IMG/VR virus record: IMGVR_UViG_3300036770_008729
Location: 1 to 64,000 of that record
Strand: one strand, 5' to 3'
DNA: 64,000 nt
Shown here: positions 1-64,000 of the stretch, one piece after another
Position numbering within the stretch: position 1 is the stretch's first letter
How the letters are laid out: the number at the start of each line of letters is the position of its first letter
Translations under genes and position numbers: made by a program
The notes under the pieces: generated by a model
Database searches by the model: none
What the model saw: the letters and a program-made list of their open reading frames with translations, nothing else
Told to the model about the DNA's origin: nothing

Positions 1-354
1 AGAACCAGATGTTCCGCTACCAGATGTTCCAGAAGTGCCATTGGATCCGGATGTTCCAGATGTTCCACTAGAACCAGATGTTCCAGAAGTGCCATTAGAA
101 CCAGAAGTCCCAGAAGTGCCATTAGATCCGGATGTTCCGCTAGAACCAGATGTTCCGCTAGAACCAGATGTTCCACTAGAACCAGAAGTCCCAGAAGTAC
201 CATTAGATCCGGATGTTCCAGATGTTCCACTAGAACCAGAAGTCCCAGAAGTACCATTAGATCCGGATGTTCCAGATGTTCCACTAGAACCAGATGTTCC
301 AGATGTACCATTGGATCCGGATGTTCCAGATGTACCATTGGATCCGGATGTTCC
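1..354 (-). repeat. Coding tandem repeat of 9-nt units encoding G-x-y triplets (GTS/GSS/GSN)
   Basis: Recurring agatgttcc / agaaccaga / ttggatccgg units on the + strand. Confidence 0.9.
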
Positions 355-768
355 TGGTGGTGAGTATGTCCAACTAGCATTACCCTGTGAATCACTTATT
401 AAAAAATAACCTTGACTAGCACCTGTTGGTATTTGTAGTTGTGATAAAGTTGCCCCGCCAGCCCTGATATTAGAATAAGCTAAAGGTATCACACTTCCTA
501 AAGTAGTGTGATCATTGTTTGTAGATATAAACGTCCAAACATCTTCCGTTTCATTCCAAACTATACCTTGTGTTGCTGCGAGTGGTCCTCTGTCTACAAA
601 AATACCAGCATCAAAATAAGGTCCAGATTGACTATGTGCCAAAACTATAATAGGATCTTGTACGGTCAAACTTGTTGAATTTATAATTGAATAAGAACCA
701 ATTATTGAAAAACTACCCGTAATTAGAACATCACCATTTATTTCTGTATTTCCGTATATCTTTGGCAT
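1..768 (-). CDS. Partial (runs off left edge) tail-fibre-like protein with a collagen-like Gly-Thr-Ser/Gly-Ser-Asn repeat tract
   Basis: Not in the ORF track. ATG at 768 reads MPKIYGNTEINGDVLITGSFSIIG...WTYSPP, then GTS GSN GTS GTS GSS repeats to the edge with no stop. Directly downstream of the fibre gene 786-3905 on the same strand. Confidence 0.8.
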   Translation of the reverse strand, partial: MPKIYGNTEINGDVLITGSFSIIGSYSIINSTSLTVQDPIIVLAHSQSGPYFDAGIFVDRGPLAATQGIVWNETEDVWTFISTNNDHTTLGSVIPLAYSNIRAGGATLSQLQIPTGASQGYFLISDSQGNASWTYSPPGTSGSNGTSGTSGSNGTSGTSGSSGTSGTSGSNGTSGTSGSSGTSGTSGSNGTSGTSGSSGTSGSSGTSGSSGTSGSNGTSGTSGSNGTSGTSGSSGTSGTSGSNGTSGTSGSGTSGS

Positions 769-785
769 ATTAGTTTGTATTTTTT

Positions 786-3700
786 TTAACCTATAATAAT
801 TGTTTTTACATTAGTTAATGTCGAACTAAAAATTATATCAACTGAACCAGTTCCTGTTATTTGAATATTTCCTGGTATAATCATTTGTCCTGTGCTATCA
901 AAAGTCTGAACAAAAACATCTTCTGTTCCAAGATTGTGTGTTATACTTTCAGTGACACTTGCTGTAAATGTTCTCAAATCTTTGTGTTTTTTTGTTAGAC
1001 CTAAACTCGTAGAAGATGTCCAACTACTTAATCCACTACCGTCAGTTGTCAGTAAATATCCATTAACACCAGAGTTATTCGGTAGTGTATATGAGTTATT
1101 TATCACTACTGATTGTCCTAAATTAATACTCGATGCACTTAATGTTATCGTAGATGCATTAGTAATAGTAAAATCAAAAGACACCGCATCAATAGAAGTA
1201 TTTTGCAAAAAGGAACCTCCAATTCCATATACATTCGTAGATATTTGTGAAATACCGTTATCAAAAGTTCCTGTGAATCCAGTAGTCGTTTGAAATATAG
1301 ACGAGTTCACTCTCCATCTATTTTCGATAGTTTCATAGACTAGTTCTATACTCTCATCATCGGAAACTACCAAATCTGTTCCTGCATTACCAGTTATGAT
1401 TCTATTAGATGATAAACTCGAACTATTGTTGTGTTGAATTATTATATCATCCGGTCCTGTGTTTGTAATCGTTAATCTTTTCCCGATATAACCATCACTA
1501 AATCCTGTTATATAAACAGGTGATCCAGATGAGTTTTCTACTACTATATAAGATGTATCTGATGTTGAATAGTTATTGTAGGTTCCAGTAAGGTTTTGAA
1601 TAGAACTATGTCTTGTCGCTAAATCTCCTGATACATCAAGTCTAGTATTAGGAACTAAATTATTTATTCCTATCTTTCCACTAGAGTCAGCAACTATTCT
1701 GATATTACCACTTCCATTACTTATAAAAATAGAACCAGTAGTTCCAGCAGAAACTGTTATGTTTGATCCAACAAATGTGTTATTACTTCCTGATGTTAAT
1801 CCTCTTCCTGTATTATAACCTAAGAATGTATTGTTATTACCAATAATACTTTCATATCCAGCATAAGCACCTATAGCAGTGTTATTACTTCCTATCGTAT
1901 TTCCGAAAAGAACCTCGTGACCAATTGTACTGTTATTAGAAGATGTGGCTGATGAATAGAGACCTCTTGTTCCTACTGATACATTATTACCACCTCTCAA
2001 ACTATAAGAGTTTTGTAGACCTACTGATACATTGGATGTTCCCGTTCTATTGTCAAATAATGACTGGTAACCAATAGAAACATTAAATGATCCTGTCGTA
2101 CTGTTGTAGGAAGATTTATATCCTACAGCAACATTACTTAATCCAGTGCTACTAAAATATAAAGACTGATTTCCAATTGCAACTGTATTAGTTCCTGTCG
2201 TATTAGTTCTCAATGAGTCAGATCCAATAGAGACATTTTCAAATCCTGTAGTGTTAGAATATTGAGAGTAATATCCTATGGCTACATTATCATTACCTGT
2301 AGAATTGGTTCTTAATGATAATACACCAATAGCAACATTTTGATATCCTGTATTATTAAGTTGAAGTGAACTAAGTCCAACTGCTGTATTATTACCACCA
2401 GAACCGTTACTTCTCATTGAATTTCTTCCAATAGCCGTGTTATTTATTCCACTAGATGTAGAGGAATTGATAGCTTCGAATCCAAATACCGTATTAGTTG
2501 ATATATTTGAAGATCCCCTACCTGCATAAACTCCGTTTATAGACATATTTGTTGAGGTGCTTGCAGTTCCATCATCAAAGAAGGATGAAGTTGAAGACAG
2601 TGAAGTTGATCCTGTCCATTTCGGTAAAAAATTAACAGTTCCTGTTCCTGTAACATTTGTTGCAAAAACACTATCAACATATCCTTTAGTAGGAATGGAT
2701 AAAGAATCCCATCCAGGTTGAGTAGAAGGTTGAACTGTATATTTACCTAAAACATCTCCTTGTAGTTGAATATTACTTGTGTATAAAGTATTAGATTGAG
2801 TAGCTGAAATATTAGAACCACCAATTATCACTGAATTAGTTATACCTGAATTAAATGATGAATTTCTACTTCCAACAAAAATTGGATTTTTATCAGTATT
2901 GGAAGATGTTGATGATATTAAATTAGTAGATACTAATATATCATCATTATTTATTCCAATTGAAACTGAAGATTGAGTAGTAGAAGAAGGAGTTGCAAAA
3001 ATTTGAACTAATTTTTCTCCCAAAGAAATTGATTCACCTATTCCATTTTCTAAAACTAATTGATTTGCAACTATACCTAAATCTATTTTAGAATTACCTG
3101 ATGTTGATTTTATAAATTGACCAGATTGTATAATAATATCGTTTGCTCCGGTTGTTGCTCCTACCGCTAAAACAGTAGCTAAATTAGGTGATGAATTTTC
3201 ATTTTGCCAAGTTACATTTCCTAATCCATCTGTTTTAAGAATTTGATTTGATGAACCATCTGATGATGGTAATCTATATTGTCCGTTAATATTTACTGTG
3301 TTACCTAAGTAGACTGTATTTGATTGAGTTGCTGTTAGAGTAGTTCCTCCAATTATTACGGAATTTGATACACCAGCATTAAATGACGAATCTTTAGTTC
3401 CTATGAATACCGCGCTTCTATCATTAGAGTTTACACTTCTTGAAAAGAATGCATTTTCTTTTATGGATATTTCTTGATATTTATCTGAATTAAAATTATA
3501 AGAAACACCTATGTTAATTTCTCTATCTAAACCAGTTGATTTTAAGTTTATATTTTTAGAATTCAAATCTATCAATGATTCCTGATTTGTTCCATTATCT
3601 GAACTTAAATAAATATGACTTTCTGTTGCTAAAGAAAAGAATACTTTAGATGTTCCATAATCTGAAACTATTCCTGTTCCTGATGCAACTATCAAATCAT

Positions 3701-3905
3701 TAGTTCCTGTTGTGTTACCAACTGATAAAACTGATGAAAGAGAAGGAGTTGATCCTATTCCTCCTGAACCAGCTATCGGAGTAACAACTCCAAATTGATC
3801 TTTTTGCTTGATTATACCATCTAGATCATATGCCACTGTATACCCATTGGATGGTGTGGCGACCGTTGTCATGTCTACAAGATTATTAAATATAACGTAA
3901 CTCAT
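786..3905 (-). CDS. Tail fibre / adhesin-like structural protein with trimeric-autotransporter-like NTAIG/NVAVG repeats
   Basis: 1039 aa, Ser/Thr/Gly-rich; about 14-aa repeats (NTAIG, NTAVG, NVAIG); LPxxxGxxGxxLxTDGxGxxSW fibre motifs; C-terminal THNLGT..V.VQ domain. Confidence 0.75.
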   Translation of the reverse strand: MSYVIFNNLVDMTTVATPSNGYTVAYDLDGIIKQKDQFGVVTPIAGSGGIGSTPSLSSVLSVGNTTGTNDLIVASGTGIVSDYGTSKVFFSLATESHIYLSSDNGTNQESLIDLNSKNINLKSTGLDREINIGVSYNFNSDKYQEISIKENAFFSRSVNSNDRSAVFIGTKDSSFNAGVSNSVIIGGTTLTATQSNTVYLGNTVNINGQYRLPSSDGSSNQILKTDGLGNVTWQNENSSPNLATVLAVGATTGANDIIIQSGQFIKSTSGNSKIDLGIVANQLVLENGIGESISLGEKLVQIFATPSSTTQSSVSIGINNDDILVSTNLISSTSSNTDKNPIFVGSRNSSFNSGITNSVIIGGSNISATQSNTLYTSNIQLQGDVLGKYTVQPSTQPGWDSLSIPTKGYVDSVFATNVTGTGTVNFLPKWTGSTSLSSTSSFFDDGTASTSTNMSINGVYAGRGSSNISTNTVFGFEAINSSTSSGINNTAIGRNSMRSNGSGGNNTAVGLSSLQLNNTGYQNVAIGVLSLRTNSTGNDNVAIGYYSQYSNTTGFENVSIGSDSLRTNTTGTNTVAIGNQSLYFSSTGLSNVAVGYKSSYNSTTGSFNVSIGYQSLFDNRTGTSNVSVGLQNSYSLRGGNNVSVGTRGLYSSATSSNNSTIGHEVLFGNTIGSNNTAIGAYAGYESIIGNNNTFLGYNTGRGLTSGSNNTFVGSNITVSAGTTGSIFISNGSGNIRIVADSSGKIGINNLVPNTRLDVSGDLATRHSSIQNLTGTYNNYSTSDTSYIVVENSSGSPVYITGFSDGYIGKRLTITNTGPDDIIIQHNNSSSLSSNRIITGNAGTDLVVSDDESIELVYETIENRWRVNSSIFQTTTGFTGTFDNGISQISTNVYGIGGSFLQNTSIDAVSFDFTITNASTITLSASSINLGQSVVINNSYTLPNNSGVNGYLLTTDGSGLSSWTSSTSLGLTKKHKDLRTFTASVTESITHNLGTEDVFVQTFDSTGQMIIPGNIQITGTGSVDIIFSSTLTNVKTIIIG

Positions 3906-3926
3906 TCAAAAAATTATTTGTTAGAG

Positions 3927-3935
3927 TATATATTA
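3927..3935 (-). promoter_or_regulatory. Putative phage late-promoter motif TAATATATA
   Basis: Same 9-mer as before several other structural or tagged genes; 21 nt upstream of ATG 3905. Confidence 0.45.
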
Positions 3936-3971
3936 TTTCTAAAAATCTTATTTTAATTCTAAAGTTAAAAA

Positions 3972-4334
3972 TTAGTATTTAGGAAGGTTCATGTCTGTAT
4001 TGATTTCAATTTTGAAATTGAAACCTGTATCTTCATCAGTGCCATATTTTATATCACTACTATATCCGTTAGACCCATCAAATGTTTTTGGTTTTGAACC
4101 ATGTAATAAAGATTTTTTTCTTTCAATCTCATTTTTTTTCTTTTGTTCTTCTAATTCTATCATTTGCTCAAATGTGAGTGAATTATCTGTTTGTTCAGGA
4201 ACAACTTGATTTGTGTTATATGAAGAAGTTTGATGTCCGTATTTTCTAAGGATCTGTTCGGCTTCCCAACCTGTTATTTCTTTTTCAGATTCAATTTTTT
4301 GTACTTCTATTTGTCTTACTTCTGGTCTGTTCAT
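3972..4334 (-). CDS. Hypothetical protein
   Basis: 120-aa ORF; TAAATATATA lies 4 nt upstream of the ATG. Confidence 0.7.
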   Translation of the reverse strand: MNRPEVRQIEVQKIESEKEITGWEAEQILRKYGHQTSSYNTNQVVPEQTDNSLTFEQMIELEEQKKKNEIERKKSLLHGSKPKTFDGSNGYSSDIKYGTDEDTGFNFKIEINTDMNLPKY

Positions 4335-4400
4335 AAATTATATATTTATTTTAAAAAAATAAAAAACCTTTTATTTTTTTTATATATAGTAATAATATAT

Positions 4401-4472
4401 TGCGGGATAGAGCAGAGGAAGCTCGCAAGGCTCATAACCTTGAGGTCGGAGGTTCGATTCCTTCTCCCGCTA
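4401..4472 (+). tRNA. trnM: tRNA-Met(CAT), initiator-like
   Basis: Acceptor TGCGGGA/TCCCGCT with 1:72 mismatch; D-stem GAGC/GCTC (A11:U24); anticodon arm CAAGG-CTCATAA-CCTTG; T-loop TTCGATT. Confidence 0.92.
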
Positions 4473-4478
4473 CAATTG

Positions 4479-4507
4479 AAAAACCTACTTTAGAGTAGGT
4501 TTTTTTT
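4479..4507 (+). terminator. Intrinsic terminator, probably bidirectional
   Basis: AAAACCTACT-TTAG-AGTAGGTTTT plus T-run, between the tRNA and a convergent ORF. Confidence 0.8.
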
Positions 4508-4513
4508 ATTAAA

Positions 4514-5068
4514 TCAAATAAATTCATATTGTCTAATCCAGATAGTAGCAATATATTTTGTTCCTGATATAACAGGGAGACCAGCATGAATACTATCATA
4601 GTCTAAAGTTCCATCATCATTTAAATTTGACCAAACAACAATTTTAGCTGTCTCTGGTTTGATTTTTTTTCCAATACTTGGAAAGTTAGTTTCACCACCT
4701 GAAAAGTTATCATTTAAATATAAGAGTACAGTATGTGTTCTTTGTCCACCTCTTTTCATTTGTTCTTCATAGTAAGATTCACCAGGGTGAAGAAAATCAT
4801 GATGATCTTTGTATTGACCTCCTACTTCATATTTGACTATATGTATATTTTCCATATTGATAATAGGAATGCCAACAAGTGAGGAAACCATTTTTATATA
4901 TTTTGATACATACTCATCTTCATCACTTTTCAACCAACATCCATCAGCTACTCTATATCCGTCTATATTTTTACCAAGAGTAGCAGCAGGTTTAAATTTA
5001 GAGTTAGCTAAAGAAATAAACTTTTCACACAATTCAACTTCACAAAAATTGGAATATTCTTCTATCAT
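4514..5068 (-). CDS. 2OG-Fe(II) oxygenase, prolyl 4-hydroxylase alpha-like
   Basis: YEVGGQYKDHHD (HxD), RTHTVLLYLND, GGETNFP, HAGLPV..GTKYIATIWIR. Confidence 0.88.
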   Translation of the reverse strand: MIEEYSNFCEVELCEKFISLANSKFKPAATLGKNIDGYRVADGCWLKSDEDEYVSKYIKMVSSLVGIPIINMENIHIVKYEVGGQYKDHHDFLHPGESYYEEQMKRGGQRTHTVLLYLNDNFSGGETNFPSIGKKIKPETAKIVVWSNLNDDGTLDYDSIHAGLPVISGTKYIATIWIRQYEFI

Positions 5069-5069
5069 A

Positions 5070-5453
5070 TTAAAAGCTAATTTTATAATTTACTCCAACT
5101 TCTTTGGTTTCTGGATTAAGATTTAAATTCAAACCCTTAATAAATTCTGGACTAATAACAATTGTTTTATCAGGTAAAAATTTTATGAAATCAGCTACAA
5201 ATTTTTTTGGTTCTAAAATATTATTTCCTAACATATTTACTAAAACTTGCTTGTTCTGAACTCCAGTTTTTTTGATTTGAATATTATATTTGTTACAAGT
5301 GTCTATTATATTCATTGCCGGTTTATTTTTAATTATTTCCTGAGCATCTAATTTAGAAATACCCAATCCTAAAAAAGTCGCTAAAGAAAAAGCAACATTT
5401 CTTAGTTGACTTTCATTCAATTTAAAATCATCAAAACCTAACAAATATTCCAT
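5070..5453 (-). CDS. Hypothetical protein with N-terminal tag-like sequence (MEYLLGFDDFKLNES)
   Basis: 127-aa ORF; TAATATATA at 5461-5469. Confidence 0.7.
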   Translation of the reverse strand: MEYLLGFDDFKLNESQLRNVAFSLATFLGLGISKLDAQEIIKNKPAMNIIDTCNKYNIQIKKTGVQNKQVLVNMLGNNILEPKKFVADFIKFLPDKTIVISPEFIKGLNLNLNPETKEVGVNYKISF

Positions 5454-5559
5454 ATTAGCATATATATTAATAATTTGTTAACAACTTCATCATAAACAAA
5501 AATCTTTTACATGAAACAATTTGTATATTTGTAATTAAAATAAAAAAAACAAAAACAAT

Positions 5560-5937
5560 ATGAAAAAAATATCCATAAAAACTACAATTATAGTAAGTGT
5601 AGTATTAGCAGGTCTAATTGTAAGTTACTTAGTAAGTAATAACAATCATGATGTTACATGTGTAAGTAATAATAACAATCATGATGTTACATGTGTAACT
5701 AAAAATGATAATTTTGACATAACAAAAGACGGTGTATATCTGAAGGAATTCTATAAAGATAGTGATGATCCTTTTACAAAGGTAAATAAGGATACTATCC
5801 GAATACTAGATATTCAAGAATCTAAAAGAAATGGTAAATTTTATGTTAAATGGACATTTACTAAATGGAATGATACTACTAGATATATTTCTTCTGAGCT
5901 ATCATATATTGCAGAAAATACTATAAGAATCAAATAG
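5560..5937 (+). CDS. Hypothetical protein with N-terminal membrane anchor
   Basis: Hydrophobic N-terminal helix; TATATTTG at 5524-5531 upstream. Confidence 0.7.
   Translation: MKKISIKTTIIVSVVLAGLIVSYLVSNNNHDVTCVSNNNNHDVTCVTKNDNFDITKDGVYLKEFYKDSDDPFTKVNKDTIRILDIQESKRNGKFYVKWTFTKWNDTTRYISSELSYIAENTIRIK
5632..5698 (+). repeat. In-frame tandem duplication (30/33 nt)
   Basis: gtaagtaat(aat)aacaatcatgatgttacatgt present twice; encodes VSNNN(N)HDVTC x2. Confidence 0.9.
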
Positions 5938-5972
5938 TAATTTTATATATAATCTAAATACAATTTATTACT

Positions 5973-6344
5973 ATGTTAAAGATAGATTGGTATTTAGAAC
6001 AACCATACGACTTTGAATATAAAAATTATATTCTACTCGATTATGTTCAATCAGTAGATAAAAGTTATCAACTGCATCAACTGAGTCCTTATCTTCTTTG
6101 GACTGAAAAGCTTGTTTTGGAATTAAAAGATTTTCAAAAAAAAAGAATTCAATTTCTAAAAAAACTTGAAAAGGATGTTTTATTATATGAGTATGGTAAA
6201 ATTCAGATAGTTAAATCTAAAATTAAAGAGCCGGATTTTATTAAAACTATAACCGAAATAATAGACTTTTCTCAACCTATATTAGAATCAAAAGTTAAAT
6301 TTGGGTATAAATTGTTAAGTAAATATCCACAATTGCTATATTGA
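5973..6344 (+). CDS. Hypothetical protein
   Basis: 123-aa ORF, N-terminus DWYLEQPYDFEYKNYILLDY. Confidence 0.7.
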   Translation: MLKIDWYLEQPYDFEYKNYILLDYVQSVDKSYQLHQLSPYLLWTEKLVLELKDFQKKRIQFLKKLEKDVLLYEYGKIQIVKSKIKEPDFIKTITEIIDFSQPILESKVKFGYKLLSKYPQLLY

Positions 6345-6386
6345 GAAGATGTAGTACAAATATATACATCAAAAAATAATAATAGT

Positions 6387-6566
6387 ATGCCAACTAAAGA
6401 TAAAATGTTTTCTCTGAGACTTCCAGAGGAATTGTTAGAAAATTATAAAAGATTTTGCGATGAAAATTCTTTTAATATTTCTAAAAGGTTAAGAAAATTT
6501 ATGGAAAGAGATATTGAAATTTGGAAAGAAAAAATGATAAAAAAAGATAACAACTCAAATAAATAG
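6387..6566 (+). CDS. Small ribbon-helix-helix (Arc/CopG-like) DNA-binding protein
   Basis: Not in the track; 59 aa MPTKDKMFSLRLPEELLENYKRFCDENSFNISKRLRKFME..., with the RHH pattern of an alternating beta-strand then two helices. Confidence 0.7.
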   Translation: MPTKDKMFSLRLPEELLENYKRFCDENSFNISKRLRKFMERDIEIWKEKMIKKDNNSNK

Positions 6567-6570
6567 TTTA

Positions 6571-7074
6571 TTAATTCTCTTTCCAATCATCTCTATTATT
6601 TAGAAATCTTAAATCATTGGTTGTTATATTGATATTTTTGAAGTGATTAAAAAAATCAACTAATTTTTCAACTGATTCATCTGTGAAAGAAAATATACAA
6701 TCCTTACAATCCTTACAAAATTTAGTTCCGTATGTCATATTCTGGATCACATGAATTTTATTAGGTGGTTCTAAGCTAAATTCCGATACAACAAAATCAC
6801 CTAAAGTTATATCAACATCAAATCTTATACTTTTAGTTGTTGCATCTTGAACAGTGTATAAATCAATTTCAAGAGTATCAGTATATCCCCACTCATTTTC
6901 AGTATTTACATAAGTGATTTGAAACATATCGCTATTTTTCATAATATTACCTCTTTTGAATTTGTGAATTCCATATTCTTGAATAGTAAACTCTTCTGGT
7001 AATATTCTACTCAAATCTATATCATATATCATATTTGATTGAGAATAAGACTCGAATTTTTTTAAATATTTCAT
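6571..7074 (-). CDS. Hypothetical protein with N-terminal tag (MKYLKKFES); paralog of 18695-19471
   Basis: Start moved from 7134 to ATG 7074, with TAATATATA at 7080-7088; shares DIT..F(S)(L/I)EPPNKI and DESV..LV.FFN.F with 18695-19471. Confidence 0.75.
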   Translation of the reverse strand: MKYLKKFESYSQSNMIYDIDLSRILPEEFTIQEYGIHKFKRGNIMKNSDMFQITYVNTENEWGYTDTLEIDLYTVQDATTKSIRFDVDITLGDFVVSEFSLEPPNKIHVIQNMTYGTKFCKDCKDCIFSFTDESVEKLVDFFNHFKNINITTNDLRFLNNRDDWKEN

Positions 7075-7152
7075 ATCTTTATATATTAATTTTCTCTTTA
7101 TTATATTTTTCGTTATTTCGATTGTGTTAAACAAAATTTGACAATTTTTATA

Positions 7153-7161
7153 TAATATATA
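7153..7161 (+). promoter_or_regulatory. Putative late-promoter motif TAATATATA upstream of the T9SS cargo gene
   Basis: Exact 9-mer 88 nt before ATG 7250, followed by a GC-rich structured segment. Confidence 0.4.
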
Positions 7162-7249
7162 GTTTTATATGCTTTATGCTAATTAACTCGACCGGCCCAT
7201 GGTAGATGGGGGTTCCTGAAAAGGTTCTTCAATAGAGTAAAAAATATAT

Positions 7250-10200
7250 TTGATGATGAAATTTTTCAAGTACATATTTTTATCTCTGATAACCTTGTTA
7301 TCTATAAATTCTTTTTCACAAACCGCAATGCCTGCTTCTGGCACTAATGTTGGTGCATCATCGGGTAGTTGGCTAGTTCCTGCCAATGTTTATTCAATAG
7401 AAATTGATGCTTGGGGTGGTGGTGGAGCTGGTGCTGGTAAATCGACCTCAGGGACTGGTGGTTTAGCTGGTGGTGCAGGTGGATCAAGATCTACAACAAC
7501 AATTTCAGTAACACCTGGTCAAATCATATATTTTAGAGTGGCAGCCTCTAGACCCGGAACTACAGGAAATGCAGCAAACGGAAATGATACCTGGGTCAAT
7601 AAGTCATTAAATTCCGCACCTACATCTTCAACCGATGGTGTTGTCGCTAAAGGTGGGGCTAGTGCAGTTGGAACTGCTGCTGGTGTTGGTTCAACAACAG
7701 GATGTATAGGAACATCTAACCAAGGTGGTAGTGGTAGAGTCGGTGGTGTAACTGCTGGTGGTGGAGGTTCTGGTGCCGGTACGAACTTAGATGGTAATGA
7801 TGCCACAGGAACTGCTGGTGCGACCGCTCCTGCTGGTGGTGGTAATGGTGGTAATGGTCACTCATCTGGTGGTGCGGGTTCTGCTGGTTCAATTCCTGGT
7901 GGAGGAGGTGGTGGTGCCTATAAAAACAATAACACATCAAGAAGTGGAGGAGCTGGGGCAGCTGGTAGGGTTATACTTACTTATTTAGCTATTCCTAATT
8001 GTGCCTCTCTTAATGCACCATCAAACAATTCAACTGGTATTTCAACAAATCAAGTACTTAGTTGGGCTGCTGTTAGTGGTGCTACAAGTTATGATGTTTA
8101 TTTTGGTACAAGCTCTACTCCGCCTTTTGTTATAAATCAAACAGGAACATCTTATACTCCTACATTATCATATTCAACTCAATACTATTGGAAGGTAGTT
8201 GCTAAAAACTCAGCCGGTGATGCCTTAAGTTGTTCTACTTGGAACTTTACAACAAAAGATCCTGGTTGTCTTTCAGCAACCTACGGTCAGTATCCTAGTA
8301 CTACATATACACCATCTTGTATGGGAACCGTTGAGAATATAACTACTACTGGATATGCTAGTGAGTATTCGGTTGTTAGTTTACAAAATGGTGAAACTTA
8401 TACATTTTCTTCATCTAATTCTACTGATTTTATAACTATTTCTAATTCTGCTGGAACGACTGTTTTAGCATATGGCACAACACCTGTTTCGTGGACTTCT
8501 AATTTAACTGGAAATGTTAGATTTTATACACACACAAATGAGGCTTGTGGTTCTTCTACTACTGGTCGAACTAGAAGAGTTCAGTGTTCGATACCACCAC
8601 TTTGTACTTCTCTAATCTCACCTTCTGATGGATCTACTGGTCAGAGTATTGGTACTCAACTTTCTTGGCAATCTGTTTCTAATGCGAATAGTTATGATGT
8701 ATATTTTGGAACATCATCAAATCCACCTTTTATACAGAATCAGACAGGTACAACTTACTCCCCTTCATTGTCATATAATACTACCTACTACTGGAAAATA
8801 GTTCCTAAGAGTTCTGTTGGTAGTGCTACTGGTTGCTCAGTATGGTCTTTCACCACTGGTGGTCCTGGTTGCTTAAATTCTACTTATGGACAATATCCAA
8901 CATCGGTGTATAATCCAGGATGTACTGGAACACCCGAGAATATAACAACTGCTGGCTATGCTGGTGAATATTCTATGGTAACTTTAATTAGTAATGTTAA
9001 TTATACATTCTCGTCTTCTGTTGCTACTGATTTTATAACAATTAGTGATGAGTTAGGAACAACAATACTGGCTTATGGTACAGGTAGTGTTTCTTTTACT
9101 TGTCTTACTGATGGTAATTACAGATTTTATACTCACACTGATAATGCCTGTGGTTCTTCGAGTACTAGTAGAGTTAGAAGAATCCAATGTTCTACTCCAC
9201 CCCCACCGGCTAATGATTTAATTGCAAATGCACAAGATGTTGGTTTATGTGGTGGATCGTTTAATGGCAATACTAAGTTTGCTACAAATTCCGGAGATGG
9301 ACCAAGTTGTTGGACGGCTCCTTCTGAAAATTGGACAGCACCTGGTGTTTGGTACACGGTGGTTGGAAATGGTCAGAACATAACAGCATCTCTTTGTGGT
9401 TCTAATTATGATACCAAGCTATTTATTTATACAGGAACACCTGGTAGTTTGACTTGTCTTACTTACAATGATGATTTTTGCTCAACTCAATCACAAGTTA
9501 CGTTTTCATCGACATTAAATACTACTTATTATATGTTGGTTACTGGATATGGATCTGCAAAAGGTGCTTTCACATTTTCAGTAAGTTTGGATCCATCGGT
9601 TCCTGTTATATCAACAAATCCAACAAACAGCACAATTTGTCCAGGTTCAAGTTGGACATTTTCAGTTATCGCCTCTGGTAATCAAGGCCCTCTTTCTTAT
9701 CAATGGTATTTAGATGGAAATGTAATTAGTGGTGCTACTCAATCTACATATGATGCTTCGACTGCTGGTACCTACTATGTTATTGTTTCTAATAGTTGTG
9801 GTGCTACAACTCAATCAAGTAATGCTACATTAAGTTTATTTACTTTACCTACTATTACTGTTAATTCTCCTGAAATTTGTTTTGGTAATTCTACTACAAT
9901 TATTGCTTCTGGTGGCACTTCTTATAGTTGGTCAACCGGTGCCACTACCAGTTCAATATCTGTTAGTCCTATTTCAACAACTAATTATATTGTAACTGGA
10001 ACTGATGTGAATGGATGTCAGAATACAGCAACTTCAACAGTAACTGTAAATCCTAATCCATTAGTATCTCTAAACACACTATCAAGTACTATTTGTTCTG
10101 GTGGATCCGGTACTAATAACATTACAGCTACTCCGTCATCCGGTAATCCAACATATAATTATCAGTGGCAGTATTTTAATGGTACTTCTTGGGTTAATAC

Positions 10201-13200
10201 CGGTACGAATGTTAATACATTGAATGCTACTCCAAGCGCAACTAGAGAATATAGAGTTGTTATAAATGATAGTAAATCTTGTTTGGTAACTTCATCTTCT
10301 CATACGGTTACTGTGGTTCCTGATCCTATAAATCCTACATTAAATACAAAGAGTCCAAATCAAAATGATATTTGTGTTGGTACTGGAGTATCTGCTACTT
10401 TTAATTCGGGTAGTGATGGTGTTGGTTGTCAAGATATTTTTCAATATTCAATAAATAGTGGAATTAGTTGGTCTAGTTATAATCCAGGAAATACAATTTC
10501 AACATCTGGTCTAACACAAGGAACGACTGTTCAGATTAGAGGTCGTAGAGGTAATTGTAGTACTGGTATAGGGTGTTCTAATAATGCTTATGATGTATTA
10601 GTTCAGTGGACTATAGTGACTCCTCCGATTCTTTCAACAAACGTTTCTGACGTAAGTTGTAATGGTGGAAATAATGGTAACATTAATCTTACCGTATCTG
10701 GATCTGTTGGTCCTTTCTCATTTAATTGGTCAGGTCCAAATGGATTTACTTCAACTCTTGAAGACCTATCAAATGTAGAGGCTGGTAGCTATACAGTTGT
10801 TGTTTCTACACCAAGTGGTTGTCAGTCTACTACTTCAATTACAGTATCTCAGCCAAGTAATATGGTATTAACTATTGTTGGTCAAAATGTTGCTTGTAAT
10901 GGTGGTAGTTCCGGTAATATCGACTTGACTGTTAGTGGTGGTACACCTACATATACTTATTCTTGGTCTAATGGTGAGACAACTGAAGATATATCAAATT
11001 TAAGTCCTGGCTCATATACTGTAAACGTTAGTGATGCGAACGGTTGTATTGCAACATCTACAGTGTCAATATCTGAACCTTCTTTACCAATTAGTTTATC
11101 AAATACAAATCAAAATGTCCTATGTAATGGTGGTAGTGATGGTTCAATTGATCTTAATGTATCTGGTGGTACACCAGGTTATACTTATTCCTGGTCAAAT
11201 GGACAAACATCAGAGGATATTTCTGGATTGATTGCGGGAACATATTCTGTTTTGGTAACAGATTTCAATGGATGTACATCTACACTTACAACTACAATTT
11301 TACAACCATCCGCTTTAAGTAGTTCTGTCGCTGTCTATAATGTAAATTGTTATGGTCAAAATACTGGTTCAATTAACTTGACTGTTTCAGGTGGGACACC
11401 TGGTTATACTTATTTATGGTCAAATGGGCAAACATCAGCTTATGCAACGGCATTGGGAGCTGGTACCTACTCTGTGTTAATAACAGATGTTAATGGTTGT
11501 CAATCAACTAATAATGCTACTATAACTCAACCTACTTTATTGGTTGCATCTCATACTAAGGTCAATCTTACTTGTTATAATTCAAATGATGGCTCTATAA
11601 CAGTTACTGCTTCTGGTGGTACACCTCCATATACTTATGGTTGGACAAATGGTATGACAGGATCTACTATTTCTAATTTACCAGCTGGTAATTACACATC
11701 ATATGTTTCTGATTCAAAAGGTTGTACTAAATTACAAACTATAAATGTCTCACAACCCTCTGTTCTTTCTTCAAGTGTTAATAGTCCTACAATATCAACT
11801 TGTCAGACAACACCAGTTGTTATTACAGCTTCTGTTATAGGTGGAACTGCTCCATATACATATTTATGGTCTACTGGAGCAACTACTAATACAATTTCTG
11901 TTTTACCTACACAAACTACATCTTATACTATTCAAATTACTGATTCTAAAGGATGTGTTAATAATAATATCGCTACGGTAACTGTCAGTCAAACGGTTGG
12001 ACTTCCTATTGTAGGTTCGGTTTCTGGACCAACACAGGCCTATAATTATATGTTAAATGGATCTTCTGCTACTTATTCAGTTAATCCTGTTCCTGGTGCT
12101 ACTAGTTATATTTGGTATATACCAAACAATGGCGTTTGGGTTATCGGTAATAACACATCAAATATATTGACTGTTCAATTTCAATCTTATTTCACTGGTG
12201 GTGATTTTTATGTTGCAGCTCTTGATGGTTGTTCTATTAGTTATTCTGATACATTAAATGTTTCTATTTTAGATAATCCAATTATTGCCGGTTCATCTTG
12301 TGGAATACCTTCGGGTTCAATAAAGACCTACTATGTTTCAAATTCAATTCCTGGTTTAACTTATAATTGGACACCACCTTATGGTTCGGTCATTCTTTCT
12401 GGTCAGGGTAATGATACTGTTCAAATTAAATATAGTTCTTATTTTCAATCACAATCTCAATTATATGTTAATACATCTACGATATATGGTGTATTCACCG
12501 GGGAAAAGGAAATACTAAGAAACGCTTCATCACCAACTGCGATTTTAGGACCTCAATCTATTTGTGCGGATGGAACAACTATTTATGAATATTATGTTGA
12601 TTCTGTGGCTACTGCTACATCCTATATTTGGGGTGTGCCAAATGGAGTTAGTATCGTTAGTGGTCAAAGTAATGATACCATTCAGGTTAGATTTAGTACT
12701 TCATATATTGGTGGTAATTTTAGCGTGATGTCTGTAAATCAATGCGGATCTTCTCCTATGAGATATGGAACAGTTTCTAATAGTAATCAACAATTTTATC
12801 CTGGTACTATTTCTGGGCCAGGTGATCTGTGTCCTTATTTAGGAACTACAGTTACTTATAGTGTTCCTCTATCCGCAGGTTATACATATACTTGGTTAGC
12901 TCCTTCCGGTATGACAATTTTATCAGGTCAGGGAACAAATATAATAACATTACAAGTATCTAACTCTTTTACTTCTGGAACTTTGAGTGTGAAATTAAAT
13001 GAAGGTTGTGGTGATAGTCCATATTCTACTCGTAGTCTTTCAACTCAACAAACAAATATATCAGTTTCTCAAATACAAGGATTAACAAACCCTTGTTCAA
13101 TTGTTGGTACTGGTCAAACAACAACATATAGTATCACACCAATAAGTGGTGTAAACTATAACTGGTCTGTTCCGGTAAATGCTACAATAGTTTCTGGTCA

Positions 13201-14227
13201 AGGTTCAAATGTAATTAGTGTTAGTTTTCAATCCGGTTTTTCTGGAGGTGTGATAAGTGTGTTAGTTTCTGGTGGTTGTGCTAGTCCAATAACTGTGTCT
13301 AAAACTTTATCACTTGGATATCCTTCAATGACAATTCAGGGCACAAGATGTGTTGAAAATGGTTGGTCTTATAACTACTCGGTTTCTTTTCCTAGTATGG
13401 CTTATTATTATAATGTTCAGAGTTATACTTGGGTTCCACCTGCAAATGCAGTTGTTAGTAGTGGTCAGGGAACTCAAAGTGCGACTATAACTTATCCTTC
13501 AAACTTTGAGTCCAATTGTACAAACAATATGTGTGACTCAATTAAAGTATATGTTCAGTTTCCTTGTGGTGTGAAATTGGTAAAAATGAAAATTGGTATG
13601 ACAACTTATGCTGCTAGCTCAATTATTGGTCCACCTTCAACTTGTGGTCCAGATACTGTTATGTTGAATGTTGCGGTTCCTACACCAGTAAGAGCAACTG
13701 GTTATATTTGGGGTTATCCAAATGGTGCTCAATTTTTAAACCTTAATGGTGGTGGGTCTTCAAATGATACTATTTTTGCAAAGATTAATTCTACTTACTT
13801 TGGTGGTAGTTTTAGTGTTATGAGTTTTAATCAATGTGGTTCAACTCCAATGAGATATTTTACCTTACCAAAGGTTTGTCCTACTGCTATTATTATAAAT
13901 AATGATCCTGAGATATCTACTGATATAATAACTACGATGAATGATATTCTTTCGGATCCAGAATATTTGGAAAATCAAAAAAGACCTTTGGATTTTATAA
14001 CTTATCCAAATCCTGGTCAAAACATAATAAATCTTAGAATATTTAAAGGAAATTCACCTTACTATTTGATTCAAATAACTAATTTGATTGGTCAAAATGT
14101 TTATGCCAAATTACATGAGGCTGAAGATGTTATTGATATTTCTAAATTTGAAGAAGGAGTATTCTTTATTTCAATTCAGGATAATGAAGGAAATAAATTA
14201 ACTAAACAATTAGTTATTGAGAGATAA
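7250..14227 (+). CDS. Large T9SS type A sorting-domain surface protein (Gly-rich domain, FN3-like repeats, Ig, SprB repeats, PKD-like domains)
   Basis: Signal peptide ending SFS-Q; two FN3-like units (LSW..VS.A.SYDVYFGT...YYWK.V); SprB repeats (VxCNGGxxGxIxLTVSGGTPxYTYxWSNG); PKD-like units; C-terminal YPNP...N.IGQ....IDIS....G.FFI.I......T..LVIE. Confidence 0.9.
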   Translation: MMMKFFKYIFLSLITLLSINSFSQTAMPASGTNVGASSGSWLVPANVYSIEIDAWGGGGAGAGKSTSGTGGLAGGAGGSRSTTTISVTPGQIIYFRVAASRPGTTGNAANGNDTWVNKSLNSAPTSSTDGVVAKGGASAVGTAAGVGSTTGCIGTSNQGGSGRVGGVTAGGGGSGAGTNLDGNDATGTAGATAPAGGGNGGNGHSSGGAGSAGSIPGGGGGGAYKNNNTSRSGGAGAAGRVILTYLAIPNCASLNAPSNNSTGISTNQVLSWAAVSGATSYDVYFGTSSTPPFVINQTGTSYTPTLSYSTQYYWKVVAKNSAGDALSCSTWNFTTKDPGCLSATYGQYPSTTYTPSCMGTVENITTTGYASEYSVVSLQNGETYTFSSSNSTDFITISNSAGTTVLAYGTTPVSWTSNLTGNVRFYTHTNEACGSSTTGRTRRVQCSIPPLCTSLISPSDGSTGQSIGTQLSWQSVSNANSYDVYFGTSSNPPFIQNQTGTTYSPSLSYNTTYYWKIVPKSSVGSATGCSVWSFTTGGPGCLNSTYGQYPTSVYNPGCTGTPENITTAGYAGEYSMVTLISNVNYTFSSSVATDFITISDELGTTILAYGTGSVSFTCLTDGNYRFYTHTDNACGSSSTSRVRRIQCSTPPPPANDLIANAQDVGLCGGSFNGNTKFATNSGDGPSCWTAPSENWTAPGVWYTVVGNGQNITASLCGSNYDTKLFIYTGTPGSLTCLTYNDDFCSTQSQVTFSSTLNTTYYMLVTGYGSAKGAFTFSVSLDPSVPVISTNPTNSTICPGSSWTFSVIASGNQGPLSYQWYLDGNVISGATQSTYDASTAGTYYVIVSNSCGATTQSSNATLSLFTLPTITVNSPEICFGNSTTIIASGGTSYSWSTGATTSSISVSPISTTNYIVTGTDVNGCQNTATSTVTVNPNPLVSLNTLSSTICSGGSGTNNITATPSSGNPTYNYQWQYFNGTSWVNTGTNVNTLNATPSATREYRVVINDSKSCLVTSSSHTVTVVPDPINPTLNTKSPNQNDICVGTGVSATFNSGSDGVGCQDIFQYSINSGISWSSYNPGNTISTSGLTQGTTVQIRGRRGNCSTGIGCSNNAYDVLVQWTIVTPPILSTNVSDVSCNGGNNGNINLTVSGSVGPFSFNWSGPNGFTSTLEDLSNVEAGSYTVVVSTPSGCQSTTSITVSQPSNMVLTIVGQNVACNGGSSGNIDLTVSGGTPTYTYSWSNGETTEDISNLSPGSYTVNVSDANGCIATSTVSISEPSLPISLSNTNQNVLCNGGSDGSIDLNVSGGTPGYTYSWSNGQTSEDISGLIAGTYSVLVTDFNGCTSTLTTTILQPSALSSSVAVYNVNCYGQNTGSINLTVSGGTPGYTYLWSNGQTSAYATALGAGTYSVLITDVNGCQSTNNATITQPTLLVASHTKVNLTCYNSNDGSITVTASGGTPPYTYGWTNGMTGSTISNLPAGNYTSYVSDSKGCTKLQTINVSQPSVLSSSVNSPTISTCQTTPVVITASVIGGTAPYTYLWSTGATTNTISVLPTQTTSYTIQITDSKGCVNNNIATVTVSQTVGLPIVGSVSGPTQAYNYMLNGSSATYSVNPVPGATSYIWYIPNNGVWVIGNNTSNILTVQFQSYFTGGDFYVAALDGCSISYSDTLNVSILDNPIIAGSSCGIPSGSIKTYYVSNSIPGLTYNWTPPYGSVILSGQGNDTVQIKYSSYFQSQSQLYVNTSTIYGVFTGEKEILRNASSPTAILGPQSICADGTTIYEYYVDSVATATSYIWGVPNGVSIVSGQSNDTIQVRFSTSYIGGNFSVMSVNQCGSSPMRYGTVSNSNQQFYPGTISGPGDLCPYLGTTVTYSVPLSAGYTYTWLAPSGMTILSGQGTNIITLQVSNSFTSGTLSVKLNEGCGDSPYSTRSLSTQQTNISVSQIQGLTNPCSIVGTGQTTTYSITPISGVNYNWSVPVNATIVSGQGSNVISVSFQSGFSGGVISVLVSGGCASPITVSKTLSLGYPSMTIQGTRCVENGWSYNYSVSFPSMAYYYNVQSYTWVPPANAVVSSGQGTQSATITYPSNFESNCTNNMCDSIKVYVQFPCGVKLVKMKIGMTTYAASSIIGPPSTCGPDTVMLNVAVPTPVRATGYIWGYPNGAQFLNLNGGGSSNDTIFAKINSTYFGGSFSVMSFNQCGSTPMRYFTLPKVCPTAIIINNDPEISTDIITTMNDILSDPEYLENQKRPLDFITYPNPGQNIINLRIFKGNSPYYLIQITNLIGQNVYAKLHEAEDVIDISKFEEGVFFISIQDNEGNKLTKQLVIER

Positions 14228-14855
14228 ACTTTTTGTCAATTATAGCAAATGAGAAATGTTGTTTTGGTGGTAAAAAAACTATAGTTTTATCTAAAATACC
14301 TTCAAGTTTTTTTCTAATCTTATCCATGACAGATATGACATTGTCATACAAAGTTACATTCAGGTTTGTTTTTTGAACAAAAACAAAACAAGGAATCCAC
14401 CCTGAATTCAATAATTCTGGAATTTCTCTACTTTCTTCTTTTATTTTATCCTTAAAGTAACTAGAAATTGTAGGATTTTCAAACACACGAACCCAATCCA
14501 ATTTTTGATGTTTCATGCTCAATCCAACAAGAGCAGCATTAATAGATTTGAGGTACTTTAAGTCACCAATATTATTATTATTAAAATAGTCTTCAGTTCT
14601 TAAAAATTTTGTACTTAAAGTCTCACCGTTACATACTAAGTTTTGAAATCCAACTCCTGGTTTTAATAGGTAAGGACTTAAATAACCAATTGAAAATTCA
14701 GGAAATAAATCTTCTAAATCAACCAAACAATCAAAAGTATCTTCTATATTTAAATCATCAAAAGCACTTTCGATTATTTCAATACCGGATTCACAATCTT
14801 GAAGTTCAAGCTGTTCAATAAAATTATATCTTTCAAAAGTTTTGATGTATTTCAT
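14214..14855 (-). CDS. Hypothetical protein with N-terminal tag (MKYIKTFERY)
   Basis: 213-aa ORF starting 3 nt after the neck-like gene. Confidence 0.75.
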   Translation of the reverse strand: MKYIKTFERYNFIEQLELQDCESGIEIIESAFDDLNIEDTFDCLVDLEDLFPEFSIGYLSPYLLKPGVGFQNLVCNGETLSTKFLRTEDYFNNNNIGDLKYLKSINAALVGLSMKHQKLDWVRVFENPTISSYFKDKIKEESREIPELLNSGWIPCFVFVQKTNLNVTLYDNVISVMDKIRKKLEGILDKTIVFLPPKQHFSFAIIDKKFISQ

Positions 14856-14857
14856 AG

Positions 14858-17095
14858 TTATTCATTATATGGGAAATTCGGTAAATAAAGACGAGTAGTT
14901 GCATTGTCTGCAAAAACCAAGTATTTACTATCATCTCTAATAATATATTGATTACAAATCTTAGTGTGTTCAGATTCTGGTATAACATCTAAGAATACTC
15001 TTATGTTAGTTGCTTTCATATCAGAACCAAGTAACTCTGGATTTACTCCTTCCATCTCAAAGGTTATAGGAGTTATATCTTGTTCATTTTTATAAACTTG
15101 TTTCAATATCGTGTTTGTTAGTGTGGCTGCCTCTTCCTCCAGCTCTATATTTCTCTTATAGATGTATTGTTGCATTTTTCTCTGTCTTTGTTCTATATTA
15201 AGCACATAACAATACCATACTTCTTCATTAAGAGCATTTGTTTCATTTACAGGAACACCTGATAAATCAAAGTGGTAAGTTTCTGTGTTAAGAGTTACTA
15301 TAATAGTATCGTTTAGTAATTCAGCACTCCATCCTTTTGAGTTATCTTCATCATAATAATTAAAGAATGAATAGACTTCATCCATCACATAATTGTTAAG
15401 ATTGAACCAAATTTGAAAGCCAATATTATCTGAGACATCCAATTTTGGATCTAAGTTTTTATATCTTACCGCTGTTGTTCCCTGTTCAACGGTTGATAGA
15501 TCATAGTTAGCTTTAGCGATTATTGTAGATGAGTTTTCAATCAATTCCTTATTAATTTCTGCCATTATTTCTTGTCTAATAGGTTCCCTTGTAAGTGGTT
15601 TGAATTGGTCTTTATTAGCTATAGATGCTTTATCTTGAACATTTTCAACACCAAACAATTCATCAATAGTGCTATTCTTAGTGAGTTGGTCAAGTTTTGT
15701 CTGAATTTGTTGATTACCAGCAATAACATTTGCTTTCTGAGTGTATTTTTTCAATACAAGTTTATAATACACTGCTGAGTTATTGAAATTTCTAAATTGT
15801 TGAGCATGGTCAACTTGAAACATTCTATTCAAATTACAGAAATAAAGAAAATCCTCTTTTGATGGTCTTCTTTGTGGTCCAAATATCTCTTTGAATTGTT
15901 TTTTTGTAATGTGAACATTCATATTTTCAAATAAACTCAAATCAAATTGATTCATTACTATCTGACTATCTGGAAAGTTGTTACCATCTACTGATACTTT
16001 CATATCACCTTGACAGACTACATTGTATAATTGATATTCATGTAGAGTGTGGTCTTGGCCTTTTTTATCAGCGTCTGTGCAAAAATAAATTACTTGGTGA
16101 CCAAATACTTGCTCAGCATCAGAACTCATTTTATTTAAAAGATTAAATGCTGTATTTTGTTGATATGGATTGTAAAGTTTAGCCTTTTCATCAGCTGTCA
16201 TTTGAGGCAAACTATTAGGTGTCTCACATTGTCCACCTGAATTAGAAATCCCACCATTGTTAAGTGCTGGTATAAAATTTCCATTTGCATCGTAATATCC
16301 GGTCAAATTAGATTGACAACATTCTCTAATCCCATAAAGATTTGTTTTGAAATAGTCTTTACTAACATTTTGAAAATCACCTATTAGATTAATATCTTGA
16401 ATACTGACATTTGCATCAGAGTTGTTCTCAACTGAATATTCAATTTGAAAAAATCTAACTGGATTAATAGGAGTAGTGCTTATATTTTCTTTTGTAAATG
16501 GTTCCCAACTAGACCAGGTTCTAGAATTATCTTGTGAATATCTATATTTTATAGATACTCCAGCTGGTATTCCAGTTGATGAGATTATCTCTATATCATC
16601 TACCTTGAATACTTTAAATATATATGGAGCTTTGAAAATTTTACTTTGACCAGAAGATAAAACTATTGTACTTTCATCTGTGACAACATCTCTTTCTAGA
16701 TCGCCATTTAATTTATATTCTAACAGTCTTATATTTCCTACAGTTGAGTTTCCTCCTCTTGTCCATCTGATATCTATATTAAGTTTGTCTTTTGGATCTA
16801 CTACAGGAAAATTATCTATATTTCTTTTTAGGTCTAACCATTCTGTCCATTGAATTCCATTTCTTGATATCCTATATTCTTGTGATAGGAATCTATTATC
16901 GGTCATTCCTAATGTATCATATAAAAATAAATTAAATAATTTAACATTTTGTAAATCTGTAATACTTATTGTATATTGGTCTCCTATATTTGAAAATATT
17001 GGAGCAAAGTCGACAGATGATGTCGCCGATGTGATACTAAACTTGTATGATATAGAAATAGTACCATTTAGGTTATCAGTTGCAATATTAGGCAT
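14858..17095 (-). CDS. Virion structural protein containing a T4 gp14-like neck domain
   Basis: Central segment EQVFGHQVIYF...DHTLHEY...FDLSLFENMNVHITKKQF...RPSKEDFLYF..LNRMFQV resembles gp14-type neck proteins by pattern; TAATATATA at 17100-17108. Confidence 0.55.
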   Translation of the reverse strand: MPNIATDNLNGTISISYKFSITSATSSVDFAPIFSNIGDQYTISITDLQNVKLFNLFLYDTLGMTDNRFLSQEYRISRNGIQWTEWLDLKRNIDNFPVVDPKDKLNIDIRWTRGGNSTVGNIRLLEYKLNGDLERDVVTDESTIVLSSGQSKIFKAPYIFKVFKVDDIEIISSTGIPAGVSIKYRYSQDNSRTWSSWEPFTKENISTTPINPVRFFQIEYSVENNSDANVSIQDINLIGDFQNVSKDYFKTNLYGIRECCQSNLTGYYDANGNFIPALNNGGISNSGGQCETPNSLPQMTADEKAKLYNPYQQNTAFNLLNKMSSDAEQVFGHQVIYFCTDADKKGQDHTLHEYQLYNVVCQGDMKVSVDGNNFPDSQIVMNQFDLSLFENMNVHITKKQFKEIFGPQRRPSKEDFLYFCNLNRMFQVDHAQQFRNFNNSAVYYKLVLKKYTQKANVIAGNQQIQTKLDQLTKNSTIDELFGVENVQDKASIANKDQFKPLTREPIRQEIMAEINKELIENSSTIIAKANYDLSTVEQGTTAVRYKNLDPKLDVSDNIGFQIWFNLNNYVMDEVYSFFNYYDEDNSKGWSAELLNDTIIVTLNTETYHFDLSGVPVNETNALNEEVWYCYVLNIEQRQRKMQQYIYKRNIELEEEAATLTNTILKQVYKNEQDITPITFEMEGVNPELLGSDMKATNIRVFLDVIPESEHTKICNQYIIRDDSKYLVFADNATTRLYLPNFPYNE

Positions 17096-17143
17096 GACTT
17101 ATATATTAAATTGATAATTCTATTTAAATTTCTTCTAAATTAT

Positions 17144-17174
17144 TTTGTTAATAAATAAATCCTCCTTATATTTG
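17144..17174 (+). promoter_or_regulatory. Bacteroidota primary-sigma promoter (-33 TTTG, -7 TAnnTTTG)
   Basis: TTTG 17144-17147, 19-nt spacer, TATATTTG 17167-17174, upstream of ATG 17205. Confidence 0.7.
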
Positions 17175-17204
17175 TATGTATAATAAAGTAAATAACAAAA
17201 AGTT

Positions 17205-18479
17205 ATGAACATTAAAGAAAAATTCTTAGAATTAACAAGTAGAACATATCCTCACGGAACTGAGAAGGAAGTTTTTCCTCTACTTAATTCAGAATTAAAA
17301 GAAGATGAATTTGGTAATCTATTCATTAAAATTGGCGAGAGTGATGTTATGTTCACTGCTCACTTAGATACCGCAACTTCAGCTCTTACTAAAGTAGTTC
17401 ATGTTGAAGATGGTAATATAATTAAAACCGATGGTAAATCAATATTAGGAGCAGATGATAAAGCTGGTGTAACAATTATGTTACATATGATTGAAAAAAA
17501 TATACCAGGTCTTTACTACTTTTTCTTAGGTGAAGAAGTTGGTTGTGTTGGTTCAAGAAAAGTTGCAAATCAATATAAAGAACAAAAGATATCTGGAATT
17601 AATAAAGTAATATCTTTTGATAGAAGAGGTTATAATTCAGTAATCACTTTTCAATCTGGTTCAAGATGTTGTTCAGATAAGTTTGGTGAAGAATTAGCAA
17701 AACAATTAAATAATATTGAGTCTACTTTTAGTTACAAAAATGATCCTACTGGGTTACTTACTGACTCAATTCAGTTTGTGAGTTTATATCCAGAGTGTAC
17801 TAATATATCAGTTGGATATCAATATGAGCACACTTATACTGAGCAGCAGAACATTGAACACTTAGAGAAATTAGCTGAGGCTTGTTTGAAAGTTGATTGG
17901 AATAATTTACCAGTTGAGAGAGATCCTTCTAAAACAGAATACTCTTATAGTAGTTATTATGGATATGATTATGACTATGGATATAGCAATTACAAATCAT
18001 ATTCTGACTATGATTCAGTTTATTATAAAAAACAATCACCTAAGGTATTAACTGAAAAAATTTGGTTTATTGATGATAAATATGATTATGTTTCTTATGT
18101 AGAGGTTGATAAATCAAACAAAGTTGTAGCGGTTGATTTGGACTCTAGAAGAATTGAATATGAAAAAACAATTATCAATAATTTATTGAATCAACTTGAA
18201 TTAGAAAGAGAATCTATTACTTGGACAGGTTTCAAATTAGATGTTAAATATTCTGATAATCATTCTTCTCAGTGTGATAGAAATGATTTGATTGAATATC
18301 TACCAGAATTGGATTATAGCAAATTTGCTTCACTTACAGAAGAAGCTGTTAATGAATACTGTGCTAAAAACAATCAAAATTCTATTTCAGCTAATACCAA
18401 CTTTCTAACGGATAGAGATTATCCAGATTGGAATTATAATGAGTGGAATGACTATTTAGATAATGACTTATATGATTAA
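17205..18479 (+). CDS. M28/M20/M42-clan zinc peptidase with Tyr-rich C-terminal extension
   Basis: AHLDT, GADDKAG, GEEVG, FDRRG, NISVGY..EH metal-ligand motifs. Confidence 0.85.
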   Translation: MNIKEKFLELTSRTYPHGTEKEVFPLLNSELKEDEFGNLFIKIGESDVMFTAHLDTATSALTKVVHVEDGNIIKTDGKSILGADDKAGVTIMLHMIEKNIPGLYYFFLGEEVGCVGSRKVANQYKEQKISGINKVISFDRRGYNSVITFQSGSRCCSDKFGEELAKQLNNIESTFSYKNDPTGLLTDSIQFVSLYPECTNISVGYQYEHTYTEQQNIEHLEKLAEACLKVDWNNLPVERDPSKTEYSYSSYYGYDYDYGYSNYKSYSDYDSVYYKKQSPKVLTEKIWFIDDKYDYVSYVEVDKSNKVVAVDLDSRRIEYEKTIINNLLNQLELERESITWTGFKLDVKYSDNHSSQCDRNDLIEYLPELDYSKFASLTEEAVNEYCAKNNQNSISANTNFLTDRDYPDWNYNEWNDYLDNDLYD

Positions 18480-18483
18480 TAAT

Positions 18484-18639
18484 ATGGAAATAGGAAAATT
18501 AAAATTGACAGAAGCTCTTAAATTACTTAAACCTATTGCTCATAGTTATGGGTTGAATTTGAGTAATTCAAAAGATTTCAAAACAGCTAGAATTATTTTA
18601 GCAAATCTTTATTGTCACGATATTCAATATGAACACTAA
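18484..18639 (+). CDS. Small hypothetical protein (51 aa)
   Basis: Not in the track; MEIGKLKLTEALKLLKPIAHSYGLNL..., fills the gap between two + strand genes. Confidence 0.55.
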   Translation: MEIGKLKLTEALKLLKPIAHSYGLNLSNSKDFKTARIILANLYCHDIQYEH

Positions 18640-18694
18640 TATTACAGAATTGGGTATATACAATTTGTAAAATTTACAAATTAATATATACCCT

Positions 18695-19471
18695 ATGAAG
18701 TATTTGAGAACTTTTATAGAAAATGCCGTTCCAGTAATTGGTGGAAACAAAGAATATAGAATGCAAAGTTTACCTCACAAAGGTGATCCAATAGCTTCTG
18801 ATGGTAAGATTTCTATTTTACAACAAGATTGGTTTGAAAAACTATTGCCAGATACATTAAAAGTGTCTTGTGATCCAAGATTATTTAAATTGAATTTTGA
18901 CCAATCATTAACTCCGGTTGAAAAAAAAGACTTTATTTTTGAAAAAAATGATTGTGCAATTAATAAAAGTATAATTCAGTTTAATTATTGGATGGTTCCT
19001 GATCATAATCCTGGTGAGGAATTAGAAGATGGTGAACCTTCTTGTATTGAATTTGATATATGTTCAGTTAAAACCTTAGAAGGTATAAAATTAATAGTGG
19101 ATATCACACATGGTGAAGACATTACTTTTCAGTTCTCAATTGAACCTCCTAATAAAATAAATGTTGGACATTATACCGGTGTTGGTTCTCTTTATGATAA
19201 TAAAACACATTTCGGATTCAAAGATGAATCAGTTAAGGATCTAGTTAATTTTTTTAATGCCTTCGATCATGGAATTAAATTGACCCAGAAAGATTTAGCA
19301 TTTTTAGATGAACATAGAGATAGTTATAAACATGATGTATTTAATAAAAAACATAACTATACTGATGATTCTGACTTGCTTAAATTTGGAAATTCCATGA
19401 AAGACAATGAGCCAAGTTTGAAAAATGTTCAATCATTCAGTAACTTTAATCCATCTACCATCAGTAAGTAA
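18695..19471 (+). CDS. Hypothetical protein with N-terminal tag (MKYLRTFIEN); paralog of 6571-7074
   Basis: 258 aa; TAATATATA at 18682-18690, 4 nt before the ATG. Confidence 0.75.
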   Translation: MKYLRTFIENAVPVIGGNKEYRMQSLPHKGDPIASDGKISILQQDWFEKLLPDTLKVSCDPRLFKLNFDQSLTPVEKKDFIFEKNDCAINKSIIQFNYWMVPDHNPGEELEDGEPSCIEFDICSVKTLEGIKLIVDITHGEDITFQFSIEPPNKINVGHYTGVGSLYDNKTHFGFKDESVKDLVNFFNAFDHGIKLTQKDLAFLDEHRDSYKHDVFNKKHNYTDDSDLLKFGNSMKDNEPSLKNVQSFSNFNPSTISK

Positions 19472-19819
19472 TTGAAATTTACCAATGTATTCAAAATTGT
19501 GAGTCCATTCATCTGGTGATATTATTGAAAGAAAATCTTCACCATTTTGTTTTTTATATAGGTAGTAATCATTGCCTGCCACTGGCTCAAAATTATGTTT
19601 TGAACTATATAACCTTTCATTTATTGAAATTTCAGCTAAAAGATGTTCATATTGTTTAGCAATCTCATCAAATTTAGAAGTGAAGTATTTTTTTACTTTT
19701 TGACTTTTTTCTATTTTGAATAGTTGAATATTATCAGGTGAAAATTTTTGAGAACCAATTTCTGTTGGGTATTCCTTTGTCCTTCTATCAGGTACAAAAC
19801 TATCTGGTAATTTTTTCAT
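19433..19819 (-). CDS. DUF2452-like protein
   Basis: YPTEIGSQKF, LYSSKHNFEPVAGNDYYLY, FLSIISPDEW pattern. Confidence 0.65.
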   Translation of the reverse strand: MKKLPDSFVPDRRTKEYPTEIGSQKFSPDNIQLFKIEKSQKVKKYFTSKFDEIAKQYEHLLAEISINERLYSSKHNFEPVAGNDYYLYKKQNGEDFLSIISPDEWTHNFEYIGKFQLLTDGRWIKVTE

Positions 19820-19903
19820 TACTATTTCATATATAAATTATTCATTTAGTTTAATTTTATAATTCAAAAAAATTTATTATATTTGTCATTAATATATAAT
19901 ATA

Positions 19904-20359
19904 ATGTCAACTCAACTCTATAAAATAGTTTTTAATAAAAGTTCATTTGAATTAAATGATGATTACGAAAGACTTTCTGAATACGAGAAAGAAATAATAT
20001 CATCTATGCCAGTTGATGCTTTTTTTGACTATGATTGTGATGATGATTATACTTGTTTTTTAATAACTAGTATAGAAACAGTAAAATCATATGTATCTAT
20101 TCTAAATAATAATTTAATTAAACATAAAGTCCATAACATTTCAAATAAAGTTATTAACAACGAAATCAATTTAGAAAAAGAGATTAAAGATTCAATTGAG
20201 CCAACTTATAAAATAAAATTCAATATATTTATTGATGGTGTCAATGAATGGATTTTAGAACACTTAGATATAGACACGGTTTTAGATAGAATAAACCAAG
20301 TTGGTGGTATGAATAATTTAAGACAAGTAGAAAAGGAATTTCTTAAAAACTACAAATAA
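19904..20359 (+). CDS. Hypothetical protein
   Basis: Track start 19883; ATG 19904 preferred because TAATATATA lies at 19890-19898. Confidence 0.65.
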   Translation: MSTQLYKIVFNKSSFELNDDYERLSEYEKEIISSMPVDAFFDYDCDDDYTCFLITSIETVKSYVSILNNNLIKHKVHNISNKVINNEINLEKEIKDSIEPTYKIKFNIFIDGVNEWILEHLDIDTVLDRINQVGGMNNLRQVEKEFLKNYK

Positions 20360-20514
20360 TGAAGAGAATATTACAACCTTTATTTCAAAATTATGCAGAT
20401 TTTCTAATCTCAAGATTGGAAAAAACTGACACACAAGCAGAATTTGAAGCACTGTTTTCACAGGCTTTGTATTTAGATTGGATAGCTTATACTTTTGGCG
20501 TCGAACTAAAATGA
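20359..20514 (+). CDS. Small hypothetical protein (51 aa)
   Basis: Not in the track; MKRILQPLFQNYADFLISRLE..., overlapping the stop and start of both neighbours. Confidence 0.6.
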   Translation: MKRILQPLFQNYADFLISRLEKTDTQAEFEALFSQALYLDWIAYTFGVELK

Positions 20515-20822
20515 GGAAAATGAATTTTATAACCAGACATTTAATTGGTAGAATAGGAACTTTGATTGAAGAAAATCAAAAGTCACTTAATCATTCAAGT
20601 TTTCTTTATTTAGATAAACCCACAAAGACAAGAACCAAGTTTATTAATAGAGTTAATAAGTTTAACTATTACTATCAGAATGAAATCTTACCTCAAAGCT
20701 TTTATTTCTTAGAGCCTATACAGCTAATGGAAATATATGATAGTCTTAAAACCAATAACTTTTTTATCTATAAGACCATAAAAGGCAAAGACTATAAAAC
20801 CAGAATCAAAAAACGTGATTAG
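20511..20822 (+). CDS. Hypothetical protein
   Basis: Track start 20478; ATG 20511 gives an ATGA overlap with the upstream small ORF. Confidence 0.65.
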   Translation: MRKMNFITRHLIGRIGTLIEENQKSLNHSSFLYLDKPTKTRTKFINRVNKFNYYYQNEILPQSFYFLEPIQLMEIYDSLKTNNFFIYKTIKGKDYKTRIKKRD

Positions 20823-21537
20823 TTTATTAGGATATGATTTTAAATATCAACTTTATGTTGATTATGCTTCTTCAAATAGTTGTGAGACAAGTGGTTGTAT
20901 TGAAGAAGGCATTTGTCGCTGCACTGAAATTCATGACTGTCAAGTAACTGATGTCAAATTTAAAGATATATCAGATATCGTTTATAATTCATACTTTGAT
21001 AAAAGTAAATCTTCAAAAAGAAATATCAAAATTAACGAACTACTTTATGGTATCAATGAAGAAATAGACCGATATACAGTTGATAGAATTCTTAGAATTA
21101 ATAAAATCTGGCTTGATAAAAATTGGATAGTTCAAATTAATAATGGTTATTATGGTCAGGAAATAGATGTTGTGATATTAACATCTGAAATGGCTGATAA
21201 AATATCAAAAGAATTAGATACTGCTTTTGATATTTTAGATTTAAATAAAAGAGTAGAATTTCTTTTAGAGTTGGAGTATGGAAAACTTTTACCTCAATTA
21301 GAAAACTGTAGTTGGAAATTAATTAAATTAAAAAAAGATGATATTATTTTCCCCTCAAAATCTCATTTAGAGTTAGTTGGAAAAAAAGAATTAATTCACT
21401 ATTCTGCTCCTAAATATAATTCTATAAGAGCTGTTGTTACCAAAGATGGTAATTACTGGAAATTAGTAGATGGTTATCACAGATTATCTGCTATTAGTTT
21501 AGGTGATTTCTGGGTTTTAGCTGGAGAAAAAAGTTAA
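20815..21537 (+). CDS. Hypothetical protein with C-terminal ParB/Srx-like motif
   Basis: YWKLVDGYHRLSA (DGxHR) near the C-terminus; Cys cluster near the N-terminus. Confidence 0.55.
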   Translation: MISLLGYDFKYQLYVDYASSNSCETSGCIEEGICRCTEIHDCQVTDVKFKDISDIVYNSYFDKSKSSKRNIKINELLYGINEEIDRYTVDRILRINKIWLDKNWIVQINNGYYGQEIDVVILTSEMADKISKELDTAFDILDLNKRVEFLLELEYGKLLPQLENCSWKLIKLKKDDIIFPSKSHLELVGKKELIHYSAPKYNSIRAVVTKDGNYWKLVDGYHRLSAISLGDFWVLAGEKS

Positions 21538-23432
21538 TTTGGTAAAAATTCACCACTTTCTACCTGTTCTAATCTTTTAACTAATTTATTCAAAGATTTT
21601 TTAGCAGTTTCTTTCCCTTTTTCAATCATCTTTTTGTCAAATTTCAAAGGTAACTCTCCTGATGTATCATCATTTAATACTCTATTATAATGATTGATTT
21701 TACTACTAAGTCTTTTTTCTAATGTTTCAAGTAAATCCTCTATTTCCTTATGATAGTCAAAAAGATCCGTAACTCTTTTTTCAGATGTATCAACTTCCCA
21801 TCCGAATACAATTGCATCTTCTTCTTTCAGATATTCTACTCCTTCTAAGTTAACAGGGTTAGGATTATTTGATGCATCTAAAACCTTAAATGTTTCAATC
21901 TTAAACTTCTTCAAAATCCATTCTCCTTTATAGTCCTTCTCTAAAAGAGAATCATGGATGTATTGATAATCTGACCAATCTGAAAATCTATTTGATAGAA
22001 TTTCAGCCCAAGGTCTATCAAGAATTTTTGAACCCATATATAAAACTTCATCATCATCTTCGTGATACCAACTTGCTTCATCATGCGGTTCAATACTTCC
22101 ATCAGAATAAATATTATCAATAACTTTTTGAGCATCTTGCTCTAAGATTCTATCACCATAAGCCTCGGAATAAACTGAATCATCTTCATGTAAATAATCA
22201 TCATACCATTCACTATGAACTATAACATCACAATCCTCTGGGTAGTATCCTCTGTTTCTTCTTGAACCTCTGGTAACTTCAACACATCTATTATCCCATA
22301 GATAAGTATTTTCATAGTCAGACCAAACTGCTCTATCTTCTGGAATGTTTTCTCCGTGATAGTCAGACCAAACTCCACTACTAGTTTGACTATAACCACC
22401 ATCAGTATCGTCTAATAGATAGTGACCGTCATTATCTTCTTCATCATCGTTGTGTAATGTTCCATTATCAATGTCAAATCTTCTGAATGTGTCCATATAT
22501 GGATATCTTTTATATCCGTAAGTGGTTCCATTTTTAGGAAGTTGTATTTTCATATACACACCAATAGATTCTCCTTTATATGTCATAGATTGAAAAGAGT
22601 GGTGATTGTTATTGGTTTTATATCCCCAACCTTTATCATCTGCAAATTTTCTAAATTTAGCCACGTCGGATTCTTTGATGGTGTATTGTCTATCCATAAA
22701 CCATTCAGGTCCTTCGTATACTCTACCATTCTTTTTATATGAGGTGATTTTCCAGATTAGTGCTCTCCCGATTAGTTTACCATCTTCTAACAGAACAACC
22801 ATTTTACATAAATCAGGATTCTTAGAATACATTTCAAATACCGAAGCTGGTTTTTCTCTCATACAAGAATTTCCTAAATTACCACTAACTTCTTTGTAGT
22901 TATTGTAATCATACCAGAATGGAATTTGATCACCTTCAACTATTTCAAACTTTTCACCTGTTTGTTCAATAGAGGATTTGAACAAGTTAACAAAATCTTC
23001 TCTTTCTTTATCTGAATATTTACCTGGAAATAGTTTATTTACAAATCTTCCTATTGCTAATGGATTCCTAGATTTTAGGAAAAGGCCGGTTCCTCTATCA
23101 GATCCCTTTTTGTCGAGTGACCATAGCTCATCAGCTAAATCTACATCTGGATTTGTATCTACATAATCCATAGTTGGATATTTATCCATAATGATTTTTT
23201 TAGCATTTCTCATTGTTGAAAAACTAATATATCCTTCTTTATCTAAGTCAATAAATGTAATATCTGGTTTGATATCTTCCGCTTCAATTGAAATGATGTC
23301 TTTTGCAATAGCATTTTCTTTTGACAATTTAACTAGAATTCTTCTAACATCAGGAGAATAATAAAAGATAGACTCATTAATTAATCTTTCCAAAATTAGA
23401 TTTTCATTAAAATCATGATATTTATATAACAT
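21534..23432 (-). CDS. Large hypothetical phage protein with tag-like N-terminus, NSCMR / IGRALIW / FMDRQY motifs and an acidic Trp/Tyr repeat region
   Basis: 632-aa ORF; TAATATATA at 23438-23446. Confidence 0.7.
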   Translation of the reverse strand: MLYKYHDFNENLILERLINESIFYYSPDVRRILVKLSKENAIAKDIISIEAEDIKPDITFIDLDKEGYISFSTMRNAKKIIMDKYPTMDYVDTNPDVDLADELWSLDKKGSDRGTGLFLKSRNPLAIGRFVNKLFPGKYSDKEREDFVNLFKSSIEQTGEKFEIVEGDQIPFWYDYNNYKEVSGNLGNSCMREKPASVFEMYSKNPDLCKMVVLLEDGKLIGRALIWKITSYKKNGRVYEGPEWFMDRQYTIKESDVAKFRKFADDKGWGYKTNNNHHSFQSMTYKGESIGVYMKIQLPKNGTTYGYKRYPYMDTFRRFDIDNGTLHNDDEEDNDGHYLLDDTDGGYSQTSSGVWSDYHGENIPEDRAVWSDYENTYLWDNRCVEVTRGSRRNRGYYPEDCDVIVHSEWYDDYLHEDDSVYSEAYGDRILEQDAQKVIDNIYSDGSIEPHDEASWYHEDDDEVLYMGSKILDRPWAEILSNRFSDWSDYQYIHDSLLEKDYKGEWILKKFKIETFKVLDASNNPNPVNLEGVEYLKEEDAIVFGWEVDTSEKRVTDLFDYHKEIEDLLETLEKRLSSKINHYNRVLNDDTSGELPLKFDKKMIEKGKETAKKSLNKLVKRLEQVESGEFLPN

Positions 23433-23448
23433 AAATGTATATATTAAT

Positions 23449-23479
23449 TTTGCACGTTAGAAAATTATTCTTATATTTA
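23449..23479 (+). promoter_or_regulatory. Near-consensus Bacteroidota promoter
   Basis: TTTG 23449-23452, 19-nt spacer, TATATTTA 23472-23479. Confidence 0.45.
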
Positions 23480-23483
23480 CTTA

Positions 23484-23954
23484 ATGAAAAAACCTAATGT
23501 CATATTACTTATTGGTCATCCTTTAGTTGGTAAATCAACTTGGGTTAGAAACAATTACCCTAACGCTAAAGTTATCAGTAGAGATGATATTGTTTTAGAA
23601 ATATACGGATCAGATGATTATAATATGGCATTTGACTATGTAGATCAAAAAAAAGTTGATAAAATTTTAACTCAAAGACTTATTCAGGCTGGTCTTCAAT
23701 CTGATGATGTTATTATTGATATGACTCACATGGCTTCTAAAAGAAGAATGAAGAACCTAATAAAGTTCCCTAATCACAATAAAATTGGAGTAGTTTTTTC
23801 ACACTTAGATGATGATGAAATAATAAGAAGAAATCAGTATAGATTAATCACTGAAAAGAAGTCTATACCACTTTCGGTTGTAAAAAATATGATACAATCT
23901 TTTGAAGAACCTAATAAATCAGAGGGGTTTGACGAAATTATTTTCGTAAAATAA
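23484..23954 (+). CDS. AAA_33 / polynucleotide-kinase-like P-loop kinase
   Basis: LLIGHPLVGKSTW Walker A variant, ISRDDI, VIIDMT. Confidence 0.8.
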   Translation: MKKPNVILLIGHPLVGKSTWVRNNYPNAKVISRDDIVLEIYGSDDYNMAFDYVDQKKVDKILTQRLIQAGLQSDDVIIDMTHMASKRRMKNLIKFPNHNKIGVVFSHLDDDEIIRRNQYRLITEKKSIPLSVVKNMIQSFEEPNKSEGFDEIIFVK

Positions 23955-23965
23955 AATATTGATTT

Positions 23966-23997
23966 TTTGGTAAATTAAATACTTTTGATTATATTTG
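23966..23997 (+). promoter_or_regulatory. Bacteroidota primary-sigma promoter
   Basis: TTTG 23966-23969, 20-nt spacer, TATATTTG 23990-23997. Confidence 0.7.
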
Positions 23998-24016
23998 TAT
24001 TACAAATAAGATATAT

Positions 24017-24373
24017 ATGAACAACTCAACTAAAACATACTCATTAAACTTTAATAACCTAAAACTTGTAGATGGTGATTACACTAAAACTGATGATTGG
24101 TATGAAATGATTTGTGAGAATGGTTGTTTTTCTACTGACTCTCAATATATGAGATTCAGTAGTGATGGAATAGATGTTGTTGTTGACTTTGACTTATCTG
24201 TTATCGGAACTGTGTCACATGATCCTGGTGATTATTGGACTCCTCCCTACACTGATATAGATGTTGAAGAAGTTGAAATCAATGTCATATCTTTACATAT
24301 AGACGATTGGGAAGTAGAATTGACAAAGGAGTTGAAAAACTTTCTTGAAGTTGAGATAAAAAAACACCTATAA
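24017..24373 (+). CDS. Hypothetical protein
   Basis: 118-aa acidic ORF; first of a run of small genes. Confidence 0.7.
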   Translation: MNNSTKTYSLNFNNLKLVDGDYTKTDDWYEMICENGCFSTDSQYMRFSSDGIDVVVDFDLSVIGTVSHDPGDYWTPPYTDIDVEEVEINVISLHIDDWEVELTKELKNFLEVEIKKHL

Positions 24374-24374
24374 A

Positions 24375-24683
24375 ATGGAAAAAATCTACAAAGAAGATGA
24401 GTGTTGGTGGGTTGATGAACTTGCTGACATTTATTATTTTAAAACCATTAACCAAGAAACAAATGAAGAATCTTCAGAGATTTTGTCCTGGACAAGAATG
24501 GTTGACTTATCAATCTATTCTAAAAATCCGTTAAGAATGTATGATATAGAATCAAATGAGAAAAAATATTACTTTCTACTGTATCAAGTAGGTGATAGAT
24601 ATAAATTAGAAATAGAAAATACTTATGAGTTAGAAGAACTTTTAAGACAGAAAAATATAATACTAACAGCAGAAACAAAATAA
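24375..24683 (+). CDS. Hypothetical protein
   Basis: 102-aa ORF tightly packed in the operon. Confidence 0.65.
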   Translation: MEKIYKEDECWWVDELADIYYFKTINQETNEESSEILSWTRMVDLSIYSKNPLRMYDIESNEKKYYFLLYQVGDRYKLEIENTYELEELLRQKNIILTAETK

Positions 24684-24689
24684 TTAATT

Positions 24690-24977
24690 ATGACAGAAAT
24701 TGGAATACATTTAGAATCAGTTAGAAAAAAAATGAGAGATATTTCTATATTTAGAAATATGACAGAATTCTCAAATGAAAATGGAACAAAAGTTATGATC
24801 CATCAAGACGACATGACTATGTATAATAGTTGGCACCTAACATCTTATCATTATGTTGATAAGGTTTTATATAGAGGAAGTAGCTCAGAATTGCCACACC
24901 AATACCAAGCATTTTTGGATAAAATAGGAAATCCAAAAAATGTTATTGTTACACAATCATCACAAGATACATATTGA
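24690..24977 (+). CDS. Hypothetical protein
   Basis: 95-aa ORF in the operon. Confidence 0.6.
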   Translation: MTEIGIHLESVRKKMRDISIFRNMTEFSNENGTKVMIHQDDMTMYNSWHLTSYHYVDKVLYRGSSSELPHQYQAFLDKIGNPKNVIVTQSSQDTY

Positions 24978-25237
24978 TGATATCTGATTTTAATTCAGAT
25001 ACAATATACAAATATCTTGATAATTATATCAGGACTATTAATAATTATGGTCACTACAAGATTAAAGAAGTTGTTATACTGAAAATCGATAGAGTTATTG
25101 GTTTTCAAATTATTGTTGTTGATTACAAAGTCTCTATTTACAAATCCGGATTTGGATTTGTTGAAGGTTCAATAACTTTAGATTTAGCTGATCCACAAAC
25201 TAAGAGAGACCTTATCCTAAACGAAATTATAGATTAA
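24974..25237 (+). CDS. Hypothetical protein
   Basis: 87-aa ORF, ATGA overlap; ends RDLILNEII. Confidence 0.6.
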   Translation: MMISDFNSDTIYKYLDNYIRTINNYGHYKIKEVVILKIDRVIGFQIIVVDYKVSIYKSGFGFVEGSITLDLADPQTKRDLILNEIID

Positions 25238-25271
25238 TCAATTATAGTTGTTTTTTTTAATATATACAACT

Positions 25272-26123
25272 ATGAAAGTAAGAAAGTTAGGTGATAAGAA
25301 GCCAAAAGTTTTAGTATTTCAAGGTTCTCCAAGAGATAAAGAATCCTGTTCAAATATGGATTCTAAATCACATTCTGTGGTTGATTATATGGTTAATAAA
25401 TGGTCACCATTTGTAAACTTCAAGGTGATTGACTTAGCGGTTAATCAATCAAAAAGACCTACAATTCAGCCTTGTAAGGGTTGTGTTTCTACTGCTGGTG
25501 GTTTTCATTGCCATTTTAGTTGCAGTTGCTATTTCAAAGGAGATAAGTCTAAACCAGATTTACTAAAAGAAATGGACGTCTATGAGTTATTAAAAGAGTG
25601 TGATGCTTTTATTATAGTATCTCCTATTCATTGGTATTCACTTTCATCCCAGGTAAAATTACTTTTTGATAGGTTAGTTTGTGTTAATCAAACATTAACT
25701 GTTGATGACGCAAAAAAATTGATGGGTGCTGATAATATAAAAAACTCAGAAGTTACTGGTAAATTTTCAAAGTCTGGAAAATATGATAATATGTTAAGAA
25801 ATCATCTAGAAGGTAAAGTTGCTGGGTTTTATGTTCATGGTGATGATGGTGCAAATGATTATAGTAAAAATGAAAAACCAGATTCTTATTCTGATGTTTT
25901 ATATGATGGATTTGCTCAAAATCCTAAAAGTGTAGTAATGCCTTTTATTACACAATTAAAGTATTCTGGTATATATGTTCCGGATGAATTAGTAGAATCT
26001 TTTTATGTGAATAAAGGAGTTGACTACTATACTGCCAACATTACAATGAATAGAGAAATGGAATTCTTTGACAGAGCGGATAATTTATTAGAAAATTTAC
26101 TTACCTTTTTAGATAAAAAATAG
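25272..26123 (+). CDS. Flavodoxin-fold NAD(P)H-dependent FMN reductase / iron-sulfur flavoprotein
   Basis: VLVFQGSPR, PCKGC...CHFSCSCY, DAFIIVSPIHWYSLSSQVKLLFDRL; start moved to 25272 (TAATATATA at 25258-25266). Confidence 0.85.
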   Translation: MKVRKLGDKKPKVLVFQGSPRDKESCSNMDSKSHSVVDYMVNKWSPFVNFKVIDLAVNQSKRPTIQPCKGCVSTAGGFHCHFSCSCYFKGDKSKPDLLKEMDVYELLKECDAFIIVSPIHWYSLSSQVKLLFDRLVCVNQTLTVDDAKKLMGADNIKNSEVTGKFSKSGKYDNMLRNHLEGKVAGFYVHGDDGANDYSKNEKPDSYSDVLYDGFAQNPKSVVMPFITQLKYSGIYVPDELVESFYVNKGVDYYTANITMNREMEFFDRADNLLENLLTFLDKK

Positions 26124-26172
26124 TTTATCTAACTTTTCAACTTTTTATTTCATAAAAATATAAAATCTATAT

Positions 26173-26246
26173 CGCGGGTTAGAGAAGAGGCCTATCTCAT
26201 TTGGCTCATAATCAAAAGATCGGAGGTTCGAATCCTCCACCCGCTA
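26173..26246 (+). tRNA. trnM: tRNA-Met(CAT), initiator-like with atypical anticodon stem
   Basis: Acceptor CGCGGGT/ACCCGCT (C1:U72 mismatch); D-stem GAGA/TCTC; anticodon arm TTTGG-CTCATAA-TCAAA; T-arm GGAGG-TTCGAAT-CCTCC. Confidence 0.88.
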
Positions 26247-26249
26247 CTG

Positions 26250-26332
26250 AGTTTTCGTAGTGGTTAACTTATCCTCTAAATAGAGGGGTCTGATTTAATC
26301 AGAGTGGATACCTAACTCCACACAAACGCGAC
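26250..26332 (+). ncRNA. Possible structured RNA between the tRNA and its terminator
   Basis: Three consecutive hairpins: CCTCT/AGAGG, TCTGAT/ATCAGA, GTGGA/TCCAC. Confidence 0.3.
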
Positions 26333-26347
26333 CCAAAAATCCCAACT

Positions 26348-26378
26348 AAACTCACTGAATTATTTAGTGAGTTTTTTT
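26348..26378 (+). terminator. Intrinsic terminator
   Basis: AAACTCACT...AGTGAGTTT plus T-run. Confidence 0.75.
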
Positions 26379-26430
26379 ATTGATAATAATTTTTTAATAT
26401 GTATATTTGTATATTAAATAAATAAAAATT

Positions 26431-26895
26431 ATGACAGATATTTTTAATATACAATCAGAACTAAACATCTTACTTTTTGCATTGCCTAAATTAGTTGTTG
26501 CTACAATTTGTGGTGCAATTGTTGGTTGGGAAAGAGAAAAGAAAAACAAAGTAGCAGGTCTAAGAACCATTATATTAATCTGTGCTGGTTCTGCAATTTT
26601 TACTATTGCTTCTTTTTTAGCAAGAGACATTTATAATTTAGGTGATCCAACTCGTATACTTTCTACAATTGTTACTGGTATTGGATTCTTAGGTGGTGGT
26701 GTTATATTAAGAAATGATGATAAAGTAATTGGATTAACAACAGCGGCTTTTATTTGGACTATCTCTGCAATTGGTATACTTTGTGGTATGGGGTTCATGT
26801 TGACTCCTATTGTAATGACAATTGGTCTTGTAGTTGTATCAACTTATTTTGAAAGAGTTGAAAAATATATCAAACAAAATAACGACAAAAAATAA
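26431..26895 (+). CDS. mgtC: MgtC/SapB family membrane protein (N-terminal domain only)
   Basis: GAIVGWERE, AGLRT..L, DPTRI...IVTGIGFLGGG.I, GLTTAA.IW. Confidence 0.92.
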   Translation: MTDIFNIQSELNILLFALPKLVVATICGAIVGWEREKKNKVAGLRTIILICAGSAIFTIASFLARDIYNLGDPTRILSTIVTGIGFLGGGVILRNDDKVIGLTTAAFIWTISAIGILCGMGFMLTPIVMTIGLVVVSTYFERVEKYIKQNNDKK

Positions 26896-27395
26896 TGAAA
26901 TTAGAAATTGAAAGAAAGTTTCTGTTAAAGTCAATACCTGAAAAGCAGCCCGATGAGATCATAAAAATCGAACAATGGTATCTTAGAAACTCACATGGAA
27001 CTTGGGAAAGAGTTAGAAAATGTGAATCTAATATCAATGGTGTTTATTATGTTCATACCATAAAAAAGTCAATTTCCAAAGGTGTGAACATGGAAGATGA
27101 AAATACTATTTCAAAAAATGAGTATGATGATTTTATAAAAGATTGTAACCTGACTAATAGTCAATCAAGATATATCACAAAGGAAAGATGGTGCTATAAA
27201 CAAAATGAACTTAAATGGGAAGTTGATATTTTTCATAGTGGACATCATTTAGTTGTTGCAGAAATTGAAATACCAAAAAGAACTTTCAAAATAAAAATTC
27301 CAGATTACATAAAAGAAAAGTTACTACTTGAGGTTACGGGTATGAAACAATTTAGTAATAAAAACTTATCTAATCCAGTAAATAAAACTTCATAA
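26895..27395 (+). CDS. CYTH / triphosphate tunnel metalloenzyme domain protein
   Basis: LEIERKFL, I.Q.Y, I.K.R, WEVD.F, LVVAEIE, EVTG...SN. Confidence 0.88.
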   Translation: MKLEIERKFLLKSIPEKQPDEIIKIEQWYLRNSHGTWERVRKCESNINGVYYVHTIKKSISKGVNMEDENTISKNEYDDFIKDCNLTNSQSRYITKERWCYKQNELKWEVDIFHSGHHLVVAEIEIPKRTFKIKIPDYIKEKLLLEVTGMKQFSNKNLSNPVNKTS

Positions 27396-27416
27396 ATCTG
27401 TTTCATATAACACTTA

Positions 27417-27818
27417 ATGTATACTGTCAAAATTAAAGATAAATATTTTATTGTTGAGGACATATCAACTCAATTTTCTATTGGGTCTCACGCTACAATA
27501 AATTTAACTATTAATACTTTAAAATATCCGGATTATTATCATTTTTTTACTGATATATTTGATAGCTATTCTGATGAAATCTTTAATCAAAGACCTAGAA
27601 CCGATATAGTTTTTGACCTTCAATGGAAAAATCTCAGAGGTTATGGTTGTTCATTGAAGTCATTAGATATTGACAGTATGAATTATCTTATGTATGTTTC
27701 TATTATGTGTGACTATTTAGAACAGGTTACTGTTCAAGAAAAAAGAGATGAATTGATAGATGATGTTTTAAATGAAACTTCGGAAAATAAAAATAATATA
27801 ACTAAAAATCTAAATTAA
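27417..27818 (+). CDS. Hypothetical protein
   Basis: 133-aa ORF in the operon. Confidence 0.65.
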   Translation: MYTVKIKDKYFIVEDISTQFSIGSHATINLTINTLKYPDYYHFFTDIFDSYSDEIFNQRPRTDIVFDLQWKNLRGYGCSLKSLDIDSMNYLMYVSIMCDYLEQVTVQEKRDELIDDVLNETSENKNNITKNLN

Positions 27819-27825
27819 TAAACTT

Positions 27826-29994
27826 ATGAATAAACTAGATTCACAAGAAAACTATCTTAAAAATGTTCCTAATATCAAGGCCGCATTAGAGGATGATGAT
27901 GAAGATGATGGGAAATCATTTTCAGGTAAGAAACCTGACAGTAAATCTAAAACACCTGTGTTAGATACATTCAGTCGCGATTTAACAAAAATGGCTGAAG
28001 AAGGTAAATTAGATCCTATTGTTGGACGTGAAAAAGAAATCGAGCGTGTTTCTCAAATTCTTTCTCGTAGAAAAAAGAATAATCCAATTTTAATTGGTGA
28101 GCCTGGTGTTGGTAAGTCTTCTATTGCTGAAGGATTAGCACTTAGAATTGTCCAGCGTAAAGTTAGTAGAATTCTTTATAACAAAAGAGTAGTTATGCTT
28201 GACTTAGCTTCAATGGTTGCTGGTACTAAATACCGTGGTCAATTTGAGGAAAGAGTTAAAGCTCTTATGGCTGAACTTGAAAAAGAGCCTAATATTATTC
28301 TTTTCATAGATGAAATTCATACTATGATTGGTGCAGGTGGAGCTTCTGGTTCATTAGATGCCTCAAATATGTTCAAACCAGCATTAGCTCGTGGTGAAAT
28401 TCAAATCATTGGTGCTACTACTTTAGATGAATATCGTAAACATATTGAAAAAGATGGTGCTTTAGAAAGAAGATTTCAAAAAGTTATGGTTGAACCAGCT
28501 TCTCCAGAAGAAACTTTACAAATCATTTCTAACATTAAAGATAAGTATGAGTTACATCACAATGTTACTTATACTGAAGATGCGATTAAAGCTTGTGTTG
28601 ATTTAACAAGTCGATATATGTCTGATCGTTTCTTACCAGATAAGGCTATTGATGCTTTAGATGAGGCTGGTTCTAGAGTTCATATTTCAAATATTGTAGT
28701 TCCTAAAGAAATCACAGATATTGAAAATAAAATTGTAGATATCAAAGATAAAAAGAATGAAGTAATTCGTTCTCAAAAGTATGAAGAAGCTGCTAAATTA
28801 AGAGATGTTGAAAGACAATTAAATGAATCTTTAGAAACTGCTAGAAAAGCTTGGGAAGAAGACTCTTCTAAAAACAGACAAACTGTTACAGAAGATAATG
28901 TTGCTGAAGTTGTTTCTATGATGACTGGTATTCCTTTACAAAAAGTAACTCTTAATGAAACTAACAAGTTAGGTAAAATGCAGGAGTCTATTATTGGTAA
29001 AGTAATTGGTCAAGATGAGGCTGTTAAAAAGATTGTTAAAGCTATCCAAAGAGGTCGTGTTGGTCTTAAAGATCCAAACAAACCAATTGGTTCATTTATG
29101 TTCTTAGGACCCACAGGTGTAGGTAAAACACAATTGGCTAAGGTATTGGCTAAGTATCTATTTGATTCAGAAGATTCTTTAATTAGAATTGATATGTCTG
29201 AGTATATGGAAAAATTCGCAGTGTCTCGATTAATTGGAGCTCCTCCAGGATATGTTGGACATGATGAAGGTGGTCAATTAACTGAAAAAGTTAGACGTAA
29301 ACCTTATTCAGTTATTCTACTTGATGAAATTGAGAAAGCTCATCCAGAGGTGTTTAACTTATTACTTCAAGTTTTAGATGATGGTCAATTAACTGATTCA
29401 TTGGGTAGAAAGGTTAATTTCAAAAACTCAATTATTATTATGACTTCTAATACAGGTTCACGTCAATTAAAAGATTTTGGAACTGGTGTTGGTTTCTCTA
29501 CTAAGAACAGAGTAGCGAAAGGACAAGAAGAGTCAAATGCTGTTATTGATAAGGAATTAAAAAAGAAGTTTTCGCCAGAATTCTTAAACCGTATTGATGA
29601 TGTTGTAATGTTTAACTCTCTTGTAAAAGAAGACATTAATAAAATTATTGAAATTGAGTTAAGAAAGTTAGTAAATCGTGTTGAAGAAATGGAATACACT
29701 TTAGATATCTCAACAGAAGCTGTTGATTATATCGCATCTGAAGGATTTGATCCAGAATATGGAGCAAGACCTTTGAAAAGAGCTATTCAACGATTGGTTG
29801 AAGATGTTTTAACTGAAGAGATTATACAATCTAATCCTTCAAAAGGATCTAAACTTTCTTTAACTTATAATAAGGAAGAAGATAAGATGATTGTGGAAAT
29901 CACATCAGATGAGCCTAAAAAAGAAATTGTAGAAGAAGCTAAGATTGTTAAGAAAAAAGCACCTAAAAAGAAAGATGATAAAGACGATAAGTAA
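27826..29994 (+). CDS. clpC: ClpC-type Hsp100 AAA+ ATPase lacking the N-terminal Clp-repeat domain
   Basis: GEPGVGKS / LFIDEIH (NBD1); UVR-type middle domain [12 protein letters not shown]; GPTGVGKT / [10 protein letters not shown] (NBD2); [11 protein letters not shown]. Confidence 0.93.
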
Positions 29995-30009
29995 AAATCA
30001 TTAGTCTAA

Positions 30010-30046
30010 AAAAAAGAGAGAGAGTATAAACTTTCTCTCTTTTTTA
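30010..30046 (+). terminator. Intrinsic terminator
   Basis: AAAAGAGAGAGAG-TATAAA-CTTTCTCTCTTTT plus T-run. Confidence 0.75.
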
Positions 30047-30097
30047 TTTTAAACTATTGGTGGTATATAGACTATAAGATAAAAAGTATTTTATTAT

Positions 30098-30799
30098 ATG
30101 ATACATATACTATGGTGCACTTTAAGACCTGCACAATTCAAATCATCACATACGGAATGGTTGAAAAGAGCTGATAATCCTGAAAATATACAAACTTATG
30201 TTGCTGTAAACTGGCATCAACATGCAAATGAACTCAGAGATTATTTGAAAAATAATTTTATGATAACTTTAGATACTAATAAAATTGGTGTTTGTTATCC
30301 ATCATATCAGTTATCTTCAAATCTTGGTGTAAAAATGGGTAAATGTGAAGATTCTGATATTGTAGTTTTTGCGTCTGATGATTTTATGGCTCCTCAAAGT
30401 TGGGACACATACCTCATAAACAAATTCAATGGTAAAGAAGATTGTGGACTTATGGTTAGAGATGGTTATCAAAAACCAGACTCTTCTAATATGTTACATC
30501 CGGCTATCACAATTCCAATTATGACTTATGGTTGTTTGAAAAAGTTAAACATGACAATTTATCATCCAGCTTATAATCATATGTTTTCAGATTGTGAATT
30601 GTATAATAATCTAAAAGATTTGAATTTACTATATGATGATAGGCTCAACGATGAGACTACATTTGAACATCTTCATTATGCTGCTGGTAAAAGAAAGGCT
30701 GACCAGGCAGACCAAGCTTATAATGCTAAATGGAAAGATGATGAAGCAACTTGGAATAAAAGAAAGATTCTCACTGTTGAGGAAAGAATAAAAATCTAA
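30098..30799 (+). CDS. GT-A fold (GT2-like) glycosyltransferase
   Basis: IVVFASDDF (DxD-like), HPAYNHMFSDCEL, FEHLHY. Confidence 0.7.
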   Translation: MIHILWCTLRPAQFKSSHTEWLKRADNPENIQTYVAVNWHQHANELRDYLKNNFMITLDTNKIGVCYPSYQLSSNLGVKMGKCEDSDIVVFASDDFMAPQSWDTYLINKFNGKEDCGLMVRDGYQKPDSSNMLHPAITIPIMTYGCLKKLNMTIYHPAYNHMFSDCELYNNLKDLNLLYDDRLNDETTFEHLHYAAGKRKADQADQAYNAKWKDDEATWNKRKILTVEERIKI

Positions 30800-30804
30800 A
30801 ATAA

Positions 30805-31518
30805 ATGTGTATTATAACAACTATAAATCCTTATGGTAATTTTGATGCTCAAAAGGAAGCAATTTCATCTTGGACTTCTAAGTTCCCTGTTTATTCTGTG
30901 AATACTAAGTTAGAAATTGAGATTGCTAAGCCTCTTTATCCAGATGTAAAATTTATAGAAACTGATAATACTTTTCAGTATAATAAAAAGACACTTATAA
31001 AGCTTTCCGCAATTTTGCAATCTGCAAAACAAATAGATTCTAATTTTATTGCTATTATAAATTCCGATATAATATTAAGTGATAAAATCAAAGATATTTT
31101 TATCAATAAATATTTAAATGATGGTATTATAATTGGTACTAGATGGGAGTTAGATGAAAGTAAATCAGAAATATATCCATTCAAATCAGGATATGATATA
31201 TTTATTTTTTCAAAGAAGTATATAGATCTTTTTAATAATATAAAGTATGTTATAGGCTTACCTTGGTGGGACTTTTATATTCCACTTATTGCGATAAAAT
31301 CTGGACTGAATGTTTATCATATTAAAAATAAAGTAATTTTTCACAGAACTCACACTACCAATTATGATGATGAAGTTTGGATTAAGTTTGGTGAATTTCT
31401 ATATCAAGATATTATGGTATCTCTTATGAAAAATAATATGAATATAGGATTGTTAGATTTTTGTAGAGGTACTAAGTCATTTATTGAAAAAAAACAAATT
31501 GATATTAAATTAAAATGA
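30805..31518 (+). CDS. Putative GT-A glycosyltransferase
   Basis: IAIINSDII, GYDIFIF, IGLPWWD; cluster context. Confidence 0.55.
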   Translation: MCIITTINPYGNFDAQKEAISSWTSKFPVYSVNTKLEIEIAKPLYPDVKFIETDNTFQYNKKTLIKLSAILQSAKQIDSNFIAIINSDIILSDKIKDIFINKYLNDGIIIGTRWELDESKSEIYPFKSGYDIFIFSKKYIDLFNNIKYVIGLPWWDFYIPLIAIKSGLNVYHIKNKVIFHRTHTTNYDDEVWIKFGEFLYQDIMVSLMKNNMNIGLLDFCRGTKSFIEKKQIDIKLK

Positions 31519-32342
31519 AAAATAAAATTAAAATAGATTTCTCAGATTTTTGGGGTGGATTTGATAAGACAAATAACTATTTTTATAATTTATTAAAAGA
31601 CGAATTTGATGTGGAGATTTCTAATAACCCTGATTATCTTATCTTTTCGGTTTTTGGCAATAATCATCAAAGATATAGTTGTAAAAAGATTTTTTATACA
31701 GGTGAAAATGTTGCACCACCACTTGGATATTGCCAATGGTCTTTTTCTTTTGACTGCTTAGATGATTCAAGAAATTATAGATTACCTCACTATTTATTAT
31801 ATGATGGTTACTATGAATTAGCTAGACCTAAAATTATTGATGAAAGTATGGCTATTAGAAAGTTTTGTAATTTTGTAGCATCAAATGGTAATTGTAAAGA
31901 AAGAAATGATTTTGTTACTAAATTATCTAAATATAAAAAGGTAGATTCTGGTGGTAGATGGATGAATAATATTGGATATGTTGTTTCTGATAAAAGAAAG
32001 TTTCAATCAGAATATAAATTCTCAATTGCTTTTGAGAATGATGCTTATAGACCTGGATATGAATGGTATATAACTGAAAAGATAATGGATCCAATGACGG
32101 TAAATTCTATACCTATCTATAAAGGTGGTAGTAAAATTGACAAAGATTTTAATACTAATTCATTTATAAATTGTCATAATTTTTCAAGTGCTGAGGAAGT
32201 TATTGACCGTATTATTGAGTTAGATAAAGATGATAATAAATATTTATCTATGTTAAACCAACATTGGTTTAATGACTATAATATTCCTGATAATAACAAA
32301 TTAGAAAATATAAAATCTTTTTTGTATAAAATTTTTAATTAA
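31515..32342 (+). CDS. GT10 (alpha-1,3-fucosyltransferase-like) glycosyltransferase
   Basis: KIFYTGEN, FCNFVASN, VDSGG, YKFSIAFEN....YITEKI.D......IPIY.G. Confidence 0.88.
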   Translation: MKNKIKIDFSDFWGGFDKTNNYFYNLLKDEFDVEISNNPDYLIFSVFGNNHQRYSCKKIFYTGENVAPPLGYCQWSFSFDCLDDSRNYRLPHYLLYDGYYELARPKIIDESMAIRKFCNFVASNGNCKERNDFVTKLSKYKKVDSGGRWMNNIGYVVSDKRKFQSEYKFSIAFENDAYRPGYEWYITEKIMDPMTVNSIPIYKGGSKIDKDFNTNSFINCHNFSSAEEVIDRIIELDKDDNKYLSMLNQHWFNDYNIPDNNKLENIKSFLYKIFN

Positions 32343-32347
32343 AACTA

Positions 32348-33007
32348 ATGGAAATCTTTCACCGATTTATACAAATTATCGAGTCAGTCGATAAACCTGT
32401 TATATTTGAATTTGGTACTTGTGATGGTCAACATACTAATGTAATGTGTAGTATTCTTAAACAATTAAGAAAAAACTTCACTTATCATGCCTTTGAAGCT
32501 GATTATAGAATTATACCGTCATTTAATCGAGTCAATAATAATCATCTCAATGAGATTAAACTTGTTCATGGTGCAATAGGTAATAATGACGGAACTGTTA
32601 AAATTCATTTATCTGGAGGTGAAGAAAAAAGAGAAGGCCACTTCAAACAATCTTTTTACGGTTCATCTTCTATAAGAAAGCCTAAGAAGACATTAGAGTA
32701 TTGGCCAGACATGACTTTTGAAGAGTCTGAGGTAACTTGTTATAAATTTGATACTTACTTCAATGATAACAAAATTAAGACTATAGATTTTATATGGGCT
32801 GATATTCAGGGTGCCGAAGGAGACTTAATTGATGGTGGTCAATTAGCATTGGCTAACACAAGATATCTTTATACTGAGTACTCTAATGATGAGTTATATG
32901 AGGGAGAAATTGGATTGAAAGAAATACTTGACAGACTTCCTGGTCAATGGTCGGTTGTAGAAGATTATGGTTCTGATGTTCTATTAAAAAATGAATCTTT
33001 TAAATAA
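32348..33007 (+). CDS. FkbM family methyltransferase
   Basis: IFEFGTCDG, AFEAD, GSSSI, IDFIWADIQGAE, YLYTEY. Confidence 0.85.
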   Translation: MEIFHRFIQIIESVDKPVIFEFGTCDGQHTNVMCSILKQLRKNFTYHAFEADYRIIPSFNRVNNNHLNEIKLVHGAIGNNDGTVKIHLSGGEEKREGHFKQSFYGSSSIRKPKKTLEYWPDMTFEESEVTCYKFDTYFNDNKIKTIDFIWADIQGAEGDLIDGGQLALANTRYLYTEYSNDELYEGEIGLKEILDRLPGQWSVVEDYGSDVLLKNESFK

Positions 33008-33648
33008 TGAAACTTTATACAATTTATTCGCCTTCTCATAAAACTTTATATGAGAATCATTTTCTAAAGAGTTTACCAAATGAATTTGAATTAAAGTCAC
33101 TTGAAATAGAACAGGAATGTCCTACTGGTGAATTCTATAAAGAGGGTTGGTCTAAAACTTGTTATAGAAAAGTAGAATACTTTGAACAAGCTTGTATAGA
33201 ATCTCAAGGTGAAATCTTTGTTTTTTCTGATGTTGATATACAATTCTTCGATAACATAAAGGATGTATTAATTGAAGAACTTGGAGATGCAGATATTGCT
33301 TGTCAGAATGATACGGGTCATTACTATTGTTCTGGTTTTTTTATTTGTCGAGCAAATGAAAGAACTTTGAATATGTTTAGACAGATGAAAATTAATTATC
33401 ATCTTGAAGACCAGACAACGTTAAATAAACATATTCATATGGTTAATTCAAAGTTTTTATCAAATAAATTTTTTACTATTGGTCATTTATTGCATAGAGC
33501 TTGGAAAGGAGAATATTTTCAAATTAATTATCCGATTTTAGTTCATCATGCTAATTGGGTAGAGGGAATTGATAATAAAATAAAATTATTAGAAATAGTT
33601 AGAAAAAAAATAGAAATTAATGAATACCTATCAAATCTACCTAAATGA
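33007..33648 (+). CDS. Nucleotide-diphospho-sugar transferase (GT77-like)
   Basis: FVFSDVDIQFF, CSGFF, DQTTLN, HHANW..G...KI. Confidence 0.75.
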   Translation: MKLYTIYSPSHKTLYENHFLKSLPNEFELKSLEIEQECPTGEFYKEGWSKTCYRKVEYFEQACIESQGEIFVFSDVDIQFFDNIKDVLIEELGDADIACQNDTGHYYCSGFFICRANERTLNMFRQMKINYHLEDQTTLNKHIHMVNSKFLSNKFFTIGHLLHRAWKGEYFQINYPILVHHANWVEGIDNKIKLLEIVRKKIEINEYLSNLPK

Positions 33649-34483
33649 AAAATTTTCACAGTTTAGACCAAGTCCTAAATATCCTACTTATCCTCCATAT
33701 CACGAAGGTTTTTATTTAGAAGATTATTTCTTTGATTGGTTTACAAAAAATAATATTGAAACAGAAAGATATTTGATTCCTGTTTTTTGGACAACTTGTT
33801 ATGTTGATAATTGTTTTAGTGGATTACAAGAAGTGATTAATACATTGGATCCTAATCTTAAATACTTTACCGTAGCTCAGCATGATGATGCTATCAGAGA
33901 AAAATTACCACCAGATACAATTTGTTTTAATGCGGGTGGAAATGGTGGTGGTATTCCTATACCACTTGTTTGTTCTCCTATAAAAGATGAAGTAAAACCT
34001 AAATTGAATAAAGATATATTTTGCTCTTTTGTTGGATCAGTAACTCATCCTATAAGAAACCTAATGTATAGTAGCTTACATAAAAATTCAAAGTATATAA
34101 TATATGGTAAGCAATGGACATCATCTGTTTCTGATAGTGACTTTAATAACTTTATTACATTAACATCTAGAAGTGTATTTTCTCTTTGTCCAAGAGGATA
34201 TGGTAGAAGTTCATTTAGGCTTTATGAAGTTATGCAATTAGGATCAATACCAGTTTTCATTTATGATTATAAATGGTGTCCATTTGAAGATGAAATAGAC
34301 TGGAATGAGTTTTGTGTTTTGATTGATTCAAATAACATTCAAAATATTGATAATATTCTATCTAGTTATAGTGCTGATAAAATAAAACAAATGCAAGATA
34401 ATTTGTATAATTATTGGAGTCAGAACTTCACTATGCGGTCAATATGTGAAAAAATAATTAAAAAAATATTAAAAATATATTAA
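33620..34483 (+). CDS. Exostosin-like (GT47) glycosyltransferase
   Basis: CSFVGS, SVFSLCPRGYGRSSFRLYEVMQLGSIPVFI. Confidence 0.85.
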   Translation: MNTYQIYLNEKFSQFRPSPKYPTYPPYHEGFYLEDYFFDWFTKNNIETERYLIPVFWTTCYVDNCFSGLQEVINTLDPNLKYFTVAQHDDAIREKLPPDTICFNAGGNGGGIPIPLVCSPIKDEVKPKLNKDIFCSFVGSVTHPIRNLMYSSLHKNSKYIIYGKQWTSSVSDSDFNNFITLTSRSVFSLCPRGYGRSSFRLYEVMQLGSIPVFIYDYKWCPFEDEIDWNEFCVLIDSNNIQNIDNILSSYSADKIKQMQDNLYNYWSQNFTMRSICEKIIKKILKIY

Positions 34484-34489
34484 AAATTA

Positions 34490-35200
34490 ATGAACAAATT
34501 ATTCAGTGAAATAGAAATAACAGAGATTTATAAAAATTATGTTTATAAAGATGATAGTTATTATAAAAAATTTGAAAGTTTACCATTTGAACTTAATAAT
34601 AAAAATTGGAAATGGGAAGGTAAAGACTTTCCCAGAATATGGTGTGTATTAGATTTTCAAGAATGGATGCATAAGCATAATTTAAAACATTTTAATAAAG
34701 TTTTATCAAATCAACCAGCATCATATCTATCAACTAATTTATCTGATCCTGAACTCGAGTATATAACGTGGAATACAATAGATTTTATTCCATATAGTAA
34801 TGGAAATAATGATTTTCATACACTTGACTTAGTTGAAAAAAATTATGATTTTATAATTTTTAATCAAACACTTGAGCATCTTTATAATCCTTTTCTTTCC
34901 GTTGAAAGAATATATAATCATCTTAAACCTGGTGGATTTTTATTTACTAGCGTTCCAACTATTAATATACCACATATGACACCATTTCATTTCAATGGAT
35001 TGACTCCTATGGGTTTATGTATGCTAATGAAGTCGGTGGGTTTTGAAATTGTTGAGTTGGGATTTTGGGGAAATGTTGATTATATTAAATATATTTTTGA
35101 AACTGGAAATTGGCCAGATTATAGAGATTTAATGAGAGATAATATTATAACAAATGAAAGAGATAAAAATGCTCAGTGTTGGATATTAGTAAAAAAATAA
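34490..35200 (+). CDS. Class I SAM-dependent methyltransferase-like protein
   Basis: YDFIIFNQTLEHLYNP....ERIYNHLKPGGFLF..VP. Confidence 0.75.
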   Translation: MNKLFSEIEITEIYKNYVYKDDSYYKKFESLPFELNNKNWKWEGKDFPRIWCVLDFQEWMHKHNLKHFNKVLSNQPASYLSTNLSDPELEYITWNTIDFIPYSNGNNDFHTLDLVEKNYDFIIFNQTLEHLYNPFLSVERIYNHLKPGGFLFTSVPTINIPHMTPFHFNGLTPMGLCMLMKSVGFEIVELGFWGNVDYIKYIFETGNWPDYRDLMRDNIITNERDKNAQCWILVKK

Positions 35201-35206
35201 CAGATT

Positions 35207-35962
35207 ATGAAAAAGTATTTAATGGTTATTGCTAAATATAAAGATTGGAGGCAAGATTTTTTTGAAACTCACATGTCACCTAGAAATAAAGAATATTGTG
35301 AATTGCATAATTTTGAATATATTGAAATTACAGGTGATTTAGAATTATTTAGAGGAAATCCAACTTGGTGGAAATTCACAATTGTTAGAGATATGATAAA
35401 CTCTGGTAAATTAAAAGATGGTGATATTATAACACATTTAGATGCTGATATGGCTATCTATGATTTGTCAATAGATTACTCAACTAAAAAGTCATTTTCA
35501 TACTCTATAGATTCGGGTAATACTCATTGTATGGGAAGCTATAGTATTAAAATCAATGATTGGTCAAAAAAAATGATAGATTTAATTTTGGATGAAGAAA
35601 GATTTCAAATTTTCAAAAATAAAAGATCTATACATCCTGTTGTTGGTAATTGGTGTTTTTGGGATTGGTTTAGAGAACAAGCTTCTTGGTATTCTTTAGC
35701 TGGAATTAAAAATCATTCTTGGGAACCATTTTTTAATTTACCAAATTTTGGATGGAATTCTGATGTAGATGAATATACAGTCTATAGTATTGAAGAGTTG
35801 AATGAACATGTTGAGGTATTACCAACTAGTTGGAATGTAACTGAAATGGAAGGAGAATCCTCTTGTCAATATCTAATTAATAAAGTTGATAAACAAGATG
35901 TTTTTATTAGGCACTTTGCTGGTGGACAACCTTGGAGAAAAGAATGGTTTGAAAAAAAATAA
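35207..35962 (+). CDS. GT34 (GMA12/MNN10-like) glycosyltransferase
   Basis: YC..H.FEY, WWKF, HLDADM, REQAS, HFAG. Confidence 0.7.
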   Translation: MKKYLMVIAKYKDWRQDFFETHMSPRNKEYCELHNFEYIEITGDLELFRGNPTWWKFTIVRDMINSGKLKDGDIITHLDADMAIYDLSIDYSTKKSFSYSIDSGNTHCMGSYSIKINDWSKKMIDLILDEERFQIFKNKRSIHPVVGNWCFWDWFREQASWYSLAGIKNHSWEPFFNLPNFGWNSDVDEYTVYSIEELNEHVEVLPTSWNVTEMEGESSCQYLINKVDKQDVFIRHFAGGQPWRKEWFEKK

Positions 35963-35972
35963 TTTAGAAAAA

Positions 35973-36590
35973 ATGAAAAAAGTATTTATAGATGGAGGTA
36001 CAAATCTTTGTCAAGGTTTAAGTCAAATAATGAAAATTCACAATATGGATGAAAGTTGGATAATATATTCATTTGAAGTTAATCCGAATACATTTAATTC
36101 TATAGATAAATCAAAATTTTCCAATGTCACTTTCATAAACAAAGGATTGTGGTCAGAAAATTGTATTAAGTTATTAACAACTGAAATTGTTCCTGGTAGA
36201 CTTGATGGTATACATAGTGAATTTTTGATTGATAAAGATATGAGTGATAAGCCTGTTGGTGGAGCTTCCAATGTAATTGGTGATGAATGGATAAAACCTA
36301 TGTTTGTTCCTGATGAATATATTAATACCTCATCCAATGAGGTTGAGTGTATTGATTTTTCAGAATTCATAAAAAATAATTTTGACAAATCTGACCATAT
36401 AGTTCTCAAATTGGATGTTGAGGGTGCGGAATATCCTATCTTAAAAAAAATGATTCAGGATGGAACTATTGATTACATAAATGAGATGTATGTAGAATGG
36501 CATCAACGATTACTTAAAGTAGATCACAATGAATCAGAACTTAGAAAAAATATTGAGAGTAGAAATATAAAAATTAATGATTGGAATTAA
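35973..36590 (+). CDS. FkbM family methyltransferase
   Basis: MKKVFIDGGTNLCQG, SFEVNP, IVLKLDVEGAEY, MYVEWH; track start 35886 overlaps the upstream gene. Confidence 0.82.
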   Translation: MKKVFIDGGTNLCQGLSQIMKIHNMDESWIIYSFEVNPNTFNSIDKSKFSNVTFINKGLWSENCIKLLTTEIVPGRLDGIHSEFLIDKDMSDKPVGGASNVIGDEWIKPMFVPDEYINTSSNEVECIDFSEFIKNNFDKSDHIVLKLDVEGAEYPILKKMIQDGTIDYINEMYVEWHQRLLKVDHNESELRKNIESRNIKINDWN

Positions 36591-36605
36591 AAATAATAAA
36601 TAAGT

Positions 36606-37295
36606 ATGTTAAATATTAAAGATGTTTATATAATACACTATACAAAATTAGAAAATAGAAGAAATAAAATTTTTGAACAGTTTGATAATATAACTCAAAA
36701 TTTAAATTTTATAAATGATTTTGACCAAGAAGAACTAAGTCAGGATATTATAAATGACTTTTATTACCCTTCAGATGAAGAGTGGGATAAAAAAGTAACC
36801 CCATTGTGGAATCGTAATTTACACAGACCAAGAATTTTAAATATAGCAGAAATTTCTTGTACTATAAAGCATATAATTGCTATTGAAGAAGTTGCAAAAA
36901 AAGGAGATGCCTTAATAATCGAAGATGATTTAATCATAAAAGATAATTTTGTTCATGAATTTAATAATGTAATTGAAAACCTACCAAATGATTGGGATGT
37001 CATAATGATTGGTAAGGGATGTAATATGACTGCCAAAAATATAATACCCGGAAAGACACTTTATAAACAGAGTCATCCAGCAACAAGATGTTTGGATTCT
37101 TATTTATTAAGTCAAAATGCAGCAATTAAAATTTCAAAAACAATAAAGCCTTTCCAATTAGTTTCTGATTGGGAATTGGCCTATCATCTTTATTTACATG
37201 ATTTAAATGTATATTGGCTCGAACCATCTCCTTGTTTCCAAGGTTCTGAAAAGGGAATTTATAAATCCACTTTAGATTTTGGAAATAATAGATAA
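36606..37295 (+). CDS. GT25 family glycosyltransferase
   Basis: YIIHY..L..RR, EISC..KH, LIIEDD, LP.DWD. Confidence 0.8.
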   Translation: MLNIKDVYIIHYTKLENRRNKIFEQFDNITQNLNFINDFDQEELSQDIINDFYYPSDEEWDKKVTPLWNRNLHRPRILNIAEISCTIKHIIAIEEVAKKGDALIIEDDLIIKDNFVHEFNNVIENLPNDWDVIMIGKGCNMTAKNIIPGKTLYKQSHPATRCLDSYLLSQNAAIKISKTIKPFQLVSDWELAYHLYLHDLNVYWLEPSPCFQGSEKGIYKSTLDFGNNR

Positions 37296-37309
37296 AAAAA
37301 ATAATACTT

Positions 37310-38209
37310 ATGAAAATTGGATTTTTAGATTTTTGGCATGATTTTGATGTGAATAATAATTTCTTTTATCACATGATGAAAACATTAAAAGAAAATGTCA
37401 CAGTTTCTTCTCCAGAAGATTGTGATATTTTATTTTTTTCTTGTTATGGTAGTAATAATAATTTGCCACAATTTCAAAATAAAAAAAGGATCTTTTATAC
37501 TGGTGAAAATTTAAGACCGGTTTATGATAATAATGTAATTAGAAATCCACATAATTTTACTGGTAGATGTGACATTTCATTATCTTTTGATTTTGAAGAA
37601 TACGATGGTAGAAATATTAGATTACCACTTTGGTTATTGCAAATTGATTGGTATAATAAAGTTACTTTTAGAAATCCCAAATTTATGATTCCTTATGAAC
37701 AGATTTATAAAAATAAATTTTATGATAAATCAAAAGATAAATTCTGTTGTATGGTATTTAATTCAACATCACCACATAGATATGAGATATTAGAAAAGTT
37801 ATCAAAATATAAAAGTGTTGACTGTTTTGGAAAACCTTTTGGTAATTGGTTTGATGGTGAAGATACTAAATTAGATATAATATCAAATTATAAATTTAAT
37901 ATTTGTTTTGAGAATTCAATACATCCTGGTTATTACACTGAGAAGCCAATTCATGCTAAAGTGGCTGGTTGTGTGCCGATATATTGGTCTGATAATCATA
38001 TGTCAAAAGACTTTAACGAAAAGGCATTTATAAATTTATCAAACTATAATAGTTTAGATGATTTAGTGGAATATATTATAGAAGTAGATAAGAATGAAGA
38101 TAAATACAATCAGATAAGAAATGAAAAGTTATTCAATGAATATCAAGACCCACAAATTGTATTTGAACAAATAATTAATAAAATAAAAGAAAAGATAAAT
38201 GAATTATAA
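37310..38209 (+). CDS. Second GT10 glycosyltransferase
   Basis: RIFYTGEN, FCCMVFN, YKFNICFENS..PGYYTEK. Confidence 0.88.
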   Translation: MKIGFLDFWHDFDVNNNFFYHMMKTLKENVTVSSPEDCDILFFSCYGSNNNLPQFQNKKRIFYTGENLRPVYDNNVIRNPHNFTGRCDISLSFDFEEYDGRNIRLPLWLLQIDWYNKVTFRNPKFMIPYEQIYKNKFYDKSKDKFCCMVFNSTSPHRYEILEKLSKYKSVDCFGKPFGNWFDGEDTKLDIISNYKFNICFENSIHPGYYTEKPIHAKVAGCVPIYWSDNHMSKDFNEKAFINLSNYNSLDDLVEYIIEVDKNEDKYNQIRNEKLFNEYQDPQIVFEQIINKIKEKINEL

Positions 38210-38819
38210 AATTTTATTTACCGGAGATAGCCATGCTGTTCACTGTTTTTCAAATGGTATATCTGATGTATTATATTTAAGAGATATTACTTTTAACAAG
38301 ATTAGAAAATTGAATTCATCATTGACTTTAAAAGATATGGGCTTTGATGATAAAGATAAATGTCATGTCTATGACATTTCAGAAAATGGTGAAGACTTTA
38401 TAGATATGGTAAATAATATTGATTATGATTATATTTTGTTATCAATTGGTGAAATAGATATTAGATTTCATAATTCAAAATTGATAGACCAAAATATATT
38501 TATTAACACTTTAGATCATTATAAGAAGTTTCTTCTAAAGATTAATAAGAAATTAATCATAATGTCAATACTTCCACCTTCAGATAGACACAACTCAGCA
38601 ATTCCTGATAGAATTAAATTGACTAAGGCAATAAACTATGAGCTTAATAAATTTTGTCAAGATAACAATTTTATTTTTTTTGATATAAACTCAGATTTTA
38701 ATTTAAATGATAAGTTGAATATCAGTATGTCTGATGGTGGTGTTCATGTTAATAAAATATATCAAACAAACATAATAGAAAAGTTAAATAAAGTATTATA
38801 TGAGAATAGCCTTTTGTAA
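38199..38819 (+). CDS. SGNH/GDSL hydrolase-like protein
   Basis: FTGDSH (block I), GEID, DGGVH (DxxH-like). Confidence 0.7.
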   Translation: MNYKILFTGDSHAVHCFSNGISDVLYLRDITFNKIRKLNSSLTLKDMGFDDKDKCHVYDISENGEDFIDMVNNIDYDYILLSIGEIDIRFHNSKLIDQNIFINTLDHYKKFLLKINKKLIIMSILPPSDRHNSAIPDRIKLTKAINYELNKFCQDNNFIFFDINSDFNLNDKLNISMSDGGVHVNKIYQTNIIEKLNKVLYENSLL

Positions 38820-39858
38820 ATTTGCCGGTCTTGCTAATGGTGGTGTTGAGAAATATCTACAAACCATTGCTATTATATTAAAAAAACAAGGACATGAAAT
38901 AGATTACTATTACACTAATGCTGCGCCTATAACCAGTTCATCTTGGATACATCCAGATAATGATTCAAATAGAGCTAAGTTAATGGAAGATAATGGTATA
39001 AATTTAATTCCACTACATGTAGAATCTAGATATCATAATGATTGGATTAATGATAATTTTTTTGAGAATTTTAACGAAGATGATTATGATTATTTAATAA
39101 TTGGTGGTAATGGTGAATCCGAATATCCTTATAATAAACTTAAAAAAGTAAAAATTATACACACGGTACACGGCGACCACGCATTTAGTCAGGATAATAT
39201 AATAAAATGTGTTTTACTTTGTAACTGGCAGGCAGATAGATGGGTAAATAATGGTGGAGATAGATCTAAATTAGAAATAATACCAACAGTTGTTTATGTT
39301 CCTGATAATCATACAAAAACATTTAGAGAAAAATACAACATACCAAATGATGCTTTTGTTTATGGATTTCATCAAAGAAATGATATAACTATATCTTCAA
39401 CAATATCATTAGAGTCATATTCTAAAGTTCAAGAAGAAAATGTTTATTTTGCTTTATTAGGTGGTACTGAATTACATCAAAAATTTGTTAAAGACAATAA
39501 TATTAAAAATGTAGTATTTGTTGATTATACATCAAGTGTAAATGATATACATGATTTTTTAAGTGGTATTGATGTCTACACACATTGTAGATTAGATGGA
39601 GAGGTTTGCTCCGCTTCTATTATAGAAGCTATGTATCATAGTAAACCAATAATATCATACCCTGGTGTTAATATGGGACATGCTGAACAGTTAGAAGGTT
39701 GTGGTGTTGTAGCTTATTCAATTCCAGAATACATAACTGAGATGAACAATCTTAAAAATAAAGAATATTATACTGAAATGTCTAACAAGATTAAAGTTAA
39801 ATATTCAAGTAAGTATAATTACAATATAATAGAAGAAAAAATAATTAATTTAATATGA
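38800..39858 (+). CDS. GT-B (GT4-like) glycosyltransferase
   Basis: GGVEKY, HTVHG, DVYTH.R.DGEVCS..IIEAM...KPII. Confidence 0.8.
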   Translation: MRIAFCKFAGLANGGVEKYLQTIAIILKKQGHEIDYYYTNAAPITSSSWIHPDNDSNRAKLMEDNGINLIPLHVESRYHNDWINDNFFENFNEDDYDYLIIGGNGESEYPYNKLKKVKIIHTVHGDHAFSQDNIIKCVLLCNWQADRWVNNGGDRSKLEIIPTVVYVPDNHTKTFREKYNIPNDAFVYGFHQRNDITISSTISLESYSKVQEENVYFALLGGTELHQKFVKDNNIKNVVFVDYTSSVNDIHDFLSGIDVYTHCRLDGEVCSASIIEAMYHSKPIISYPGVNMGHAEQLEGCGVVAYSIPEYITEMNNLKNKEYYTEMSNKIKVKYSSKYNYNIIEEKIINLI

Positions 39859-40307
39859 GAAAAGTATTTTTAGATATGGGTGGTAATATGGGCCAAGGTT
39901 TAAGAATGTTTATCGAAAAGTACTCAATTGATGAAAGTTGGATTGTGGAAACTTTTGAGCCAGAACTATCTTGTGAATTAGAAAGTCGTATAAGTGACCT
40001 TCCATATGTTAAAATAAATAATCAGGCTATTTGGACACATACTGGTAAAGTAACTTTTTCTAGATATGAGCCAAATCTAGAAGGCTCTTCAGTTGAATGT
40101 TTAATGTCCGAAGGTTATTGTGGTGATCCAACATCTGAGGGTTATAGAAAACATGATAATTTAGTACAAGTAGACTGTATTGATATATCTGAATTGATAA
40201 ACAAATATAACGATGATGATTTTATAGGAAAAGATTGGGATGTTTATAAAGATAAGTATTCCGCAGAAAATGTAATGAAAGATTTTGATAGAATCTTTTT
40301 ATCATAA
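39855..40307 (+). pseudogene. Truncated FkbM methyltransferase fused to an unrelated glycosyltransferase-like tail
   Basis: VFLDMGGNMGQG...TFEP...CIDISELI then WDVYKDKYSAENVMKDFDRIFL; lacks the KLDxEGAEY motif present in the paralog at 35973. Confidence 0.55.
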
Positions 40308-40327
40308 AAAAAAATAAAAATAAAAAT

Positions 40328-40966
40328 ATGGAAATAATTGAACAAAAACACGGAAAATCAATGGATGAAGGTCATCTAGGTGGATGGGCATTAGATGGTG
40401 ATGGTGGTACTTACTATCCGATTATGTGGAAATATATCGTAGACACATACAATATAAAATCTGTTTTAGATATTGGATGTGGTAGAGGATATTCAACAAG
40501 ATTTTTTAGAAGCTTAGGTTGTAGTGTTAAAGGTATTGATGGTAGTATTGCGGCTAAAGAGCTAACACTTTTAAATGAGAATGAATTTGTATCACATGAT
40601 TACACAAAAGGATTTAGTAATATTCAAGAAAATTTTGATTTTGGTTGGTCTTGTGAATTTGTTGAACACGTTGAAGAAAAATATGTCAGTAATTTTTTAA
40701 ATGATTTTTCAAAATGTAAATATTTAGCTATCACTTTTGCTGAAATAGGTCAAACAGGACATCATCATGTTAATGAAAATACTATGGAGTATTGGATTGA
40801 AAAAATAGAAAGTTCAGGATTCAAATTCTTAAATGAAGAAACTCAAATTCTAAGAAATCAAGCCAATATAGATAAAGAAGAAAGAAATAAAATTCCAAAC
40901 GTTCCCCATTTTTTTTCGCATTTTACTGTAAGAGGCTTATTTTTCATAAATAAAAATATCCAATGA
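40328..40966 (+). CDS. Class I SAM-dependent methyltransferase
   Basis: VLDIGCGRG, GIDGS, FDFGWSCEFVEHV. Confidence 0.85.
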   Translation: MEIIEQKHGKSMDEGHLGGWALDGDGGTYYPIMWKYIVDTYNIKSVLDIGCGRGYSTRFFRSLGCSVKGIDGSIAAKELTLLNENEFVSHDYTKGFSNIQENFDFGWSCEFVEHVEEKYVSNFLNDFSKCKYLAITFAEIGQTGHHHVNENTMEYWIEKIESSGFKFLNEETQILRNQANIDKEERNKIPNVPHFFSHFTVRGLFFINKNIQ

Positions 40967-41916
40967 TAATAACAGCAACCTGTCCTTTAAGAATATCTTT
41001 AGTTGGAGGATCCACTGACCATCCAGACTTTTTGAAAAAGTATGGAAGCGGTATGGTTATTAGTTTTCCCTGTGATCTAAAAACATATATCACAATACAT
41101 AAAGATGTTTTTGGAATTAATTCAATTGGAAAAAGATACATATTAAACTACTCTAAAAGAGAAGAAGTAGATTCTATTGGTGATATTAAAAATGAACTAA
41201 TTAAAAATTGCTTTCAAAAATTAGATGTTTCTCAGATAAATTTATTTTTAACATCTGATGTTTATTCTAATGGGTCAGGTCTTGCGTCTTCCTCAGCTTA
41301 CCTAATGTCTTTAATTAAAGCAATATACACTTTAAGAGATGAAAAGATAACAGAAAGTGAAATATGCAAGTTAGCTATGGAAATAGAAAAAACATTTAAT
41401 CCACTTGTTGGTCAACAGGATTTTTATGGTAGCTTAGGTGGTTTAAAAAAGATAAAATTTTATGATAACGATAATCCAGAAATTAAATATTTAGATACTA
41501 AAATATTTAATCAAATGGATATGTATTTAATCTATACAGGTATAACAAGAAGTTCTACTAATATATTACAAACAATAAACATTGATAATAGCGTTCCTTT
41601 ATTAGAAGATGTTGTCAATTTAGAAAAAGCGATAAATGAATTAGACATTGATTTATTTAATAAAACTATAAGAAATACTTGGATTAATAAAAAGAACACA
41701 TCACCTTTGATATGTTCAAATGAGGATTTGATGAAACTAGATAATAATATTATGAATGATGAAAATATATTATCTCATAAATTATTAGGGGCAGGTAATG
41801 GTGGTTATTTTTTAATATTTACAGATAAGAATAAAGAATCTGAAATTTATAAAAACTATCAAAATGTTAAGAAAATAAAAATATCAGAAATTGGTATCCA
41901 ATCAAATAAAATTTAA
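40963..41916 (+). CDS. hddA: GHMP sugar kinase, HddA-like (heptose-7-phosphate kinase)
   Basis: PLRISLVGGSTD, GSGLASSS, GQQD, KLLGAGNGGY. Confidence 0.75.
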   Translation: MIITATCPLRISLVGGSTDHPDFLKKYGSGMVISFPCDLKTYITIHKDVFGINSIGKRYILNYSKREEVDSIGDIKNELIKNCFQKLDVSQINLFLTSDVYSNGSGLASSSAYLMSLIKAIYTLRDEKITESEICKLAMEIEKTFNPLVGQQDFYGSLGGLKKIKFYDNDNPEIKYLDTKIFNQMDMYLIYTGITRSSTNILQTINIDNSVPLLEDVVNLEKAINELDIDLFNKTIRNTWINKKNTSPLICSNEDLMKLDNNIMNDENILSHKLLGAGNGGYFLIFTDKNKESEIYKNYQNVKKIKISEIGIQSNKI

Positions 41917-41926
41917 TATAATTAAA

Positions 41927-42421
41927 ATGAATATAGATGATTTAAAAAGATGTCTTAATGATATTAAATATGAAGATTTAGAAAATTTAAAAGATATTAT
42001 CTTATCAAAGGATAAAATAATAATTTTAGGTAATGGTGGTAGTAACGCAATATCATCTCATATCGCTCAAGACTATACAAAGGCGCTTGGTAAAAAAGCT
42101 TTATCATTCTCAGATGCGGCTAGACTAACATGTTATATAAATGATTATGGAATTGAAAAAGCTTATTGTAAATTTATAGAGCATTTTGCTGAACCTGAGA
42201 CCTTAGTTATATTAATATCATCATCTGGTAATTCCGATAACATTGTAAATTCTGCTGAGTATTGTTTAGATAAACATGACATGGTTATACTTTCTGGATT
42301 TGATAGAAATAATAAGTTAAACTCATATTCAGATAAATCTTTACTAAGCTTTTGGGTTGATAGTAAAGAATATGGAGTTGTAGAATCTATACATGAAATA
42401 ATATTACACTCATTAATGTAA
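41927..42421 (+). CDS. gmhA: SIS-domain phosphoheptose isomerase-like protein
   Basis: GNGGSNAISSH...D, ISSSGNS.NI, YGVVE..H; track start 41891. Confidence 0.75.
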   Translation: MNIDDLKRCLNDIKYEDLENLKDIILSKDKIIILGNGGSNAISSHIAQDYTKALGKKALSFSDAARLTCYINDYGIEKAYCKFIEHFAEPETLVILISSSGNSDNIVNSAEYCLDKHDMVILSGFDRNNKLNSYSDKSLLSFWVDSKEYGVVESIHEIILHSLM

Positions 42422-42427
42422 TTAAAT

Positions 42428-43162
42428 ATGAAAATATACTGTTTTGATTTAGATGAAACACTTTGTCGTAATTCTGAAAAAGATTACGCAAAATCAACTC
42501 CTATAACCGAGATGATTGAGAAGGTTAATTACTTATATGACCAAGGTAATACAATAAAGATATTTACAGCTAGAGGAATGGGTAAATTCTCAGGTGATGT
42601 TGGTAAAGTTAATGATGCTTATTATGAACTAACTAAAAGTCAGTTAGAAAATTGGGGTGTTAAATATCACGAACTACATTTAGGAAAACAATCATTTGAT
42701 TATTTCATTGATGATAAAAATCTAACAATTGAACAATTCAAATCATTAGTTAAACCTAAAGTTGGATTTATTGCTGGTGCTTTTGATGTAATACACCCAG
42801 GCTATATTGAAATGTTTCAGTTTATGAGAAAAAAATGTGACTATCTTATTGTTGGTTTACATAAAGATCCATCATTAGAAAGAGATACTAAATTAAAACC
42901 TGTTTTAACTACAGATGAGAGAAAAGAAATACTTTTATCTTTAAAATATATTGATGAGGTTATAGAGTATCAAACAGAATTAGAACTATTAGAAATATTA
43001 AAAAATGATAGAATTGATATTAGATTTTTAGGAGATGACTATATAGATAAACACTATACAGGTAAAGGTCTTCCAATTGAAATTAAGTTTATAGATAGAA
43101 GTCATGGTTGGTCAACTACTAAATATAAAATGGTTATAAGAGATAGTTTATTTAAAAAATAA
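42428..43162 (+). CDS. Fusion of HAD phosphatase and cytidylyltransferase-superfamily nucleotidyltransferase
   Basis: N-half FDLDETL...FTARG...DYFIDDK; C-half GAFDVIHPGY (HxGH variant), LIVGL, ERKEIL, GDDY, RSHGWSTT. Confidence 0.82.
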   Translation: MKIYCFDLDETLCRNSEKDYAKSTPITEMIEKVNYLYDQGNTIKIFTARGMGKFSGDVGKVNDAYYELTKSQLENWGVKYHELHLGKQSFDYFIDDKNLTIEQFKSLVKPKVGFIAGAFDVIHPGYIEMFQFMRKKCDYLIVGLHKDPSLERDTKLKPVLTTDERKEILLSLKYIDEVIEYQTELELLEILKNDRIDIRFLGDDYIDKHYTGKGLPIEIKFIDRSHGWSTTKYKMVIRDSLFKK

Positions 43163-43173
43163 ATTAATAATAA

Positions 43174-44076
43174 ATGATTAGAGCAATAGTAACCGGTGGT
43201 TGTGGATTTATAGGGAGTCATATAGTTGATAGATTAATAGAATTGAATTGTCAAGTTTTAGTAATAGATGATTTATCTGCTTCAGAAAATGAAAAGTTTT
43301 ATTTTAATGAAAAGGCTTTTTATCATAAGTTAGATATTTCTAATAAGAGTGACATAGAGCCAATTTTTAATAACGCTGATTATGTATTTCATTTAGCGGC
43401 TGAATCGAGAATTCAACCAGCTATTCAAAATCCAAATAGGGCATATAATGTAAATGTACTTGGAACTCTCAATATTTTAGAACTATCTAAAAAATATAAA
43501 ATAAAAAGAGTGATGTATTCATCTACATCGTCTGTCTATGGATTAACTAAAAATTTACCAACAAACGAACTTGAAACAATAGATTGCTTGAATCCTTATG
43601 CACATTCTAAGTTTTTAGGTGAAGAACTATTTAGACAGTACTATAAAATTTATAGATTGGATAGTGTAATCTTTAGATATTTCAATGTTTTCGGTGAAAG
43701 GTCACCTGTGAAAGGTCAGTATGCTCCTGTTGTTGGTATATTTCTTAATCAACATTTTCAGAATAAACAACTCACAATAATAAGCACTGGTCAAAGAAAA
43801 AGAGATTTTATACATGTTAGTGATATAGTTGATGCTAATATTAATGCCATGTTAATTACAGATAATTTAAAATCAACAACAATAAATATAGGTAGTGGTC
43901 AGAACATAAGTATAAAAGAAATTGCTGATATAATTTCTGAAAATCAAATTCATTTAGAAGATAGACCCGGTGAGGCGGACAATACACTCGCGGATATATC
44001 CGAAGCCGAAGGTATTCTTAATTTTAAACCTAAAACCAATGTTAGAGATTGGATAAAAAAACAAATTAGTCAATGA
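43174..44076 (+). CDS. NAD-dependent epimerase/dehydratase (extended SDR)
   Basis: VTGGCGFIGSH, FHLAA, YAHSK (YxxxK), RYFNVFG, RDFIHV.D. Confidence 0.92.
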   Translation: MIRAIVTGGCGFIGSHIVDRLIELNCQVLVIDDLSASENEKFYFNEKAFYHKLDISNKSDIEPIFNNADYVFHLAAESRIQPAIQNPNRAYNVNVLGTLNILELSKKYKIKRVMYSSTSSVYGLTKNLPTNELETIDCLNPYAHSKFLGEELFRQYYKIYRLDSVIFRYFNVFGERSPVKGQYAPVVGIFLNQHFQNKQLTIISTGQRKRDFIHVSDIVDANINAMLITDNLKSTTINIGSGQNISIKEIADIISENQIHLEDRPGEADNTLADISEAEGILNFKPKTNVRDWIKKQISQ

Positions 44077-45203
44077 AAATTGCTTTAGTAACTGGTTCTG
44101 CTGGTCTGATAGGATCTCAGGCTTGTGATTTTTTTCATAAAAAAGGATACAAAGTCATAGGAATTGATAATGATATGAGAGCTTATTTCTTTGGAAAGTC
44201 ATCATCTACAATTCATTCGTCAGAATCTTTGAAATCAAAATTGAACAATTATAAACACTATAATTTAGACATCAGGAACTTTACAGATTTAGAAAAATTA
44301 TTTTCCGATTATTCTTCGGATATAGATATAGTGATACATACTGCTGCTCAACCCTCTCATGATTGGGCTGCTAAAGAACCATTAACCGACTTTAGCATTA
44401 ATGCCGTAGGTACTATGAATTTACTTGAATTGACAAGATTATATTGTCCAAAAGCTACTTTTATTTTTACTTCAACCAATAAGGTATATGGTGATAGACC
44501 TAATTTTGATTACTATTTTAAAAATGGTTTTGATGTTCCAGAAAATAGAAAAGACACTCCAATTATAATAGAATACGAAAATAGATTTGAAGGATTACAT
44601 AGAGAAACTGGTGAATTAACTTCGATATCTGAGAATATGTCTATTGATAATACCAAACATTCGGTTTTTGGAGCCTCTAAAGTCGCTGCTGATATTATGT
44701 GTCAAGAATATGGTAAGTATTTTGGCATAAATGTTGGTATTTTTAGAGGTGGTTGCCTAACCGGACCAAATCATGCTGGTGCTGAGTTACATGGATTTCT
44801 TTCTTATTTAGTCAAGTGTGTTGTTAATGATAAACCTTATAAAATCTTTGGTTACAAAGGAAAACAAGTTAGAGATAATATTCACTCTTGTGACTTAGTT
44901 AATATGTTTTGGCATTTTCATAAAAATCCAAAACCTGGTGAAGTTTACAATGCTGGTGGTGGAAGAGAAAATTCAATTTCAATTTTAGAGGCAATCAACA
45001 CTATAAATAGAATATCTGGAACAGATTGGAAAAATTACACATTATGTGATGAAAACAGAATTGGTGACCACATTTGGTATATTTCAGATTTAACAAAATT
45101 TAAATCTCACTATCCAAATTGGAAAATAGAAATTAGTCTTGAAGACACTATAAAACAAATTATAGATTTTGAATTATGTTTGAAACAAAAAAAGGTTATT
45201 TAG
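44073..45203 (+). CDS. NAD-dependent epimerase, CDP-paratose 2-epimerase-like
   Basis: TGSAGLIG, HTAAQPSHD, STNKVYGD, FGASK, RGGCLTGP, GKQVRDNIH, R.GDHIWYISD. Confidence 0.85.
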   Translation: MKIALVTGSAGLIGSQACDFFHKKGYKVIGIDNDMRAYFFGKSSSTIHSSESLKSKLNNYKHYNLDIRNFTDLEKLFSDYSSDIDIVIHTAAQPSHDWAAKEPLTDFSINAVGTMNLLELTRLYCPKATFIFTSTNKVYGDRPNFDYYFKNGFDVPENRKDTPIIIEYENRFEGLHRETGELTSISENMSIDNTKHSVFGASKVAADIMCQEYGKYFGINVGIFRGGCLTGPNHAGAELHGFLSYLVKCVVNDKPYKIFGYKGKQVRDNIHSCDLVNMFWHFHKNPKPGEVYNAGGGRENSISILEAINTINRISGTDWKNYTLCDENRIGDHIWYISDLTKFKSHYPNWKIEISLEDTIKQIIDFELCLKQKKVI

Positions 45204-45213
45204 TATAAGAAAT

Positions 45214-45978
45214 ATGAACTTTGCACTTTGTTACCGGGGAATCTCTTTCAGAGATAATTATAGAAATGAATCACACTTGAGTCCTTATAAAATAGATTTT
45301 GATTCAGTTAGTCATTTTCATTATGAAAATGTTATCAAACCTCTGAGAGAAAGAGGAGATGTGGTGGATATATTTTTCAATACTTATGACTCGATTAAAT
45401 TACAAGATTACAAAAATCAATTTCAACCTGTAGATGTTTTAGTGAAGGATTTCAACGCAGGTATTGTAAAGTATAACTTTAACCATGTTTGTGAGTTGAT
45501 AATTTCAACTCTTCAACAAGTTAAGGATTATGAGAATAGAACAGGAAAAGTTTATGATTATATTATATTGAATCGATTTGATATAGTAATCTTTTCGGAT
45601 TTTACAAAATGTTTTATTATTGAAGACGGAGTTTCAGTTCCGACAATCAATGATGATTGTTTTATTGTCTATCATAAGAGTATTTTAGAAAAAGCGATCT
45701 GGATTTATAAAACTTATCAAAATCAGTTGATAACTCATCACATGGTTTTCAAATTTATTGAACACGGTATAAAATATCATTCTATGTTTCCAAACAAACC
45801 AGGAGATGAAGTTGGATTTAATGGCCCGTTCTGGAGATTAGAAAGAGTTATGTTTAACCCAGATGGTCATAATGTTAAAGAATATAACTTTTACGATGTC
45901 TTTAATAAAAATTCGAAGTGGTTCGGTTTCAAATATGAACCAAATAAAGAATTTTTTGATTGTAAAAAATTAATTTAA
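45214..45978 (+). CDS. Hypothetical glycan-cluster protein (possible glycosyltransferase)
   Basis: ALCYRG, YDYIILNRFDI; cluster context. Confidence 0.55.
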   Translation: MNFALCYRGISFRDNYRNESHLSPYKIDFDSVSHFHYENVIKPLRERGDVVDIFFNTYDSIKLQDYKNQFQPVDVLVKDFNAGIVKYNFNHVCELIISTLQQVKDYENRTGKVYDYIILNRFDIVIFSDFTKCFIIEDGVSVPTINDDCFIVYHKSILEKAIWIYKTYQNQLITHHMVFKFIEHGIKYHSMFPNKPGDEVGFNGPFWRLERVMFNPDGHNVKEYNFYDVFNKNSKWFGFKYEPNKEFFDCKKLI

Positions 45979-45982
45979 TTAT

Positions 45983-46339
45983 ATGAATATCAGACCTAAA
46001 ACAATATTTATTGACATAGATGGTACATTAATTTCACATTCTGGTTCATTAATTGGTCAAATGAAAAAACCTGAGCTTTTACCCGGTACTTTAGAAAAAT
46101 TATTGGAATGGGATAGAAATGGATACAATATAATTTTGACAACCGGTAGAAGAGAAAGTATGAGAAAAAAAACAAAAAAACAGTTAAGTAAATTGGGTAT
46201 TTTCTATGATAAATTAATAATGGGTATTGGTGGTGGAACTCGAATAATAATTAATGATAGAAAGCCAAACAGTACGGATGATACCTGTTTTGCTATAAAT
46301 ATTGATAGAAATCAAGGCATAGAAAATATAGAAATTTAA
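45983..46339 (+). CDS. Small HAD-superfamily hydrolase
   Basis: IFIDIDGTL, LTTGR, IIINDRKP. Confidence 0.8.
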   Translation: MNIRPKTIFIDIDGTLISHSGSLIGQMKKPELLPGTLEKLLEWDRNGYNIILTTGRRESMRKKTKKQLSKLGIFYDKLIMGIGGGTRIIINDRKPNSTDDTCFAINIDRNQGIENIEI

Positions 46340-46340
46340 T

Positions 46341-46694
46341 ATGGAAAATAAAATCACAAAAATAGAAAAACCTTGGGGTTGGGAAAAATGGATAGAAGTG
46401 AATGAACACTATGTAGTGAAGGAACTTTTTATGAAAAGTGGCAATTGTTGTAGTCTTCAGTATCATGAAAAAAAACACGAAACATTTTATGTTGTAAGTG
46501 GAAGAATGAAGTTTTATGTTGGGGAAAAAATAGAAAATTTAAATGAGTTCATTTTAGAACCTGGTCAAAATTATGTCATTAAACCATTTATAATCCATAG
46601 AATGGAGGCGGTAGATGATTGTATTTATATTGAATGTTCAACAAATTTTCTTGATGATGTTATAAGATTAGAAGATAAATATGGTAGAAAATAA
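46341..46694 (+). CDS. Cupin-domain protein (type II mannose-6-phosphate isomerase-like)
   Basis: KPWGWE, SLQYHEKKHET, HRMEA, EC(S)T..LDDVIRLEDKYGR. Confidence 0.82.
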   Translation: MENKITKIEKPWGWEKWIEVNEHYVVKELFMKSGNCCSLQYHEKKHETFYVVSGRMKFYVGEKIENLNEFILEPGQNYVIKPFIIHRMEAVDDCIYIECSTNFLDDVIRLEDKYGRK

Positions 46695-48240
46695 CTATAA
46701 AGTAATAATTACAACTAGTGGTATAGGTAGTCGATTAGGAGAACTTACAAATTATACTAATAAAAGTCTAATTAGAATAGGTAAAAAACCTGCTATTTCT
46801 TATATAGTTGAAAATTATTCAAATGAAATTGAAATTGTAGTTACACTTGGATATTTTGGAAGTCATGTGAAGCAGTTTCTAACTATGACTTATCCTGAAA
46901 AAAAATTCACTTTCGTTGAAATAGATAAATATTCTGGTGAGGGTTCTAGTCTTGCTTACTCTTTGTTACAAACAAAAGAAATTGTTCAATGTCCTTTTAT
47001 ATTTCACGCTTCCGATACTTTAGTATTTGAAAAAATAAACAAACCAAATATGAATTGGTTGGGTTTTACTTATAAAGAGGATTCATCTCAATATAGAACT
47101 TTAGAGTTAAATAGCAATTTGAAAATTTATGATAAGGGAGATTTAAACTCTAATGCAATTTATATAGGTCTTGCTGGTATAAATGATTATGAATTATTCT
47201 GGTCTTATTTAGAAGAAGAATATAATAAAAATCCATCAGATGCCAGTTTAAGTGACTGTCATTCTATTTCAAAAATGATTGATAATAGTTGGAAAACATT
47301 TGAATTTAAAACTTGGCAAGATATTGGTAATGTTACTTCCTTAAAAAATGCTAGAAAACATATACAGGATAAATTTGAGATTTTAGATAAAAACGATGAA
47401 TCAATATTTTTATTTGATGATTTTGTAATAAAATTCTTTCACGATAATAATACTTGTATCAATAGAGCTAAAAGAGGATATAAATTATCTGGACTTGTTC
47501 CTAAAATTTTAGACAGTAGTGATAATTTTTACAAGTATGAATACTGCAAAGGAGACTTATTTTCCTCAGTAGTAAATGAGAGTAACTTTGAAGAATTCTT
47601 AGATTGGTCTATTACTAATCTTTGGAAAGAAAAAAATTATTCGGAAAAATTCAAAGATAGTTGTTATGAATTTTATTTTGATAAAACTGTAAAAAGAATA
47701 AGTAAATTTCTTAAAGATAATAATCTCAAAGATGAAGAAACTATGATAAATGGTATCTTGATTCCTCCGGTTTTTGAAATGATTGAAAAAATAAATAAGT
47801 CAGATATCTGCAATTCTATACCTTATCAATTTCATGGCGATTATATACTTGATAATATCATTAAAACTACAAATGGATTCAAACTGATTGACTGGAGACA
47901 AGATTTTGGAGGGGATTTAGATAACGGAGACATCTATTATGATTTAGCAAAATTAAATCATAATTTATTGTTCAATCATGAAATAGTTAACAATGGTCAT
48001 TTCTATGTAAAAAAAAATGAAAAAGAAGTTATTTGTGATATTTTAAGAAGTGACAATTTAACAAATTGTCGAGAAATACTACATAATTTTATAAATAAAA
48101 ATAATTTTGACTTAACAAAAGTTAAAATACTAACTTCGTTGATTTGGCTCAATATGTCACCTTTACATGATACAAAAATTGGAAACTTTTTATTTTATTT
48201 TGGTAAATTAAATTTATATAAAATTATTCATAAAATATGA
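46681..48240 (+). CDS. Fusion of sugar-phosphate nucleotidyltransferase and APH/choline-kinase-like domain
   Basis: ITTSGIGSRLG..T...NKSL, WQDIG; C-terminal FHGDYILDNI...IDWRQDF...GDIYYDLAKL. Confidence 0.78.
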   Translation: MVENNYKVIITTSGIGSRLGELTNYTNKSLIRIGKKPAISYIVENYSNEIEIVVTLGYFGSHVKQFLTMTYPEKKFTFVEIDKYSGEGSSLAYSLLQTKEIVQCPFIFHASDTLVFEKINKPNMNWLGFTYKEDSSQYRTLELNSNLKIYDKGDLNSNAIYIGLAGINDYELFWSYLEEEYNKNPSDASLSDCHSISKMIDNSWKTFEFKTWQDIGNVTSLKNARKHIQDKFEILDKNDESIFLFDDFVIKFFHDNNTCINRAKRGYKLSGLVPKILDSSDNFYKYEYCKGDLFSSVVNESNFEEFLDWSITNLWKEKNYSEKFKDSCYEFYFDKTVKRISKFLKDNNLKDEETMINGILIPPVFEMIEKINKSDICNSIPYQFHGDYILDNIIKTTNGFKLIDWRQDFGGDLDNGDIYYDLAKLNHNLLFNHEIVNNGHFYVKKNEKEVICDILRSDNLTNCREILHNFINKNNFDLTKVKILTSLIWLNMSPLHDTKIGNFLFYFGKLNLYKIIHKI

Positions 48241-49238
48241 AAGATATAAAATTTTATATAGGTCCAATGAGTAAAAACATTGTTGATTCGGTTATTGAAT
48301 ATTCAATAAACAATAATATCAATATTGGACTTATACCGTCTAGAAGACAGATTGATAAAAATGGTGGATATGTAAATAATTGGACGACTAAAGAATTCTC
48401 CTTTTATGTCAAAAATAAATCAAAAAATATTCTACTGGTAAGAGACCATTGTGGACCAAATCAAGGACAAATTGAAGATGATGGAGTTGATTCATTTATC
48501 GAAGATTGTTCATACTTTGATGTTATACATATTGATGTTTGGAAAAAATATCCAACCTATGAAGAAGGTTTATCGAAAACAATAGATTTTATAAATCTTG
48601 GTTATAAATTAAATTCAAATTTATACTATGAAATTGGAACAGAAGAGGCTATACGAAAGTTTGAGTCTTTTGAACTTGATAACCTTGTAAGTGATCTTAA
48701 TAAAAATCTATCAAATGAGTTATTTTCTCGAATAAAATTTTTAGTTATTCAATCAGGAACAGCTCTTAAAGAAAATACCAACATCGGTATATATGACAAA
48801 GAAAGACTAACCAAAATGCTAAAAATTTGCAAAAAGTATAATCTTATTTCAAAAGAGCATAACGGTGACTATATATCTAATGATATATTAAAAGAGAAAT
48901 TCATTTTAGGTTTAAATTCAATAAACATAGCACCTGAGTTTGGTCAAATTGAAACCAATGTTTTACTCGAGGAAATCAATTCACTTAATAGAAACGATTT
49001 ATTAGATGATTTTTTTCAAATATGTCTTAAATCTAATAAATGGAAAAAATGGGTATCAAATGATTTCGATCCTTTAAACAATAAATTGGAACTTATAAAT
49101 ATTTGTGGACATTATGTTTTTTCATCTGAGGAGTTTTTGATTATCAAACATCAACTTTCAAAAGACATTGATGATAAAATAAAAATTTCTATAAAACGAA
49201 GAATTGAAGAATTACAATTTTATACGTCAAAAAAATAA
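48237..49238 (+). CDS. GatZ/KbaZ-like (tagatose-phosphate aldolase/epimerase family) TIM-barrel protein
   Basis: GPMSKN, RDHCGP, IHID, YEIGTEE, KEHNGDY, NIAPEFG. Confidence 0.65.
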   Translation: MKDIKFYIGPMSKNIVDSVIEYSINNNINIGLIPSRRQIDKNGGYVNNWTTKEFSFYVKNKSKNILLVRDHCGPNQGQIEDDGVDSFIEDCSYFDVIHIDVWKKYPTYEEGLSKTIDFINLGYKLNSNLYYEIGTEEAIRKFESFELDNLVSDLNKNLSNELFSRIKFLVIQSGTALKENTNIGIYDKERLTKMLKICKKYNLISKEHNGDYISNDILKEKFILGLNSINIAPEFGQIETNVLLEEINSLNRNDLLDDFFQICLKSNKWKKWVSNDFDPLNNKLELINICGHYVFSSEEFLIIKHQLSKDIDDKIKISIKRRIEELQFYTSKK

Positions 49239-49246
49239 ATTTAATA

Positions 49247-50146
49247 ATGAAAAATAATATAACTTTTTTCGGAGCAAGTATAACTCAACAAGGTGGTGGA
49301 TATGTCCATCATTTTTCAAATTTAAATCCACAATTCAAAATTAGTGTTTTTGGTTATGGATCAATGCATCTAAAAGATGCTGGTGTTTGTCATATTGACA
49401 CTGTTTTGACATCTGATCCAGAATGGTGTTTTATAGATTGGTTCAGTACTGCTTATGTTGATGAGGCCAAAGATGATTTTGATGGAATTACACTTTATAT
49501 AGATACCATACTTCATAAATTCTATTCACGTGGTATCAAACTTGTTTTTCTTACACTACCAGAAACAGTAAGAGATAAAACATTAATACATCAACGGTTA
49601 AATTATTATCTAGAATCAAAGGGGGTTCCAACAATTGATATATCTAAATCTTTTGAGTCAAACATAAATCAGATATTAAGAGATGGAATACACTCAACTC
49701 CTTATGGTTCTGAGCAATATGCTAAATTAATTTCTGATAAATTCTTTAACGAAATATACAACAAGCATGAGATTCCATCTGAATTTCCGAGTGTTACAAA
49801 ATATTGTGATATTAAGAGTACTCAATTAAATGTAATTGTAAATAAAAACATTACGTTTACTGGTAAGGGAGAAGTGATAGGAATTTCACAAATGTTAGGG
49901 CCATACACTGGACTTTTAAAGATTAATAATCAATTAGTTAATAATTGGGACAGATGGTGTTATTTCGAAAGAGAAATGGTAAATCTTAAATTTGAAATAG
50001 ATGGTGTAACAACCATAGAGATTTTACAAGATCCGGTAGATACTTCAAGTTGTGAATATAGTTGTAATTGGAATGTTCCAAAATTGTTAAAACTTAAGAC
50101 TTTATACTATACTGGTAATATTGAAAATATCAATTTTGATAGGTAA
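49247..50146 (+). CDS. SGNH hydrolase-like protein
   Basis: FFGASIT, DGIHST..G. Confidence 0.65.
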   Translation: MKNNITFFGASITQQGGGYVHHFSNLNPQFKISVFGYGSMHLKDAGVCHIDTVLTSDPEWCFIDWFSTAYVDEAKDDFDGITLYIDTILHKFYSRGIKLVFLTLPETVRDKTLIHQRLNYYLESKGVPTIDISKSFESNINQILRDGIHSTPYGSEQYAKLISDKFFNEIYNKHEIPSEFPSVTKYCDIKSTQLNVIVNKNITFTGKGEVIGISQMLGPYTGLLKINNQLVNNWDRWCYFEREMVNLKFEIDGVTTIEILQDPVDTSSCEYSCNWNVPKLLKLKTLYYTGNIENINFDR

Positions 50147-50147
50147 T

Positions 50148-50747
50148 CTATATTCTCTGAATAATAGTAGGTAAAGCCCCAAGCTCCAATACTTTACTTT
50201 TATTAAGTAAAAATTCAATATCATAAAAATTGAAATGAAATGTCATTGTGAAATCTTTACTTTGAATCTTTTGTTGAGAATAGTTAAAAGTATTATCTGA
50301 TAAAGACTTCAAAATTATTTCATAGAATCTGATAACATATATAGCATCTCTATGAATATCCACACAAGTTATTGTAAATGGATTCAACCATTGATTCTCA
50401 ACATCTAAATAATGTTTAGTGATTATATCAAACATCAACCAATAATTTAAATCCGAGTCAACTGACCTGAATGTAATAGTCAAATCTCTTGTTGTTGTAA
50501 TATCCTGAACATTCTTTGCTGGTTTGAAGTTTCTTTCCTTACCTCTCATTGTTATCTGTCTTGGTAGATCAAAACTAATACCAGTAAAATTTACAGATTT
50601 TATAGTTGAATTTAGATAATCAATAATATTCTCATATTGAATCCAGTTCTTTTCTAAGATTGGTGTATATGTATTTATGATTTCTGTTGGAGCAAAATCT
50701 GATGGTAAGTTAAAAACAAATTGACTGCCTTGACTGGATAATCTCAT
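50148..50747 (-). CDS. T4-like tail tube / baseplate tube-initiator fold protein
   Basis: About 200 aa; IKSVNFTGISF...DLTITF...D....Y; FYEIILKSLSD..F.Y; F..TF.F..Y pattern of gp19/gp54-like proteins. Confidence 0.55.
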   Translation of the reverse strand: MRLSSQGSQFVFNLPSDFAPTEIINTYTPILEKNWIQYENIIDYLNSTIKSVNFTGISFDLPRQITMRGKERNFKPAKNVQDITTTRDLTITFRSVDSDLNYWLMFDIITKHYLDVENQWLNPFTITCVDIHRDAIYVIRFYEIILKSLSDNTFNYSQQKIQSKDFTMTFHFNFYDIEFLLNKSKVLELGALPTIIQRI

Positions 50748-50765
50748 TTCATATTGAATTTATTT

Positions 50766-52775
50766 TTAACCATTTCCTTGTGGTCCTGGTTTATTAACAA
50801 GTTGTCTAGTAATGACCGCTGTTTCTCTTGGTAACTGTGGATCTTTTATAATTCTTGGTACACTTCCAGCTGCTTGATTATTAAGTTCAGTAACATTTTG
50901 TCTATTATCAAATATTTTGAAAAGACCTGTATAAACCATTGTTGTTACGTTTTGACTGTAACTTGTTATATAAAATAAGTTTATTCCTGAATCGTATATT
51001 TTCTTAACTAAGTTAAATTTATTTTGAGGTATTTTAAATACTACTTGACCAACTTGTAGATTTATCTCATTTGTTTCTGTATAAAGTGGAAATTCTACAT
51101 TGTCTACAGAGTTTTTTATGACTAATTTTATTTCTCCCAAATTTGACATATCTAAATAGTTAGGAGCTTCCAATTCTCCTGTTGCAATAATAAATTTAAC
51201 TATATTATCAAATGGATATAGTATAATTTGCATTTTTGAAATACCGTAGAATATTTGTGCATTAAATACTGCATTATCAGATTTTCCTATTATATTATAC
51301 CTGTCTATAAGAACAGGAAATGGAACTTTAATAGACTGCACTAATCCATTACTTCCTGCTGAACCAACACCAGTGCCAATTCCTCCTAATGTTCCTCCAC
51401 CCAATGCTCCTCCACCGAATGTTCCATCCAATGTTCCACCTGTTATACCTCCACCTGAACCAGATGCTAAAACATCATTATTTGAAGCACCGTTTCCTGC
51501 TAATCCACCACCAACTAAGCCATTCATAAGACCTGGTGGTTGAGCCACAGATCCTAATCCTAATCTATTTAGTAGACCTTGTCCTTTGGTGGCTTGACCT
51601 TGTGCATTAGACATACCAAGCATCTTTGGATCTATAGCATTTTTTATAGCATAAATTTTTGGTTTAGATGCATTTTTTAAGTTAATCTTCATTAACTTCA
51701 AACTATATTTCGCAACTTCATCTTGTAACATACCATATGATGCTCTTCTTATTATATAAGATTCATCGGTTGCGTCTATTAATCTCAACTCAACATCAAT
51801 TATTGCAGTGGTTGTTGATGTCTTAATAATCGGTCTATATTCTATTGTCTCATTAAAGTTATCAGTAACCGTAATGGTTAGTGTTTTCCCTCTTATATTT
51901 TGCTCATAAAGTGTTATTGAGTATTGTGCATAGTATCTACTACCTTGATTAAAAGAATCTTCTATAAATTGATTAAATCCAGCTAATGTTTCATTATAGG
52001 TTCCATATATTTCAAAAAAGTCACCATTACTTGAGTTTTCTATTACTATACCTAATCTTTGGAATTCTGGAGTTTGTGAGAAACTTGTTGTTACTTTAGC
52101 CGCTAGTCTATAAGTTGTTATAGCGTTTATTGTTTGTATATTATCAATAAAATGAAAATCAAGAAATATTGGAGCGGTCATACTCAGACCAGTTCCATCT
52201 GTAAGATTTGCATTGATGCTATTTTCTTTTGGTAGTCTACCTGTTATTTGTGCAGATATTTCACTAACTGCCGGTATTTGAATCTCTATATTTTTCCCCC
52301 ATAATTTTTCTTGAAATAGAAGTGGTGGTGTACTAAAGTTCATCATATACTGCTGACTCAAGTCAGTCATATCAAAATAAAAATTTGAAATCTCGTATGT
52401 TTTAAAATTTAGAGTGTCGTAAGTATATAGTCTTACATAAAGACCTAAATACTCTCCAAAAGTCCAATTAATTGGAAAATGCATTCTTAGAGTATCATGT
52501 CTTATTGGTGTTCCTGATGAGAAATTTTTTATCTGAAGAAAACTGTAATTTGAAGTATCTATTTTTCCATATTTAGATGTAGCACTGTCGATTCTAAACA
52601 ATTGATTTCCGATATCATTATTGGTTATACTTGAGTCAGATGCAATGTAAGAAGACTTTTTATCCTTTGTATTTACAAGTATATTATACCCTTCACTTAT
52701 AAGATTATTATCATTATAGATATATTCGATAAGAACATTTTTATCTACCTTAACAAATTTAGAAATTTTAGACAT
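50766..52775 (-). CDS. Probable structural protein with internal Gly-rich low-complexity segment
   Basis: 669 aa; co-oriented with the tube-like gene; preceded by TTTATATATA. Confidence 0.55.
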   Translation of the reverse strand: MSKISKFVKVDKNVLIEYIYNDNNLISEGYNILVNTKDKKSSYIASDSSITNNDIGNQLFRIDSATSKYGKIDTSNYSFLQIKNFSSGTPIRHDTLRMHFPINWTFGEYLGLYVRLYTYDTLNFKTYEISNFYFDMTDLSQQYMMNFSTPPLLFQEKLWGKNIEIQIPAVSEISAQITGRLPKENSINANLTDGTGLSMTAPIFLDFHFIDNIQTINAITTYRLAAKVTTSFSQTPEFQRLGIVIENSSNGDFFEIYGTYNETLAGFNQFIEDSFNQGSRYYAQYSITLYEQNIRGKTLTITVTDNFNETIEYRPIIKTSTTTAIIDVELRLIDATDESYIIRRASYGMLQDEVAKYSLKLMKINLKNASKPKIYAIKNAIDPKMLGMSNAQGQATKGQGLLNRLGLGSVAQPPGLMNGLVGGGLAGNGASNNDVLASGSGGGITGGTLDGTFGGGALGGGTLGGIGTGVGSAGSNGLVQSIKVPFPVLIDRYNIIGKSDNAVFNAQIFYGISKMQIILYPFDNIVKFIIATGELEAPNYLDMSNLGEIKLVIKNSVDNVEFPLYTETNEINLQVGQVVFKIPQNKFNLVKKIYDSGINLFYITSYSQNVTTMVYTGLFKIFDNRQNVTELNNQAAGSVPRIIKDPQLPRETAVITRQLVNKPGPQGNG

Positions 52776-52811
52776 CTAATATTGATTTTGTTTTGATTAT
52801 ATATAAAAAAA

Positions 52812-52838
52812 AGAACCTTTCTTATTAGGAAAGGTTCT
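52812..52838 (-). terminator. Intrinsic terminator
   Basis: AGAACCTTTC...GAAAGGTTCT hairpin followed by a T-run on the minus strand. Confidence 0.7.
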
Positions 52839-53235
52839 CTTCTTGAAGACGATTTTTGACAGATTCCACTATCTGATCATCTGTCAAATGTGAATTTTTT
52901 TCTTTTATTTGTCGGTAAAGTTCTTGTTCTTCTAAGGCTAGTTTTTCTACCTCATCATTTAATGGTGATATATAACCTTCTAGTTTTTTTCCTTCTTGCT
53001 CAAGGTCCTCAATTATTTTCTTTAAATCTAAGGCAGCTCTTTCGGCTACCGATTTGTCATGTTTATTTTTATCTTGACTAGTTTCTTCTTTTAAATTATC
53101 TAATTTTTTAAGAATTTCATCAAGACTTTCTACTATTGTGTTAACTCTTTTTGCATAGAAATCCATGCTATTATTTACTTTAAGAAATTGTCTTCTAATC
53201 TTTACAGCTCTTTGTAAAAAAACTTCATCCACCAT
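52825..53235 (-). CDS. Coiled-coil hypothetical protein
   Basis: Track start 53286; ATG 53235 abuts the upstream stop; heptad-rich. Confidence 0.65.
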   Translation of the reverse strand: MVDEVFLQRAVKIRRQFLKVNNSMDFYAKRVNTIVESLDEILKKLDNLKEETSQDKNKHDKSVAERAALDLKKIIEDLEQEGKKLEGYISPLNDEVEKLALEEQELYRQIKEKNSHLTDDQIVESVKNRLQEENLS

Positions 53236-53236
53236 A

Positions 53237-54148
53237 TTAATTTTCTTTTTTTGTTCTAGGTTTTCTTGTTGTTTTTGTTTTCTCAACTTTTACTTCACCT
53301 TTTTGATCATTGAAAGATACATCTTCTTTGTTTGAATTGATTTGAGTAACTGAATCAGTTATTTGATCACTAACAGATTTAGAATCTAACATAGATTTAA
53401 TTTTATCTGAAATAATAGATTTAATTTTTCCAGGATTATTTACTATTTCTTTAGTAAATTCATCAGATAAAAATTCTATTATAGAAGTTTCATAAGAATC
53501 TTCCATCATTTCAATAAAATCTAATCTTGGAATCTTATTATTAATGTCTATTGATATATTAAAGTCAACATTTCTTTTTACACCTTTGAACATTTTGATA
53601 ATAGGATCCTCAACTTCTACTCTTTGAACAACTGGTTCGCTATAGACTTTATTTTGAGATTTAACTACTTGTGGTTCTGGATTATCTCTTTGAACTTCAA
53701 TTTTTTGAACATCAGAATCTTCTTCACCTAAGAGTTTAGCAAAAGCCTGATTTTGTCTCTCTAAATCATTTTTATTGCTTGATACTCCATACTTTCTAGC
53801 TAACTCAGCTCTCTCATCATCTTCTGATGACATTACTATAGCACTTTCATTAGTTGCTGGTCCAAAATTTGAATTAGATGAATTAACTACTACTGGAGTA
53901 GCTCCATCTTCATCTCTGATATTTTGTGTAGGTATATTTTTTATTTTCTCAGCAAGTATGTTATAAGCACCTTGATTGTTAAAGAAACTACCAGGATCTA
54001 TTTGTTCTGTGTATTGATTTGAGTCCATAAGAGTTCTTGCATCTATTTTTTGTTTATTCTCTAAGATAGCAATATTCTCAAATGAATCAATTACTCTGAC
54101 TATATCACCAGTTCTATTATTTCTAAAAGATTTGTTCGCTAAACTCAT
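53237..54148 (-). CDS. Hypothetical protein
   Basis: 303-aa ORF downstream of the SSB gene. Confidence 0.7.
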   Translation of the reverse strand: MSLANKSFRNNRTGDIVRVIDSFENIAILENKQKIDARTLMDSNQYTEQIDPGSFFNNQGAYNILAEKIKNIPTQNIRDEDGATPVVVNSSNSNFGPATNESAIVMSSEDDERAELARKYGVSSNKNDLERQNQAFAKLLGEEDSDVQKIEVQRDNPEPQVVKSQNKVYSEPVVQRVEVEDPIIKMFKGVKRNVDFNISIDINNKIPRLDFIEMMEDSYETSIIEFLSDEFTKEIVNNPGKIKSIISDKIKSMLDSKSVSDQITDSVTQINSNKEDVSFNDQKGEVKVEKTKTTRKPRTKKEN

Positions 54149-54168
54149 TTTTATAAATTGTTTTTATT

Positions 54169-54199
54169 AAAAAGAGTAGAGATTTCTCTCTACTCTTTT
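54169..54199 (-). terminator. Intrinsic terminator after the SSB gene
   Basis: AAAAGAGTAGAGA-TTTC-TCTCTACTCTTTT hairpin. Confidence 0.8.
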
Positions 54200-54203
54200 A
54201 TTA

Positions 54204-55178
54204 TTAAAGGTCATTGAAGAAGTCATCTTCTTCAGCTGTTGCTGGTGTTGCTGAACCCTTTTTAGCTGAGAAGTTATCATCAAAATCAAAGTCATCTGAC
54301 TGTGGTTTTGCTTCTGCCTTAGGTGCATTTGTATAAGAAGATGAAGCTTTACCTGTTAAGAAGTTAACAATCTCATTTATTTTAGCTTGTTGTTCTTCAG
54401 AAAGTTTTTTAGCTGCAAATTCTTCTAAATCGTGGTCTCTTTCTAATAAGAAATCTTTGATTTTAGCCTGAACACCTGAATCAATCTGACCATCTGAGTT
54501 AAGAGGAGCATTTTTGAATGCATTCTTATCTTTGAAGTAGATTGGAAGAGAAGATGTCTCTGGTTTGAACATACTCATTTTATAATCAGGATAAGTTTCA
54601 TCACCAGTTTGAATTTCTTTCACAACTAATACGAAGTCTTTTCCAGATTTAAGGTCAAATACATTACAAGGAACTCCAGAGATTTCTCCGTTTCTTTCTG
54701 CTTGAATTTTATCCTTAATAGTTTTACCATATTGGAAAATCATAATTTTACCAACTAATTCTGGTTGTTGTTCGTCTTCAATAACTAAAACATAAGAATA
54801 GTATTTTTTAGAATACTTTAATTGTTTTGATTTTTCAATCAAAATCGCGTTCTTTGAGTTTTGCATTGTGTAATACAAATCAGTCAAAGGACATTTTTCG
54901 TTGAAATTCTTTGGTGAATCGAACCACCCTGAAAGTTCTTTTGGTTGTTTGATATCAACATAGTGAGTAATCTTCTCAATTGCTGACTGGCCAACTTTGC
55001 CATCTTTTGTTAAGTTAGGTAAAAATCTTACTACAGATCTCCAACCTTTCTTTTTGTCTTTACATTTAGCCAAGTCTACACGGTAAATACCATCATTGCT
55101 TGTGCTTGTTTTTTGCTCGTTAAGAAAGTCCATTTTGCTGTCTAAACTGCCATTGAATAATTCATCTAATTCTGCCAT
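54204..55178 (-). CDS. T4 gp32-like single-stranded DNA-binding protein
   Basis: VVRFLP, CPL, KYYSYVLVIED..PELVGKIMIFQYGKTI..KI, FDLKSGKDF.L, acidic tail EEDDFFNDL; track start 55211. Confidence 0.85.
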   Translation of the reverse strand: MAELDELFNGSLDSKMDFLNEQKTSTSNDGIYRVDLAKCKDKKKGWRSVVRFLPNLTKDGKVGQSAIEKITHYVDIKQPKELSGWFDSPKNFNEKCPLTDLYYTMQNSKNAILIEKSKQLKYSKKYYSYVLVIEDEQQPELVGKIMIFQYGKTIKDKIQAERNGEISGVPCNVFDLKSGKDFVLVVKEIQTGDETYPDYKMSMFKPETSSLPIYFKDKNAFKNAPLNSDGQIDSGVQAKIKDFLLERDHDLEEFAAKKLSEEQQAKINEIVNFLTGKASSSYTNAPKAEAKPQSDDFDFDDNFSAKKGSATPATAEEDDFFNDL

Positions 55179-55319
55179 TTTGCTTTTTATTTTTTTAATT
55201 TTCAAATCCATAAGATTTGATATTTGTTATATAGTTACTAATCAATAAAGTTTAATAAAATGTTAATTGTTTTTACTGAAAAAGTTACTAATAAATATAT
55301 ATCAAAAATTAAATTTGTT

Positions 55320-56282
55320 ATGGCTAAAAAATTTAAAATATTATCAATCGATGGTGGTGGTCTTAGAGGTATTGTTCCACTTCTTATTCTTAGAGAAATC
55401 GAAAATAAAACAGGTAAAAGAATTCACGAATTGTTTGACCTTATTACAGGAACATCTACTGGTGGCATTATTGCATGTGGTTTATCTTGCACAAAAGATG
55501 GCAAATCACCAGCAATTACTGTAGAAAAATTAATTGAACTCTACACTGCTGAAAGAGAAACAATTTTTCCATATAAAAGAAACTTCTTTCAAAAAATAGG
55601 CAGCGGTATTAATTCTTTATTTAATCCTAAGTTTTCACCAGATGGACTTGATCGTTTATTAACTGAATATTTTGATGATATGAGATTAAGTAATACATTA
55701 GTTCCAATTATTGTTACTTCTTATGATATCAAAAATAATGAAGTTGTAATGTTTAAAAGTAGAAGAAGTGGTGAGATTGGATATAACGCACTACTTAAAG
55801 ATGCTTGTAGATCAACATCTGCTGCTCCTACATACTTACCTTCCTATAAATTGGCTTTTGGTGGAAAACAAAGAGTTCTTATTGATGGTGGTGTTTATAT
55901 TAATAACCCTGCTCTTGGATCGGTATCTGATGCTTTAAGAAGCACTAAAGGATTAAAGATTTCCGATATAGAAGTTCTTTCACTTGGAACTGGAACTTAT
56001 CCAGCTGAGTTAGGGAAAAAAGATACTCCATCTTGGGGTTTAGTAAATTGGGCACAACCGATAACAAATATAATGATGCAAGCCACTTCTAATGCGACTG
56101 AGTATGAATGTAATGAGTTACTGAAAAAACATTTAAGAATACAATTAAAAATAGATGATCCTAAAATGACCGATATGTCAGATTCAAGACCTGGAACAGC
56201 TCAGTATATCATTGATAAAGTGGGTTCAGATATAATAAATAATAGTGAGATAATGAAAAAATTAGATGACTTTCTTAAATAA
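55320..56282 (+). CDS. Patatin-like phospholipase
   Basis: ILSIDGGGLRG, GTSTG nucleophile, STSAAPTYLP, IDGG; track start 55260; TAAATATATA at 55292-55301. Confidence 0.9.
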   Translation: MAKKFKILSIDGGGLRGIVPLLILREIENKTGKRIHELFDLITGTSTGGIIACGLSCTKDGKSPAITVEKLIELYTAERETIFPYKRNFFQKIGSGINSLFNPKFSPDGLDRLLTEYFDDMRLSNTLVPIIVTSYDIKNNEVVMFKSRRSGEIGYNALLKDACRSTSAAPTYLPSYKLAFGGKQRVLIDGGVYINNPALGSVSDALRSTKGLKISDIEVLSLGTGTYPAELGKKDTPSWGLVNWAQPITNIMMQATSNATEYECNELLKKHLRIQLKIDDPKMTDMSDSRPGTAQYIIDKVGSDIINNSEIMKKLDDFLK

Positions 56283-57033
56283 GATAGCTTGTAATTTCTT
56301 TAGTTATATCATTATTAGAATTGATTAAGTTTTTGTAAGTTTTATCATCTACCTTTACAAAGATTGGATTAAATCCAATATAAGTAATCACTTCATTGCC
56401 AAATGGCAGTTCTCCTTCAATGTAATCTTCTAACCAAAATTCTTTATATGGTCTCCAACCAGTAGCTTTATAGATTCTTATTAAAGAATCTATAACTATT
56501 TGTTTATTTTCTATAGAGAAGTTTCCACAATTAATGTTGATATAAGGAACCGCTGGTATTTTCCCATTTTCTATATTATCGACAAAAAGTTGCAATGTTG
56601 GTTTATGTGGCAATTTATTTAATTTACTTAAGTAAATAGCTTCCTCAACCTCGTTAAAATCAACTTCTTCTTCTATAATTTTTTTTGAATTTAATTCGTC
56701 GGGTCTTAGAAATATACTACCATATGTTTCATCATATATCAATTCACATTTTTTATTTTGCCAATCATCTGGATTAACTGACATTTCGTATGATATAGCA
56801 CTTCTAATCTCTCTTTTATATGTGTGTAGAATTTCATATTTTGGATATATAAAGTATCCTGAAGAAATAAAATTTGCCTTACTTATTATATTATCATCTG
56901 ATAAATCAAAAAGTAACTCTTGAAAATCTCTAAAATCAGGAAACTGACTTTTAGTTATGGCAAAATCGGCTAAATGTCTAGTATCAGAATTATTAATTTG
57001 TTCAAATAGTTTATATGGCCTAATATGCTTCAT
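56275..57033 (-). CDS. Hypothetical protein with N-terminal tag (MKHIRPYKLFE)
   Basis: 252 aa; last gene of the tagged array. Confidence 0.75.
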   Translation of the reverse strand: MKHIRPYKLFEQINNSDTRHLADFAITKSQFPDFRDFQELLFDLSDDNIISKANFISSGYFIYPKYEILHTYKREIRSAISYEMSVNPDDWQNKKCELIYDETYGSIFLRPDELNSKKIIEEEVDFNEVEEAIYLSKLNKLPHKPTLQLFVDNIENGKIPAVPYININCGNFSIENKQIVIDSLIRIYKATGWRPYKEFWLEDYIEGELPFGNEVITYIGFNPIFVKVDDKTYKNLINSNNDITKEITSYLI

Positions 57034-57914
57034 TAATAGTTGAGTAATATTTTTATTGTATAATCATAAATATCTGTATTTGTGAATTGTCTAGTTCCCC
57101 TAGCGTGGTCAAAAATAACATCACTATAATCTAAAGTAGTGAGTATAGATGGTAAAACTTTATCAAATTGACTTTCTAATTCTATTAAGTTCATCTTTCC
57201 TTTCATATAATTATCACCTTGACCAATTTCTATTACTATACAAGGTACATTCATTTCAATAATCTTATCTATTGAGTAACTTCTCTTCTTATCAATATCT
57301 GAATTATGAATAACTGAATATTTACCATTTGATGTTTCAAAAGAATCACCTGATTTAAATCCATAGTTATCAATATTAAAGTTAGCACATTGCCATTTTG
57401 GTTCTGTGACATAATAACTTTCATCACTTTGCCTCATTAAAACTGAAGGATATGAACCAATGTAAAATGTTGGAAAAGCAATATCTTTTATAATATGAAT
57501 CATAGCTCTGAAATAATCTTTCTCATCTCTATTTCTAACTGTTAGAATTCCATTATATTTATATTGAATTTCTTTGTTATAATTATCTGAATCTCCATAA
57601 GCGATACAAGTTGATACCCATTTAGATTTTTCATGTGGTAAATTATCAAATACATCCATAAGTAATCTATCTTCTACATAATAAACATCTACTTTATTTA
57701 GAGCCGTGAATATTCTATCTACATGATTTTTTATCTTATTATAGTAACCATCCCCAATAAAATGATTTGTCCATTTTTCTAAATCTTTAATTGGTTTTCT
57801 ACCCCACTCAAAATCTTTAAGATCTTCAATCCAATCATGAATTCCGTATTTAGAATCTAATCCAATATTCATATTTTCATTTATAAAGTGATTATATTTC
57901 TTAATTATTTTCAT
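57033..57914 (-). CDS. Hypothetical protein with N-terminal tag (MKIIKKYNHFINE)
   Basis: 293 aa, overlaps its neighbours. Confidence 0.75.
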   Translation of the reverse strand: MKIIKKYNHFINENMNIGLDSKYGIHDWIEDLKDFEWGRKPIKDLEKWTNHFIGDGYYNKIKNHVDRIFTALNKVDVYYVEDRLLMDVFDNLPHEKSKWVSTCIAYGDSDNYNKEIQYKYNGILTVRNRDEKDYFRAMIHIIKDIAFPTFYIGSYPSVLMRQSDESYYVTEPKWQCANFNIDNYGFKSGDSFETSNGKYSVIHNSDIDKKRSYSIDKIIEMNVPCIVIEIGQGDNYMKGKMNLIELESQFDKVLPSILTTLDYSDVIFDHARGTRQFTNTDIYDYTIKILLNY

Positions 57915-58191
57915 AGATTTTATTTATTAAAATTGCTAAATTAATATCTTTTTCTGTAACAATATCACCAGAATCATGCGTTGAAAGAGTTACAATAACT
58001 TTGTCAAACATCCATTCAATTTTTGGATGATGATTTTGTGATTCTGATTCTGTTGCCACTTGATTAATAAATTGTCTCGCTGATTCAAATGAATCAAAAG
58101 TAAACTCACTGGTTAATTTTTTACCATCATTTTTCCAACTTTTTAAATCTTCAGTTGATTCATATATTCTATAAGATTTTAGGTGCTTCAC
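57901..58191 (-). CDS. Pterin-4-alpha-carbinolamine dehydratase-like protein with N-terminal tag (MKHLKSYRIYE)
   Basis: W......L...F.F.SF..A..F...V....E..NHHP.I......V...LSTHD.G..VT.KD..LA. Confidence 0.85.
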   Translation of the reverse strand: MKHLKSYRIYESTEDLKSWKNDGKKLTSEFTFDSFESARQFINQVATESESQNHHPKIEWMFDKVIVTLSTHDSGDIVTEKDINLAILINKIYENN

Positions 58192-58631
58192 TTTCTAAAA
58201 ATTATTTTAATGGATTGGTTTTCTGCCATCCATTGACCAACTTCTAAATCTTCAAGTTCTATTTTCTCTACATTATCTTCTGATGGATCTGAACTGTATT
58301 CATCTTGTAAAAGTATTGTATATTTCCAATCTTTCATAAACTCAATAGACCTTCTAATACAATCCATTAATTCTGTAGATATTTGAACTTCTCTATAATC
58401 TGATACGTATTCTTCATCATCATCAAATCCAGGATCGAAATCTCTATGATATGGTTCTTCATCTCCAAATGAAATATAAACTGTGTAGTAATTAGATATA
58501 TCATCACCATCTGCCCAAGCAATCCACTCTTCATCAGGATGACTATGTTTAACATCTAAAAAGATGTCTTCTAAATCAGCTTTGATTCTATCAAAGTTCT
58601 CGAATAACTTATATGTTTTTAAATGTTTCAT
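58188..58631 (-). CDS. Acidic hypothetical protein with N-terminal tag (MKHLKTYKLFE)
   Basis: 147 aa, 4-nt overlaps with neighbours. Confidence 0.75.
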   Translation of the reverse strand: MKHLKTYKLFENFDRIKADLEDIFLDVKHSHPDEEWIAWADGDDISNYYTVYISFGDEEPYHRDFDPGFDDDEEYVSDYREVQISTELMDCIRRSIEFMKDWKYTILLQDEYSSDPSEDNVEKIELEDLEVGQWMAENQSIKIIFRK

Positions 58632-58879
58632 TTCTCTTCTCTTCTCTTCTTCATTAAATCTTTAATAAATTCTTTTATCTCATCATTGCAATCTGGAGTA
58701 GGTAAGAAGCCATATCCTCTCATTCTTGATGACCATTTGATCTGACCAATAACCTGACCATCTTTACTAACATTATAAGTATCGGTTTTAGCACCTTTCT
58801 TTTTAGTTTGTAAAGTGAACTTTAATTTAGAAACTTCTTTTTTAGTTTCAAATAATTTATATGTCTTTAAATGTATCAT
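58628..58879 (-). CDS. Basic hypothetical protein with N-terminal tag (MIHLKTYKLFE)
   Basis: 83 aa. Confidence 0.72.
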   Translation of the reverse strand: MIHLKTYKLFETKKEVSKLKFTLQTKKKGAKTDTYNVSKDGQVIGQIKWSSRMRGYGFLPTPDCNDEIKEFIKDLMKKRREEK

Positions 58880-58902
58880 TTGAAAAGTTTTAGATGTTTC
58901 AT
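58876..58902 (-). other. 8-codon minigene consisting only of the tag (MKHLKLFK*)
   Basis: ATG AAA CAT CTA AAA CTT TTC AAA TGA; 4 nt downstream of TAATATATA (58907-58915); its TGA overlaps the next ATG. Confidence 0.55.
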
Positions 58903-58926
58903 AAAGTATATATTAAATACACAAAA

Positions 58927-59460
58927 TTAAATACTTAATTCAACCTTTTCTCCAGATGGGGGTGAGAAAGAAACACTTTTCAAGTTATTAAACTTATATT
59001 TATCGTCTAAATTTATATAATTTTTACCAGTACCTTTATTTACATAGCAAATTGTTATGTGTGGTTTGTAATCGGGATAAGATTCTTCATTCGGTAGTGT
59101 TTTTAACATATCATGTAGCTTCTGTAAATCAGGAGTTTTCTTAACATTAAACTTAACTACATCATAATCTTTATTCTCGAATAAATCTATACCTTCAATT
59201 TCTATGTTTAGTGGTTTTGCAAATGAGGTCAAAATCTCTTGAACTTGTTCTGATGTTACTTCTGGTTTTAATCCATATAATAAAGTCAAATGTGGAAAAT
59301 CTTCTATACCCTGATTTTCCTCTGGATTATAAATATCTTCTTTTTTTATTTTAGAAGTTATTTCATCCCAATTTGTGAAAGGAATCTTTAACATCGCACA
59401 ACCAAATTCGTGCTGACCTGATGATTCTTTAATAAACTGTATATAACTTTTTATCCTCAT
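58927..59460 (-). CDS. 2H phosphoesterase (Acb1/gp57B or LigT-like) with N-terminal tag (MRIKSYIQFIKES)
   Basis: Two HxT motifs, PHLTLLYG and YKPHITICY; ATG 59460 gives an ATGA overlap (track start 59487). Confidence 0.8.
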   Translation of the reverse strand: MRIKSYIQFIKESSGQHEFGCAMLKIPFTNWDEITSKIKKEDIYNPEENQGIEDFPHLTLLYGLKPEVTSEQVQEILTSFAKPLNIEIEGIDLFENKDYDVVKFNVKKTPDLQKLHDMLKTLPNEESYPDYKPHITICYVNKGTGKNYINLDDKYKFNNLKSVSFSPPSGEKVELSI

Positions 59461-59996
59461 ACTGCTCCTTGTATTATTATTCTCCACTCACCACCTTTAT
59501 TATTATAAGAAAATTTAAAATAAACTCCTATTTCAGATTGTATTCTTTTTACTGCTACTAAAAAGTCATCAAATTCCTGTGTAATCTTTTTTCTTCTTTT
59601 ATCTTGTTCGGCCATTTCTAACTCAGCCTCTTTTTTAGTCATTACATCTATCGATGGATTATCTTCAAATTCCATTTCTTGAGAGTCCCAAGTTATTTCA
59701 CCATCTGATGATATTCTACCAGTCATATCTACAAATTCTGTTCTTGCTCCTGATGTGATATAAACATCTTCCTTTGGCATCATTCTACAATTAAAATTAG
59801 GAAATCCCCAAATAGAAATTGACATATCATCACCAGACCAATCGGTTCTATTTTCAATCCAACTCCATCCATTATCTTCAAATTCTATGAAACATTCTTT
59901 AATTGTATCCAATACCTGCTGATACACTTTACGCATGTGAATTGCATATGGATGAGTTTCTTCAGTATTTTCATTAAATCTTTTTAAATGTTTCAT
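59457..59996 (-). CDS. Hypothetical protein with N-terminal tag (MKHLKRFNEN)
   Basis: 179 aa. Confidence 0.75.
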   Translation of the reverse strand: MKHLKRFNENTEETHPYAIHMRKVYQQVLDTIKECFIEFEDNGWSWIENRTDWSGDDMSISIWGFPNFNCRMMPKEDVYITSGARTEFVDMTGRISSDGEITWDSQEMEFEDNPSIDVMTKKEAELEMAEQDKRRKKITQEFDDFLVAVKRIQSEIGVYFKFSYNNKGGEWRIIIQGAV

Positions 59997-60012
59997 TTCA
60001 TATATTTATTAA

Positions 60013-60933
60013 TTATTCTAATCCTAATTCTTGGAGTATTTCATGCAATTTATCTATTTTTATCATTATTGCTTCATCCTCAAACCATGATTCTAAACCT
60101 TCACCTTCATATTCAAAATCATCATCTAAATCAGCATATAATTTCATTGTTGAGATTACATCACCTAATTTAAATTTATTGAATACAGGGTCTAGTATCT
60201 TATTAAGATTTCCTAAAAGTGAAAGACTATTATCCCACAATCTTCCAAAGTATTTTGTTTTGATAGCATCACTAACTTTACAGGTATCTAGATAAGTTTT
60301 TAATTTATTCCAATCAGGATTTACATAAGTTTTAGTCCAGTTTGGAGTTAGCTGGTTTCCAAGTTTATCAAATCTATCTATACGAGTTTCTATATGAGCG
60401 TAATCTCTTAAAACTCCTAAGTCACTTAATAAAGAAGATGTATATCGAAAGAGAGAAGGTCTTCTCATATCTTCTTCTCTAAATGCGGCTTTATTTGGTA
60501 TTTTACCAAAACAATTCCAGAAATCACCTCTATCACCAGTGGCGACTTTTGTTGTATCAAAAGGAATGACTACATAATCGACAGATTTACCTTTTACAAA
60601 TCCTGCACCATGTGTGAAAGCTCTTCTTGAAGAAGCGCAACATAAACCTTTATTTCTTCTCGGCCAACCTTTCCACGAGTCTAAGTTGGAAGTAAGTGTA
60701 TTATGAACATCGTTTGATGAGTATGGGTCTATTCTAAGAGATGTTGATGACTTTGGATCTACTAAAACAAAATCACCTCTATTTTCATCTTTTCTTAAAA
60801 TAAGAACATCATCAGTATAATCATCACCCCAAGATAAAAACTTTTTGCAATTTTGTTGCAATATTTTTACTACTTCTTCTTTAGTGAGAATAGTTGATTT
60901 TAAAGTTTCATTAAATCTTCTTAAATGTTTCAT
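60013..60933 (-). CDS. Hypothetical protein with N-terminal tag (MKHLRRFNET)
   Basis: 306 aa. Confidence 0.75.
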   Translation of the reverse strand: MKHLRRFNETLKSTILTKEEVVKILQQNCKKFLSWGDDYTDDVLILRKDENRGDFVLVDPKSSTSLRIDPYSSNDVHNTLTSNLDSWKGWPRRNKGLCCASSRRAFTHGAGFVKGKSVDYVVIPFDTTKVATGDRGDFWNCFGKIPNKAAFREEDMRRPSLFRYTSSLLSDLGVLRDYAHIETRIDRFDKLGNQLTPNWTKTYVNPDWNKLKTYLDTCKVSDAIKTKYFGRLWDNSLSLLGNLNKILDPVFNKFKLGDVISTMKLYADLDDDFEYEGEGLESWFEDEAIMIKIDKLHEILQELGLE

Positions 60934-61631
60934 TTTAGGTATTTATCAAAAACTTCTTCAATTTTTGGTTCTAATTTTGTATAATCTATATCAAATGTTT
61001 TGGGCATAATAGATACTATCTCATCTATGTTATATGGCTCTTTTCCAATAGTATACCAACTTCTATTCTTTTTCATCCATAGATAAAAAAGAATATAAGC
61101 ATTTGATTTTTGAATATATTCTTCAGTGTCAATTATTTTATCTAATGACCATTTCTTAATTTTTTCAACAGTTCTTTTTTCACAATCAACTTCTATATCA
61201 ATAGATGTTCTTATTTCCTCGGCAATTACATTTAGATCAACATCCTCTTTTCCAGCCAACCATTCATCAGTTTGAACTAATCCTATATTATTAGTCCAAG
61301 TAGGATCGTTTTCTAAAAACTGATCCATGTGAGATGATTCGTGTAATAATATAAGAAGCCAATAAGATATATCTTTTCCCATAGCACAAGCTAGAAGTCT
61401 ATTATCTCCATCAAAATAACCATTACAAAATATATTTGGTCCTCCTAAAGAAACACCTTTTTCAGGTGATAGAAAAAGCTTAATGTTATTTTCTTTGGCA
61501 AAGTTTTTTAAGTGGTCAATAAATAATTTAACTTTTTCAATCTCTTCTTTTGTTAATTTACCAAAGTTAAACTCACCACCGTGTGGATTATCTATTTCCT
61601 GAAAGTCTTCAAATAATTTTAAGTATCTCAT
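60930..61631 (-). CDS. Putative HExxH metallopeptidase-like protein with N-terminal tag (MRYLKLFEDF)
   Basis: LLILLHESSHMDQ, downstream EVDCE; TAATATATA at 61638-61646. Confidence 0.65.
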   Translation of the reverse strand: MRYLKLFEDFQEIDNPHGGEFNFGKLTKEEIEKVKLFIDHLKNFAKENNIKLFLSPEKGVSLGGPNIFCNGYFDGDNRLLACAMGKDISYWLLILLHESSHMDQFLENDPTWTNNIGLVQTDEWLAGKEDVDLNVIAEEIRTSIDIEVDCEKRTVEKIKKWSLDKIIDTEEYIQKSNAYILFYLWMKKNRSWYTIGKEPYNIDEIVSIMPKTFDIDYTKLEPKIEEVFDKYLK

Positions 61632-61655
61632 AAAAGCTATATATTAAAATAAAAA

Positions 61656-61675
61656 AACCATCTATAAAGATGGTT
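61656..61675 (-). terminator. Intrinsic terminator separating the methyltransferase from the tagged-gene array
   Basis: AACCATCT-ATAA-AGATGGTT hairpin with a T-run on the minus strand. Confidence 0.7.
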
Positions 61676-62399
61676 CTTCTAGTCTAAGATTAGCTAACTC
61701 ACAATACTCTTTAGTAATGTCAAATCCGACATACCTTCTGCCTAACTTATTGGCGACTGATGTAGTTGTTCCACTGCCATTAAATGGATCAACCACAACT
61801 CCGCCAATGTAAGAGTGCATCTTAATACATCTTTTAGCCAACTCTTCCGGAAAGGGAGCTGGGTGTTTTCTTTTCTTAGCACTTTCTGGTGCGATTACCC
61901 AAAGACCATTTGTCCAGTTAATGAACTCTTCTTTAGTTAAGTCGGTTTGACCTTTCTCAACTATCTTTGGAGAACCTTTATGAAAATTAATAATCATCTC
62001 AAAGGGTGGAAGAATTCTTGGATTGCTTGGACTCATCCAACTACCCCAGGCAGTTCTTTTAGGAATCTGATTTTTATTCCAAATAATAAACTCTCTAAAA
62101 GTAAATCCAGCTTCTTGAAATAACCTTGTGAATGTTGAGTAACTTGGTTCATTCAATTGAGATTGAAAGCAACCAATTTGTAGGCAAAATCTACCACCAT
62201 CTTTTAATACACGGAAGCTTTCGGAAATCCAAACTTTACACCATTCATAATAAGCCTCTAACTTCATAGAGTCATCATGGTCTTGATAACTGATATTAAG
62301 ATTGTATGGTGGTGAAGTAAAGATTAAATCAACAGAATTATTTTCCATTGATTTGAAACCTGAGATGCAATCCTGATTGTATATTTTATTAAATTCCAT
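61662..62399 (-). CDS. Orphan amino (N4-C/N6-A, beta-class) DNA methyltransferase
   Basis: DLIFTSPPYN (motif IV) precedes HPAPFP...VVDPFNGSGTT (motif I). Confidence 0.9.
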   Translation of the reverse strand: MEFNKIYNQDCISGFKSMENNSVDLIFTSPPYNLNISYQDHDDSMKLEAYYEWCKVWISESFRVLKDGGRFCLQIGCFQSQLNEPSYSTFTRLFQEAGFTFREFIIWNKNQIPKRTAWGSWMSPSNPRILPPFEMIINFHKGSPKIVEKGQTDLTKEEFINWTNGLWVIAPESAKKRKHPAPFPEELAKRCIKMHSYIGGVVVDPFNGSGTTTSVANKLGRRYVGFDITKEYCELANLRLEEPSL

Positions 62400-62461
62400 A
62401 CTTATTTAAAAGTATATTTTTATTTTGAGAATAAGTTTTTATCTTTGTGTAAAATTAAAAT

Positions 62462-62650
62462 ATGGCAACAGAAAAAAACATAGTAAAGTTAGAAAAAGAA
62501 ATCCGAGCTAAAATGATGCAAATTCGCTCCGGTAAAACAACACCCAAAGATTCTGGTATTGGTAAGTTAATCAACTTGATGAAAAGTTTTGATGAGCCGT
62601 TACACGGACAAATTATGAATGAGTATAAACAATTAATAACTAAACAATGA
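62462..62650 (+). CDS. Small hypothetical protein
   Basis: 62 aa; TATCTTTG (-7-like) at 62440-62447. Confidence 0.65.
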   Translation: MATEKNIVKLEKEIRAKMMQIRSGKTTPKDSGIGKLINLMKSFDEPLHGQIMNEYKQLITKQ

Positions 62651-62656
62651 GTACAA

Positions 62657-62866
62657 ATGACAAAAACAATTAAATTTATCTTGATTACTTTCGCAGTAAT
62701 CTTACTCGAAACTCTCTACTTCGAGTTCGCGGTCAGTAGAGAAATTAACCTATGGATAGGTAGTATCCTTTCCATTTTAGCGGTGTTCCTTCTATTAGGA
62801 TACGGACACTATATTTACAAACTCCTAATTGATGTATTAAAAATTAAAAACAACGAAAACCAATAA
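62657..62866 (+). CDS. Small two-TM membrane protein
   Basis: Two hydrophobic segments; directly upstream of the SPFH gene. Confidence 0.65.
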   Translation: MTKTIKFILITFAVILLETLYFEFAVSREINLWIGSILSILAVFLLLGYGHYIYKLLIDVLKIKNNENQ

Positions 62867-62869
62867 ACT

Positions 62870-63853
62870 ATGATTTCACTTATTATTCTTTCAGTTTCAA
62901 TCCTAATCTCTTTAGGATTTCTCTATTCAACTAGAGATAATGCCTTTACTATCACACAAGATAAGTATGGCTCAACAAATAAACAATTTAAAATTACATG
63001 GTTAACAAAACCAGTTCTTATTTTAATAATTGGTATATTGACCTCTATCATTCAACCATTCGCTTTAGAGCGAGTTGATGCTGGTCATGTTGGATTAAAA
63101 GTTCAATTATCCGGAGACAATCGAGGTATATCTGATTATCAATATAAAACAGGTTGGGTAGTTCAGAATACTTGGATTGAAAAATTATATGAGTTTCCTA
63201 CATTCCAACAACATATTGAATATGGTGACCAAACTGTAATCACAAAAGGTGGTTTCTCTGCTATCATTAAACCTACATTCAACTACTCACTTAAATCAGA
63301 TGCTGTTGGTGATATGTTTGAACAATTACGATTAGGAGTTAAAGAAATTGAGCAGGGTTGGCTTATGACTGCTATTGTTGGTTCAGTAAATGATGTTGCT
63401 AATAGATGGGTAGTTGATGATATCTTTAATAAAAGAGAAGAGTTTGAATCAGCCATTATCACAGAGTGTAATAAAAGAACTTCTAAATGGTTTATTATCT
63501 CTCAATTAAGAACTAACATTGTTCCACCTGACGCACTTAAATCAGCCATCGAAGCAAAAACAAAAGCTGTTCAAGATGCTCAAGCCGCTATTCAACAAGC
63601 ACTTGTTGCAGAAGCTCAGGCTAAAAAGAAAATTGCAATTGCTAGAGGTGACTCGGCTTCTGTTGTTATTAATGCTTCGGGTCAGGCGGCAGCTACTATT
63701 ATCACAGCTGATGGTGAAGCTAAGGCGATGAAATTAAAACAAGCACAATTATCTCAGTTGTATATAGATTATATCAGAGCAACCAATTGGGATGGTAAGT
63801 ATCCTCAAACGATGTTAGGTGGTAATACATCCACTTTGTTGAATATAAAATAA
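62870..63853 (+). CDS. SPFH (band 7/prohibitin) domain membrane protein
   Basis: VDAGHVGLKV, coiled-coil AQAA..Q...AEAQA....A.A.G, WDGKYP C-terminal motif. Confidence 0.88.
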   Translation: MISLIILSVSILISLGFLYSTRDNAFTITQDKYGSTNKQFKITWLTKPVLILIIGILTSIIQPFALERVDAGHVGLKVQLSGDNRGISDYQYKTGWVVQNTWIEKLYEFPTFQQHIEYGDQTVITKGGFSAIIKPTFNYSLKSDAVGDMFEQLRLGVKEIEQGWLMTAIVGSVNDVANRWVVDDIFNKREEFESAIITECNKRTSKWFIISQLRTNIVPPDALKSAIEAKTKAVQDAQAAIQQALVAEAQAKKKIAIARGDSASVVINASGQAAATIITADGEAKAMKLKQAQLSQLYIDYIRATNWDGKYPQTMLGGNTSTLLNIK

Positions 63854-63870
63854 TCTAAATTGTTAGAAAC

Positions 63871-63897
63871 AAAAAACCCACCATTGGTGGGTTTTTT
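63871..63897 (+). terminator. Bidirectional intrinsic terminator
   Basis: AAAAAACCCACC-ATT-GGTGGGTTTTTT. Confidence 0.85.
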
Positions 63898-64000
63898 ATT
63901 GTAGGTTATAGGAAAACATTGTATCTGAACCTTCTTCTTTATCATCATTTTCTGAATAGAAGTTAATTCCCTGATAAACTAATTCTGACATGACTTTCTC
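63896..64000 (-). CDS. 3' end of a hypothetical protein entering from the right edge
   Basis: Open frame ...EKVMSELVYQGINFYSENDDKEEGSDTMFSYNLQ* ending at the terminator. Confidence 0.5.
   Translation of the reverse strand, partial: EKVMSELVYQGINFYSENDDKEEGSDTMFSYNLQ

What the first reader, a model, noticed from the sequence alone, without database searches (positions are those of the whole stretch)
3927..61646. Conserved TAATATATA 4-7 nt upstream of start codons: putative late promoter giving near-leaderless mRNAs
Seen at 5461, 7080, 17100, 23438, 58907 and 61638 (minus strand) and 18682, 19890 and 25258 (plus strand), with spacers of 4-7 nt to the ATG. It also occurs at 3927 (21 nt) and 7153 (88 nt), with variants at 4339, 52798 and 55292. 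No Shine-Dalgarno sequence is evident. Known: T4 late promoters are a single -10 element (TATAAATA) read by the phage sigma gp55. Inference: this is an analogous late element, and transcription would start almost at the ATG. Caveat: an all-AT 9-mer occurs by chance in this DNA, so the evidence is the fixed spacing, not the count.
Basis: partly seen in the sequence, partly recalled or inferred. Interest (0 to 1): 0.6.

Follow-up and report, generated by a model that had tools for sequence, protein, structure and literature searches.

The report
Phage promoter giving leaderless mRNAs
A short all-AT sequence (TAATATATA) sits just before about a quarter of the genes of an uncultured 281-kb phage of Bacteroidota and its many relatives; it is almost certainly a phage-specific promoter placed so that many messages begin at, or within a base of, the start codon.

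Summary
In the whole 281-kb phage genome there are 87 copies: 83 are intergenic and 74 point at an ORF within 40 nt. Spacing is bimodal, 4-7 nt (39 sites, mode 4) or about 15-28 nt. Shuffling gives 0.5 sites at 4-7 nt against 35 observed.

The element (tttTAATATATA-N4-A) is conserved before orthologous genes in 23 of 25 related jumbo-phage contigs. It marks heads of transcription units, 43% against 6% of internal genes, and it also precedes tRNA clusters.

The host is Bacteroidota: a T9SS sorting domain, no Shine-Dalgarno, and host-type TTTG/TAnnTTTG promoters. Those host-type promoters form a second class, conserved on different, non-structural genes.

In long-leader sites the 5th base after the motif is A in 87%. 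That is exactly where the A of ATG lies in the 4-nt class, so this base is the predicted start and those mRNAs are leaderless.

No gp55, gp45 clamp or phage RNA polymerase was found. The genome does encode one ECF-type sigma factor, the best candidate reader.

The nearest precedent is the phiEco32 gp36 promoter tAATGTAtA. No RNA data exist, so the start sites and the timing are inferred.

The parts
17100..17108 (-). P1 promoter element (TAATATATA), 4 nt before the ATG of the 745-aa neck-like virion gene 14858-17095
   Evidence: Conserved as TTTAATATATA 4-7 nt (21 nt in one sub-clade) before the ortholog in 23 of 25 relatives. The protein falls in the 'Gp88 family' / T4-neck-like clusters.
18682..18690 (+). 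P1, 4 nt before gene 18695-19471 (258 aa, N-terminal MKYLRTF tag)
   Evidence: 6 of 7 orthologs keep P1 at 4-7 nt.
19890..19898 (+). P1, 5 nt before gene 19904-20359. A host-type -7 element (19878-19885) sits 4 nt upstream, giving a tandem promoter.
   Evidence: 11 of 13 orthologs keep P1, and 5 also keep the -7 element.
23438..23446 (-). P1, 5 nt before the 632-aa gene 21534-23432. It overlaps the divergent host-type -7 element 23445-23452 (+) of gene 23484.
   Evidence: 3 of 4 orthologs keep P1.
25258..25266 (+). P1, 5 nt before gene 25272-26123, which is followed by tRNA-Met 26173-26247
   Evidence: 2 of 2 orthologs have P1 at 4 nt.
5461..5469 (-). P1, 7 nt before gene 5070-5453
7080..7088 (-). 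P1, 5 nt before gene 6571-7074 (N-tag MKYLKKFESY)
   Evidence: 4 of 6 orthologs keep P1.
61638..61646 (-). P1, 6 nt before gene 60930-61631 (N-tag MRYLKLFEDF). A hairpin plus T-run terminator lies just upstream.
58907..58915 (-). P1, 4 nt before an 8-codon ORF (MKHLKLFK, then a stop) that overlaps by ATGA the start of the 83-aa gene 58628-58879, whose ATG lies 27 nt from the motif
3927..3935 (-). P1 of the long-leader class, 21 nt before the 1039-aa tail-spike-like virion gene 786-3905
   Evidence: PHROG virion structural / tail spike families, E 1e-33 to 1e-27.
7153..7161 (+). P1 copy with A (not T) before it, 88-91 nt before the 2324-aa Ig-domain gene 7250/7253-14227. This is the weakest assignment.
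   Evidence: The leader fold is no better than shuffles (z 0.48).
4339..4347 (-). P1 variant AAATATATA, 4 nt before gene 3972-4334
52798..52806 (-). P1 variant TTATATATA, 22 nt before the 669-aa gene 50766-52775
55293..55301 (+). P1 variant AAATATATA, 18 nt before ATG 55320, probably the true start of the gene called from 55260
57921..57929 (-). P1 variant TAATAAATA, 6 nt before gene 57033-57914 (N-tag)
60003..60011 (-). P1 variant TAATAAATA, 6 nt before gene 59457-59996 (N-tag)
17167..17174 (+). Host-type (Bacteroidota) -7 element TATATTTG with TTTG upstream, 30 nt before the M28 peptidase gene 17205-18479. It belongs to the contrasting promoter class.
   Evidence: 18 of 19 orthologs keep a -7 element and 0 of 19 have P1.
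23990..23997 (+). Host-type -7 element with -33 TTTG, 19 nt before gene 24017-24373
   Evidence: 8 of 9 orthologs are host-type and 0 have P1.
26402..26409 (+). Host-type -7 element, 21 nt before MgtC gene 26431-26895. It heads the 24-kb plus-strand operon running to about 50146.

Best explanation
TAATATATA (full consensus tttTAATATATA-N4-A, here called P1) is the single recognition element of a phage-specific promoter class. It occurs in a 281-kb uncultured jumbo phage of a Bacteroidota host and in a large clade of related freshwater jumbo and mega-phages.

P1 occupies the position of the host's '-7' element, roughly -13 to -5. Transcription is predicted to begin at the 5th base after the 9-mer, a conserved A.
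- In the commonest arrangement (4 nt spacer) that A is the A of the ATG, so the mRNA is truly leaderless.
- Spacers of 5-7 nt give leaders of 0-3 nt.
- The second class (about 15-28 nt) gives short A-rich leaders without a Shine-Dalgarno sequence, as is normal in Bacteroidota.

Host-type TTTG/TAnnTTTG promoters drive a separate, non-structural and presumably early set of genes. P1 drives about half the genome, including the recognisable virion genes, so it is a middle/late class.

The most likely reader is host core RNA polymerase carrying the phage's own ECF-type sigma factor (203 aa, genome 149159-149770, outside the window).

Shown here: the enrichment, spacing, orientation, conservation, the class partition, the +5 A and the presence of the sigma gene.
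For: 1) Chance is excluded. 35 sites lie 4-7 nt before starts against 0.51 in shuffles. The share is 45% against 3.3% for composition-matched 9-mers. 83 of 87 copies are intergenic although only 11% of the genome is.

2) It marks unit heads. 94 of 220 head genes carry P1 or a tolerated variant, against 9 of 160 operon-internal genes (Fisher p 2e-17). Three copies point at tRNA clusters with no protein gene to translate.

3) Phylogenetic footprint. The 745-aa gene keeps TTTAATATATA in 23 of 25 relatives (46-67% aa identity) while the flanks differ. Pooled relatives have 141 copies, 70 of them at 4-7 nt. A further 80 IMG/VR loci hold 214 more copies, 75 at 4-7 nt and 73 at 14-30 nt.

4) The promoter class is conserved gene by gene. 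P1 genes keep P1 (6/7, 11/13, 3/4, 4/6). Host-type genes keep TAHHTTTG and never P1 (18/19, 7/8, 8/9).

5) Start-site signature. In 54 long-leader sites the 5th base after the motif is A in 87%, against about 50% at +2 to +4 (p 5e-7).

6) Host geometry. In F. johnsoniae the -7 element lies 4-5 nt from the start (PMC6847099). The phage's own host-type -7 elements peak at 4-5 nt before ATG: 15 in this genome and 19 in relatives (p 2e-8 and 8e-6).

7) The ATG after P1 is a real start. The conserved N-terminal peptide MKYLKxFExF begins there in 18 genes that have 4-6 nt spacers.

8) The host is Bacteroidota: a T9SS Por_Secre_tail domain, no Shine-Dalgarno, and enriched TTTG-N-TAnnTTTG (11 against 1.4 expected).

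9) Sigma factor. Sigma70_r4_2 at 1.4e-12, a weak region 2 match, phrog_1740 at 4.8e-18. The model matches ECF sigmas. Homologs occur in 7 of 7 near-complete relatives. The sigma genes are not preceded by P1.

10) Function split. P1 precedes tail-spike-like, neck-like, head-tail adaptor, baseplate-operon, virion-protein and tail-fiber genes. Host-type promoters precede M28 peptidase, MgtC, metallophosphatase, UvdE and cREC genes.

11) Precedent. The phiEco32 gp36 holoenzyme reads a single element, tAATGTAtA, before middle and late genes (PMC8948821).
Against: - There are no RNA data. No public run on record as RNA holds the phage, and two metatranscriptomes laid on a 5.9-kb stretch gave nothing.
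- ECF sigmas normally need a conserved -35 element, and this sigma has a good region 4. Yet no -35-like element is seen upstream of P1.
- The sigma homologs are only 20-33% identical across phages that share an invariant motif.
- In E. coli systems (phiEco32, T4) the start lies 6-8 nt after the element, which here would fall inside or after the ATG.
- P1 also precedes genes that are early or middle in T4, such as topoisomerase II, HNH endonucleases and a methylase. Major capsid, portal, terminase and sheath genes were not identified. 'Late' is therefore not established.
- The promoter of the sigma gene's own unit was not identified.
Confidence: 0.72

Rival explanations
1. P1 is a promoter, but it is read by an unrecognised phage-encoded (possibly virion-borne) RNA polymerase, as in phiKZ/AR9, N4 or crAss-like phages. 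The start would lie within or just after the motif, which is still near-leaderless.
For: It is a single short element with no -35, like single-subunit or nvRNAP promoters (AR9 AACA-N6-TA/G, phiKZ TATG; PMC5312081). Several very large proteins have no family match: 1914 aa, 695 aa, 669 aa and 632 aa.
Against: No match was found to the RNAP beta' or beta domains or to T7-type RNAP (the T7 control rang nowhere, so that test is weak). No DxDGD motif occurs in any called protein. The genome does encode a sigma factor, which implies use of host core polymerase. Jumbo phages of the group that includes the Bacteroidetes phages Lak and PTm1 lack RNAPs and carry sigma factors (PMC7824862).
Confidence: 0.12
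2. P1 is an mRNA element, not a promoter. It would be an AT-rich translation enhancer or ribosome landing site that replaces the Shine-Dalgarno sequence, with transcription starting further upstream.
For: The 4-7 nt distance resembles that of a ribosome-binding site. Bacteroidota lack Shine-Dalgarno sequences and use A-rich upstream signals (PMC6847099). No RNA data exclude it.
Against: A second spacing mode at 15-28 nt holds about 40% of sites. Only 6% of operon-internal genes carry it, against 43% of unit heads. Copies precede tRNA clusters. A conserved A sits at +5 irrespective of where the ATG is. Divergent gene pairs with 16-28 nt between their ATGs carry two overlapping opposed copies, leaving no room for an upstream promoter outside coding sequence. 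A proven promoter element, that of phiEco32, is 8/9 identical.
Confidence: 0.07
3. P1 is read by the host's primary sigma (sigma-A of Bacteroidota), re-targeted by a small phage factor in the manner of T4 AsiA/MotA, or by a host alternative sigma. The phage ECF-type sigma would serve some other, smaller regulon.
For: P1 is in register with the host -7 element. It shares TA at the 5' end, the 8-9 bp length and the 4-5 nt distance to the inferred start. The phage sigma has a region 4 with no matching -35 element at P1, and its sequence is poorly conserved across phages.
Against: T-8, T-7, T-6 and G-5 are nearly invariant in host promoters, whereas P1 has ATAT or ATA at those positions. No AsiA- or MotA-like protein was sought or seen. 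The two classes stay strictly separate across orthologs.
Confidence: 0.07
4. The fixed spacing is a by-product of duplication of one gene family (the MKYLK-tag genes) together with its upstream DNA, not an independent signal.
For: 29 of the 46 tag genes have P1 directly upstream. An 8-codon tag remnant follows the 58907 site.
Against: 74 genes outside the family also carry P1 with the same bimodal spacing. The tag proteins share no similarity beyond residue 16 (best E 0.003). DNA upstream of P1 is not conserved. Unrelated orthologous genes keep P1 across phages.
Confidence: 0.02

Closest known systems
phiEco32 gp36-dependent middle/late promoters (tAATGTAtA)
   Same: A single, highly conserved 9-bp AT-rich element with no -35 element. 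It is 8 of 9 bases identical to P1. It lies before middle and late genes and is read by host core polymerase carrying a phage-encoded sigma-family protein, while early genes use host-type promoters (PMC8948821; PMC12276001).
   Different: The start is 6-8 bp after the element there and is predicted at the 5th base here. gp36 lacks region 4, whereas the sigma here has a clear region 4. There is no significant sequence relationship (hhalign E 0.005, probability 7%). The hosts differ: E. coli podovirus against Bacteroidota jumbo phage. There are 6 promoters there and about 100 here. Those transcripts are not described as leaderless.
T4 late promoters (TATAAATA) read by gp55 with gp33 and the gp45 clamp
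   Same: A single AT-only -10-type element with no -35, placed before virion genes. A phage factor confers specificity on host core polymerase.
   Different: The sequence differs. No gp55 (phrog_234, phrog_12791) or gp45 (phrog_223) match was found in the genome, and there is no hhalign similarity between the phage sigma and gp55. T4 late mRNAs have leaders with Shine-Dalgarno sequences.
Bacteroidota primary-sigma promoters (-33 TTTG / -7 TAnnTTTG)
   Same: The position and length of the element match, and it lies 4-5 nt from the start (PMC6847099). A weak or absent upstream element and T/A-rich flanks are shared. The phage carries bona fide copies of this class.
   Different: P1 lacks the nearly invariant TTTG. 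The two classes sit on different genes and stay separate in evolution.
Leaderless mRNAs (lambda cI from PRM; mycobacteria and their phages; Deinococcus; archaea)
   Same: A promoter element at a fixed short distance from an ATG, so the transcript starts at the start codon. There is no ribosome-binding site.
   Different: Here it would be the main mode of a phage-specific regulon in a phylum where 87% of host transcripts have leaders longer than 10 nt. It is not yet shown by RNA data.
AR9 / phiKZ jumbo-phage early and late promoter classes
   Same: Two promoter classes partition a jumbo-phage genome, and some genes carry tandem promoters of both classes, for example gene 19904.
   Different: Those phages use their own multisubunit RNA polymerases and have leaders of 26-491 nt. 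No such polymerase was found here.

Membership tests
T4-type late transcription system | Single -10-type AT-rich element without a -35 element | tested here: met
   No positional signal lies upstream of P1 beyond a T-run. The element sequence differs from TATAAATA.
T4-type late transcription system | gp55-family sigma encoded by the phage | tested here: not met
   phrog_234 and phrog_12791 gave no candidate at E up to 10 in a six-frame search. hhalign of the phage sigma against T4 gp55 gave probability 0.8%.
T4-type late transcription system | gp45-type sliding clamp acting as activator | tested here: not met
   phrog_223 found no match. phmmer with T4 gp44, gp45, gp62 and others found nothing.
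T4-type late transcription system | gp33 co-activator | not tested
Phage-sigma-dependent single-element promoters (phiEco32 gp36 type) | Phage-encoded sigma-family protein present | tested here: met
   203-aa protein at genome 149159-149770: Sigma70_r4_2 at 1.4e-12, phrog_1740 at 4.8e-18, and an ECF-sigma fold.
Phage-sigma-dependent single-element promoters (phiEco32 gp36 type) | Homology of the sigma to gp36, which lacks region 4 | tested here: not met
   hhalign E 0.005, probability 7%. Region 4 is present here.
Phage-sigma-dependent single-element promoters (phiEco32 gp36 type) | Holoenzyme with the phage sigma initiates at the element | not testable with these tools
   This needs in vitro transcription or 5'-end mapping.
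ECF (group 4) sigma regulon | Bipartite promoter with conserved -35 and -10 elements | tested here: not met
   No -35-like element at P1.
Bacteroidota primary-sigma promoters | -7 element TAnnTTTG with near-invariant TTTG | tested here: not met
   P1 has ATAT/ATA where TTTG is required. A separate set of true TAHHTTTG promoters exists in the phage.
Leaderless mRNA | Primary 5' end at, or within a few nt of, the start codon | not testable with these tools
   No RNA run holds the phage. Indirect support comes from the 4-nt mode, the conserved A at +5 and the host -7 geometry.
Leaderless mRNA | The ATG next to the promoter is the real start codon | tested here: met
   The conserved N-terminal peptide starts at that ATG in 18 genes with 4-6 nt spacers. 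Ortholog alignments start there.
Jumbo-phage own-RNAP promoters (phiKZ/AR9, crAss-like, N4/T7) | Phage-encoded RNA polymerase | tested here: not met
   PF00623, PF00562 and PF00940 gave no match. No DxDGD motif occurs in any called protein. Divergent enzymes could escape these tests.

The most novel reading that the evidence does not exclude
The P1 regulon would be a clade-wide expression programme of Bacteroidota jumbo and mega-phages. An ECF-type phage sigma would work without a -35 element and start transcription on the A of the ATG. Within it, 46 otherwise unrelated proteins (12% of the proteome, 44 of them in P1 units) carry the same 10-11-residue N-terminal peptide, M-K-[YH]-[LI]-K-x-[FY]-x-x-F-E. 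This peptide could be a sorting or handling tag. By analogy it might target proteins to the capsid or for injection, like the 10-residue capsid-targeting sequence of T4 internal proteins, or it might mark clients of the phage's own Hsp70.
Probability: 0.25. Interest if true: 0.8.

Novelty: new variant of a known kind. Interest (0 to 1): 0.6.

Why it matters
- It gives a usable regulatory map for a large clade of uncultured freshwater jumbo and mega-phages (150-600 kb contigs). It provides two promoter classes, predicted start sites and unit boundaries, and it corrects several gene starts.
- It predicts that a Bacteroidota phage expresses a large share of its genes as leaderless mRNAs, in a phylum that already lacks Shine-Dalgarno initiation. 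That makes this a natural system for studying how such ribosomes choose start codons.
- It nominates one small sigma factor and one 9-bp element as an orthogonal expression switch for Bacteroidota, a phylum with few genetic tools.
- The near-identity to the phiEco32 gp36 element raises the question of whether unrelated phage sigmas converge on the same easily melted sequence.

Tried and rejected
- RNA evidence: no listed holder of the phage is an RNA run. Two metatranscriptomes from a study that holds a strain variant gave no contigs on a 5.9-kb stretch with four P1 sites. Only DNA strain variants were seen.
- Upstream -35-like element: neither a position-weight logo nor positional 4-mers found one.
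- Terminators just upstream of P1: 3 of 87 sites against 7 of 111 controls, so no enrichment.
- gp55, gp45, RNAP beta' and beta, T7 RNAP and the DxDGD motif: nothing found. The first Sigma70_r2 six-frame search missed the sigma that the region 4 models later found.
- phmmer with 11 T4 proteins against the proteome: nothing.
- Major capsid (Gp23) and sheath Pfam models: nothing. The head genes therefore remain unidentified and 'late' could not be anchored on them.
- A profile of the 745-aa family against PDB sequences: nothing.
- Rfam on the window: only the two tRNAs. The 88-nt leader after 7153 folds no better than shuffles.
- Lak Prevotella megaphage locus: no P1 pattern. The 642-kb LR756502 phage shows it weakly: 4 of 14 copies at 4-5 nt.
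- Literature: no paper holds TAATATATA as a phage promoter, and none holds the tag peptide.
- The large protein searches were not used.

Full report
**What the window is.** The window is the first 64 kb of a single 281,114-bp IMG/VR virus record. CheckV rates it 94% complete. It has 30% G+C and is read in code 11. My own simple gene caller found 381 genes covering 89% of the sequence. There are 27 tRNA genes.

Its nearest relatives in the phage collection are the 634-735-kb 'uncultured phage' genomes LR756502 and its kin. Prevotella Lak megaphages are more distant. IMG/VR holds at least 25 related contigs of 15-508 kb whose 745-aa protein is 46-67% identical. Near-identical DNA occurs in subsurface, freshwater, lagoon and marine metagenomes from ten studies.

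**The host is Bacteroidota.** Three lines agree.
- A 1497-aa protein ends in a Por_Secre_tail (type IX secretion) sorting domain.
- G is depleted, not enriched, at -12 to -6 before starts. Upstream regions are A-rich and ATGAAA opens 120 of 380 genes, as described for Flavobacterium johnsoniae (PMC6847099).
- The phylum-specific promoter TTTG-N(17-23)-TAnnTTTG is enriched upstream of genes: 11 against 1.4 expected. The -7 element alone gives 50 against 17.

**The observation.** All 11 exact copies are at the stated places.

Genome-wide there are 87 copies. 74 are followed within 40 nt by an ATG that opens an ORF of at least 60 codons. The spacing is bimodal:
- 4 nt (21 sites), 5 nt (9), 6 nt (5) and 7 nt (4);
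- then almost nothing until a broad second mode at 15-28 nt, about 32 sites.

For the 125 other 9-mers made of five A and four T, only 3.3% of copies lie 4-7 nt before such an ATG, against 45% for the motif. Shuffling the 40 nt upstream of every gene gives 0.51 copies at 4-7 nt against 35 observed. In the window alone it is 0.12 against 8. 83 of the 87 copies are intergenic.

The consensus extends to three T's on the 5' side. Single changes are tolerated only at positions 1 (A), 2 (T) and 6 (A). Positions 3-5 and 7-9 are strict. With these variants, 103 of 381 genes carry the element directly upstream.

- The ATG after 58907 opens only eight codons, and the real gene starts 27 nt from the motif.
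- The variant at 55293 lies 18 nt before ATG 55320, probably the true start of the gene called from 55260.

**Why it is a promoter and not a translation signal.**
- It marks heads of transcription units: 94 of 220 heads against 9 of 160 operon-internal genes (p 2e-17).
- Three copies inside the tRNA array point at tRNA clusters 160-190 nt downstream.
- Divergent gene pairs whose ATGs are only 16-28 nt apart carry two overlapping, opposed copies (genome 163475/163478, 141545/141559, 272363/272370).
- The second spacing mode is hard to reconcile with a ribosome-binding role.
- The element is conserved where everything around it has changed. Before the ortholog of the 745-aa gene, 23 of 25 related contigs have TTTAATATATA at 4-7 nt, or at 21 nt in one sub-clade, with unrelated flanks and different first codons.
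- Pooled, the relatives hold 141 copies, 45 of them at exactly 4 nt and 19 at 5 nt.
In the 80 listed loci that I examined (685 kb) there were 214 further copies with the same two modes.

**Two promoter classes that stay apart.** Host-type -7 elements (here usually TATATTTG followed by TA) precede a different set of genes, and the assignment is conserved gene by gene.

| Gene (window start) | Orthologs with host-type -7 | Orthologs with P1 |
|---|---|---|
| M28 peptidase, 17205 | 18 of 19 | 0 |
| 23484 | 7 of 8 | 0 |
| 24017 | 8 of 9 | 0 |
| 18695 | 0 of 7 | 6 of 7 |
| 19904 | 5 of 13 | 11 of 13 |
| 21534 | 0 of 4 | 3 of 4 |
| 6571 | 0 of 6 | 4 of 6 |

Gene 19904 has both elements in tandem, and five of its orthologs keep both.

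Genes behind host-type promoters that could be named are non-structural: M28 peptidase, MgtC, a metallophosphatase, UvdE and a cREC receiver domain.

Genes behind P1 that could be named include:
- a tail-spike-like protein;
- a neck-like 'Gp88 family' protein;
- a head-tail adaptor, a phrog_1645 virion protein and a tail fiber;
- the operon that holds the gp6-like baseplate wedge.

P1 also precedes a topoisomerase II subunit and an HNH endonuclease, and a gene whose N-terminus looks like a Dam methylase.

Following each gene back to its first recognisable promoter puts 208 of 381 genes in P1 units and 85 in purely host-type units. Host-type promoters can work at time zero, while P1 needs something the phage brings or makes. 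P1 is therefore best called a phage-specific middle/late class. 'Late' in the strict sense is not shown, because capsid, portal, terminase and sheath genes were not recognised.

**Where transcription should start.**
- In F. johnsoniae the -7 element spans -12 to -5 and lies 4 or 5 nt from the start site.
- The phage's own host-type -7 elements show a sharp peak at 4-5 nt before ATG: 15 of 52 in this genome and 19 of 122 in relatives (p 2e-8 and 8e-6). Four of them have a -33 TTTG as well. Leaderless design is therefore used in these phages independently of P1.
- In the 54 P1 sites with long leaders, where no start codon constrains the sequence, the 5th base after the 9-mer is A in 87%. The next two are A in 76% and 80%, against about 50% A at positions +2 to +4 (p 5e-7). 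That is exactly where the A of ATG lies in the 4-nt class.
- In the 5-nt class the 5th base is T and the 6th is the A of ATG, which matches the '4 or 5 nt' latitude.

I therefore predict initiation on that A. The transcript would be 5'-AUG in the 4-nt and 5-nt classes, with 1-3 nt leaders at 6-7 nt spacers and about 10-24 nt A-rich leaders in the second mode.

The adjacent ATG is a genuine start. In 18 genes with 4-6 nt spacers a conserved N-terminal peptide begins at it.

With E. coli-type geometry the start lies 6-8 nt after the element, as in phiEco32. The ATG would then be lost from the transcript, so the model depends on the closer Bacteroidota geometry. This step is inferred, not shown.

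**What reads it.** Six-frame searches found no gp55 (two PHROG families), no gp45 clamp, no RNAP beta' or beta domains and no T7-type polymerase. No protein carries a DxDGD motif.

The genome does encode one sigma-family protein, at 149159-149770 on the plus strand (203 aa).
- Sigma70_r4_2 matches at 1.4e-12, Sigma70_r4 at 1.3e-6 and region 2 weakly at 0.003. phrog_1740 'RNA polymerase sigma factor' matches at 4.8e-18 over residues 25-201.
- An AlphaFold model (pLDDT 76.6) shows two helical domains joined by a 30-residue disordered linker. It best matches ECF sigmas: M. tuberculosis SigL and SigH, E. coli sigma-E, AlgU and SigW.
- It is the only sigma in the genome.
- Homologs occur in 10 of 14 related records and in all 7 that are at least 90% complete, at 20-33% identity.
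- None of these sigma genes has P1 in front, as expected if the sigma is made before P1 is used.

Its neighbours are an exonuclease, a 2H phosphoesterase and a Dam methylase. Jumbo phages of the group that includes the Bacteroidetes phages Lak and PTm1 are reported to lack RNA polymerases and to carry sigma factors (PMC7824862).

The assignment of P1 to this sigma is plausible but unproven. A sigma with a good region 4 would be expected to use a -35 element, and none is seen.

**Closest precedent.** In phiEco32, host core polymerase with the phage sigma gp36 reads middle and late promoters that consist of a single highly conserved element, tAATGTAtA (PMC8948821). This differs from P1 at one base. 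The two sigmas are not detectably related and the hosts belong to different phyla, so this looks like convergence on an easily melted sequence rather than common descent.

T4 late promoters are the classical analogue of the architecture, but their defining proteins are absent here.

**Verdict.** It is wrong or unproven in detail: the system is not gp55-type, not strictly late, has two spacing classes, and needs Bacteroidota rather than E. coli geometry.

It is a new variant of a known kind. No paper in the library describes this element or this clade's transcription.

Noticed in passing
Window genes 6571-7074(-), 14214-14855(-), 56275-57033(-), 57033-57914(-), 58188-58631(-), 60013-60933(-), 60930-61631(-); 39 more across the genome (e.g. 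L003:9714-10640, L005:10500-14029, L009:15361-16995): 46 of 381 proteins (53-544 aa) begin with the same peptide, M-K-[YH]-[LI]-K-x-[FY]-[ENK]-x-F-E, yet show no pairwise similarity beyond residue 16 (best E 0.003). Some carry unrelated domains (AAA_33, L5 gp82). The pattern matches 1 of 1324 internal Met positions. 44 of the 46 lie in P1 units. The tag also occurs in relatives, in LR756502, and in 42 of 81 IMG/VR seed hits. It may be a sorting or chaperone tag, by analogy with the T4 capsid-targeting sequence. No paper mentions it.
   Followed up: partly
Genome 125007, 207164, 232593, 238923, 274073, 276824 (MPKR[IL]xL...) and 200646, 226699, 259587 (MIRSTLGI...); all outside the window: Two further small sets of P1-driven proteins share N-terminal peptides. 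They may be tail-fiber-like proteins with a common attachment end.
   Followed up: no
window:58876-58906 (-): An 8-codon ORF (MKHLKLFK, then a stop) starts 4 nt after P1 and overlaps by ATGA the start of an 83-aa gene that itself begins MIHLKTYKLFE. It looks like a remnant of recombination between tag-coding 5' ends.
   Followed up: partly
Genome 79549, 93233, 114719, 115210, 121038, 125614, 165519, 179749, 209299, 221685, 228576, 240577, 252198, 265492, 270946: Host-type -7 elements (TAHHTTTG) sit exactly 4-5 nt before an ATG, so a subset of host-polymerase transcripts should also be leaderless. Orthologs of window gene 23484 show this in 6 of 8 relatives.
   Followed up: partly
window:26402-50146 (+): A 24-kb single-strand operon has strong positive GC skew, one host-type promoter and no P1. 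It holds MgtC, a Lon-like ATP-dependent protease (phrog_4871, 5.5e-251) and about 20 genes of 200-370 aa. Two of these open with Rossmann-type G-x-x-G-x-x-G N-termini, suggesting sugar-nucleotide enzymes. This cluster may be why IMG/VR flags the record as a 'provirus'.
   Followed up: partly
L001:6270-10763 (-) (genome 66270-70763): A 1497-aa phage protein has PKD-like, Ig and proprotein-convertase P domains and a C-terminal type IX secretion sorting domain. A phage-encoded substrate of the host T9SS would be unusual.
   Followed up: no
L002:4408-6273 (+) and genome 75819-76895 (-): The phage encodes a full-length DnaK/Hsp70, 58-64% identical to those of the 634-735-kb phages. A neighbour opens with the DnaJ-type 'DYYxxLGV' N-terminus; the DnaJ call rests on that motif only.
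   Followed up: partly
Genome 260795-264410: An array of 21 tRNA genes on both strands has three P1 copies that share an upstream 'agagaaaaactt' block and point at the clusters.
   Followed up: partly
Genome 163475-163486, 141545-141567, 272363-272378: Back-to-back, partly overlapping P1 copies sit in 16-28-nt gaps between divergent ATGs. Both promoters cannot be occupied at the same time.
   Followed up: no
window:4401-4473 and 26173-26247 (+): There are two tRNA-Met (CAT) genes. The second lies just after a P1-driven gene.
   Followed up: no
L042-L053 (relatives): Relatives carry a well-conserved sigma type (consensus FSEQEKLF...STIKSQIRNGR). Two of them carry a second, divergent copy that is closer to the one in this genome. 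This genome has only the divergent type.
   Followed up: partly

Follow-up and report, generated by a model that had tools for sequence, protein, structure and literature searches.

A short peptide that directs unrelated proteins into a phage head is the capsid targeting sequence (CTS) of bacteriophage T4, an N-terminal peptide (MKTYQEFIAE; PMC8442874) conserved on three highly basic internal proteins, among them the counter-defence protein IPI*. [quoted passage not shown] A related situation is found in the giant phages phiKZ, 201phi2-1 and SPN3US, in which many head-internal proteins are targeted and then trimmed after Glu by a gp21-related protease, and in which paralogues such as SPN3US gp53 and gp54 keep identical N-termini. 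However, those propeptides are mostly longer than 100 residues, are cleaved at A/S/G-x-E, do not constitute one shared short motif, involve about 8-20 proteins, and belong to a different lineage (chimalliviruses of Proteobacteria). Outside phages, the encapsulation peptides of bacterial microcompartments and the cargo-loading peptides of encapsulins are short amphipathic helices, joined by a flexible linker to unrelated enzymes, that direct them into a protein shell, which in encapsulins has the HK97 fold of phage capsids. Nevertheless, these belong to cellular organelles, those of encapsulins are C-terminal, and they are neither removed by proteolysis nor related in sequence to the tag described here. 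Finally, the mobile promoter/stem-loop cassettes (PeSL) of T4-type phages also place a short conserved element at the 5' end of many small orphan genes in plastic genome regions, possibly helping gene shuffling, but they are conserved as DNA.

The stretch analysed here (the window) comprises the first 64,000 nucleotides of IMG/VR record IMGVR_UViG_3300036770_008729, a 281-kb fragment of a huge Bacteroidota-type phage that is collinear with part of the 635-kb uncultured phage LR745206. The initial annotation had proposed that five dispersed genes beside virion genes share an N-terminal tag, that four of them carry TAATATATA 4-7 nt before the ATG, that no such tag is found on the glycan-cluster, ClpC, MgtC, CYTH or peptidase genes, and that the window holds at least 14 copies. 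This observation was confirmed, as all five ORFs exist with the proposed N-termini. Three of them are strong members of a single motif, scored on a 12-column log-odds matrix on which internal-Met windows average -20 bits. The first, 6571..7074 (-), encodes 167 residues (MKYLKKFESY...) from the ATG at 7074 rather than from the upstream TTG, carries TAATATATA 5 nt upstream, and scores 27.7 bits (15.0 on a core matrix); of its 33 database relatives, all but a few (some probably truncated) keep the tag, followed by a hypervariable linker and then the conserved body. The second, 14214..14855 (-), encodes 213 residues (MKYIKTFERY...; 25.9 bits), lacks TAATATATA and starts 2 nt after the stop of the untagged neck-like virion gene 14858..17095 (-), which carries the motif itself 4 nt upstream. 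The neck-like protein is 65% identical to LR745206 and 23% to the protein annotated as neck protein in Tenacibaculum phage PTm1. The third, 18695..19471 (+), encodes 258 residues (MKYLRTFIEN...; 22.1 bits), carries TAATATATA 4 nt upstream, and is a paralogue of 6571-7074, with which it clusters once the tag is removed.

The other two genes are only degenerate or short-variant members. The 127-residue product of 5070..5453 (-), MEYLLGFDDFKLNES, scores merely 2.5 bits: it keeps Y3, L4, F7, F10 and LNES, as well as the aromatic spacing, but has lost both lysines; it has no homologue in LR745206, and TAATATATA lies 7 nt upstream. The 632-residue product of 21534..23432 (-), MLYKYHDFNEN...LINES, with TAATATATA 5 nt upstream, scores below background on the same matrix, although its LR745206 orthologue and its paralogues start MISRYNKFREN, MIKKYLDFIKES and MIKRYQEYITES, the short variant of the same tag. 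The proposed negative control also held, since no ORF between 23484 and 55211 (glycan cluster, ClpC, MgtC, CYTH), nor the M28 peptidase, scores as tagged. In total, the window contains 12 robust tags plus the two degenerate ones, i.e. 14. Nine of the robust tags open consecutive genes at 56275..61631 on the minus strand: 56275-57033, 57033-57914, 57901-58191 (GTG start, pterin-4a-carbinolamine dehydratase; Pfam Pterin_4a, 2e-22), 58188-58631, 58628-58879, 58927-59460 (2H phosphoesterase, Acb1-like, with the short tag MRIKSYIQFIKES; 2_5_RNA_ligase2 9e-13, Acb1 28.7 bits against a cut-off of 27), 59457-59996, 60013-60933 and 60930-61631. Every member scores 13.5-32.3 bits on one or other of the two matrices.

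Across the whole contig, a peptide M-K-[YH]-[LI]-K-x-[FY]-x-x-[FY]-E opens about 71 of 402 genes (about 18%), far beyond chance. Of 399 N-termini, 46 match M[KR][YHWF][LI][KR], against 5 of 1405 internal Met, while composition predicts 0.13 (Fisher p = 7e-26). Of 4848 ATG triplets in all frames, 67 score 10 bits or more, and almost all of these start an ORF of at least 78 aa; only 2-3 internal copies exist, one of them in a fused gene. In addition, an unsupervised BLOSUM comparison found 66 of 387 N-termini with three or more similar partners, against 0 of 320 control peptides. The interpretation put forward in the initial annotation, a shared N-terminal tag on otherwise different genes that co-occurs with TAATATATA and is absent from the metabolic and glycan genes, is supported, and both tests that it had proposed came out in its favour. 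Profile scores of N-termini, which would have counted against the tag had they merged with those of other MK-starting ORFs, are bimodal and clearly separated from that background. As for association with the DNA motif, an ATATATA core within 30 nt upstream occurs at 38 of 71 tagged genes against 74 of 331 untagged genes (odds ratio 4.0, p = 4e-7), and the stricter setting (AATATATA within 12 nt) gave an odds ratio of 4.4 (p = 5e-5). However, the tag is not special to the neighbourhood of virion genes, as it is contig-wide and mostly found in tandem arrays, and the DNA motif is enriched on tagged genes but not specific to them.

The promoter-like element TAATATATA occurs 11 times in the window, against 5.1 +/- 2.2 in shuffled sequences, and by their coordinates against the ORF map all 11 copies are intergenic and point at a gene start. 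These copies precede the fibre-like gene 786-3905 (3927..3935, -), 5070-5453 (5461..5469, -), 6571-7074 (7080..7088, -), the 2325-aa type IX secretion protein gene 7250-14227 (7153..7161, +), the neck-like gene (17100..17108, -), 18695-19471 (18682..18690, +), the untagged gene 19904-20359 (19890..19898, +), 21534-23432 (23438..23446, -), the untagged gene 25272-26123 (25258..25266, +), 58628-58879 inside the array, at a distance of 27 nt (58907..58915, -), and 60930-61631, the first gene of the array, at 6 nt (61638..61646, -).

Several lines of evidence indicate that the tag is a module and not part of a fold. After its removal, 61 of 66 tagged proteins are BLAST singletons. An alignment of the tagged proteins yields a mean column identity of 6%, with only the first 11 columns giving a consensus, so homology does not extend beyond the N-terminus as it would in a single paralogous family. 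At least five distinct folds carry it (Pterin_4a, GATase, AAA_33 kinase, 2H phosphoesterase and PolyA_pol/CCA). In a 47-member 2H family, F9 and E12 of the tag are invariant, like the two HxT motifs, and yet AlphaFold gives residues 1-15 a pLDDT below 50 next to a body near 90. The linker that follows is hypervariable, and long and short tag variants replace each other within one family. Moreover, the gene occupying the position of 14214-14855 in LR745206 also carries the tag (MKYLKQFELF), whereas its body gives no BLAST match at E<=10; thus, as in the T4 internal-protein locus, the gene behind the neck gene keeps the tag in two phages while its body has been replaced. Selection acts on the peptide rather than on the DNA: synonymous codon usage in the tag equals that of the genome for K, Y, H, I, F, E and N (Leu shows more TTA), 56 tags use 47 distinct 15-mers and 56 distinct 33-mers, third positions vary freely, and LR745206 shows the same synonymous scatter. 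Regarding its distribution, relatives carry the tag on 11-19% of genes, the 735-kb phage LR756501 uses a shifted variant, and PTm1 has no multi-gene tag.

Known export signals do not account for these features. A Sec, Tat or lipoprotein signal peptide would show a hydrophobic region of 10-20 residues after a basic one, but positions 8-12 of the tag are rich in Glu, only 4 of 55 tagged proteins have any membrane-like segment, and true signal peptides on the contig (MKKLLTLLL...) score below 4 bits. Likewise, the type IX sorting domain Por_Secre_tail is found only on the untagged 2325-aa protein, and no tagged protein matched it in Pfam.

In contrast, the T4 CTS scores 14.6 bits on a core-anchored matrix built from 133 tags of three genomes, where the median true tag scores 15.0, and this score is reached by 0 of 296 PTm1 N-termini, 2 of 1213 untagged N-termini and 1 of 7171 internal-Met windows. 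Both peptides span about 10-20 residues, start Met-Lys, have aromatic residues three apart and a Glu at the end, and are shared by otherwise unrelated, fast-evolving proteins, although the usual form here has an MKYL or MKHL prefix and often F-E rather than I-x-E at the end. LR745206, the closest complete relative, which is 62-85% identical in many proteins, encodes Portal_T4 (2.7e-57), a Gp23 capsid protein (1.8e-26) and a protease-scaffold protein that is 34% identical to the annotated 'prohead core scaffolding protein and protease' of PTm1, but whose match to Peptidase_S77 lies below the Pfam cut-off (17.5 against 27 bits). As the contig studied here, which is a fragment, contains no portal, protease or capsid gene, the presence of a T4-type prohead in this particular phage is left undecided, and the same type of head module in PTm1 shows that the module does not by itself predict the tag. 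An [LIVMF]-x-E occurs within the first 20-odd residues of 81% of tagged proteins against 40-45% of untagged ones, [LIV]NE at positions 10-21 is about 5-fold enriched over the proteome-wide rate, and the capsid-protein propeptides of LR745206 and PTm1 contain VLEN, INEN and INES, the same endings as the long tags. Still, many tags end in T-F-E, F-E-S or F-N-E rather than in a clean I/L-x-E, and these data do not settle whether the tag terminates at a prohead-protease site.

A cargo that is to be cleaved only once should avoid internal protease sites, and this independent prediction was fulfilled. The bodies of tagged proteins (residue 26 onward) are depleted in [LIV]-x-E compared with untagged proteins (observed/expected 0.97 against 1.12, z = -4.4, label permutation p = 0.0004). 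Glu is the only outlier among the 20 possible residues at that position, I, L and V are the three most depleted residues two positions upstream of it, only the one-residue spacing is affected, and D, K and Q controls are flat. The depletion is modest, falls to z = -1.8 per genome with a stricter tag definition and is absent in LR756501, but it was replicated in 252 tagged against 1002 untagged ORFs from IMG/VR loci (0.98 against 1.14, z = -3.7).

The best explanation, with moderate confidence, is that the tag is a T4-type CTS: a short, flexible, amphipathic N-terminal propeptide with the core [KR]-x-[FY]-x-x-[FY]-(I/L/V-x)-E, usually prefixed MKYL or MKHL. In this model, the tag would dock the newly made protein onto the scaffolding core of the assembling prohead, a gp21-like prohead protease cutting after Glu in I/L-x-E motifs would then clip it off, and the body would stay inside the head and enter the host with the DNA. 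The analysis itself demonstrates the motif and its statistics, selection on the peptide, the unrelated bodies, the flexibility, conservation and clade distribution of the tag, its resemblance to the T4 CTS, the T4-type head module of the nearest complete relative and the avoidance of [ILV]-x-E; binding to the prohead core, cleavage, packaging and injection are, in contrast, inferences. No virion proteomics, cleavage data or cultured member of the tagged clade exist, and neither removal of the tag during head maturation nor its capacity to package a foreign protein was assayed. It must also be considered that 16-19% of all genes would be head cargo, far more than in any studied phage, that the set includes enzymes one would expect in the cytoplasm (CCA-adding enzyme, pterin dehydratase, amidotransferase), and that tagged proteins are acidic on average (median pI 5.5), unlike the T4 internal proteins. 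On the other hand, the promoter-like element shared with the neck-like and fibre-like genes is in keeping with the model.

Among the alternatives, the least improbable, though still unlikely, is that the tag docks every tagged protein onto something other than the capsid, such as a common hub protein, a chaperone or a phage-built intracellular assembly (a replication factory or compartment). A flexible, conserved, amphipathic helix on unrelated soluble proteins is what any short linear docking motif looks like, cytoplasmic-type enzymes carry it, and the phage encodes its own DnaK, DnaJ and a ClpC-like unfoldase lacking its usual N-domain. However, this reading predicts neither the resemblance to the T4 CTS nor the Glu-specific avoidance of [ILV]-x-E, no candidate receptor was identified, and ClpC does not track the tag, since LR756500 has tags but no ClpC, whereas LR756501 has ClpC without the MKYLK form, carrying the shifted variant. 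The same lack of co-variation speaks against the still less likely possibility of a cytoplasmic processing or turnover signal, either a degron for an AAA+ protease or an inhibitory propeptide removed by a Glu-specific protease to time the activity of host-takeover proteins. Met-basic-hydrophobic N-termini do resemble one class of ClpX recognition signals, the avoidance of [ILV]-x-E would also fit exposure to a Glu-specific protease outside the capsid, and many tagged genes are small orphan genes in arrays, like early host-takeover genes. Yet, no ClpP was found on the contig, the only known Glu-specific I/L-x-E protease in this virus group is the prohead protease, active inside proheads, and a degron on one gene in six, kept as strictly as catalytic residues, has no precedent.

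It is also very unlikely that the tag is a functionless remnant of one exploded paralogue family that multiplied by tandem duplication. Tagged genes do cluster (49 of 71 have a tagged neighbour, against 22.5 expected, with arrays of up to nine), and a few arrays contain detectable paralogues. However, a fold common to all bodies is already contradicted by the Pfam results, tag positions are invariant across a family whose bodies have diverged to about 50% identity, variants swap within a family, and the linker behind the tag is the least conserved part, while neutral remnants would decay first, not last. The remaining notion, that what is conserved is DNA or RNA (a translation-initiation enhancer or downstream box for leaderless mRNAs, or a recombination cassette of promoter plus first codons that shuffles genes, like the PeSLs), could draw on the position of many tags 4-7 nt behind an AT-rich element and on the swapping of genes behind the neck gene, but it is largely refuted by the codon data described above, and nearly half of tagged genes (33 of 71) lack the DNA motif.

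The best reading is that of a T4-type capsid-targeting propeptide expanded to genome scale. While three internal proteins carry the conserved CTS in T4, in this lineage of huge Bacteroidota phages the same device would have been put on about 70 genes of this 281-kb fragment and on 100-170 genes of a complete relative, many of them orphan genes in tandem arrays and others encoding enzymes, including metabolic and RNA-repair types, such as an Acb1-like 2H phosphoesterase, a CCA-adding enzyme and a kinase, with likely counter-defence proteins among the cargo. The tag thus probably sends dozens of unrelated proteins into the virus head for delivery into the host.

The window covers bases 1-64000 of a single 281,114-bp contig with 30% G+C, which IMG/VR files as a virus record labeled "provirus", with a CheckV completeness of 94%. 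It encodes a gp32-type single-strand DNA-binding protein and an M28 peptidase, which were the only ones recognized among the ten window proteins first tested in PHROG and Pfam scans. It also encodes a neck-like protein that is 62-65% identical to proteins of the uncultured 635-kb and 642-kb phages LR745206 and LR756502 and 23% identical to the annotated neck protein of Tenacibaculum phage PTm1, as well as MgtC, CYTH, a ClpC-like AAA+ protein, a patatin and a 2325-aa SprB/PKD protein with a type IX secretion sorting domain. The type IX signal, together with the hosts of the cultured relatives (Tenacibaculum, Chryseobacterium and Flavobacterium), points to a Bacteroidota host. Gene-by-gene comparison showed that the contig is collinear with LR745206 positions 354-575 kb and then 1-90 kb, that is, with only about 310 kb of that genome, and that it lacks the part holding the portal, the prohead protease and the major capsid protein. 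In keeping with this, Pfam searches of the contig for Peptidase_S77, Gp23 and ClpP returned nothing, and neither did tblastn with the portal, protease and capsid proteins of PTm1. The contig is therefore a fragment of a genome that is probably about 600 kb, and the completeness estimate is misleading for this clade. The same sequence (window 56000-62000) was found in subsurface metagenome runs, which contained all of the sampled words, and in freshwater and lake runs from several studies, which contained 11-77% of them, so the phage or close relatives are widespread in groundwater and fresh water. However, all of these were DNA runs and no metatranscriptome contained the sequence.

Other features of the contig deserve description. 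The 2325-aa protein (window 7250-14227, plus strand) carries a signal peptide, a Gly-rich domain, SprB repeats, PKD-like domains and the type IX C-terminal sorting domain, and two large paralogues are found at contig positions 66270-70763 and 117360-120977; a phage-encoded protein built to be exported by the host's type IX system is unusual. An ORF running off the start of the window (1-768, minus strand) contains long GTSGSS/GTSGSN collagen-like repeats and lies next to a 1039-aa fibre-like protein with no Pfam match (786-3905, minus strand), both being probably tail or head fibres. Sequence searches of the Protein Data Bank with two putative structural proteins gave nothing useful. The ClpC-type double AAA+ protein (window 27826-29994, plus strand) has a UVR motif and a VGF loop, as read from the sequence, but no Clp_N adaptor-binding domain. 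The run at window 30098-50146 (plus strand) comprises about 24 co-directional genes that, judged from their translations only, read like glycosyltransferase, sugar-nucleotide and methyltransferase genes and show strong positive GC skew. The contig regions 75819-76895, 82408-84273 and 88500-93200 encode proteins whose N-termini read like DnaJ and DnaK, for which no domain search was run, and a Pfam-confirmed PrkA/DUF444 (YeaH)/SpoVR triad, 74-86% identical to LR745206.

The initial annotation had described the same N-terminal tag on five dispersed ORFs, and this observation held, since all five ORFs and their N-termini were found as described. A 12-column log-odds matrix was built from 46 N-termini matching M[KR][YHWF][LI][KR], a strict pattern for which composition predicts 0.13 matches. 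Whether such scores could be told apart from background had been set beforehand as the test of the tag, and the scores of N-termini proved to be bimodal: 57 of 399 crude genes reached 12 bits or more, against 2 of 1270 internal-Met windows. Scanning every ATG, GTG and TTG on both strands yielded 67 ATG hits of 10 bits or more among 4848 ATG triplets, and almost all of them start an ORF of at least 78 aa. An unsupervised test, in which residues 2-12 were compared pairwise by BLOSUM62 score, gave the same picture, with 66 of 387 N-termini having at least three similar partners, against none of 320 control peptides. With a second, core-anchored matrix that also catches a shorter variant, 71 of 402 genes (18%) carry the tag. 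Twelve robust members lie in the window, namely 6571-7074, 14214-14855, 18695-19471 and nine consecutive genes at 56275-61631. In contrast, two of the five originally named genes are marginal: 5070-5453 is a decayed copy scoring 2.5 bits, while 21534-23432 belongs to a family whose other members start MIKKYLDFIKES or MIKRYQEYITES, the short variant. The absence of the tag from the glycan cluster, ClpC, MgtC, CYTH and the peptidase, which had been proposed as an internal negative control, was confirmed, as none of them scored as tagged. An RNA ligase 1 homologue (contig 80772-82040) appeared tag-like at first sight, but it does not score as tagged. A single 436-aa ORF (contig 242296-243606, minus strand) has a weak tag at residue 1, a P-loop kinase domain and a perfect second tag (MKYLKLFESFVN) at residue 260, and looks like two neighboring tagged genes fused by loss of a stop codon, or like an internal start.

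The co-occurrence of the tag with an upstream DNA motif, also named in advance as something to be tested, was examined next. The motif TAATATATA occurs 11 times in the window, against 5.1 +/- 2.2 in shuffles, and, by their coordinates against the ORF map, all 11 copies are intergenic and point at a gene start. Contig-wide, its AATATATA core sits at two sharply preferred distances from the ATG, 4-7 nt (45 genes) and 17-28 nt (37 genes). An ATATATA core within 30 nt upstream was found at 38 of 71 tagged genes and at 74 of 331 untagged genes (odds ratio 4.0, p = 4e-7). The interpretation of the initial annotation was thus supported on this point too, although the motif also precedes the neck-like gene, the fibre-like gene 786-3905 and other untagged genes. 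It is not found internally in the glycan run, none of whose genes is tagged either, so that run looks like a single long operon. The motif behaves like a promoter of one expression class, shared by many tagged genes and some virion genes, and the 4-7 nt spacing suggests leaderless or nearly leaderless mRNAs if it is a -10-like promoter element; transcript starts and timing were not examined. Several members of a second, smaller N-terminal family also lie directly behind the promoter-like motif. This family consists of six paralogues of unidentified function (contig 125007, 232593, 238923, 275551, 276202 and 276824; also 207164), and those whose N-termini were read start MPKR or MAKR (I/L)(F/V/L)L....

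Inside the tag, synonymous codon usage for K, Y, H, I, F, E and N equals that of the genome (for example, AAA/AAG is 0.80/0.20 against 0.78/0.22), although Leu shows more TTA than the genome. The 56 best tags use 47 different 15-mers and 56 different 33-mers, third codon positions vary freely, and the same synonymous scatter is seen in LR745206. This indicated that the peptide, and not the DNA, is selected, and largely removes RNA-level and recombination-cassette explanations.

The tag also behaves as a module. After deletion of the first 15 residues, 61 of 66 tagged proteins have no BLAST partner on the contig at E below 1e-4, and an alignment of 66 sequences shows a consensus only in its first 11 columns. 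Most tagged proteins are orphans, and PHROG and Pfam scans of ten conserved ones gave no function. However, the recognizable ones have unrelated folds: pterin-4a-carbinolamine dehydratase (57901-58191), class I glutamine amidotransferase, an AAA_33/polynucleotide-kinase-like protein, a 2H phosphoesterase that passes the Pfam threshold for Acb1 (anti-CBASS) (58927-59460, minus strand) and a PolyA_pol/CCA-adding enzyme. The hydrophobic moment of tag residues 2-12 peaks at 110-120 degrees per residue, indicating an amphipathic helix rather than a strand, positions 12-16 form a polar linker, and tagged proteins are soluble and rather acidic. The 2H phosphoesterase, a likely cyclic-nucleotide or RNA-end phosphodiesterase carried by many huge phages, belongs to a family with 169 database hits at E<=0.001, some on contigs of up to 656 kb. 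In a 47-member alignment of this family, whose bodies have diverged to about 50% identity, F9 and E12 of the tag are invariant, as are the two catalytic HxT motifs, whereas M1, K4 and Y6 are nearly invariant. AlphaFold2 nevertheless gives residues 1-15 a pLDDT below 50, next to a body near 90 with a predicted 2H-phosphoesterase fold. Among 120 of the 169 relatives, nearly all start M[KI][IV]K.Y[IL]QF[IV][KN]ES, and two carry the long form MKHLKSYKLFE or MKYLKKYKLFE instead. In the family of 6571-7074 the tag is conserved, the next six residues or so are hypervariable, with insertions and deletions, and then the conserved body begins. Such strong conservation of a segment that does not pack on its own protein argues for an intermolecular function.

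As for its distribution, LR745206 (635 kb) presented 59 matches to a back-translated MK[YH][LI]K pattern, against 1 for the reversed control, and has 99-113 tagged genes by matrix, or 173 of 910 by the unsupervised test, while LR756500 (462 kb) presented 24 matches against 1. LR756501 (735 kb) lacks that exact pattern, but 62 of 525 N-termini in its first 400 kb form similarity clusters; about 50 of these carry a shifted variant, M[IV]K[KR][FY]xx[FY][IV]NE[SA], and roughly ten are ordinary signal peptides. No tag was found in PTm1 (0 of 296 N-termini), Chryseobacterium phage MA9V-2 gave no pattern match, and the 4 matches against 1 for the control in Sphingomonas phage PAU do not settle whether that phage carries it. 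A scan of IMG/VR returned at least 119 stretches, many with arrays of MKYIKTFE-type genes, and 98 of the 119 contain homologues of proteins of this contig or LR745206, so they are mostly fragments of the same broad clade. A wide search with an 86-aa tagged protein, intended to catch unrelated tag bearers, yielded only two close homologues, the tag alone being too short for database-wide significance. Orthologous pairs between this contig and LR745206 usually both keep the tag, and domains also recombine behind it. The gene directly behind the neck gene carries the tag in both phages, although the two bodies share no detectable similarity. On the contig, 49 of 71 tagged genes have a tagged neighbor, against 22.5 expected. 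The idea that tagged genes turn over faster than others was not supported, since 20 of 54 tagged genes have LR745206 homologues, against 144 of 335 untagged ones (p = 0.46).

The common core of all variants is [KR]-x-[FY]-x-x-[FY]-(I/L/V-x)-E, which is the pattern of the T4 capsid targeting sequence (CTS) MKTYQEFIAE. That peptide of about 10 residues sends the internal proteins IPI-III into the prohead core and is then cut off by the gp21 protease (PMC8442874; PMC5694885; PMC9958956). When scored on a matrix built only from tags of the three huge phages, the T4 peptide reached 14.6 bits, around the median of genuine tags, a level attained by 0 of 296 PTm1 N-termini, 2 of 1213 untagged N-termini and 1 of 7171 internal-Met windows. 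The lineage appears to have the matching machinery: LR745206 encodes a T4-type portal, a Gp23-family capsid protein and a protease-scaffold protein related to the one annotated in PTm1, although the Peptidase_S77 score of the latter LR745206 protein is below threshold. The head module of LR745206 lies at 190-203 kb, with the gp21-like protease-scaffold gene at 198546-200669. The window holds no candidate receptor for the tag, and no complex was modeled. T4-family prohead proteases cut after Glu, and gp21 cuts in I/L-x-E. Most tags contain such a site, the long tags end in [ILV]-N-E-[SN], and the capsid-protein propeptides of LR745206 and PTm1 contain VLEN, INEN and INES, but many tags end in T-F-E or F-N-E instead.

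An independent test was derived from the consideration that, if tagged proteins share the prohead with an active I/L-x-E protease and must survive it, as do T4 internal proteins, which are cut only once, they should avoid that motif internally. In residues 26 onward, [LIV]-x-E showed an observed/expected ratio of 0.97 in 299 tagged proteins and of 1.12 in 1110 untagged proteins (z = -4.4, label permutation p = 0.0004), while [LIV]-x-D, [LIV]-x-K and [LIV]-x-Q did not differ between the two groups. Glu was the only outlier among all 20 residues at the last position, I, L and V were the three most depleted among all 20 residues at the first position, and only the one-residue gap was affected. 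The effect was replicated in ORFs from the IMG/VR loci (0.98 against 1.14, z = -3.7), and it is present in this contig (0.90 against 1.11) and in LR745206 (0.96 against 1.15), but not in LR756501 (1.09 against 1.07). Moreover, it weakened to z = -1.8 per genome when only the 39-64 best core-matrix tags were used. These results were considered moderate but specific support, and such avoidance constitutes a new kind of computational evidence for exposure to a maturation protease, which could be applied to other phages.

Taken together, the data directly document a genome-scale, peptide-level, modular and strongly conserved N-terminal tag, its resemblance to the T4 CTS, a T4-type head module in the nearest complete relative and motif avoidance of the kind expected for protease-exposed cargo, whereas docking to the prohead core, cleavage, packaging and injection are inferred. 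The capsid-targeting reading was considered more likely than not, with moderate confidence only; against it, there are no proteomic data, the number of tagged genes is very large, cytoplasmic-type enzymes are among them, the cargo is acidic where T4 internal proteins are basic, the protease match is weak and no depletion is seen in one tagged relative. Among the alternatives, a docking peptide for another destination was judged unlikely, although it is the strongest competitor. The ClpC-like unfoldase is unlikely to be the receptor in such a case, because its presence does not follow that of the tag: it is found in LR745206 and LR756501 but is absent from the tag-bearing LR756500. A cytoplasmic processing or turnover signal was deemed quite improbable, a functionless family remnant still more so, and a nucleic-acid element very improbable.

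The principle of a CTS is known from T4, and long propeptides are known from phiKZ-like phages. In contrast, a short, shared CTS-like tag on 11-19% of the genes of huge phages, with lineage-specific variants, was not found in the searchable literature, in which exact-string searches for eight-residue forms of the tag returned nothing and none of the papers mentioning the capsid targeting sequence concerns huge phages. A more far-reaching possibility, which the evidence allows but which is put forward only tentatively, is that huge Bacteroidota phages of this clade load their heads with on the order of a hundred different pre-made proteins by means of a T4-like capsid-targeting propeptide, including an anti-CBASS-type phosphodiesterase, RNA-repair and tRNA-repair enzymes and scores of orphan effectors. 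A large fraction of the "extra" genes of huge phages would then encode an injected proteome, readable directly from sequence by its N-terminal tag. If the tag is a capsid address, it gives a sequence-only way to list the proteins that uncultured huge phages carry into the cell, a list that would comprise 70 to 170 proteins per genome, against a handful in model phages. This would extend the T4 CTS principle, already used to package foreign proteins, to Bacteroidota phages, would point to a large pool of candidate first-minute counter-defence proteins, and would help explain what the many orphan genes, and perhaps the very large capsids, of huge phages are for.

What the first reader, a model, noticed from the sequence alone, without database searches (positions are those of the whole stretch)
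7250..14227. Phage-encoded 2325-aa T9SS cargo adhesin (SprB repeats plus type A CTD) among virion genes
Seen: Sec signal peptide cleaving before Gln, Gly-rich, FN3-like, Ig, SprB and PKD-like modules, and an intact YPNP...-type C-terminal sorting domain. It is flanked by phage genes and preceded by the late-type motif. Known: type A CTDs route proteins through the Bacteroidota T9SS to the cell surface, SprB-type adhesins mediate gliding and attachment, and N-terminal Gln after SPI cleavage is typical of Bacteroidota. Inference: the phage may use the host T9SS to re-coat infected cells (adhesion, aggregation, receptor masking, superinfection exclusion, grazer avoidance) or to occupy the secretion channel.
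Basis: partly seen in the sequence, partly recalled or inferred. Interest (0 to 1): 0.8.

Follow-up and report, generated by a model that had tools for sequence, protein, structure and literature searches.

The report
Jumbo phage's exported giant adhesin gene
A roughly 280-kb phage of Bacteroidota carries a 2,324-residue surface-fibre gene bearing both address labels needed for export by its host's type IX secretion system, so the virus probably re-decorates the cell it infects; phage-borne T9SS cargo has been reported before, and this is a large, conserved, fast-evolving new example.

Summary
ORF 7253-14227(+) encodes a 2,324-aa protein with these parts:
- a Sec signal peptide cleaved before Gln
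- a Gly_rich_2 domain
- FN3-like and Ig-like modules
- 6-7 SprB repeats and 6 PKD_6 repeats
- a terminal type A T9SS sorting domain, above the curated Pfam and TIGRFAM cut-offs

The modelled sorting domain is a 7-strand sandwich. Its best PDB match is the F. johnsoniae NucA CTD caught in the SprA/PorV translocon.

The gene is not a chimera:
- GC3 (0.15) equals that of the phage neighbours.
- Independent assemblies span the 5' junction.
- Twelve orthologues keep the signal peptide, the CTD and 55 of 56 cysteines. Several lie on 27-203 kb viral contigs, and three show conserved synteny.

Against a near-identical phage (flanks 93-100% nt identity), the gene and an adjacent 213-aa ORF drop to 50-76% nt. 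It is therefore a hypervariable cassette.

The N-terminal domain has the fold of phage tail-fibre tips (Pam3 fibre, Bxb1 tail tip). With C-terminal anchoring it would sit at the distal end.

Best reading: host-T9SS-exported adhesin. Its role (receptor masking or adhesion) is untested. Phage-encoded T9SS cargo was already reported (Bellas 2020; de Jonge 2019), so this is a new member of a known kind.

The parts
7152..7161 (+). Promoter-like motif ATAATATATA, a 9/10 match to the recurrent TTAATATATA
   Evidence: The motif occurs 9 times in the window against 2.0 expected. An exact copy sits at the same relative place upstream of orthologues L006 and L009. Sequence read.
7186..7238 (+). Conserved GC-rich 5' leader (candidate three-stem RNA element) upstream of the start codon
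   Evidence: The core at 7187-7217 is unique in the window. It is identical in L006 and L007 and recognisable in 9 of 10 orthologous loci. The consensus fold has 17 pairs, 2 of them with compensatory changes. There is no Rfam match, and the single-sequence folding z-score is not significant.
7253..14227 (+). Coding sequence of the 2,324-aa exported adhesin (stop codon included)
   Evidence: An identical protein, P0001, is in the public collection.
7253..7318 (+). Sec/SPI signal peptide; predicted cleavage SFS|Q leaves N-terminal Gln
   Evidence: Read from the sequence. Conserved in the orthologues examined. dN/dS 0.07-0.10. The Q-rule is described in PMC5837995.
7355..7984 (+). Gly_rich_2 (polyglycine-rich 'TG'-type) domain; putative distal binding tip
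   Evidence: Pfam 33.7 bits. AlphaFold2 model pLDDT 94.5. Foldseek: Pam3 fibre 7ypx (E=2e-6, TMq 0.56), Bxb1 tail tip, ALK/LTK TG domain. There are 235 viral matches, including annotated tail fibres.
7991..9580 (+). Two FN3-like modules, two copies of an unassigned Cys-containing module, and one further unassigned conserved module
   Evidence: Weak fn3 hit. PDB FN3 at E=0.005. 48% identity to a phage virion protein repeat. This is the most conserved part among orthologues, at 63-83% aa identity.
9581..10633 (+). Ig-like (Ig_7 / Hoc-like) modules
   Evidence: Ig_7 34.3 bits. PHROG Hoc-like and tail protein hits.
10634..12175 (+). SprB repeats (6-7 copies); copy number varies between orthologues
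   Evidence: This is the fastest-evolving part, with dN/dS 0.27-0.51.
12176..13930 (+). PKD_6 repeats (6 copies)
   Evidence: 51-56% aa identity among orthologues.
14003..14224 (+). Type A T9SS C-terminal sorting domain
   Evidence: PF18962 36.7 bits and TIGR04183 28.9 bits. Sequence match to the F. johnsoniae NucA CTD, 8glk_D, E=3e-6. Model pLDDT 92 with 7 strands. Top folds are 8glk_D, the mirolase CTD and the RemA/RemZ CTDs. Motifs are shown.
14214..14855 (-). 213-aa ORF of unknown function that co-varies with the adhesin (right end of the hypervariable cassette)
   Evidence: 60% aa identity to the L007 copy, while the next gene is 99% identical. Nucleotide identity jumps at about 14,850. 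No Pfam, PHROG or atlas assignment. Absent in L006.

Best explanation
This is a long-resident gene of a lineage of large Bacteroidota phages, and it encodes a giant secreted or surface adhesin.

Proposed route (inferred):
1. In the infected cell the precursor crosses the inner membrane through Sec. Signal peptidase I then exposes an N-terminal Gln.
2. About 25 beta-sandwich modules fold in the periplasm, with conserved paired cysteines.
3. The C-terminal type A domain docks on the host's PorV/SprA translocon, and the host T9SS moves the protein across the outer membrane.
4. The CTD is then removed. The fibre is either linked by its C-terminus to a surface lipopolysaccharide or released.

If the fibre is anchored, the N-terminal glycine-rich domain lies at the distal tip. 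This domain has the same fold that phages use at tail-fibre tips.

What is shown here: the gene's anatomy, its conservation, its phage residency and its status as a hypervariable cassette.

What is inferred: export through the T9SS, surface display, and the role. The most likely role is binding a host-surface or environmental ligand. That could mask or compete with receptors (superinfection exclusion, or protection of progeny from debris). It could instead make infected cells stick to particles or to neighbouring cells.
For: Cargo signature
- The signal peptide and the type A CTD are both present and pass curated cut-offs.
- The CTD model is a 7-strand sandwich (pLDDT 92).
- Its best PDB matches are experimentally trapped T9SS substrates: NucA 8glk_D (TMq 0.75), RemA and RemZ CTDs, and the mirolase CTD.
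- The sequence match to the NucA CTD has E=3e-6.
- The (F/Y)PNP motif, the two conserved Gly residues and the near-C-terminal Lys are present. The Lys is stated to be functionally important in PMC10994853.

Exported rather than cytoplasmic
- 55 of 56 Cys are conserved, about two per module, with none in the signal peptide or CTD.

Selection
- dN/dS is 0.07-0.10 for the signal peptide and 0.12-0.23 for the CTD.

Phage residency
- GC3 is 0.151 against 0.14-0.25 in neighbours. The higher overall GC comes entirely from GC2.
- Logan contigs of 8.6 and 21.8 kb from two samples lie on it with 0 differences. An independent study's contig crosses the 5' junction.
- Orthologues at 43-68% identity lie on 27-203 kb IMG/VR contigs and on ENA/JGI contigs, all running from signal peptide to CTD.
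- Synteny on both sides is conserved.
- No full-length orthologue was found in 185,579 bacterial species genomes.

Interface gene
- Flanks are 93-100% nt identical to L007, but the cassette is only 50-76% identical.

Tip domain
- The N-terminal domain has the fold of phage fibre tips.

Precedent
- Bacterial chromosomes carry the same signal peptide/Gly_rich_2/.../type A CTD layout.
- A 642-kb phage encodes a 13-repeat SprB protein with a signal peptide and a type B CTD.
- Phage T9SS cargo was reported in PMC7468147 and PMC6949934.
Against: - There is no experimental or expression evidence: no RNA run was listed.
- The host is unknown, so the presence of a T9SS in it is only inferred.
- Several traits also fit a tail fibre or decoration protein: Hoc-like and tail PHROG hits, a fibre-tip fold at one end, hypervariability, and neighbours that look like virion genes.
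- dS is near saturation (about 1), so the dN/dS values are rough.
- The signal peptide was judged by rule, not by a trained predictor.
- Whether the product is anchored or released cannot be told from sequence.
Confidence: 0.75

Rival explanations
1. It is a virion component (tail fibre or head/tail decoration). The signal-like N-terminus and the CTD-like C-terminus would then be vestiges or serve in assembly.
For: - PHROG hits to Hoc-like decoration and tail proteins over the Ig and SprB regions.
- The N-terminal domain folds like the Pam3 fibre and the Bxb1 tail tip and like annotated tail fibres.
- The FN3-like module is shared with a podovirus-type virion protein.
- The gene is a hypervariable cassette next to a Gp88/neck-like gene.
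Against: - Tailed-phage virions assemble in the cytoplasm (established knowledge).
- A cleavable Sec signal peptide and a T9SS CTD are both under purifying selection in all orthologues.
- 55 conserved cysteines point to extracytoplasmic folding.
- The fibre-tip fold is at the N-terminus, the wrong end for a fibre attached by its N-terminus.
- No virion-attachment domain was detected.
Confidence: 0.08
2. It is host DNA joined to phage DNA by misassembly, or a very recent passenger picked up from the host.
For: Overall GC of the ORF (36%) exceeds that of its flanks (24-31%). The SprB, PKD and CTD modules are typical of Bacteroidota chromosomes.
Against: - GC3 and synonymous codon choice equal those of the phage genes.
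- Depth is flat and contigs span the junction in three assemblies.
- Synteny is kept in relatives at 58-62% identity.
- The best bacterial full-length hits are only 32-41% identical over about 35% of the protein.
- No orthologue was found in the species-level genome collection.
Confidence: 0.02
3. The protein is exported as proposed, but its purpose is to saturate the T9SS translocon and PorV shuttle. Host adhesins or phage receptors such as SprB-type filaments would then no longer reach the surface. This would halt gliding and exclude other phages.
For: In Flavobacterium, phage resistance maps to gliding and T9SS genes, as the titles and abstracts of papers found state (PMC9804748; bioRxiv 10.1101/2020.10.02.323337). 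This implies that T9SS-dependent surface structures serve as receptors. The protein is very large and carries a bona fide CTD.
Against: A 25-module, cysteine-stabilised fibre with a conserved binding-type tip is far more than a plug would need. The N-terminal half is under the strongest constraint. There are no data on expression level.
Confidence: 0.1

Closest known systems
T9SS type A CTD cargo genes of 'Cryophage' (Bellas et al. 2020, PMC7468147)
   Same: Encoded by an uncultured Bacteroidota phage. Carries a type A sorting domain. Highly variable between otherwise near-identical phage genomes. Proposed to hijack the host T9SS.
   Different: Those payloads are enzymes or a PA14 protein (endoglucanase, GH39). 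Here the payload is a 2,324-aa multi-repeat adhesin with a fibre-tip-type domain. It is conserved across a clade of 27 to 281-kb contigs and has its own conserved 5' leader.
crAss-like phage BACON-repeat ORF with a T9SS sorting domain (de Jonge et al. 2019, PMC6949934)
   Same: A phage ORF that combines carbohydrate-binding or Ig-like repeats with a T9SS sorting domain.
   Different: Gut crAss-like phages; a different repeat family. Only one case was noted, and conservation and junctions were not analysed.
Flavobacterium johnsoniae SprB gliding adhesin
   Same: Shares SprB repeats (PF13573) and is a long T9SS-exported surface filament.
   Different: SprB-type relatives carry the type B CTD (PF13585), as do nearly all the 3,000-4,000-aa bacterial hits. 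This protein has a type A CTD and no CHU_C hit. It is a third of SprB's size and 32-41% identical only across the repeats.
Type A CTD substrates of F. johnsoniae (NucA, RemA, RemZ) seen in the SprA/PorV translocon (Lauber et al. 2024, PMC10994853)
   Same: The CTD is the closest relative by sequence and by fold, including the conserved Lys. RemA and RemZ are themselves surface adhesins.
   Different: Those are host chromosomal genes, and their passenger domains are unrelated.
Bacterial signal peptide/Gly_rich_2/Ig/type A CTD giants (e.g. P0175; cluster of P0167/P0274)
   Same: Same order of parts: signal peptide, glycine-rich domain directly after it, Ig-type repeats, type A CTD. P0274 lies beside FtsK, LolA and UvrB, i.e. 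on a chromosome.
   Different: Only 40-47% identical in the glycine-rich domain. They lack the FN3-like/unassigned-module block and the conserved motifs used for the genome scan.
Phage tail-fibre glycine-rich tips (cyanophage Pam3 fibre 7YPX, Bxb1 tail tip 9D93) and the ALK/LTK TG domain
   Same: Same fold as the N-terminal domain. These domains occupy distal, ligand-facing positions.
   Different: In those phages the domain is part of the virion. Here it heads an exported protein.
1,670-aa SprB-repeat protein of the 642-kb phage LR756502
   Same: Encoded by a huge phage. Signal peptide followed by Gln, 13 SprB repeats, PKD domain, T9SS CTD.
   Different: Type B (CHU_C) CTD, no glycine-rich domain, 31% identity. 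It looks like an independent acquisition.
T5 Llp receptor-blocking lipoprotein (functional analogy, from general knowledge)
   Same: A phage-encoded exported protein that acts at the cell surface and co-varies with receptor specificity.
   Different: Small lipoprotein, no homology, different export route. Analogy only.

Membership tests
T9SS type A CTD cargo (TIGR04183 / PF18962) | Sorting domain at the extreme C-terminus scoring above the curated thresholds | tested here: met
   PF18962 36.7 bits against 27, residues 2251-2322 of 2324. TIGR04183 28.9 bits against 23.
T9SS type A CTD cargo (TIGR04183 / PF18962) | Seven-stranded beta-sandwich fold of the CTD | tested here: met
   AlphaFold2 pLDDT 92 with seven strands. 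Top Foldseek hits are the NucA, mirolase, RemA and RemZ CTDs, TMq 0.67-0.78.
T9SS type A CTD cargo (TIGR04183 / PF18962) | Conserved motifs: (F/Y)PNP, Gly in the middle strands, G(V/I)(Y/F), near-C-terminal Lys | tested here: met
   Alignment A3 has invariant P, N, P and two Gly residues. KLTKQLVI lies at the end and aligns to the NucA CTD. One orthologue, P0004, has Arg in place of the Lys.
T9SS type A CTD cargo (TIGR04183 / PF18962) | N-terminal Sec signal peptide for entry into the periplasm | tested here: met
   Judged by rule on the sequence. Conserved in orthologues. No trained predictor was available.
T9SS type A CTD cargo (TIGR04183 / PF18962) | Secretion depends on the T9SS and the CTD is cleaved off | not testable with these tools
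   Needs expression in wild-type and T9SS-mutant Bacteroidota.
T9SS type A CTD cargo (TIGR04183 / PF18962) | The producing cell has a T9SS | not testable with these tools
   The host is unknown. A Bacteroidota host is inferred from the Q-rule signal peptide, the CTD itself and the relatedness to huge phages.
SprB gliding adhesin (orthologue of F. johnsoniae SprB) | SprB repeats | tested here: met
   PF13573, 6-7 copies.
SprB gliding adhesin (orthologue of F. johnsoniae SprB) | Type B (CHU_C / gliding-motility-associated) CTD | tested here: not met
   No PF13585 hit. An ad hoc type B HMM hits LR756502 and L015 ORFs but not this protein.
Phage tail fibre / Hoc-like decoration protein | Made and assembled in the cytoplasm: no export signals | tested here: not met
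   Signal peptide, CTD and 55 conserved Cys.
Phage tail fibre / Hoc-like decoration protein | Ig-like or fibre-tip domains shared with virion proteins | tested here: met
   PHROG 2973, 3995 and 4069. Fibre-tip fold.
Phage-encoded variable T9SS cargo (as in Cryophage) | Resident in a phage genome | tested here: met
Phage-encoded variable T9SS cargo (as in Cryophage) | Far more divergent than the flanking core genes between close phage variants | tested here: met
   Identity of 58-64% aa, against 93-99% aa for neighbours. The switch is sharp at about 14,850.

The most novel reading that the evidence does not exclude
The exported fibre presents a phage receptor-binding module on the surface of the infected cell. 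Its tip has the tail-fibre fold, and the gene evolves as a swap-prone cassette, as receptor-binding genes do.

Infected cells might therefore bind the same surface ligand that virions recognise. Two versions are possible. In one, the fibre masks that ligand on the infected cell itself and on debris (an Llp-like strategy run through the T9SS). In the other, it tethers uninfected host cells, so that the burst lands on new hosts.
Probability: 0.15. Interest if true: 0.85.

Novelty: new member of a known kind. Interest (0 to 1): 0.5.

Why it matters
T9SS hijacking by phages has been proposed from metagenomes but never shown experimentally. This family is a clean test case, for several reasons:
- Its CTD is closest to F. 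johnsoniae substrates that have been trapped in the translocon.
- It is kept by a whole clade of large freshwater and subsurface phages.
- It is the most variable locus between near-identical genomes, which marks it as a front line of phage-host or phage-phage conflict.

If the export is confirmed, it would show that jumbo phages remodel the outer surface of the infected Bacteroidota cell. That would bear on aggregation, particle attachment, gliding and superinfection in aquatic communities.

Tried and rejected
- GC anomaly as a sign of foreign origin: rejected. GC3 and codon choice match the phage.
- Other type A CTD ORFs in the 64-kb window: none found with an ad hoc HMM. Sensitivity was limited, and the other 217 kb of the contig were not available.
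- A second Gly_rich_2 copy in the window, such as a true tail fibre with the same tip: none.
- Rfam match for the conserved leader: none. Single-sequence folding energy is not better than shuffles.
- Enrichment of the Bacteroidota O-glycosylation motif D(S/T)(A/I/L/M/T/V): 7 sites against 6.9 expected, so no signal.
- My provisional 'PPC-like' label for residues 650-776: no Pfam support. I now call it unassigned.
- RNA runs holding the gene: none was listed.
- The 213-aa co-varying ORF: no family or fold assignment.
- Assignment of the phage to the 'moraphages' (PMC12619734): plausible, because an orthologue-bearing 203-kb contig encodes DnaK. No identifiers matched, however, so I make no claim.

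Full report
**What is there**

The window holds an uninterrupted ORF at 7250-14227(+). The probable start is ATG 7253 or 7256; the identical database protein P0001 begins at MKFF.

Pfam places these domains on the protein:
- Gly_rich_2 at residues 35-244
- six SprB repeats
- six PKD_6 repeats
- Por_Secre_tail at residues 2251-2322 (36.7 bits, cut-off 27)

NCBIfam TIGR04183 agrees on the sorting domain (28.9 bits against 23). When the segments are scanned alone, Ig_7 passes its cut-off and a seventh SprB repeat appears.

The two 'FN3-like' modules are only weakly supported by profiles. They are, however, 48% identical to a repeat in a virion protein of small phages. Three modules between residues 337 and 776 remain unassigned.

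The N-terminus reads as a classical SPI signal peptide with cleavage SFS|Q. That follows the Bacteroidota Q-rule (PMC5837995), which phages of Porphyromonas also obey (PMC10367356).

**Is it really phage DNA?**

The window is the first 64 kb of a 281,114-bp IMG/VR contig. Several lines support a phage origin:
- At the DNA level the region resembles only the 635-735 kb uncultured huge phages.
- Upstream, 786-3905(-) hits virion-structural and tail-spike PHROGs.
- Downstream, 14858-17095(-) belongs to a virus-only 'Gp88 family' with neck-protein neighbours in feature space.
- A ClpB-like protease, a gp32-like SSB and two tRNA-Met genes lie further on.

The ORF's overall GC (36%) exceeds that of its flanks. 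This is entirely a second-codon-position effect of a Ser/Thr/Gly-rich protein. GC3 is 0.151 against 0.14-0.25 in 18 other ORFs, and synonymous codon choice is the same.

Logan contigs of 8,621 and 21,849 bp from two samples lie on 5670-10300 and 4428-10300 with no differences and flat depth. A 1,462-bp contig from an unrelated freshwater study crosses the 5' junction at 96% identity.

The chimera hypothesis is therefore rejected.

**A conserved family of large phages**

Twelve further orthologues keep the whole architecture:
- P0003, P0004, P0008/L007, P0012/L006, P0025/L009 and P0105
- L014-L019, on viral contigs of 27-203 kb

They are 43-68% identical to the window protein, and every complete copy runs from signal peptide to CTD (L018 is cut short by its contig end).

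Synteny is kept on both sides:
- The 745-aa gene and an M28 peptidase follow the gene in L006, L007 and the P0003 contig.
- A paralogue-family ORF precedes it in L006.

These are documented.

A scan of one genome for each of 185,579 bacterial species found no full-length orthologue. Only 38-42% matches to one module turned up, in Chryseobacterium and Weeksellaceae.

Nei-Gojobori estimates indicate purifying selection everywhere. dS is near saturation, so the values are rough:

| Region | dN/dS |
|---|---|
| Signal peptide | 0.07-0.10 |
| CTD | 0.12-0.23 |
| SprB repeats | 0.27-0.51 |
| PKD_6 repeats | 0.13-0.46 |

Of 56 cysteines, 55 are conserved, about two per module, and none lies in the signal peptide or CTD. 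That pattern suits a protein that folds outside the cytoplasm.

**The sorting domain**

Its nearest solved relative by sequence is chain D of 8GLK (E=3e-6). This is the CTD of F. johnsoniae NucA bound to the SprA/PorV translocon (PMC10994853).

An AlphaFold2 model (pLDDT 92) has seven strands. Its best structural matches are 8glk_D, the mirolase CTD and the RemA and RemZ CTDs.

The (F/Y)PNP motif, the conserved glycines and the near-terminal lysine are present. That paper singles out the lysine as the only conserved contact.

According to the same paper, type A substrates leave the translocon on PorV. They are then either released or attached to a surface lipopolysaccharide.

**The other end**

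The glycine-rich domain models with pLDDT 94.5. It matches the cyanophage Pam3 fibre, Bxb1 tail-tip proteins and the ALK/LTK TG domain. In the viral structure library it has 235 matches, including annotated tail fibres and Syn9 gp38.

The domain is not exclusive to phages, however. An exhaustive profile search gave 1,412 relatives. Among the best 148, 35 end in a type A CTD and many begin with a signal peptide. At least one relative lies on a bacterial chromosome beside FtsK, LolA and UvrB.

The layout 'signal peptide, glycine-rich domain, Ig repeats, CTD' is thus an existing Bacteroidota surface-protein design that this phage lineage owns a version of. With C-terminal anchoring, the fibre-tip fold would be distal. 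This last point is an inference.

**A hypervariable cassette**

L007 comes from a phage whose neighbouring genes are nearly identical to the window's:

| Gene | aa identity, window vs L007 |
|---|---|
| 745-aa protein | 99% |
| M28 peptidase | 93% |
| 258-aa ORF | 98% |
| Adhesin | 58-64% |
| 213-aa ORF on the opposite strand | 60% |

Nucleotide identity in 150-nt windows is 50-76% left of about 14,850 and mostly 91-100% to the right.

On the left side, the differences listed for the independent X4 contig all fall inside the coding sequence rather than upstream of it.

Within the protein the N-terminal half is the most conserved (63-83%). The SprB and PKD_6 arrays are the least conserved (46-60%), and repeat and module numbers differ between orthologues.

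This is the behaviour that Bellas et al. described for the T9SS-CTD genes of 'Cryophage'. It is typical of genes at a host or competitor interface.

**Regulation**

A 10-mer, TTAATATATA, occurs 9 times in the window against 2.0 expected. It usually lies 5-8 nt before a start codon.

Before this gene the motif sits 76-101 nt upstream. It is exact in L006 and L009 and matches 9/10 at 7152-7161. It is followed by a GC-rich leader at 7186-7238.

The leader is unique in the window. Its core is identical in relatives whose proteins are only about 60% identical, and it is recognisable in 9 of 10 loci.

A consensus fold gives three stems with two compensatory pairs. There is no Rfam match, and single-sequence folding energy is unremarkable.

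I regard the leader as a candidate cis-regulatory element. I cannot say whether the promoter is 'late'.

**Interpretation**

The best-supported reading (0.75) is a phage-encoded protein exported by Sec and the host T9SS, which ends on the cell surface or in the medium.

The virion-fibre alternative (0.08) explains the Hoc-like hits, the fibre-tip fold, the neighbourhood and the variability. It does not explain a conserved cleavable signal peptide, a conserved CTD and 55 conserved cysteines in a particle assembled in the cytoplasm.

Chimera or recent capture (0.02) is contradicted by the data above.

What the fibre does is open. Options are receptor masking or superinfection exclusion, adhesion of infected cells to particles or neighbours, or competition for the translocon.

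In Flavobacterium, phage resistance maps to gliding and T9SS genes (papers found). This gives the first and third options a rationale. The strong constraint on a binding-type tip argues for a specific ligand rather than a mere plug.

**Comparison and novelty**

The protein is not an SprB orthologue. It has a type A rather than a type B CTD, is one third of SprB's length, and is similar only across the repeats.

Phage-encoded T9SS cargo has been described computationally in Cryophage (enzymes and a PA14 protein) and in a crAss-like cluster.

- A 1,670-aa SprB-repeat protein with a signal peptide and a type B CTD in the 642-kb phage LR756502.
- Small PKD_6 and CHU_C ORFs beside the orthologue in L015.

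The present gene is therefore a new member of a known kind. It is notable for its size, its clade-wide conservation, its cassette behaviour, its fibre-tip domain and its private 5' leader. No experiment has yet shown T9SS export of any phage protein.

Noticed in passing
window 7186-7238: A GC-rich 5' leader is conserved upstream of the adhesin in 9 of 10 orthologous loci. The predicted fold has three stems and two compensatory pairs, and there is no Rfam family. It is a candidate new cis-regulatory RNA.
   Followed up: partly
window 5461-5470, 7080-7089, 17100-17109, 18681-18690, 19889-19898, 23438-23447, 25257-25266, 58907-58916, 61638-61647: TTAATATATA occurs 9 times against 2.0 expected, mostly 5-8 nt upstream of start codons. 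This suggests a phage promoter giving leaderless or very short-leader mRNAs. The timing class is unknown.
   Followed up: partly
window 30098-49238 (+ strand): A long co-oriented glycan-biosynthesis cluster. It includes two GT10 fucosyltransferases, a GT47 exostosin-like enzyme, a GT4-type transferase, GDP-mannose-4,6-dehydratase-type epimerases, a GHMP kinase and a nucleotidyl transferase. It could modify surface glycans, the virion or DNA. No link to the adhesin was shown.
   Followed up: partly
window 6571-7134(-) and 18695-19471(+): Two paralogous ORFs (35% aa identity, E=5e-17) lie in inverted orientation. They bracket the 11.5-kb block of adhesin, 213-aa ORF, Gp88-like gene and M28 peptidase. 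A 48-nt inverted repeat (81% complementary) lies within them. L006 has one homologue directly upstream of its adhesin.
   Followed up: partly
window 4475 to 7186 (run X5): One contig in an independent freshwater run joins the end of tRNA-Met (4475) to the start of the conserved leader (7186), skipping 2,710 nt. Only 29 letters lie on the shorter side, so this is weak. It may be a variant lacking ORFs 4514-7134.
   Followed up: no
window 4401-4473 and 26173-26247: Two tRNA-Met (CAT) genes. The first is 85% identical to a stretch of the 635-kb phage LR745206.
   Followed up: no
L008 6222-11234 (LR756502.1 514378-519390): The 642-kb huge phage encodes a 1,670-aa protein with a signal peptide followed by Gln, 13 SprB repeats, a PKD domain and a CHU_C type B T9SS CTD. 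Its neighbours are SpoVR-like, glutamate-synthase-domain and NIF-phosphatase genes.
   Followed up: partly
L015 17340-18466: Directly downstream of the orthologous adhesin, a 185-aa PKD_6 ORF and a 189-aa CHU_C (type B CTD) ORF occur. They may be a second, small or split T9SS cargo.
   Followed up: no
L016 308-5250 and 17658-18596: The 203-kb contig carrying an orthologue also encodes DnaK/HSP70, a PAS-domain histidine kinase and a thymidylate synthase. DnaK recalls the 'moraphages' of PMC12619734, but membership was not verified.
   Followed up: partly
window 7245-7252: TATATTTG, which fits the Bacteroidota -7 promoter consensus TAnnTTTG (general knowledge), abuts the ATG at 7253. Similar octamers precede other ORFs. 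The exact octamer is not kept in L006 or L007.
   Followed up: no
window 27826-29994 and 54204-55211: A ClpA/B-type ATP-dependent protease (phrog_4871, E=5e-251) and a gp32-like single-strand DNA-binding protein. Both are typical jumbo-phage cargo.
   Followed up: no
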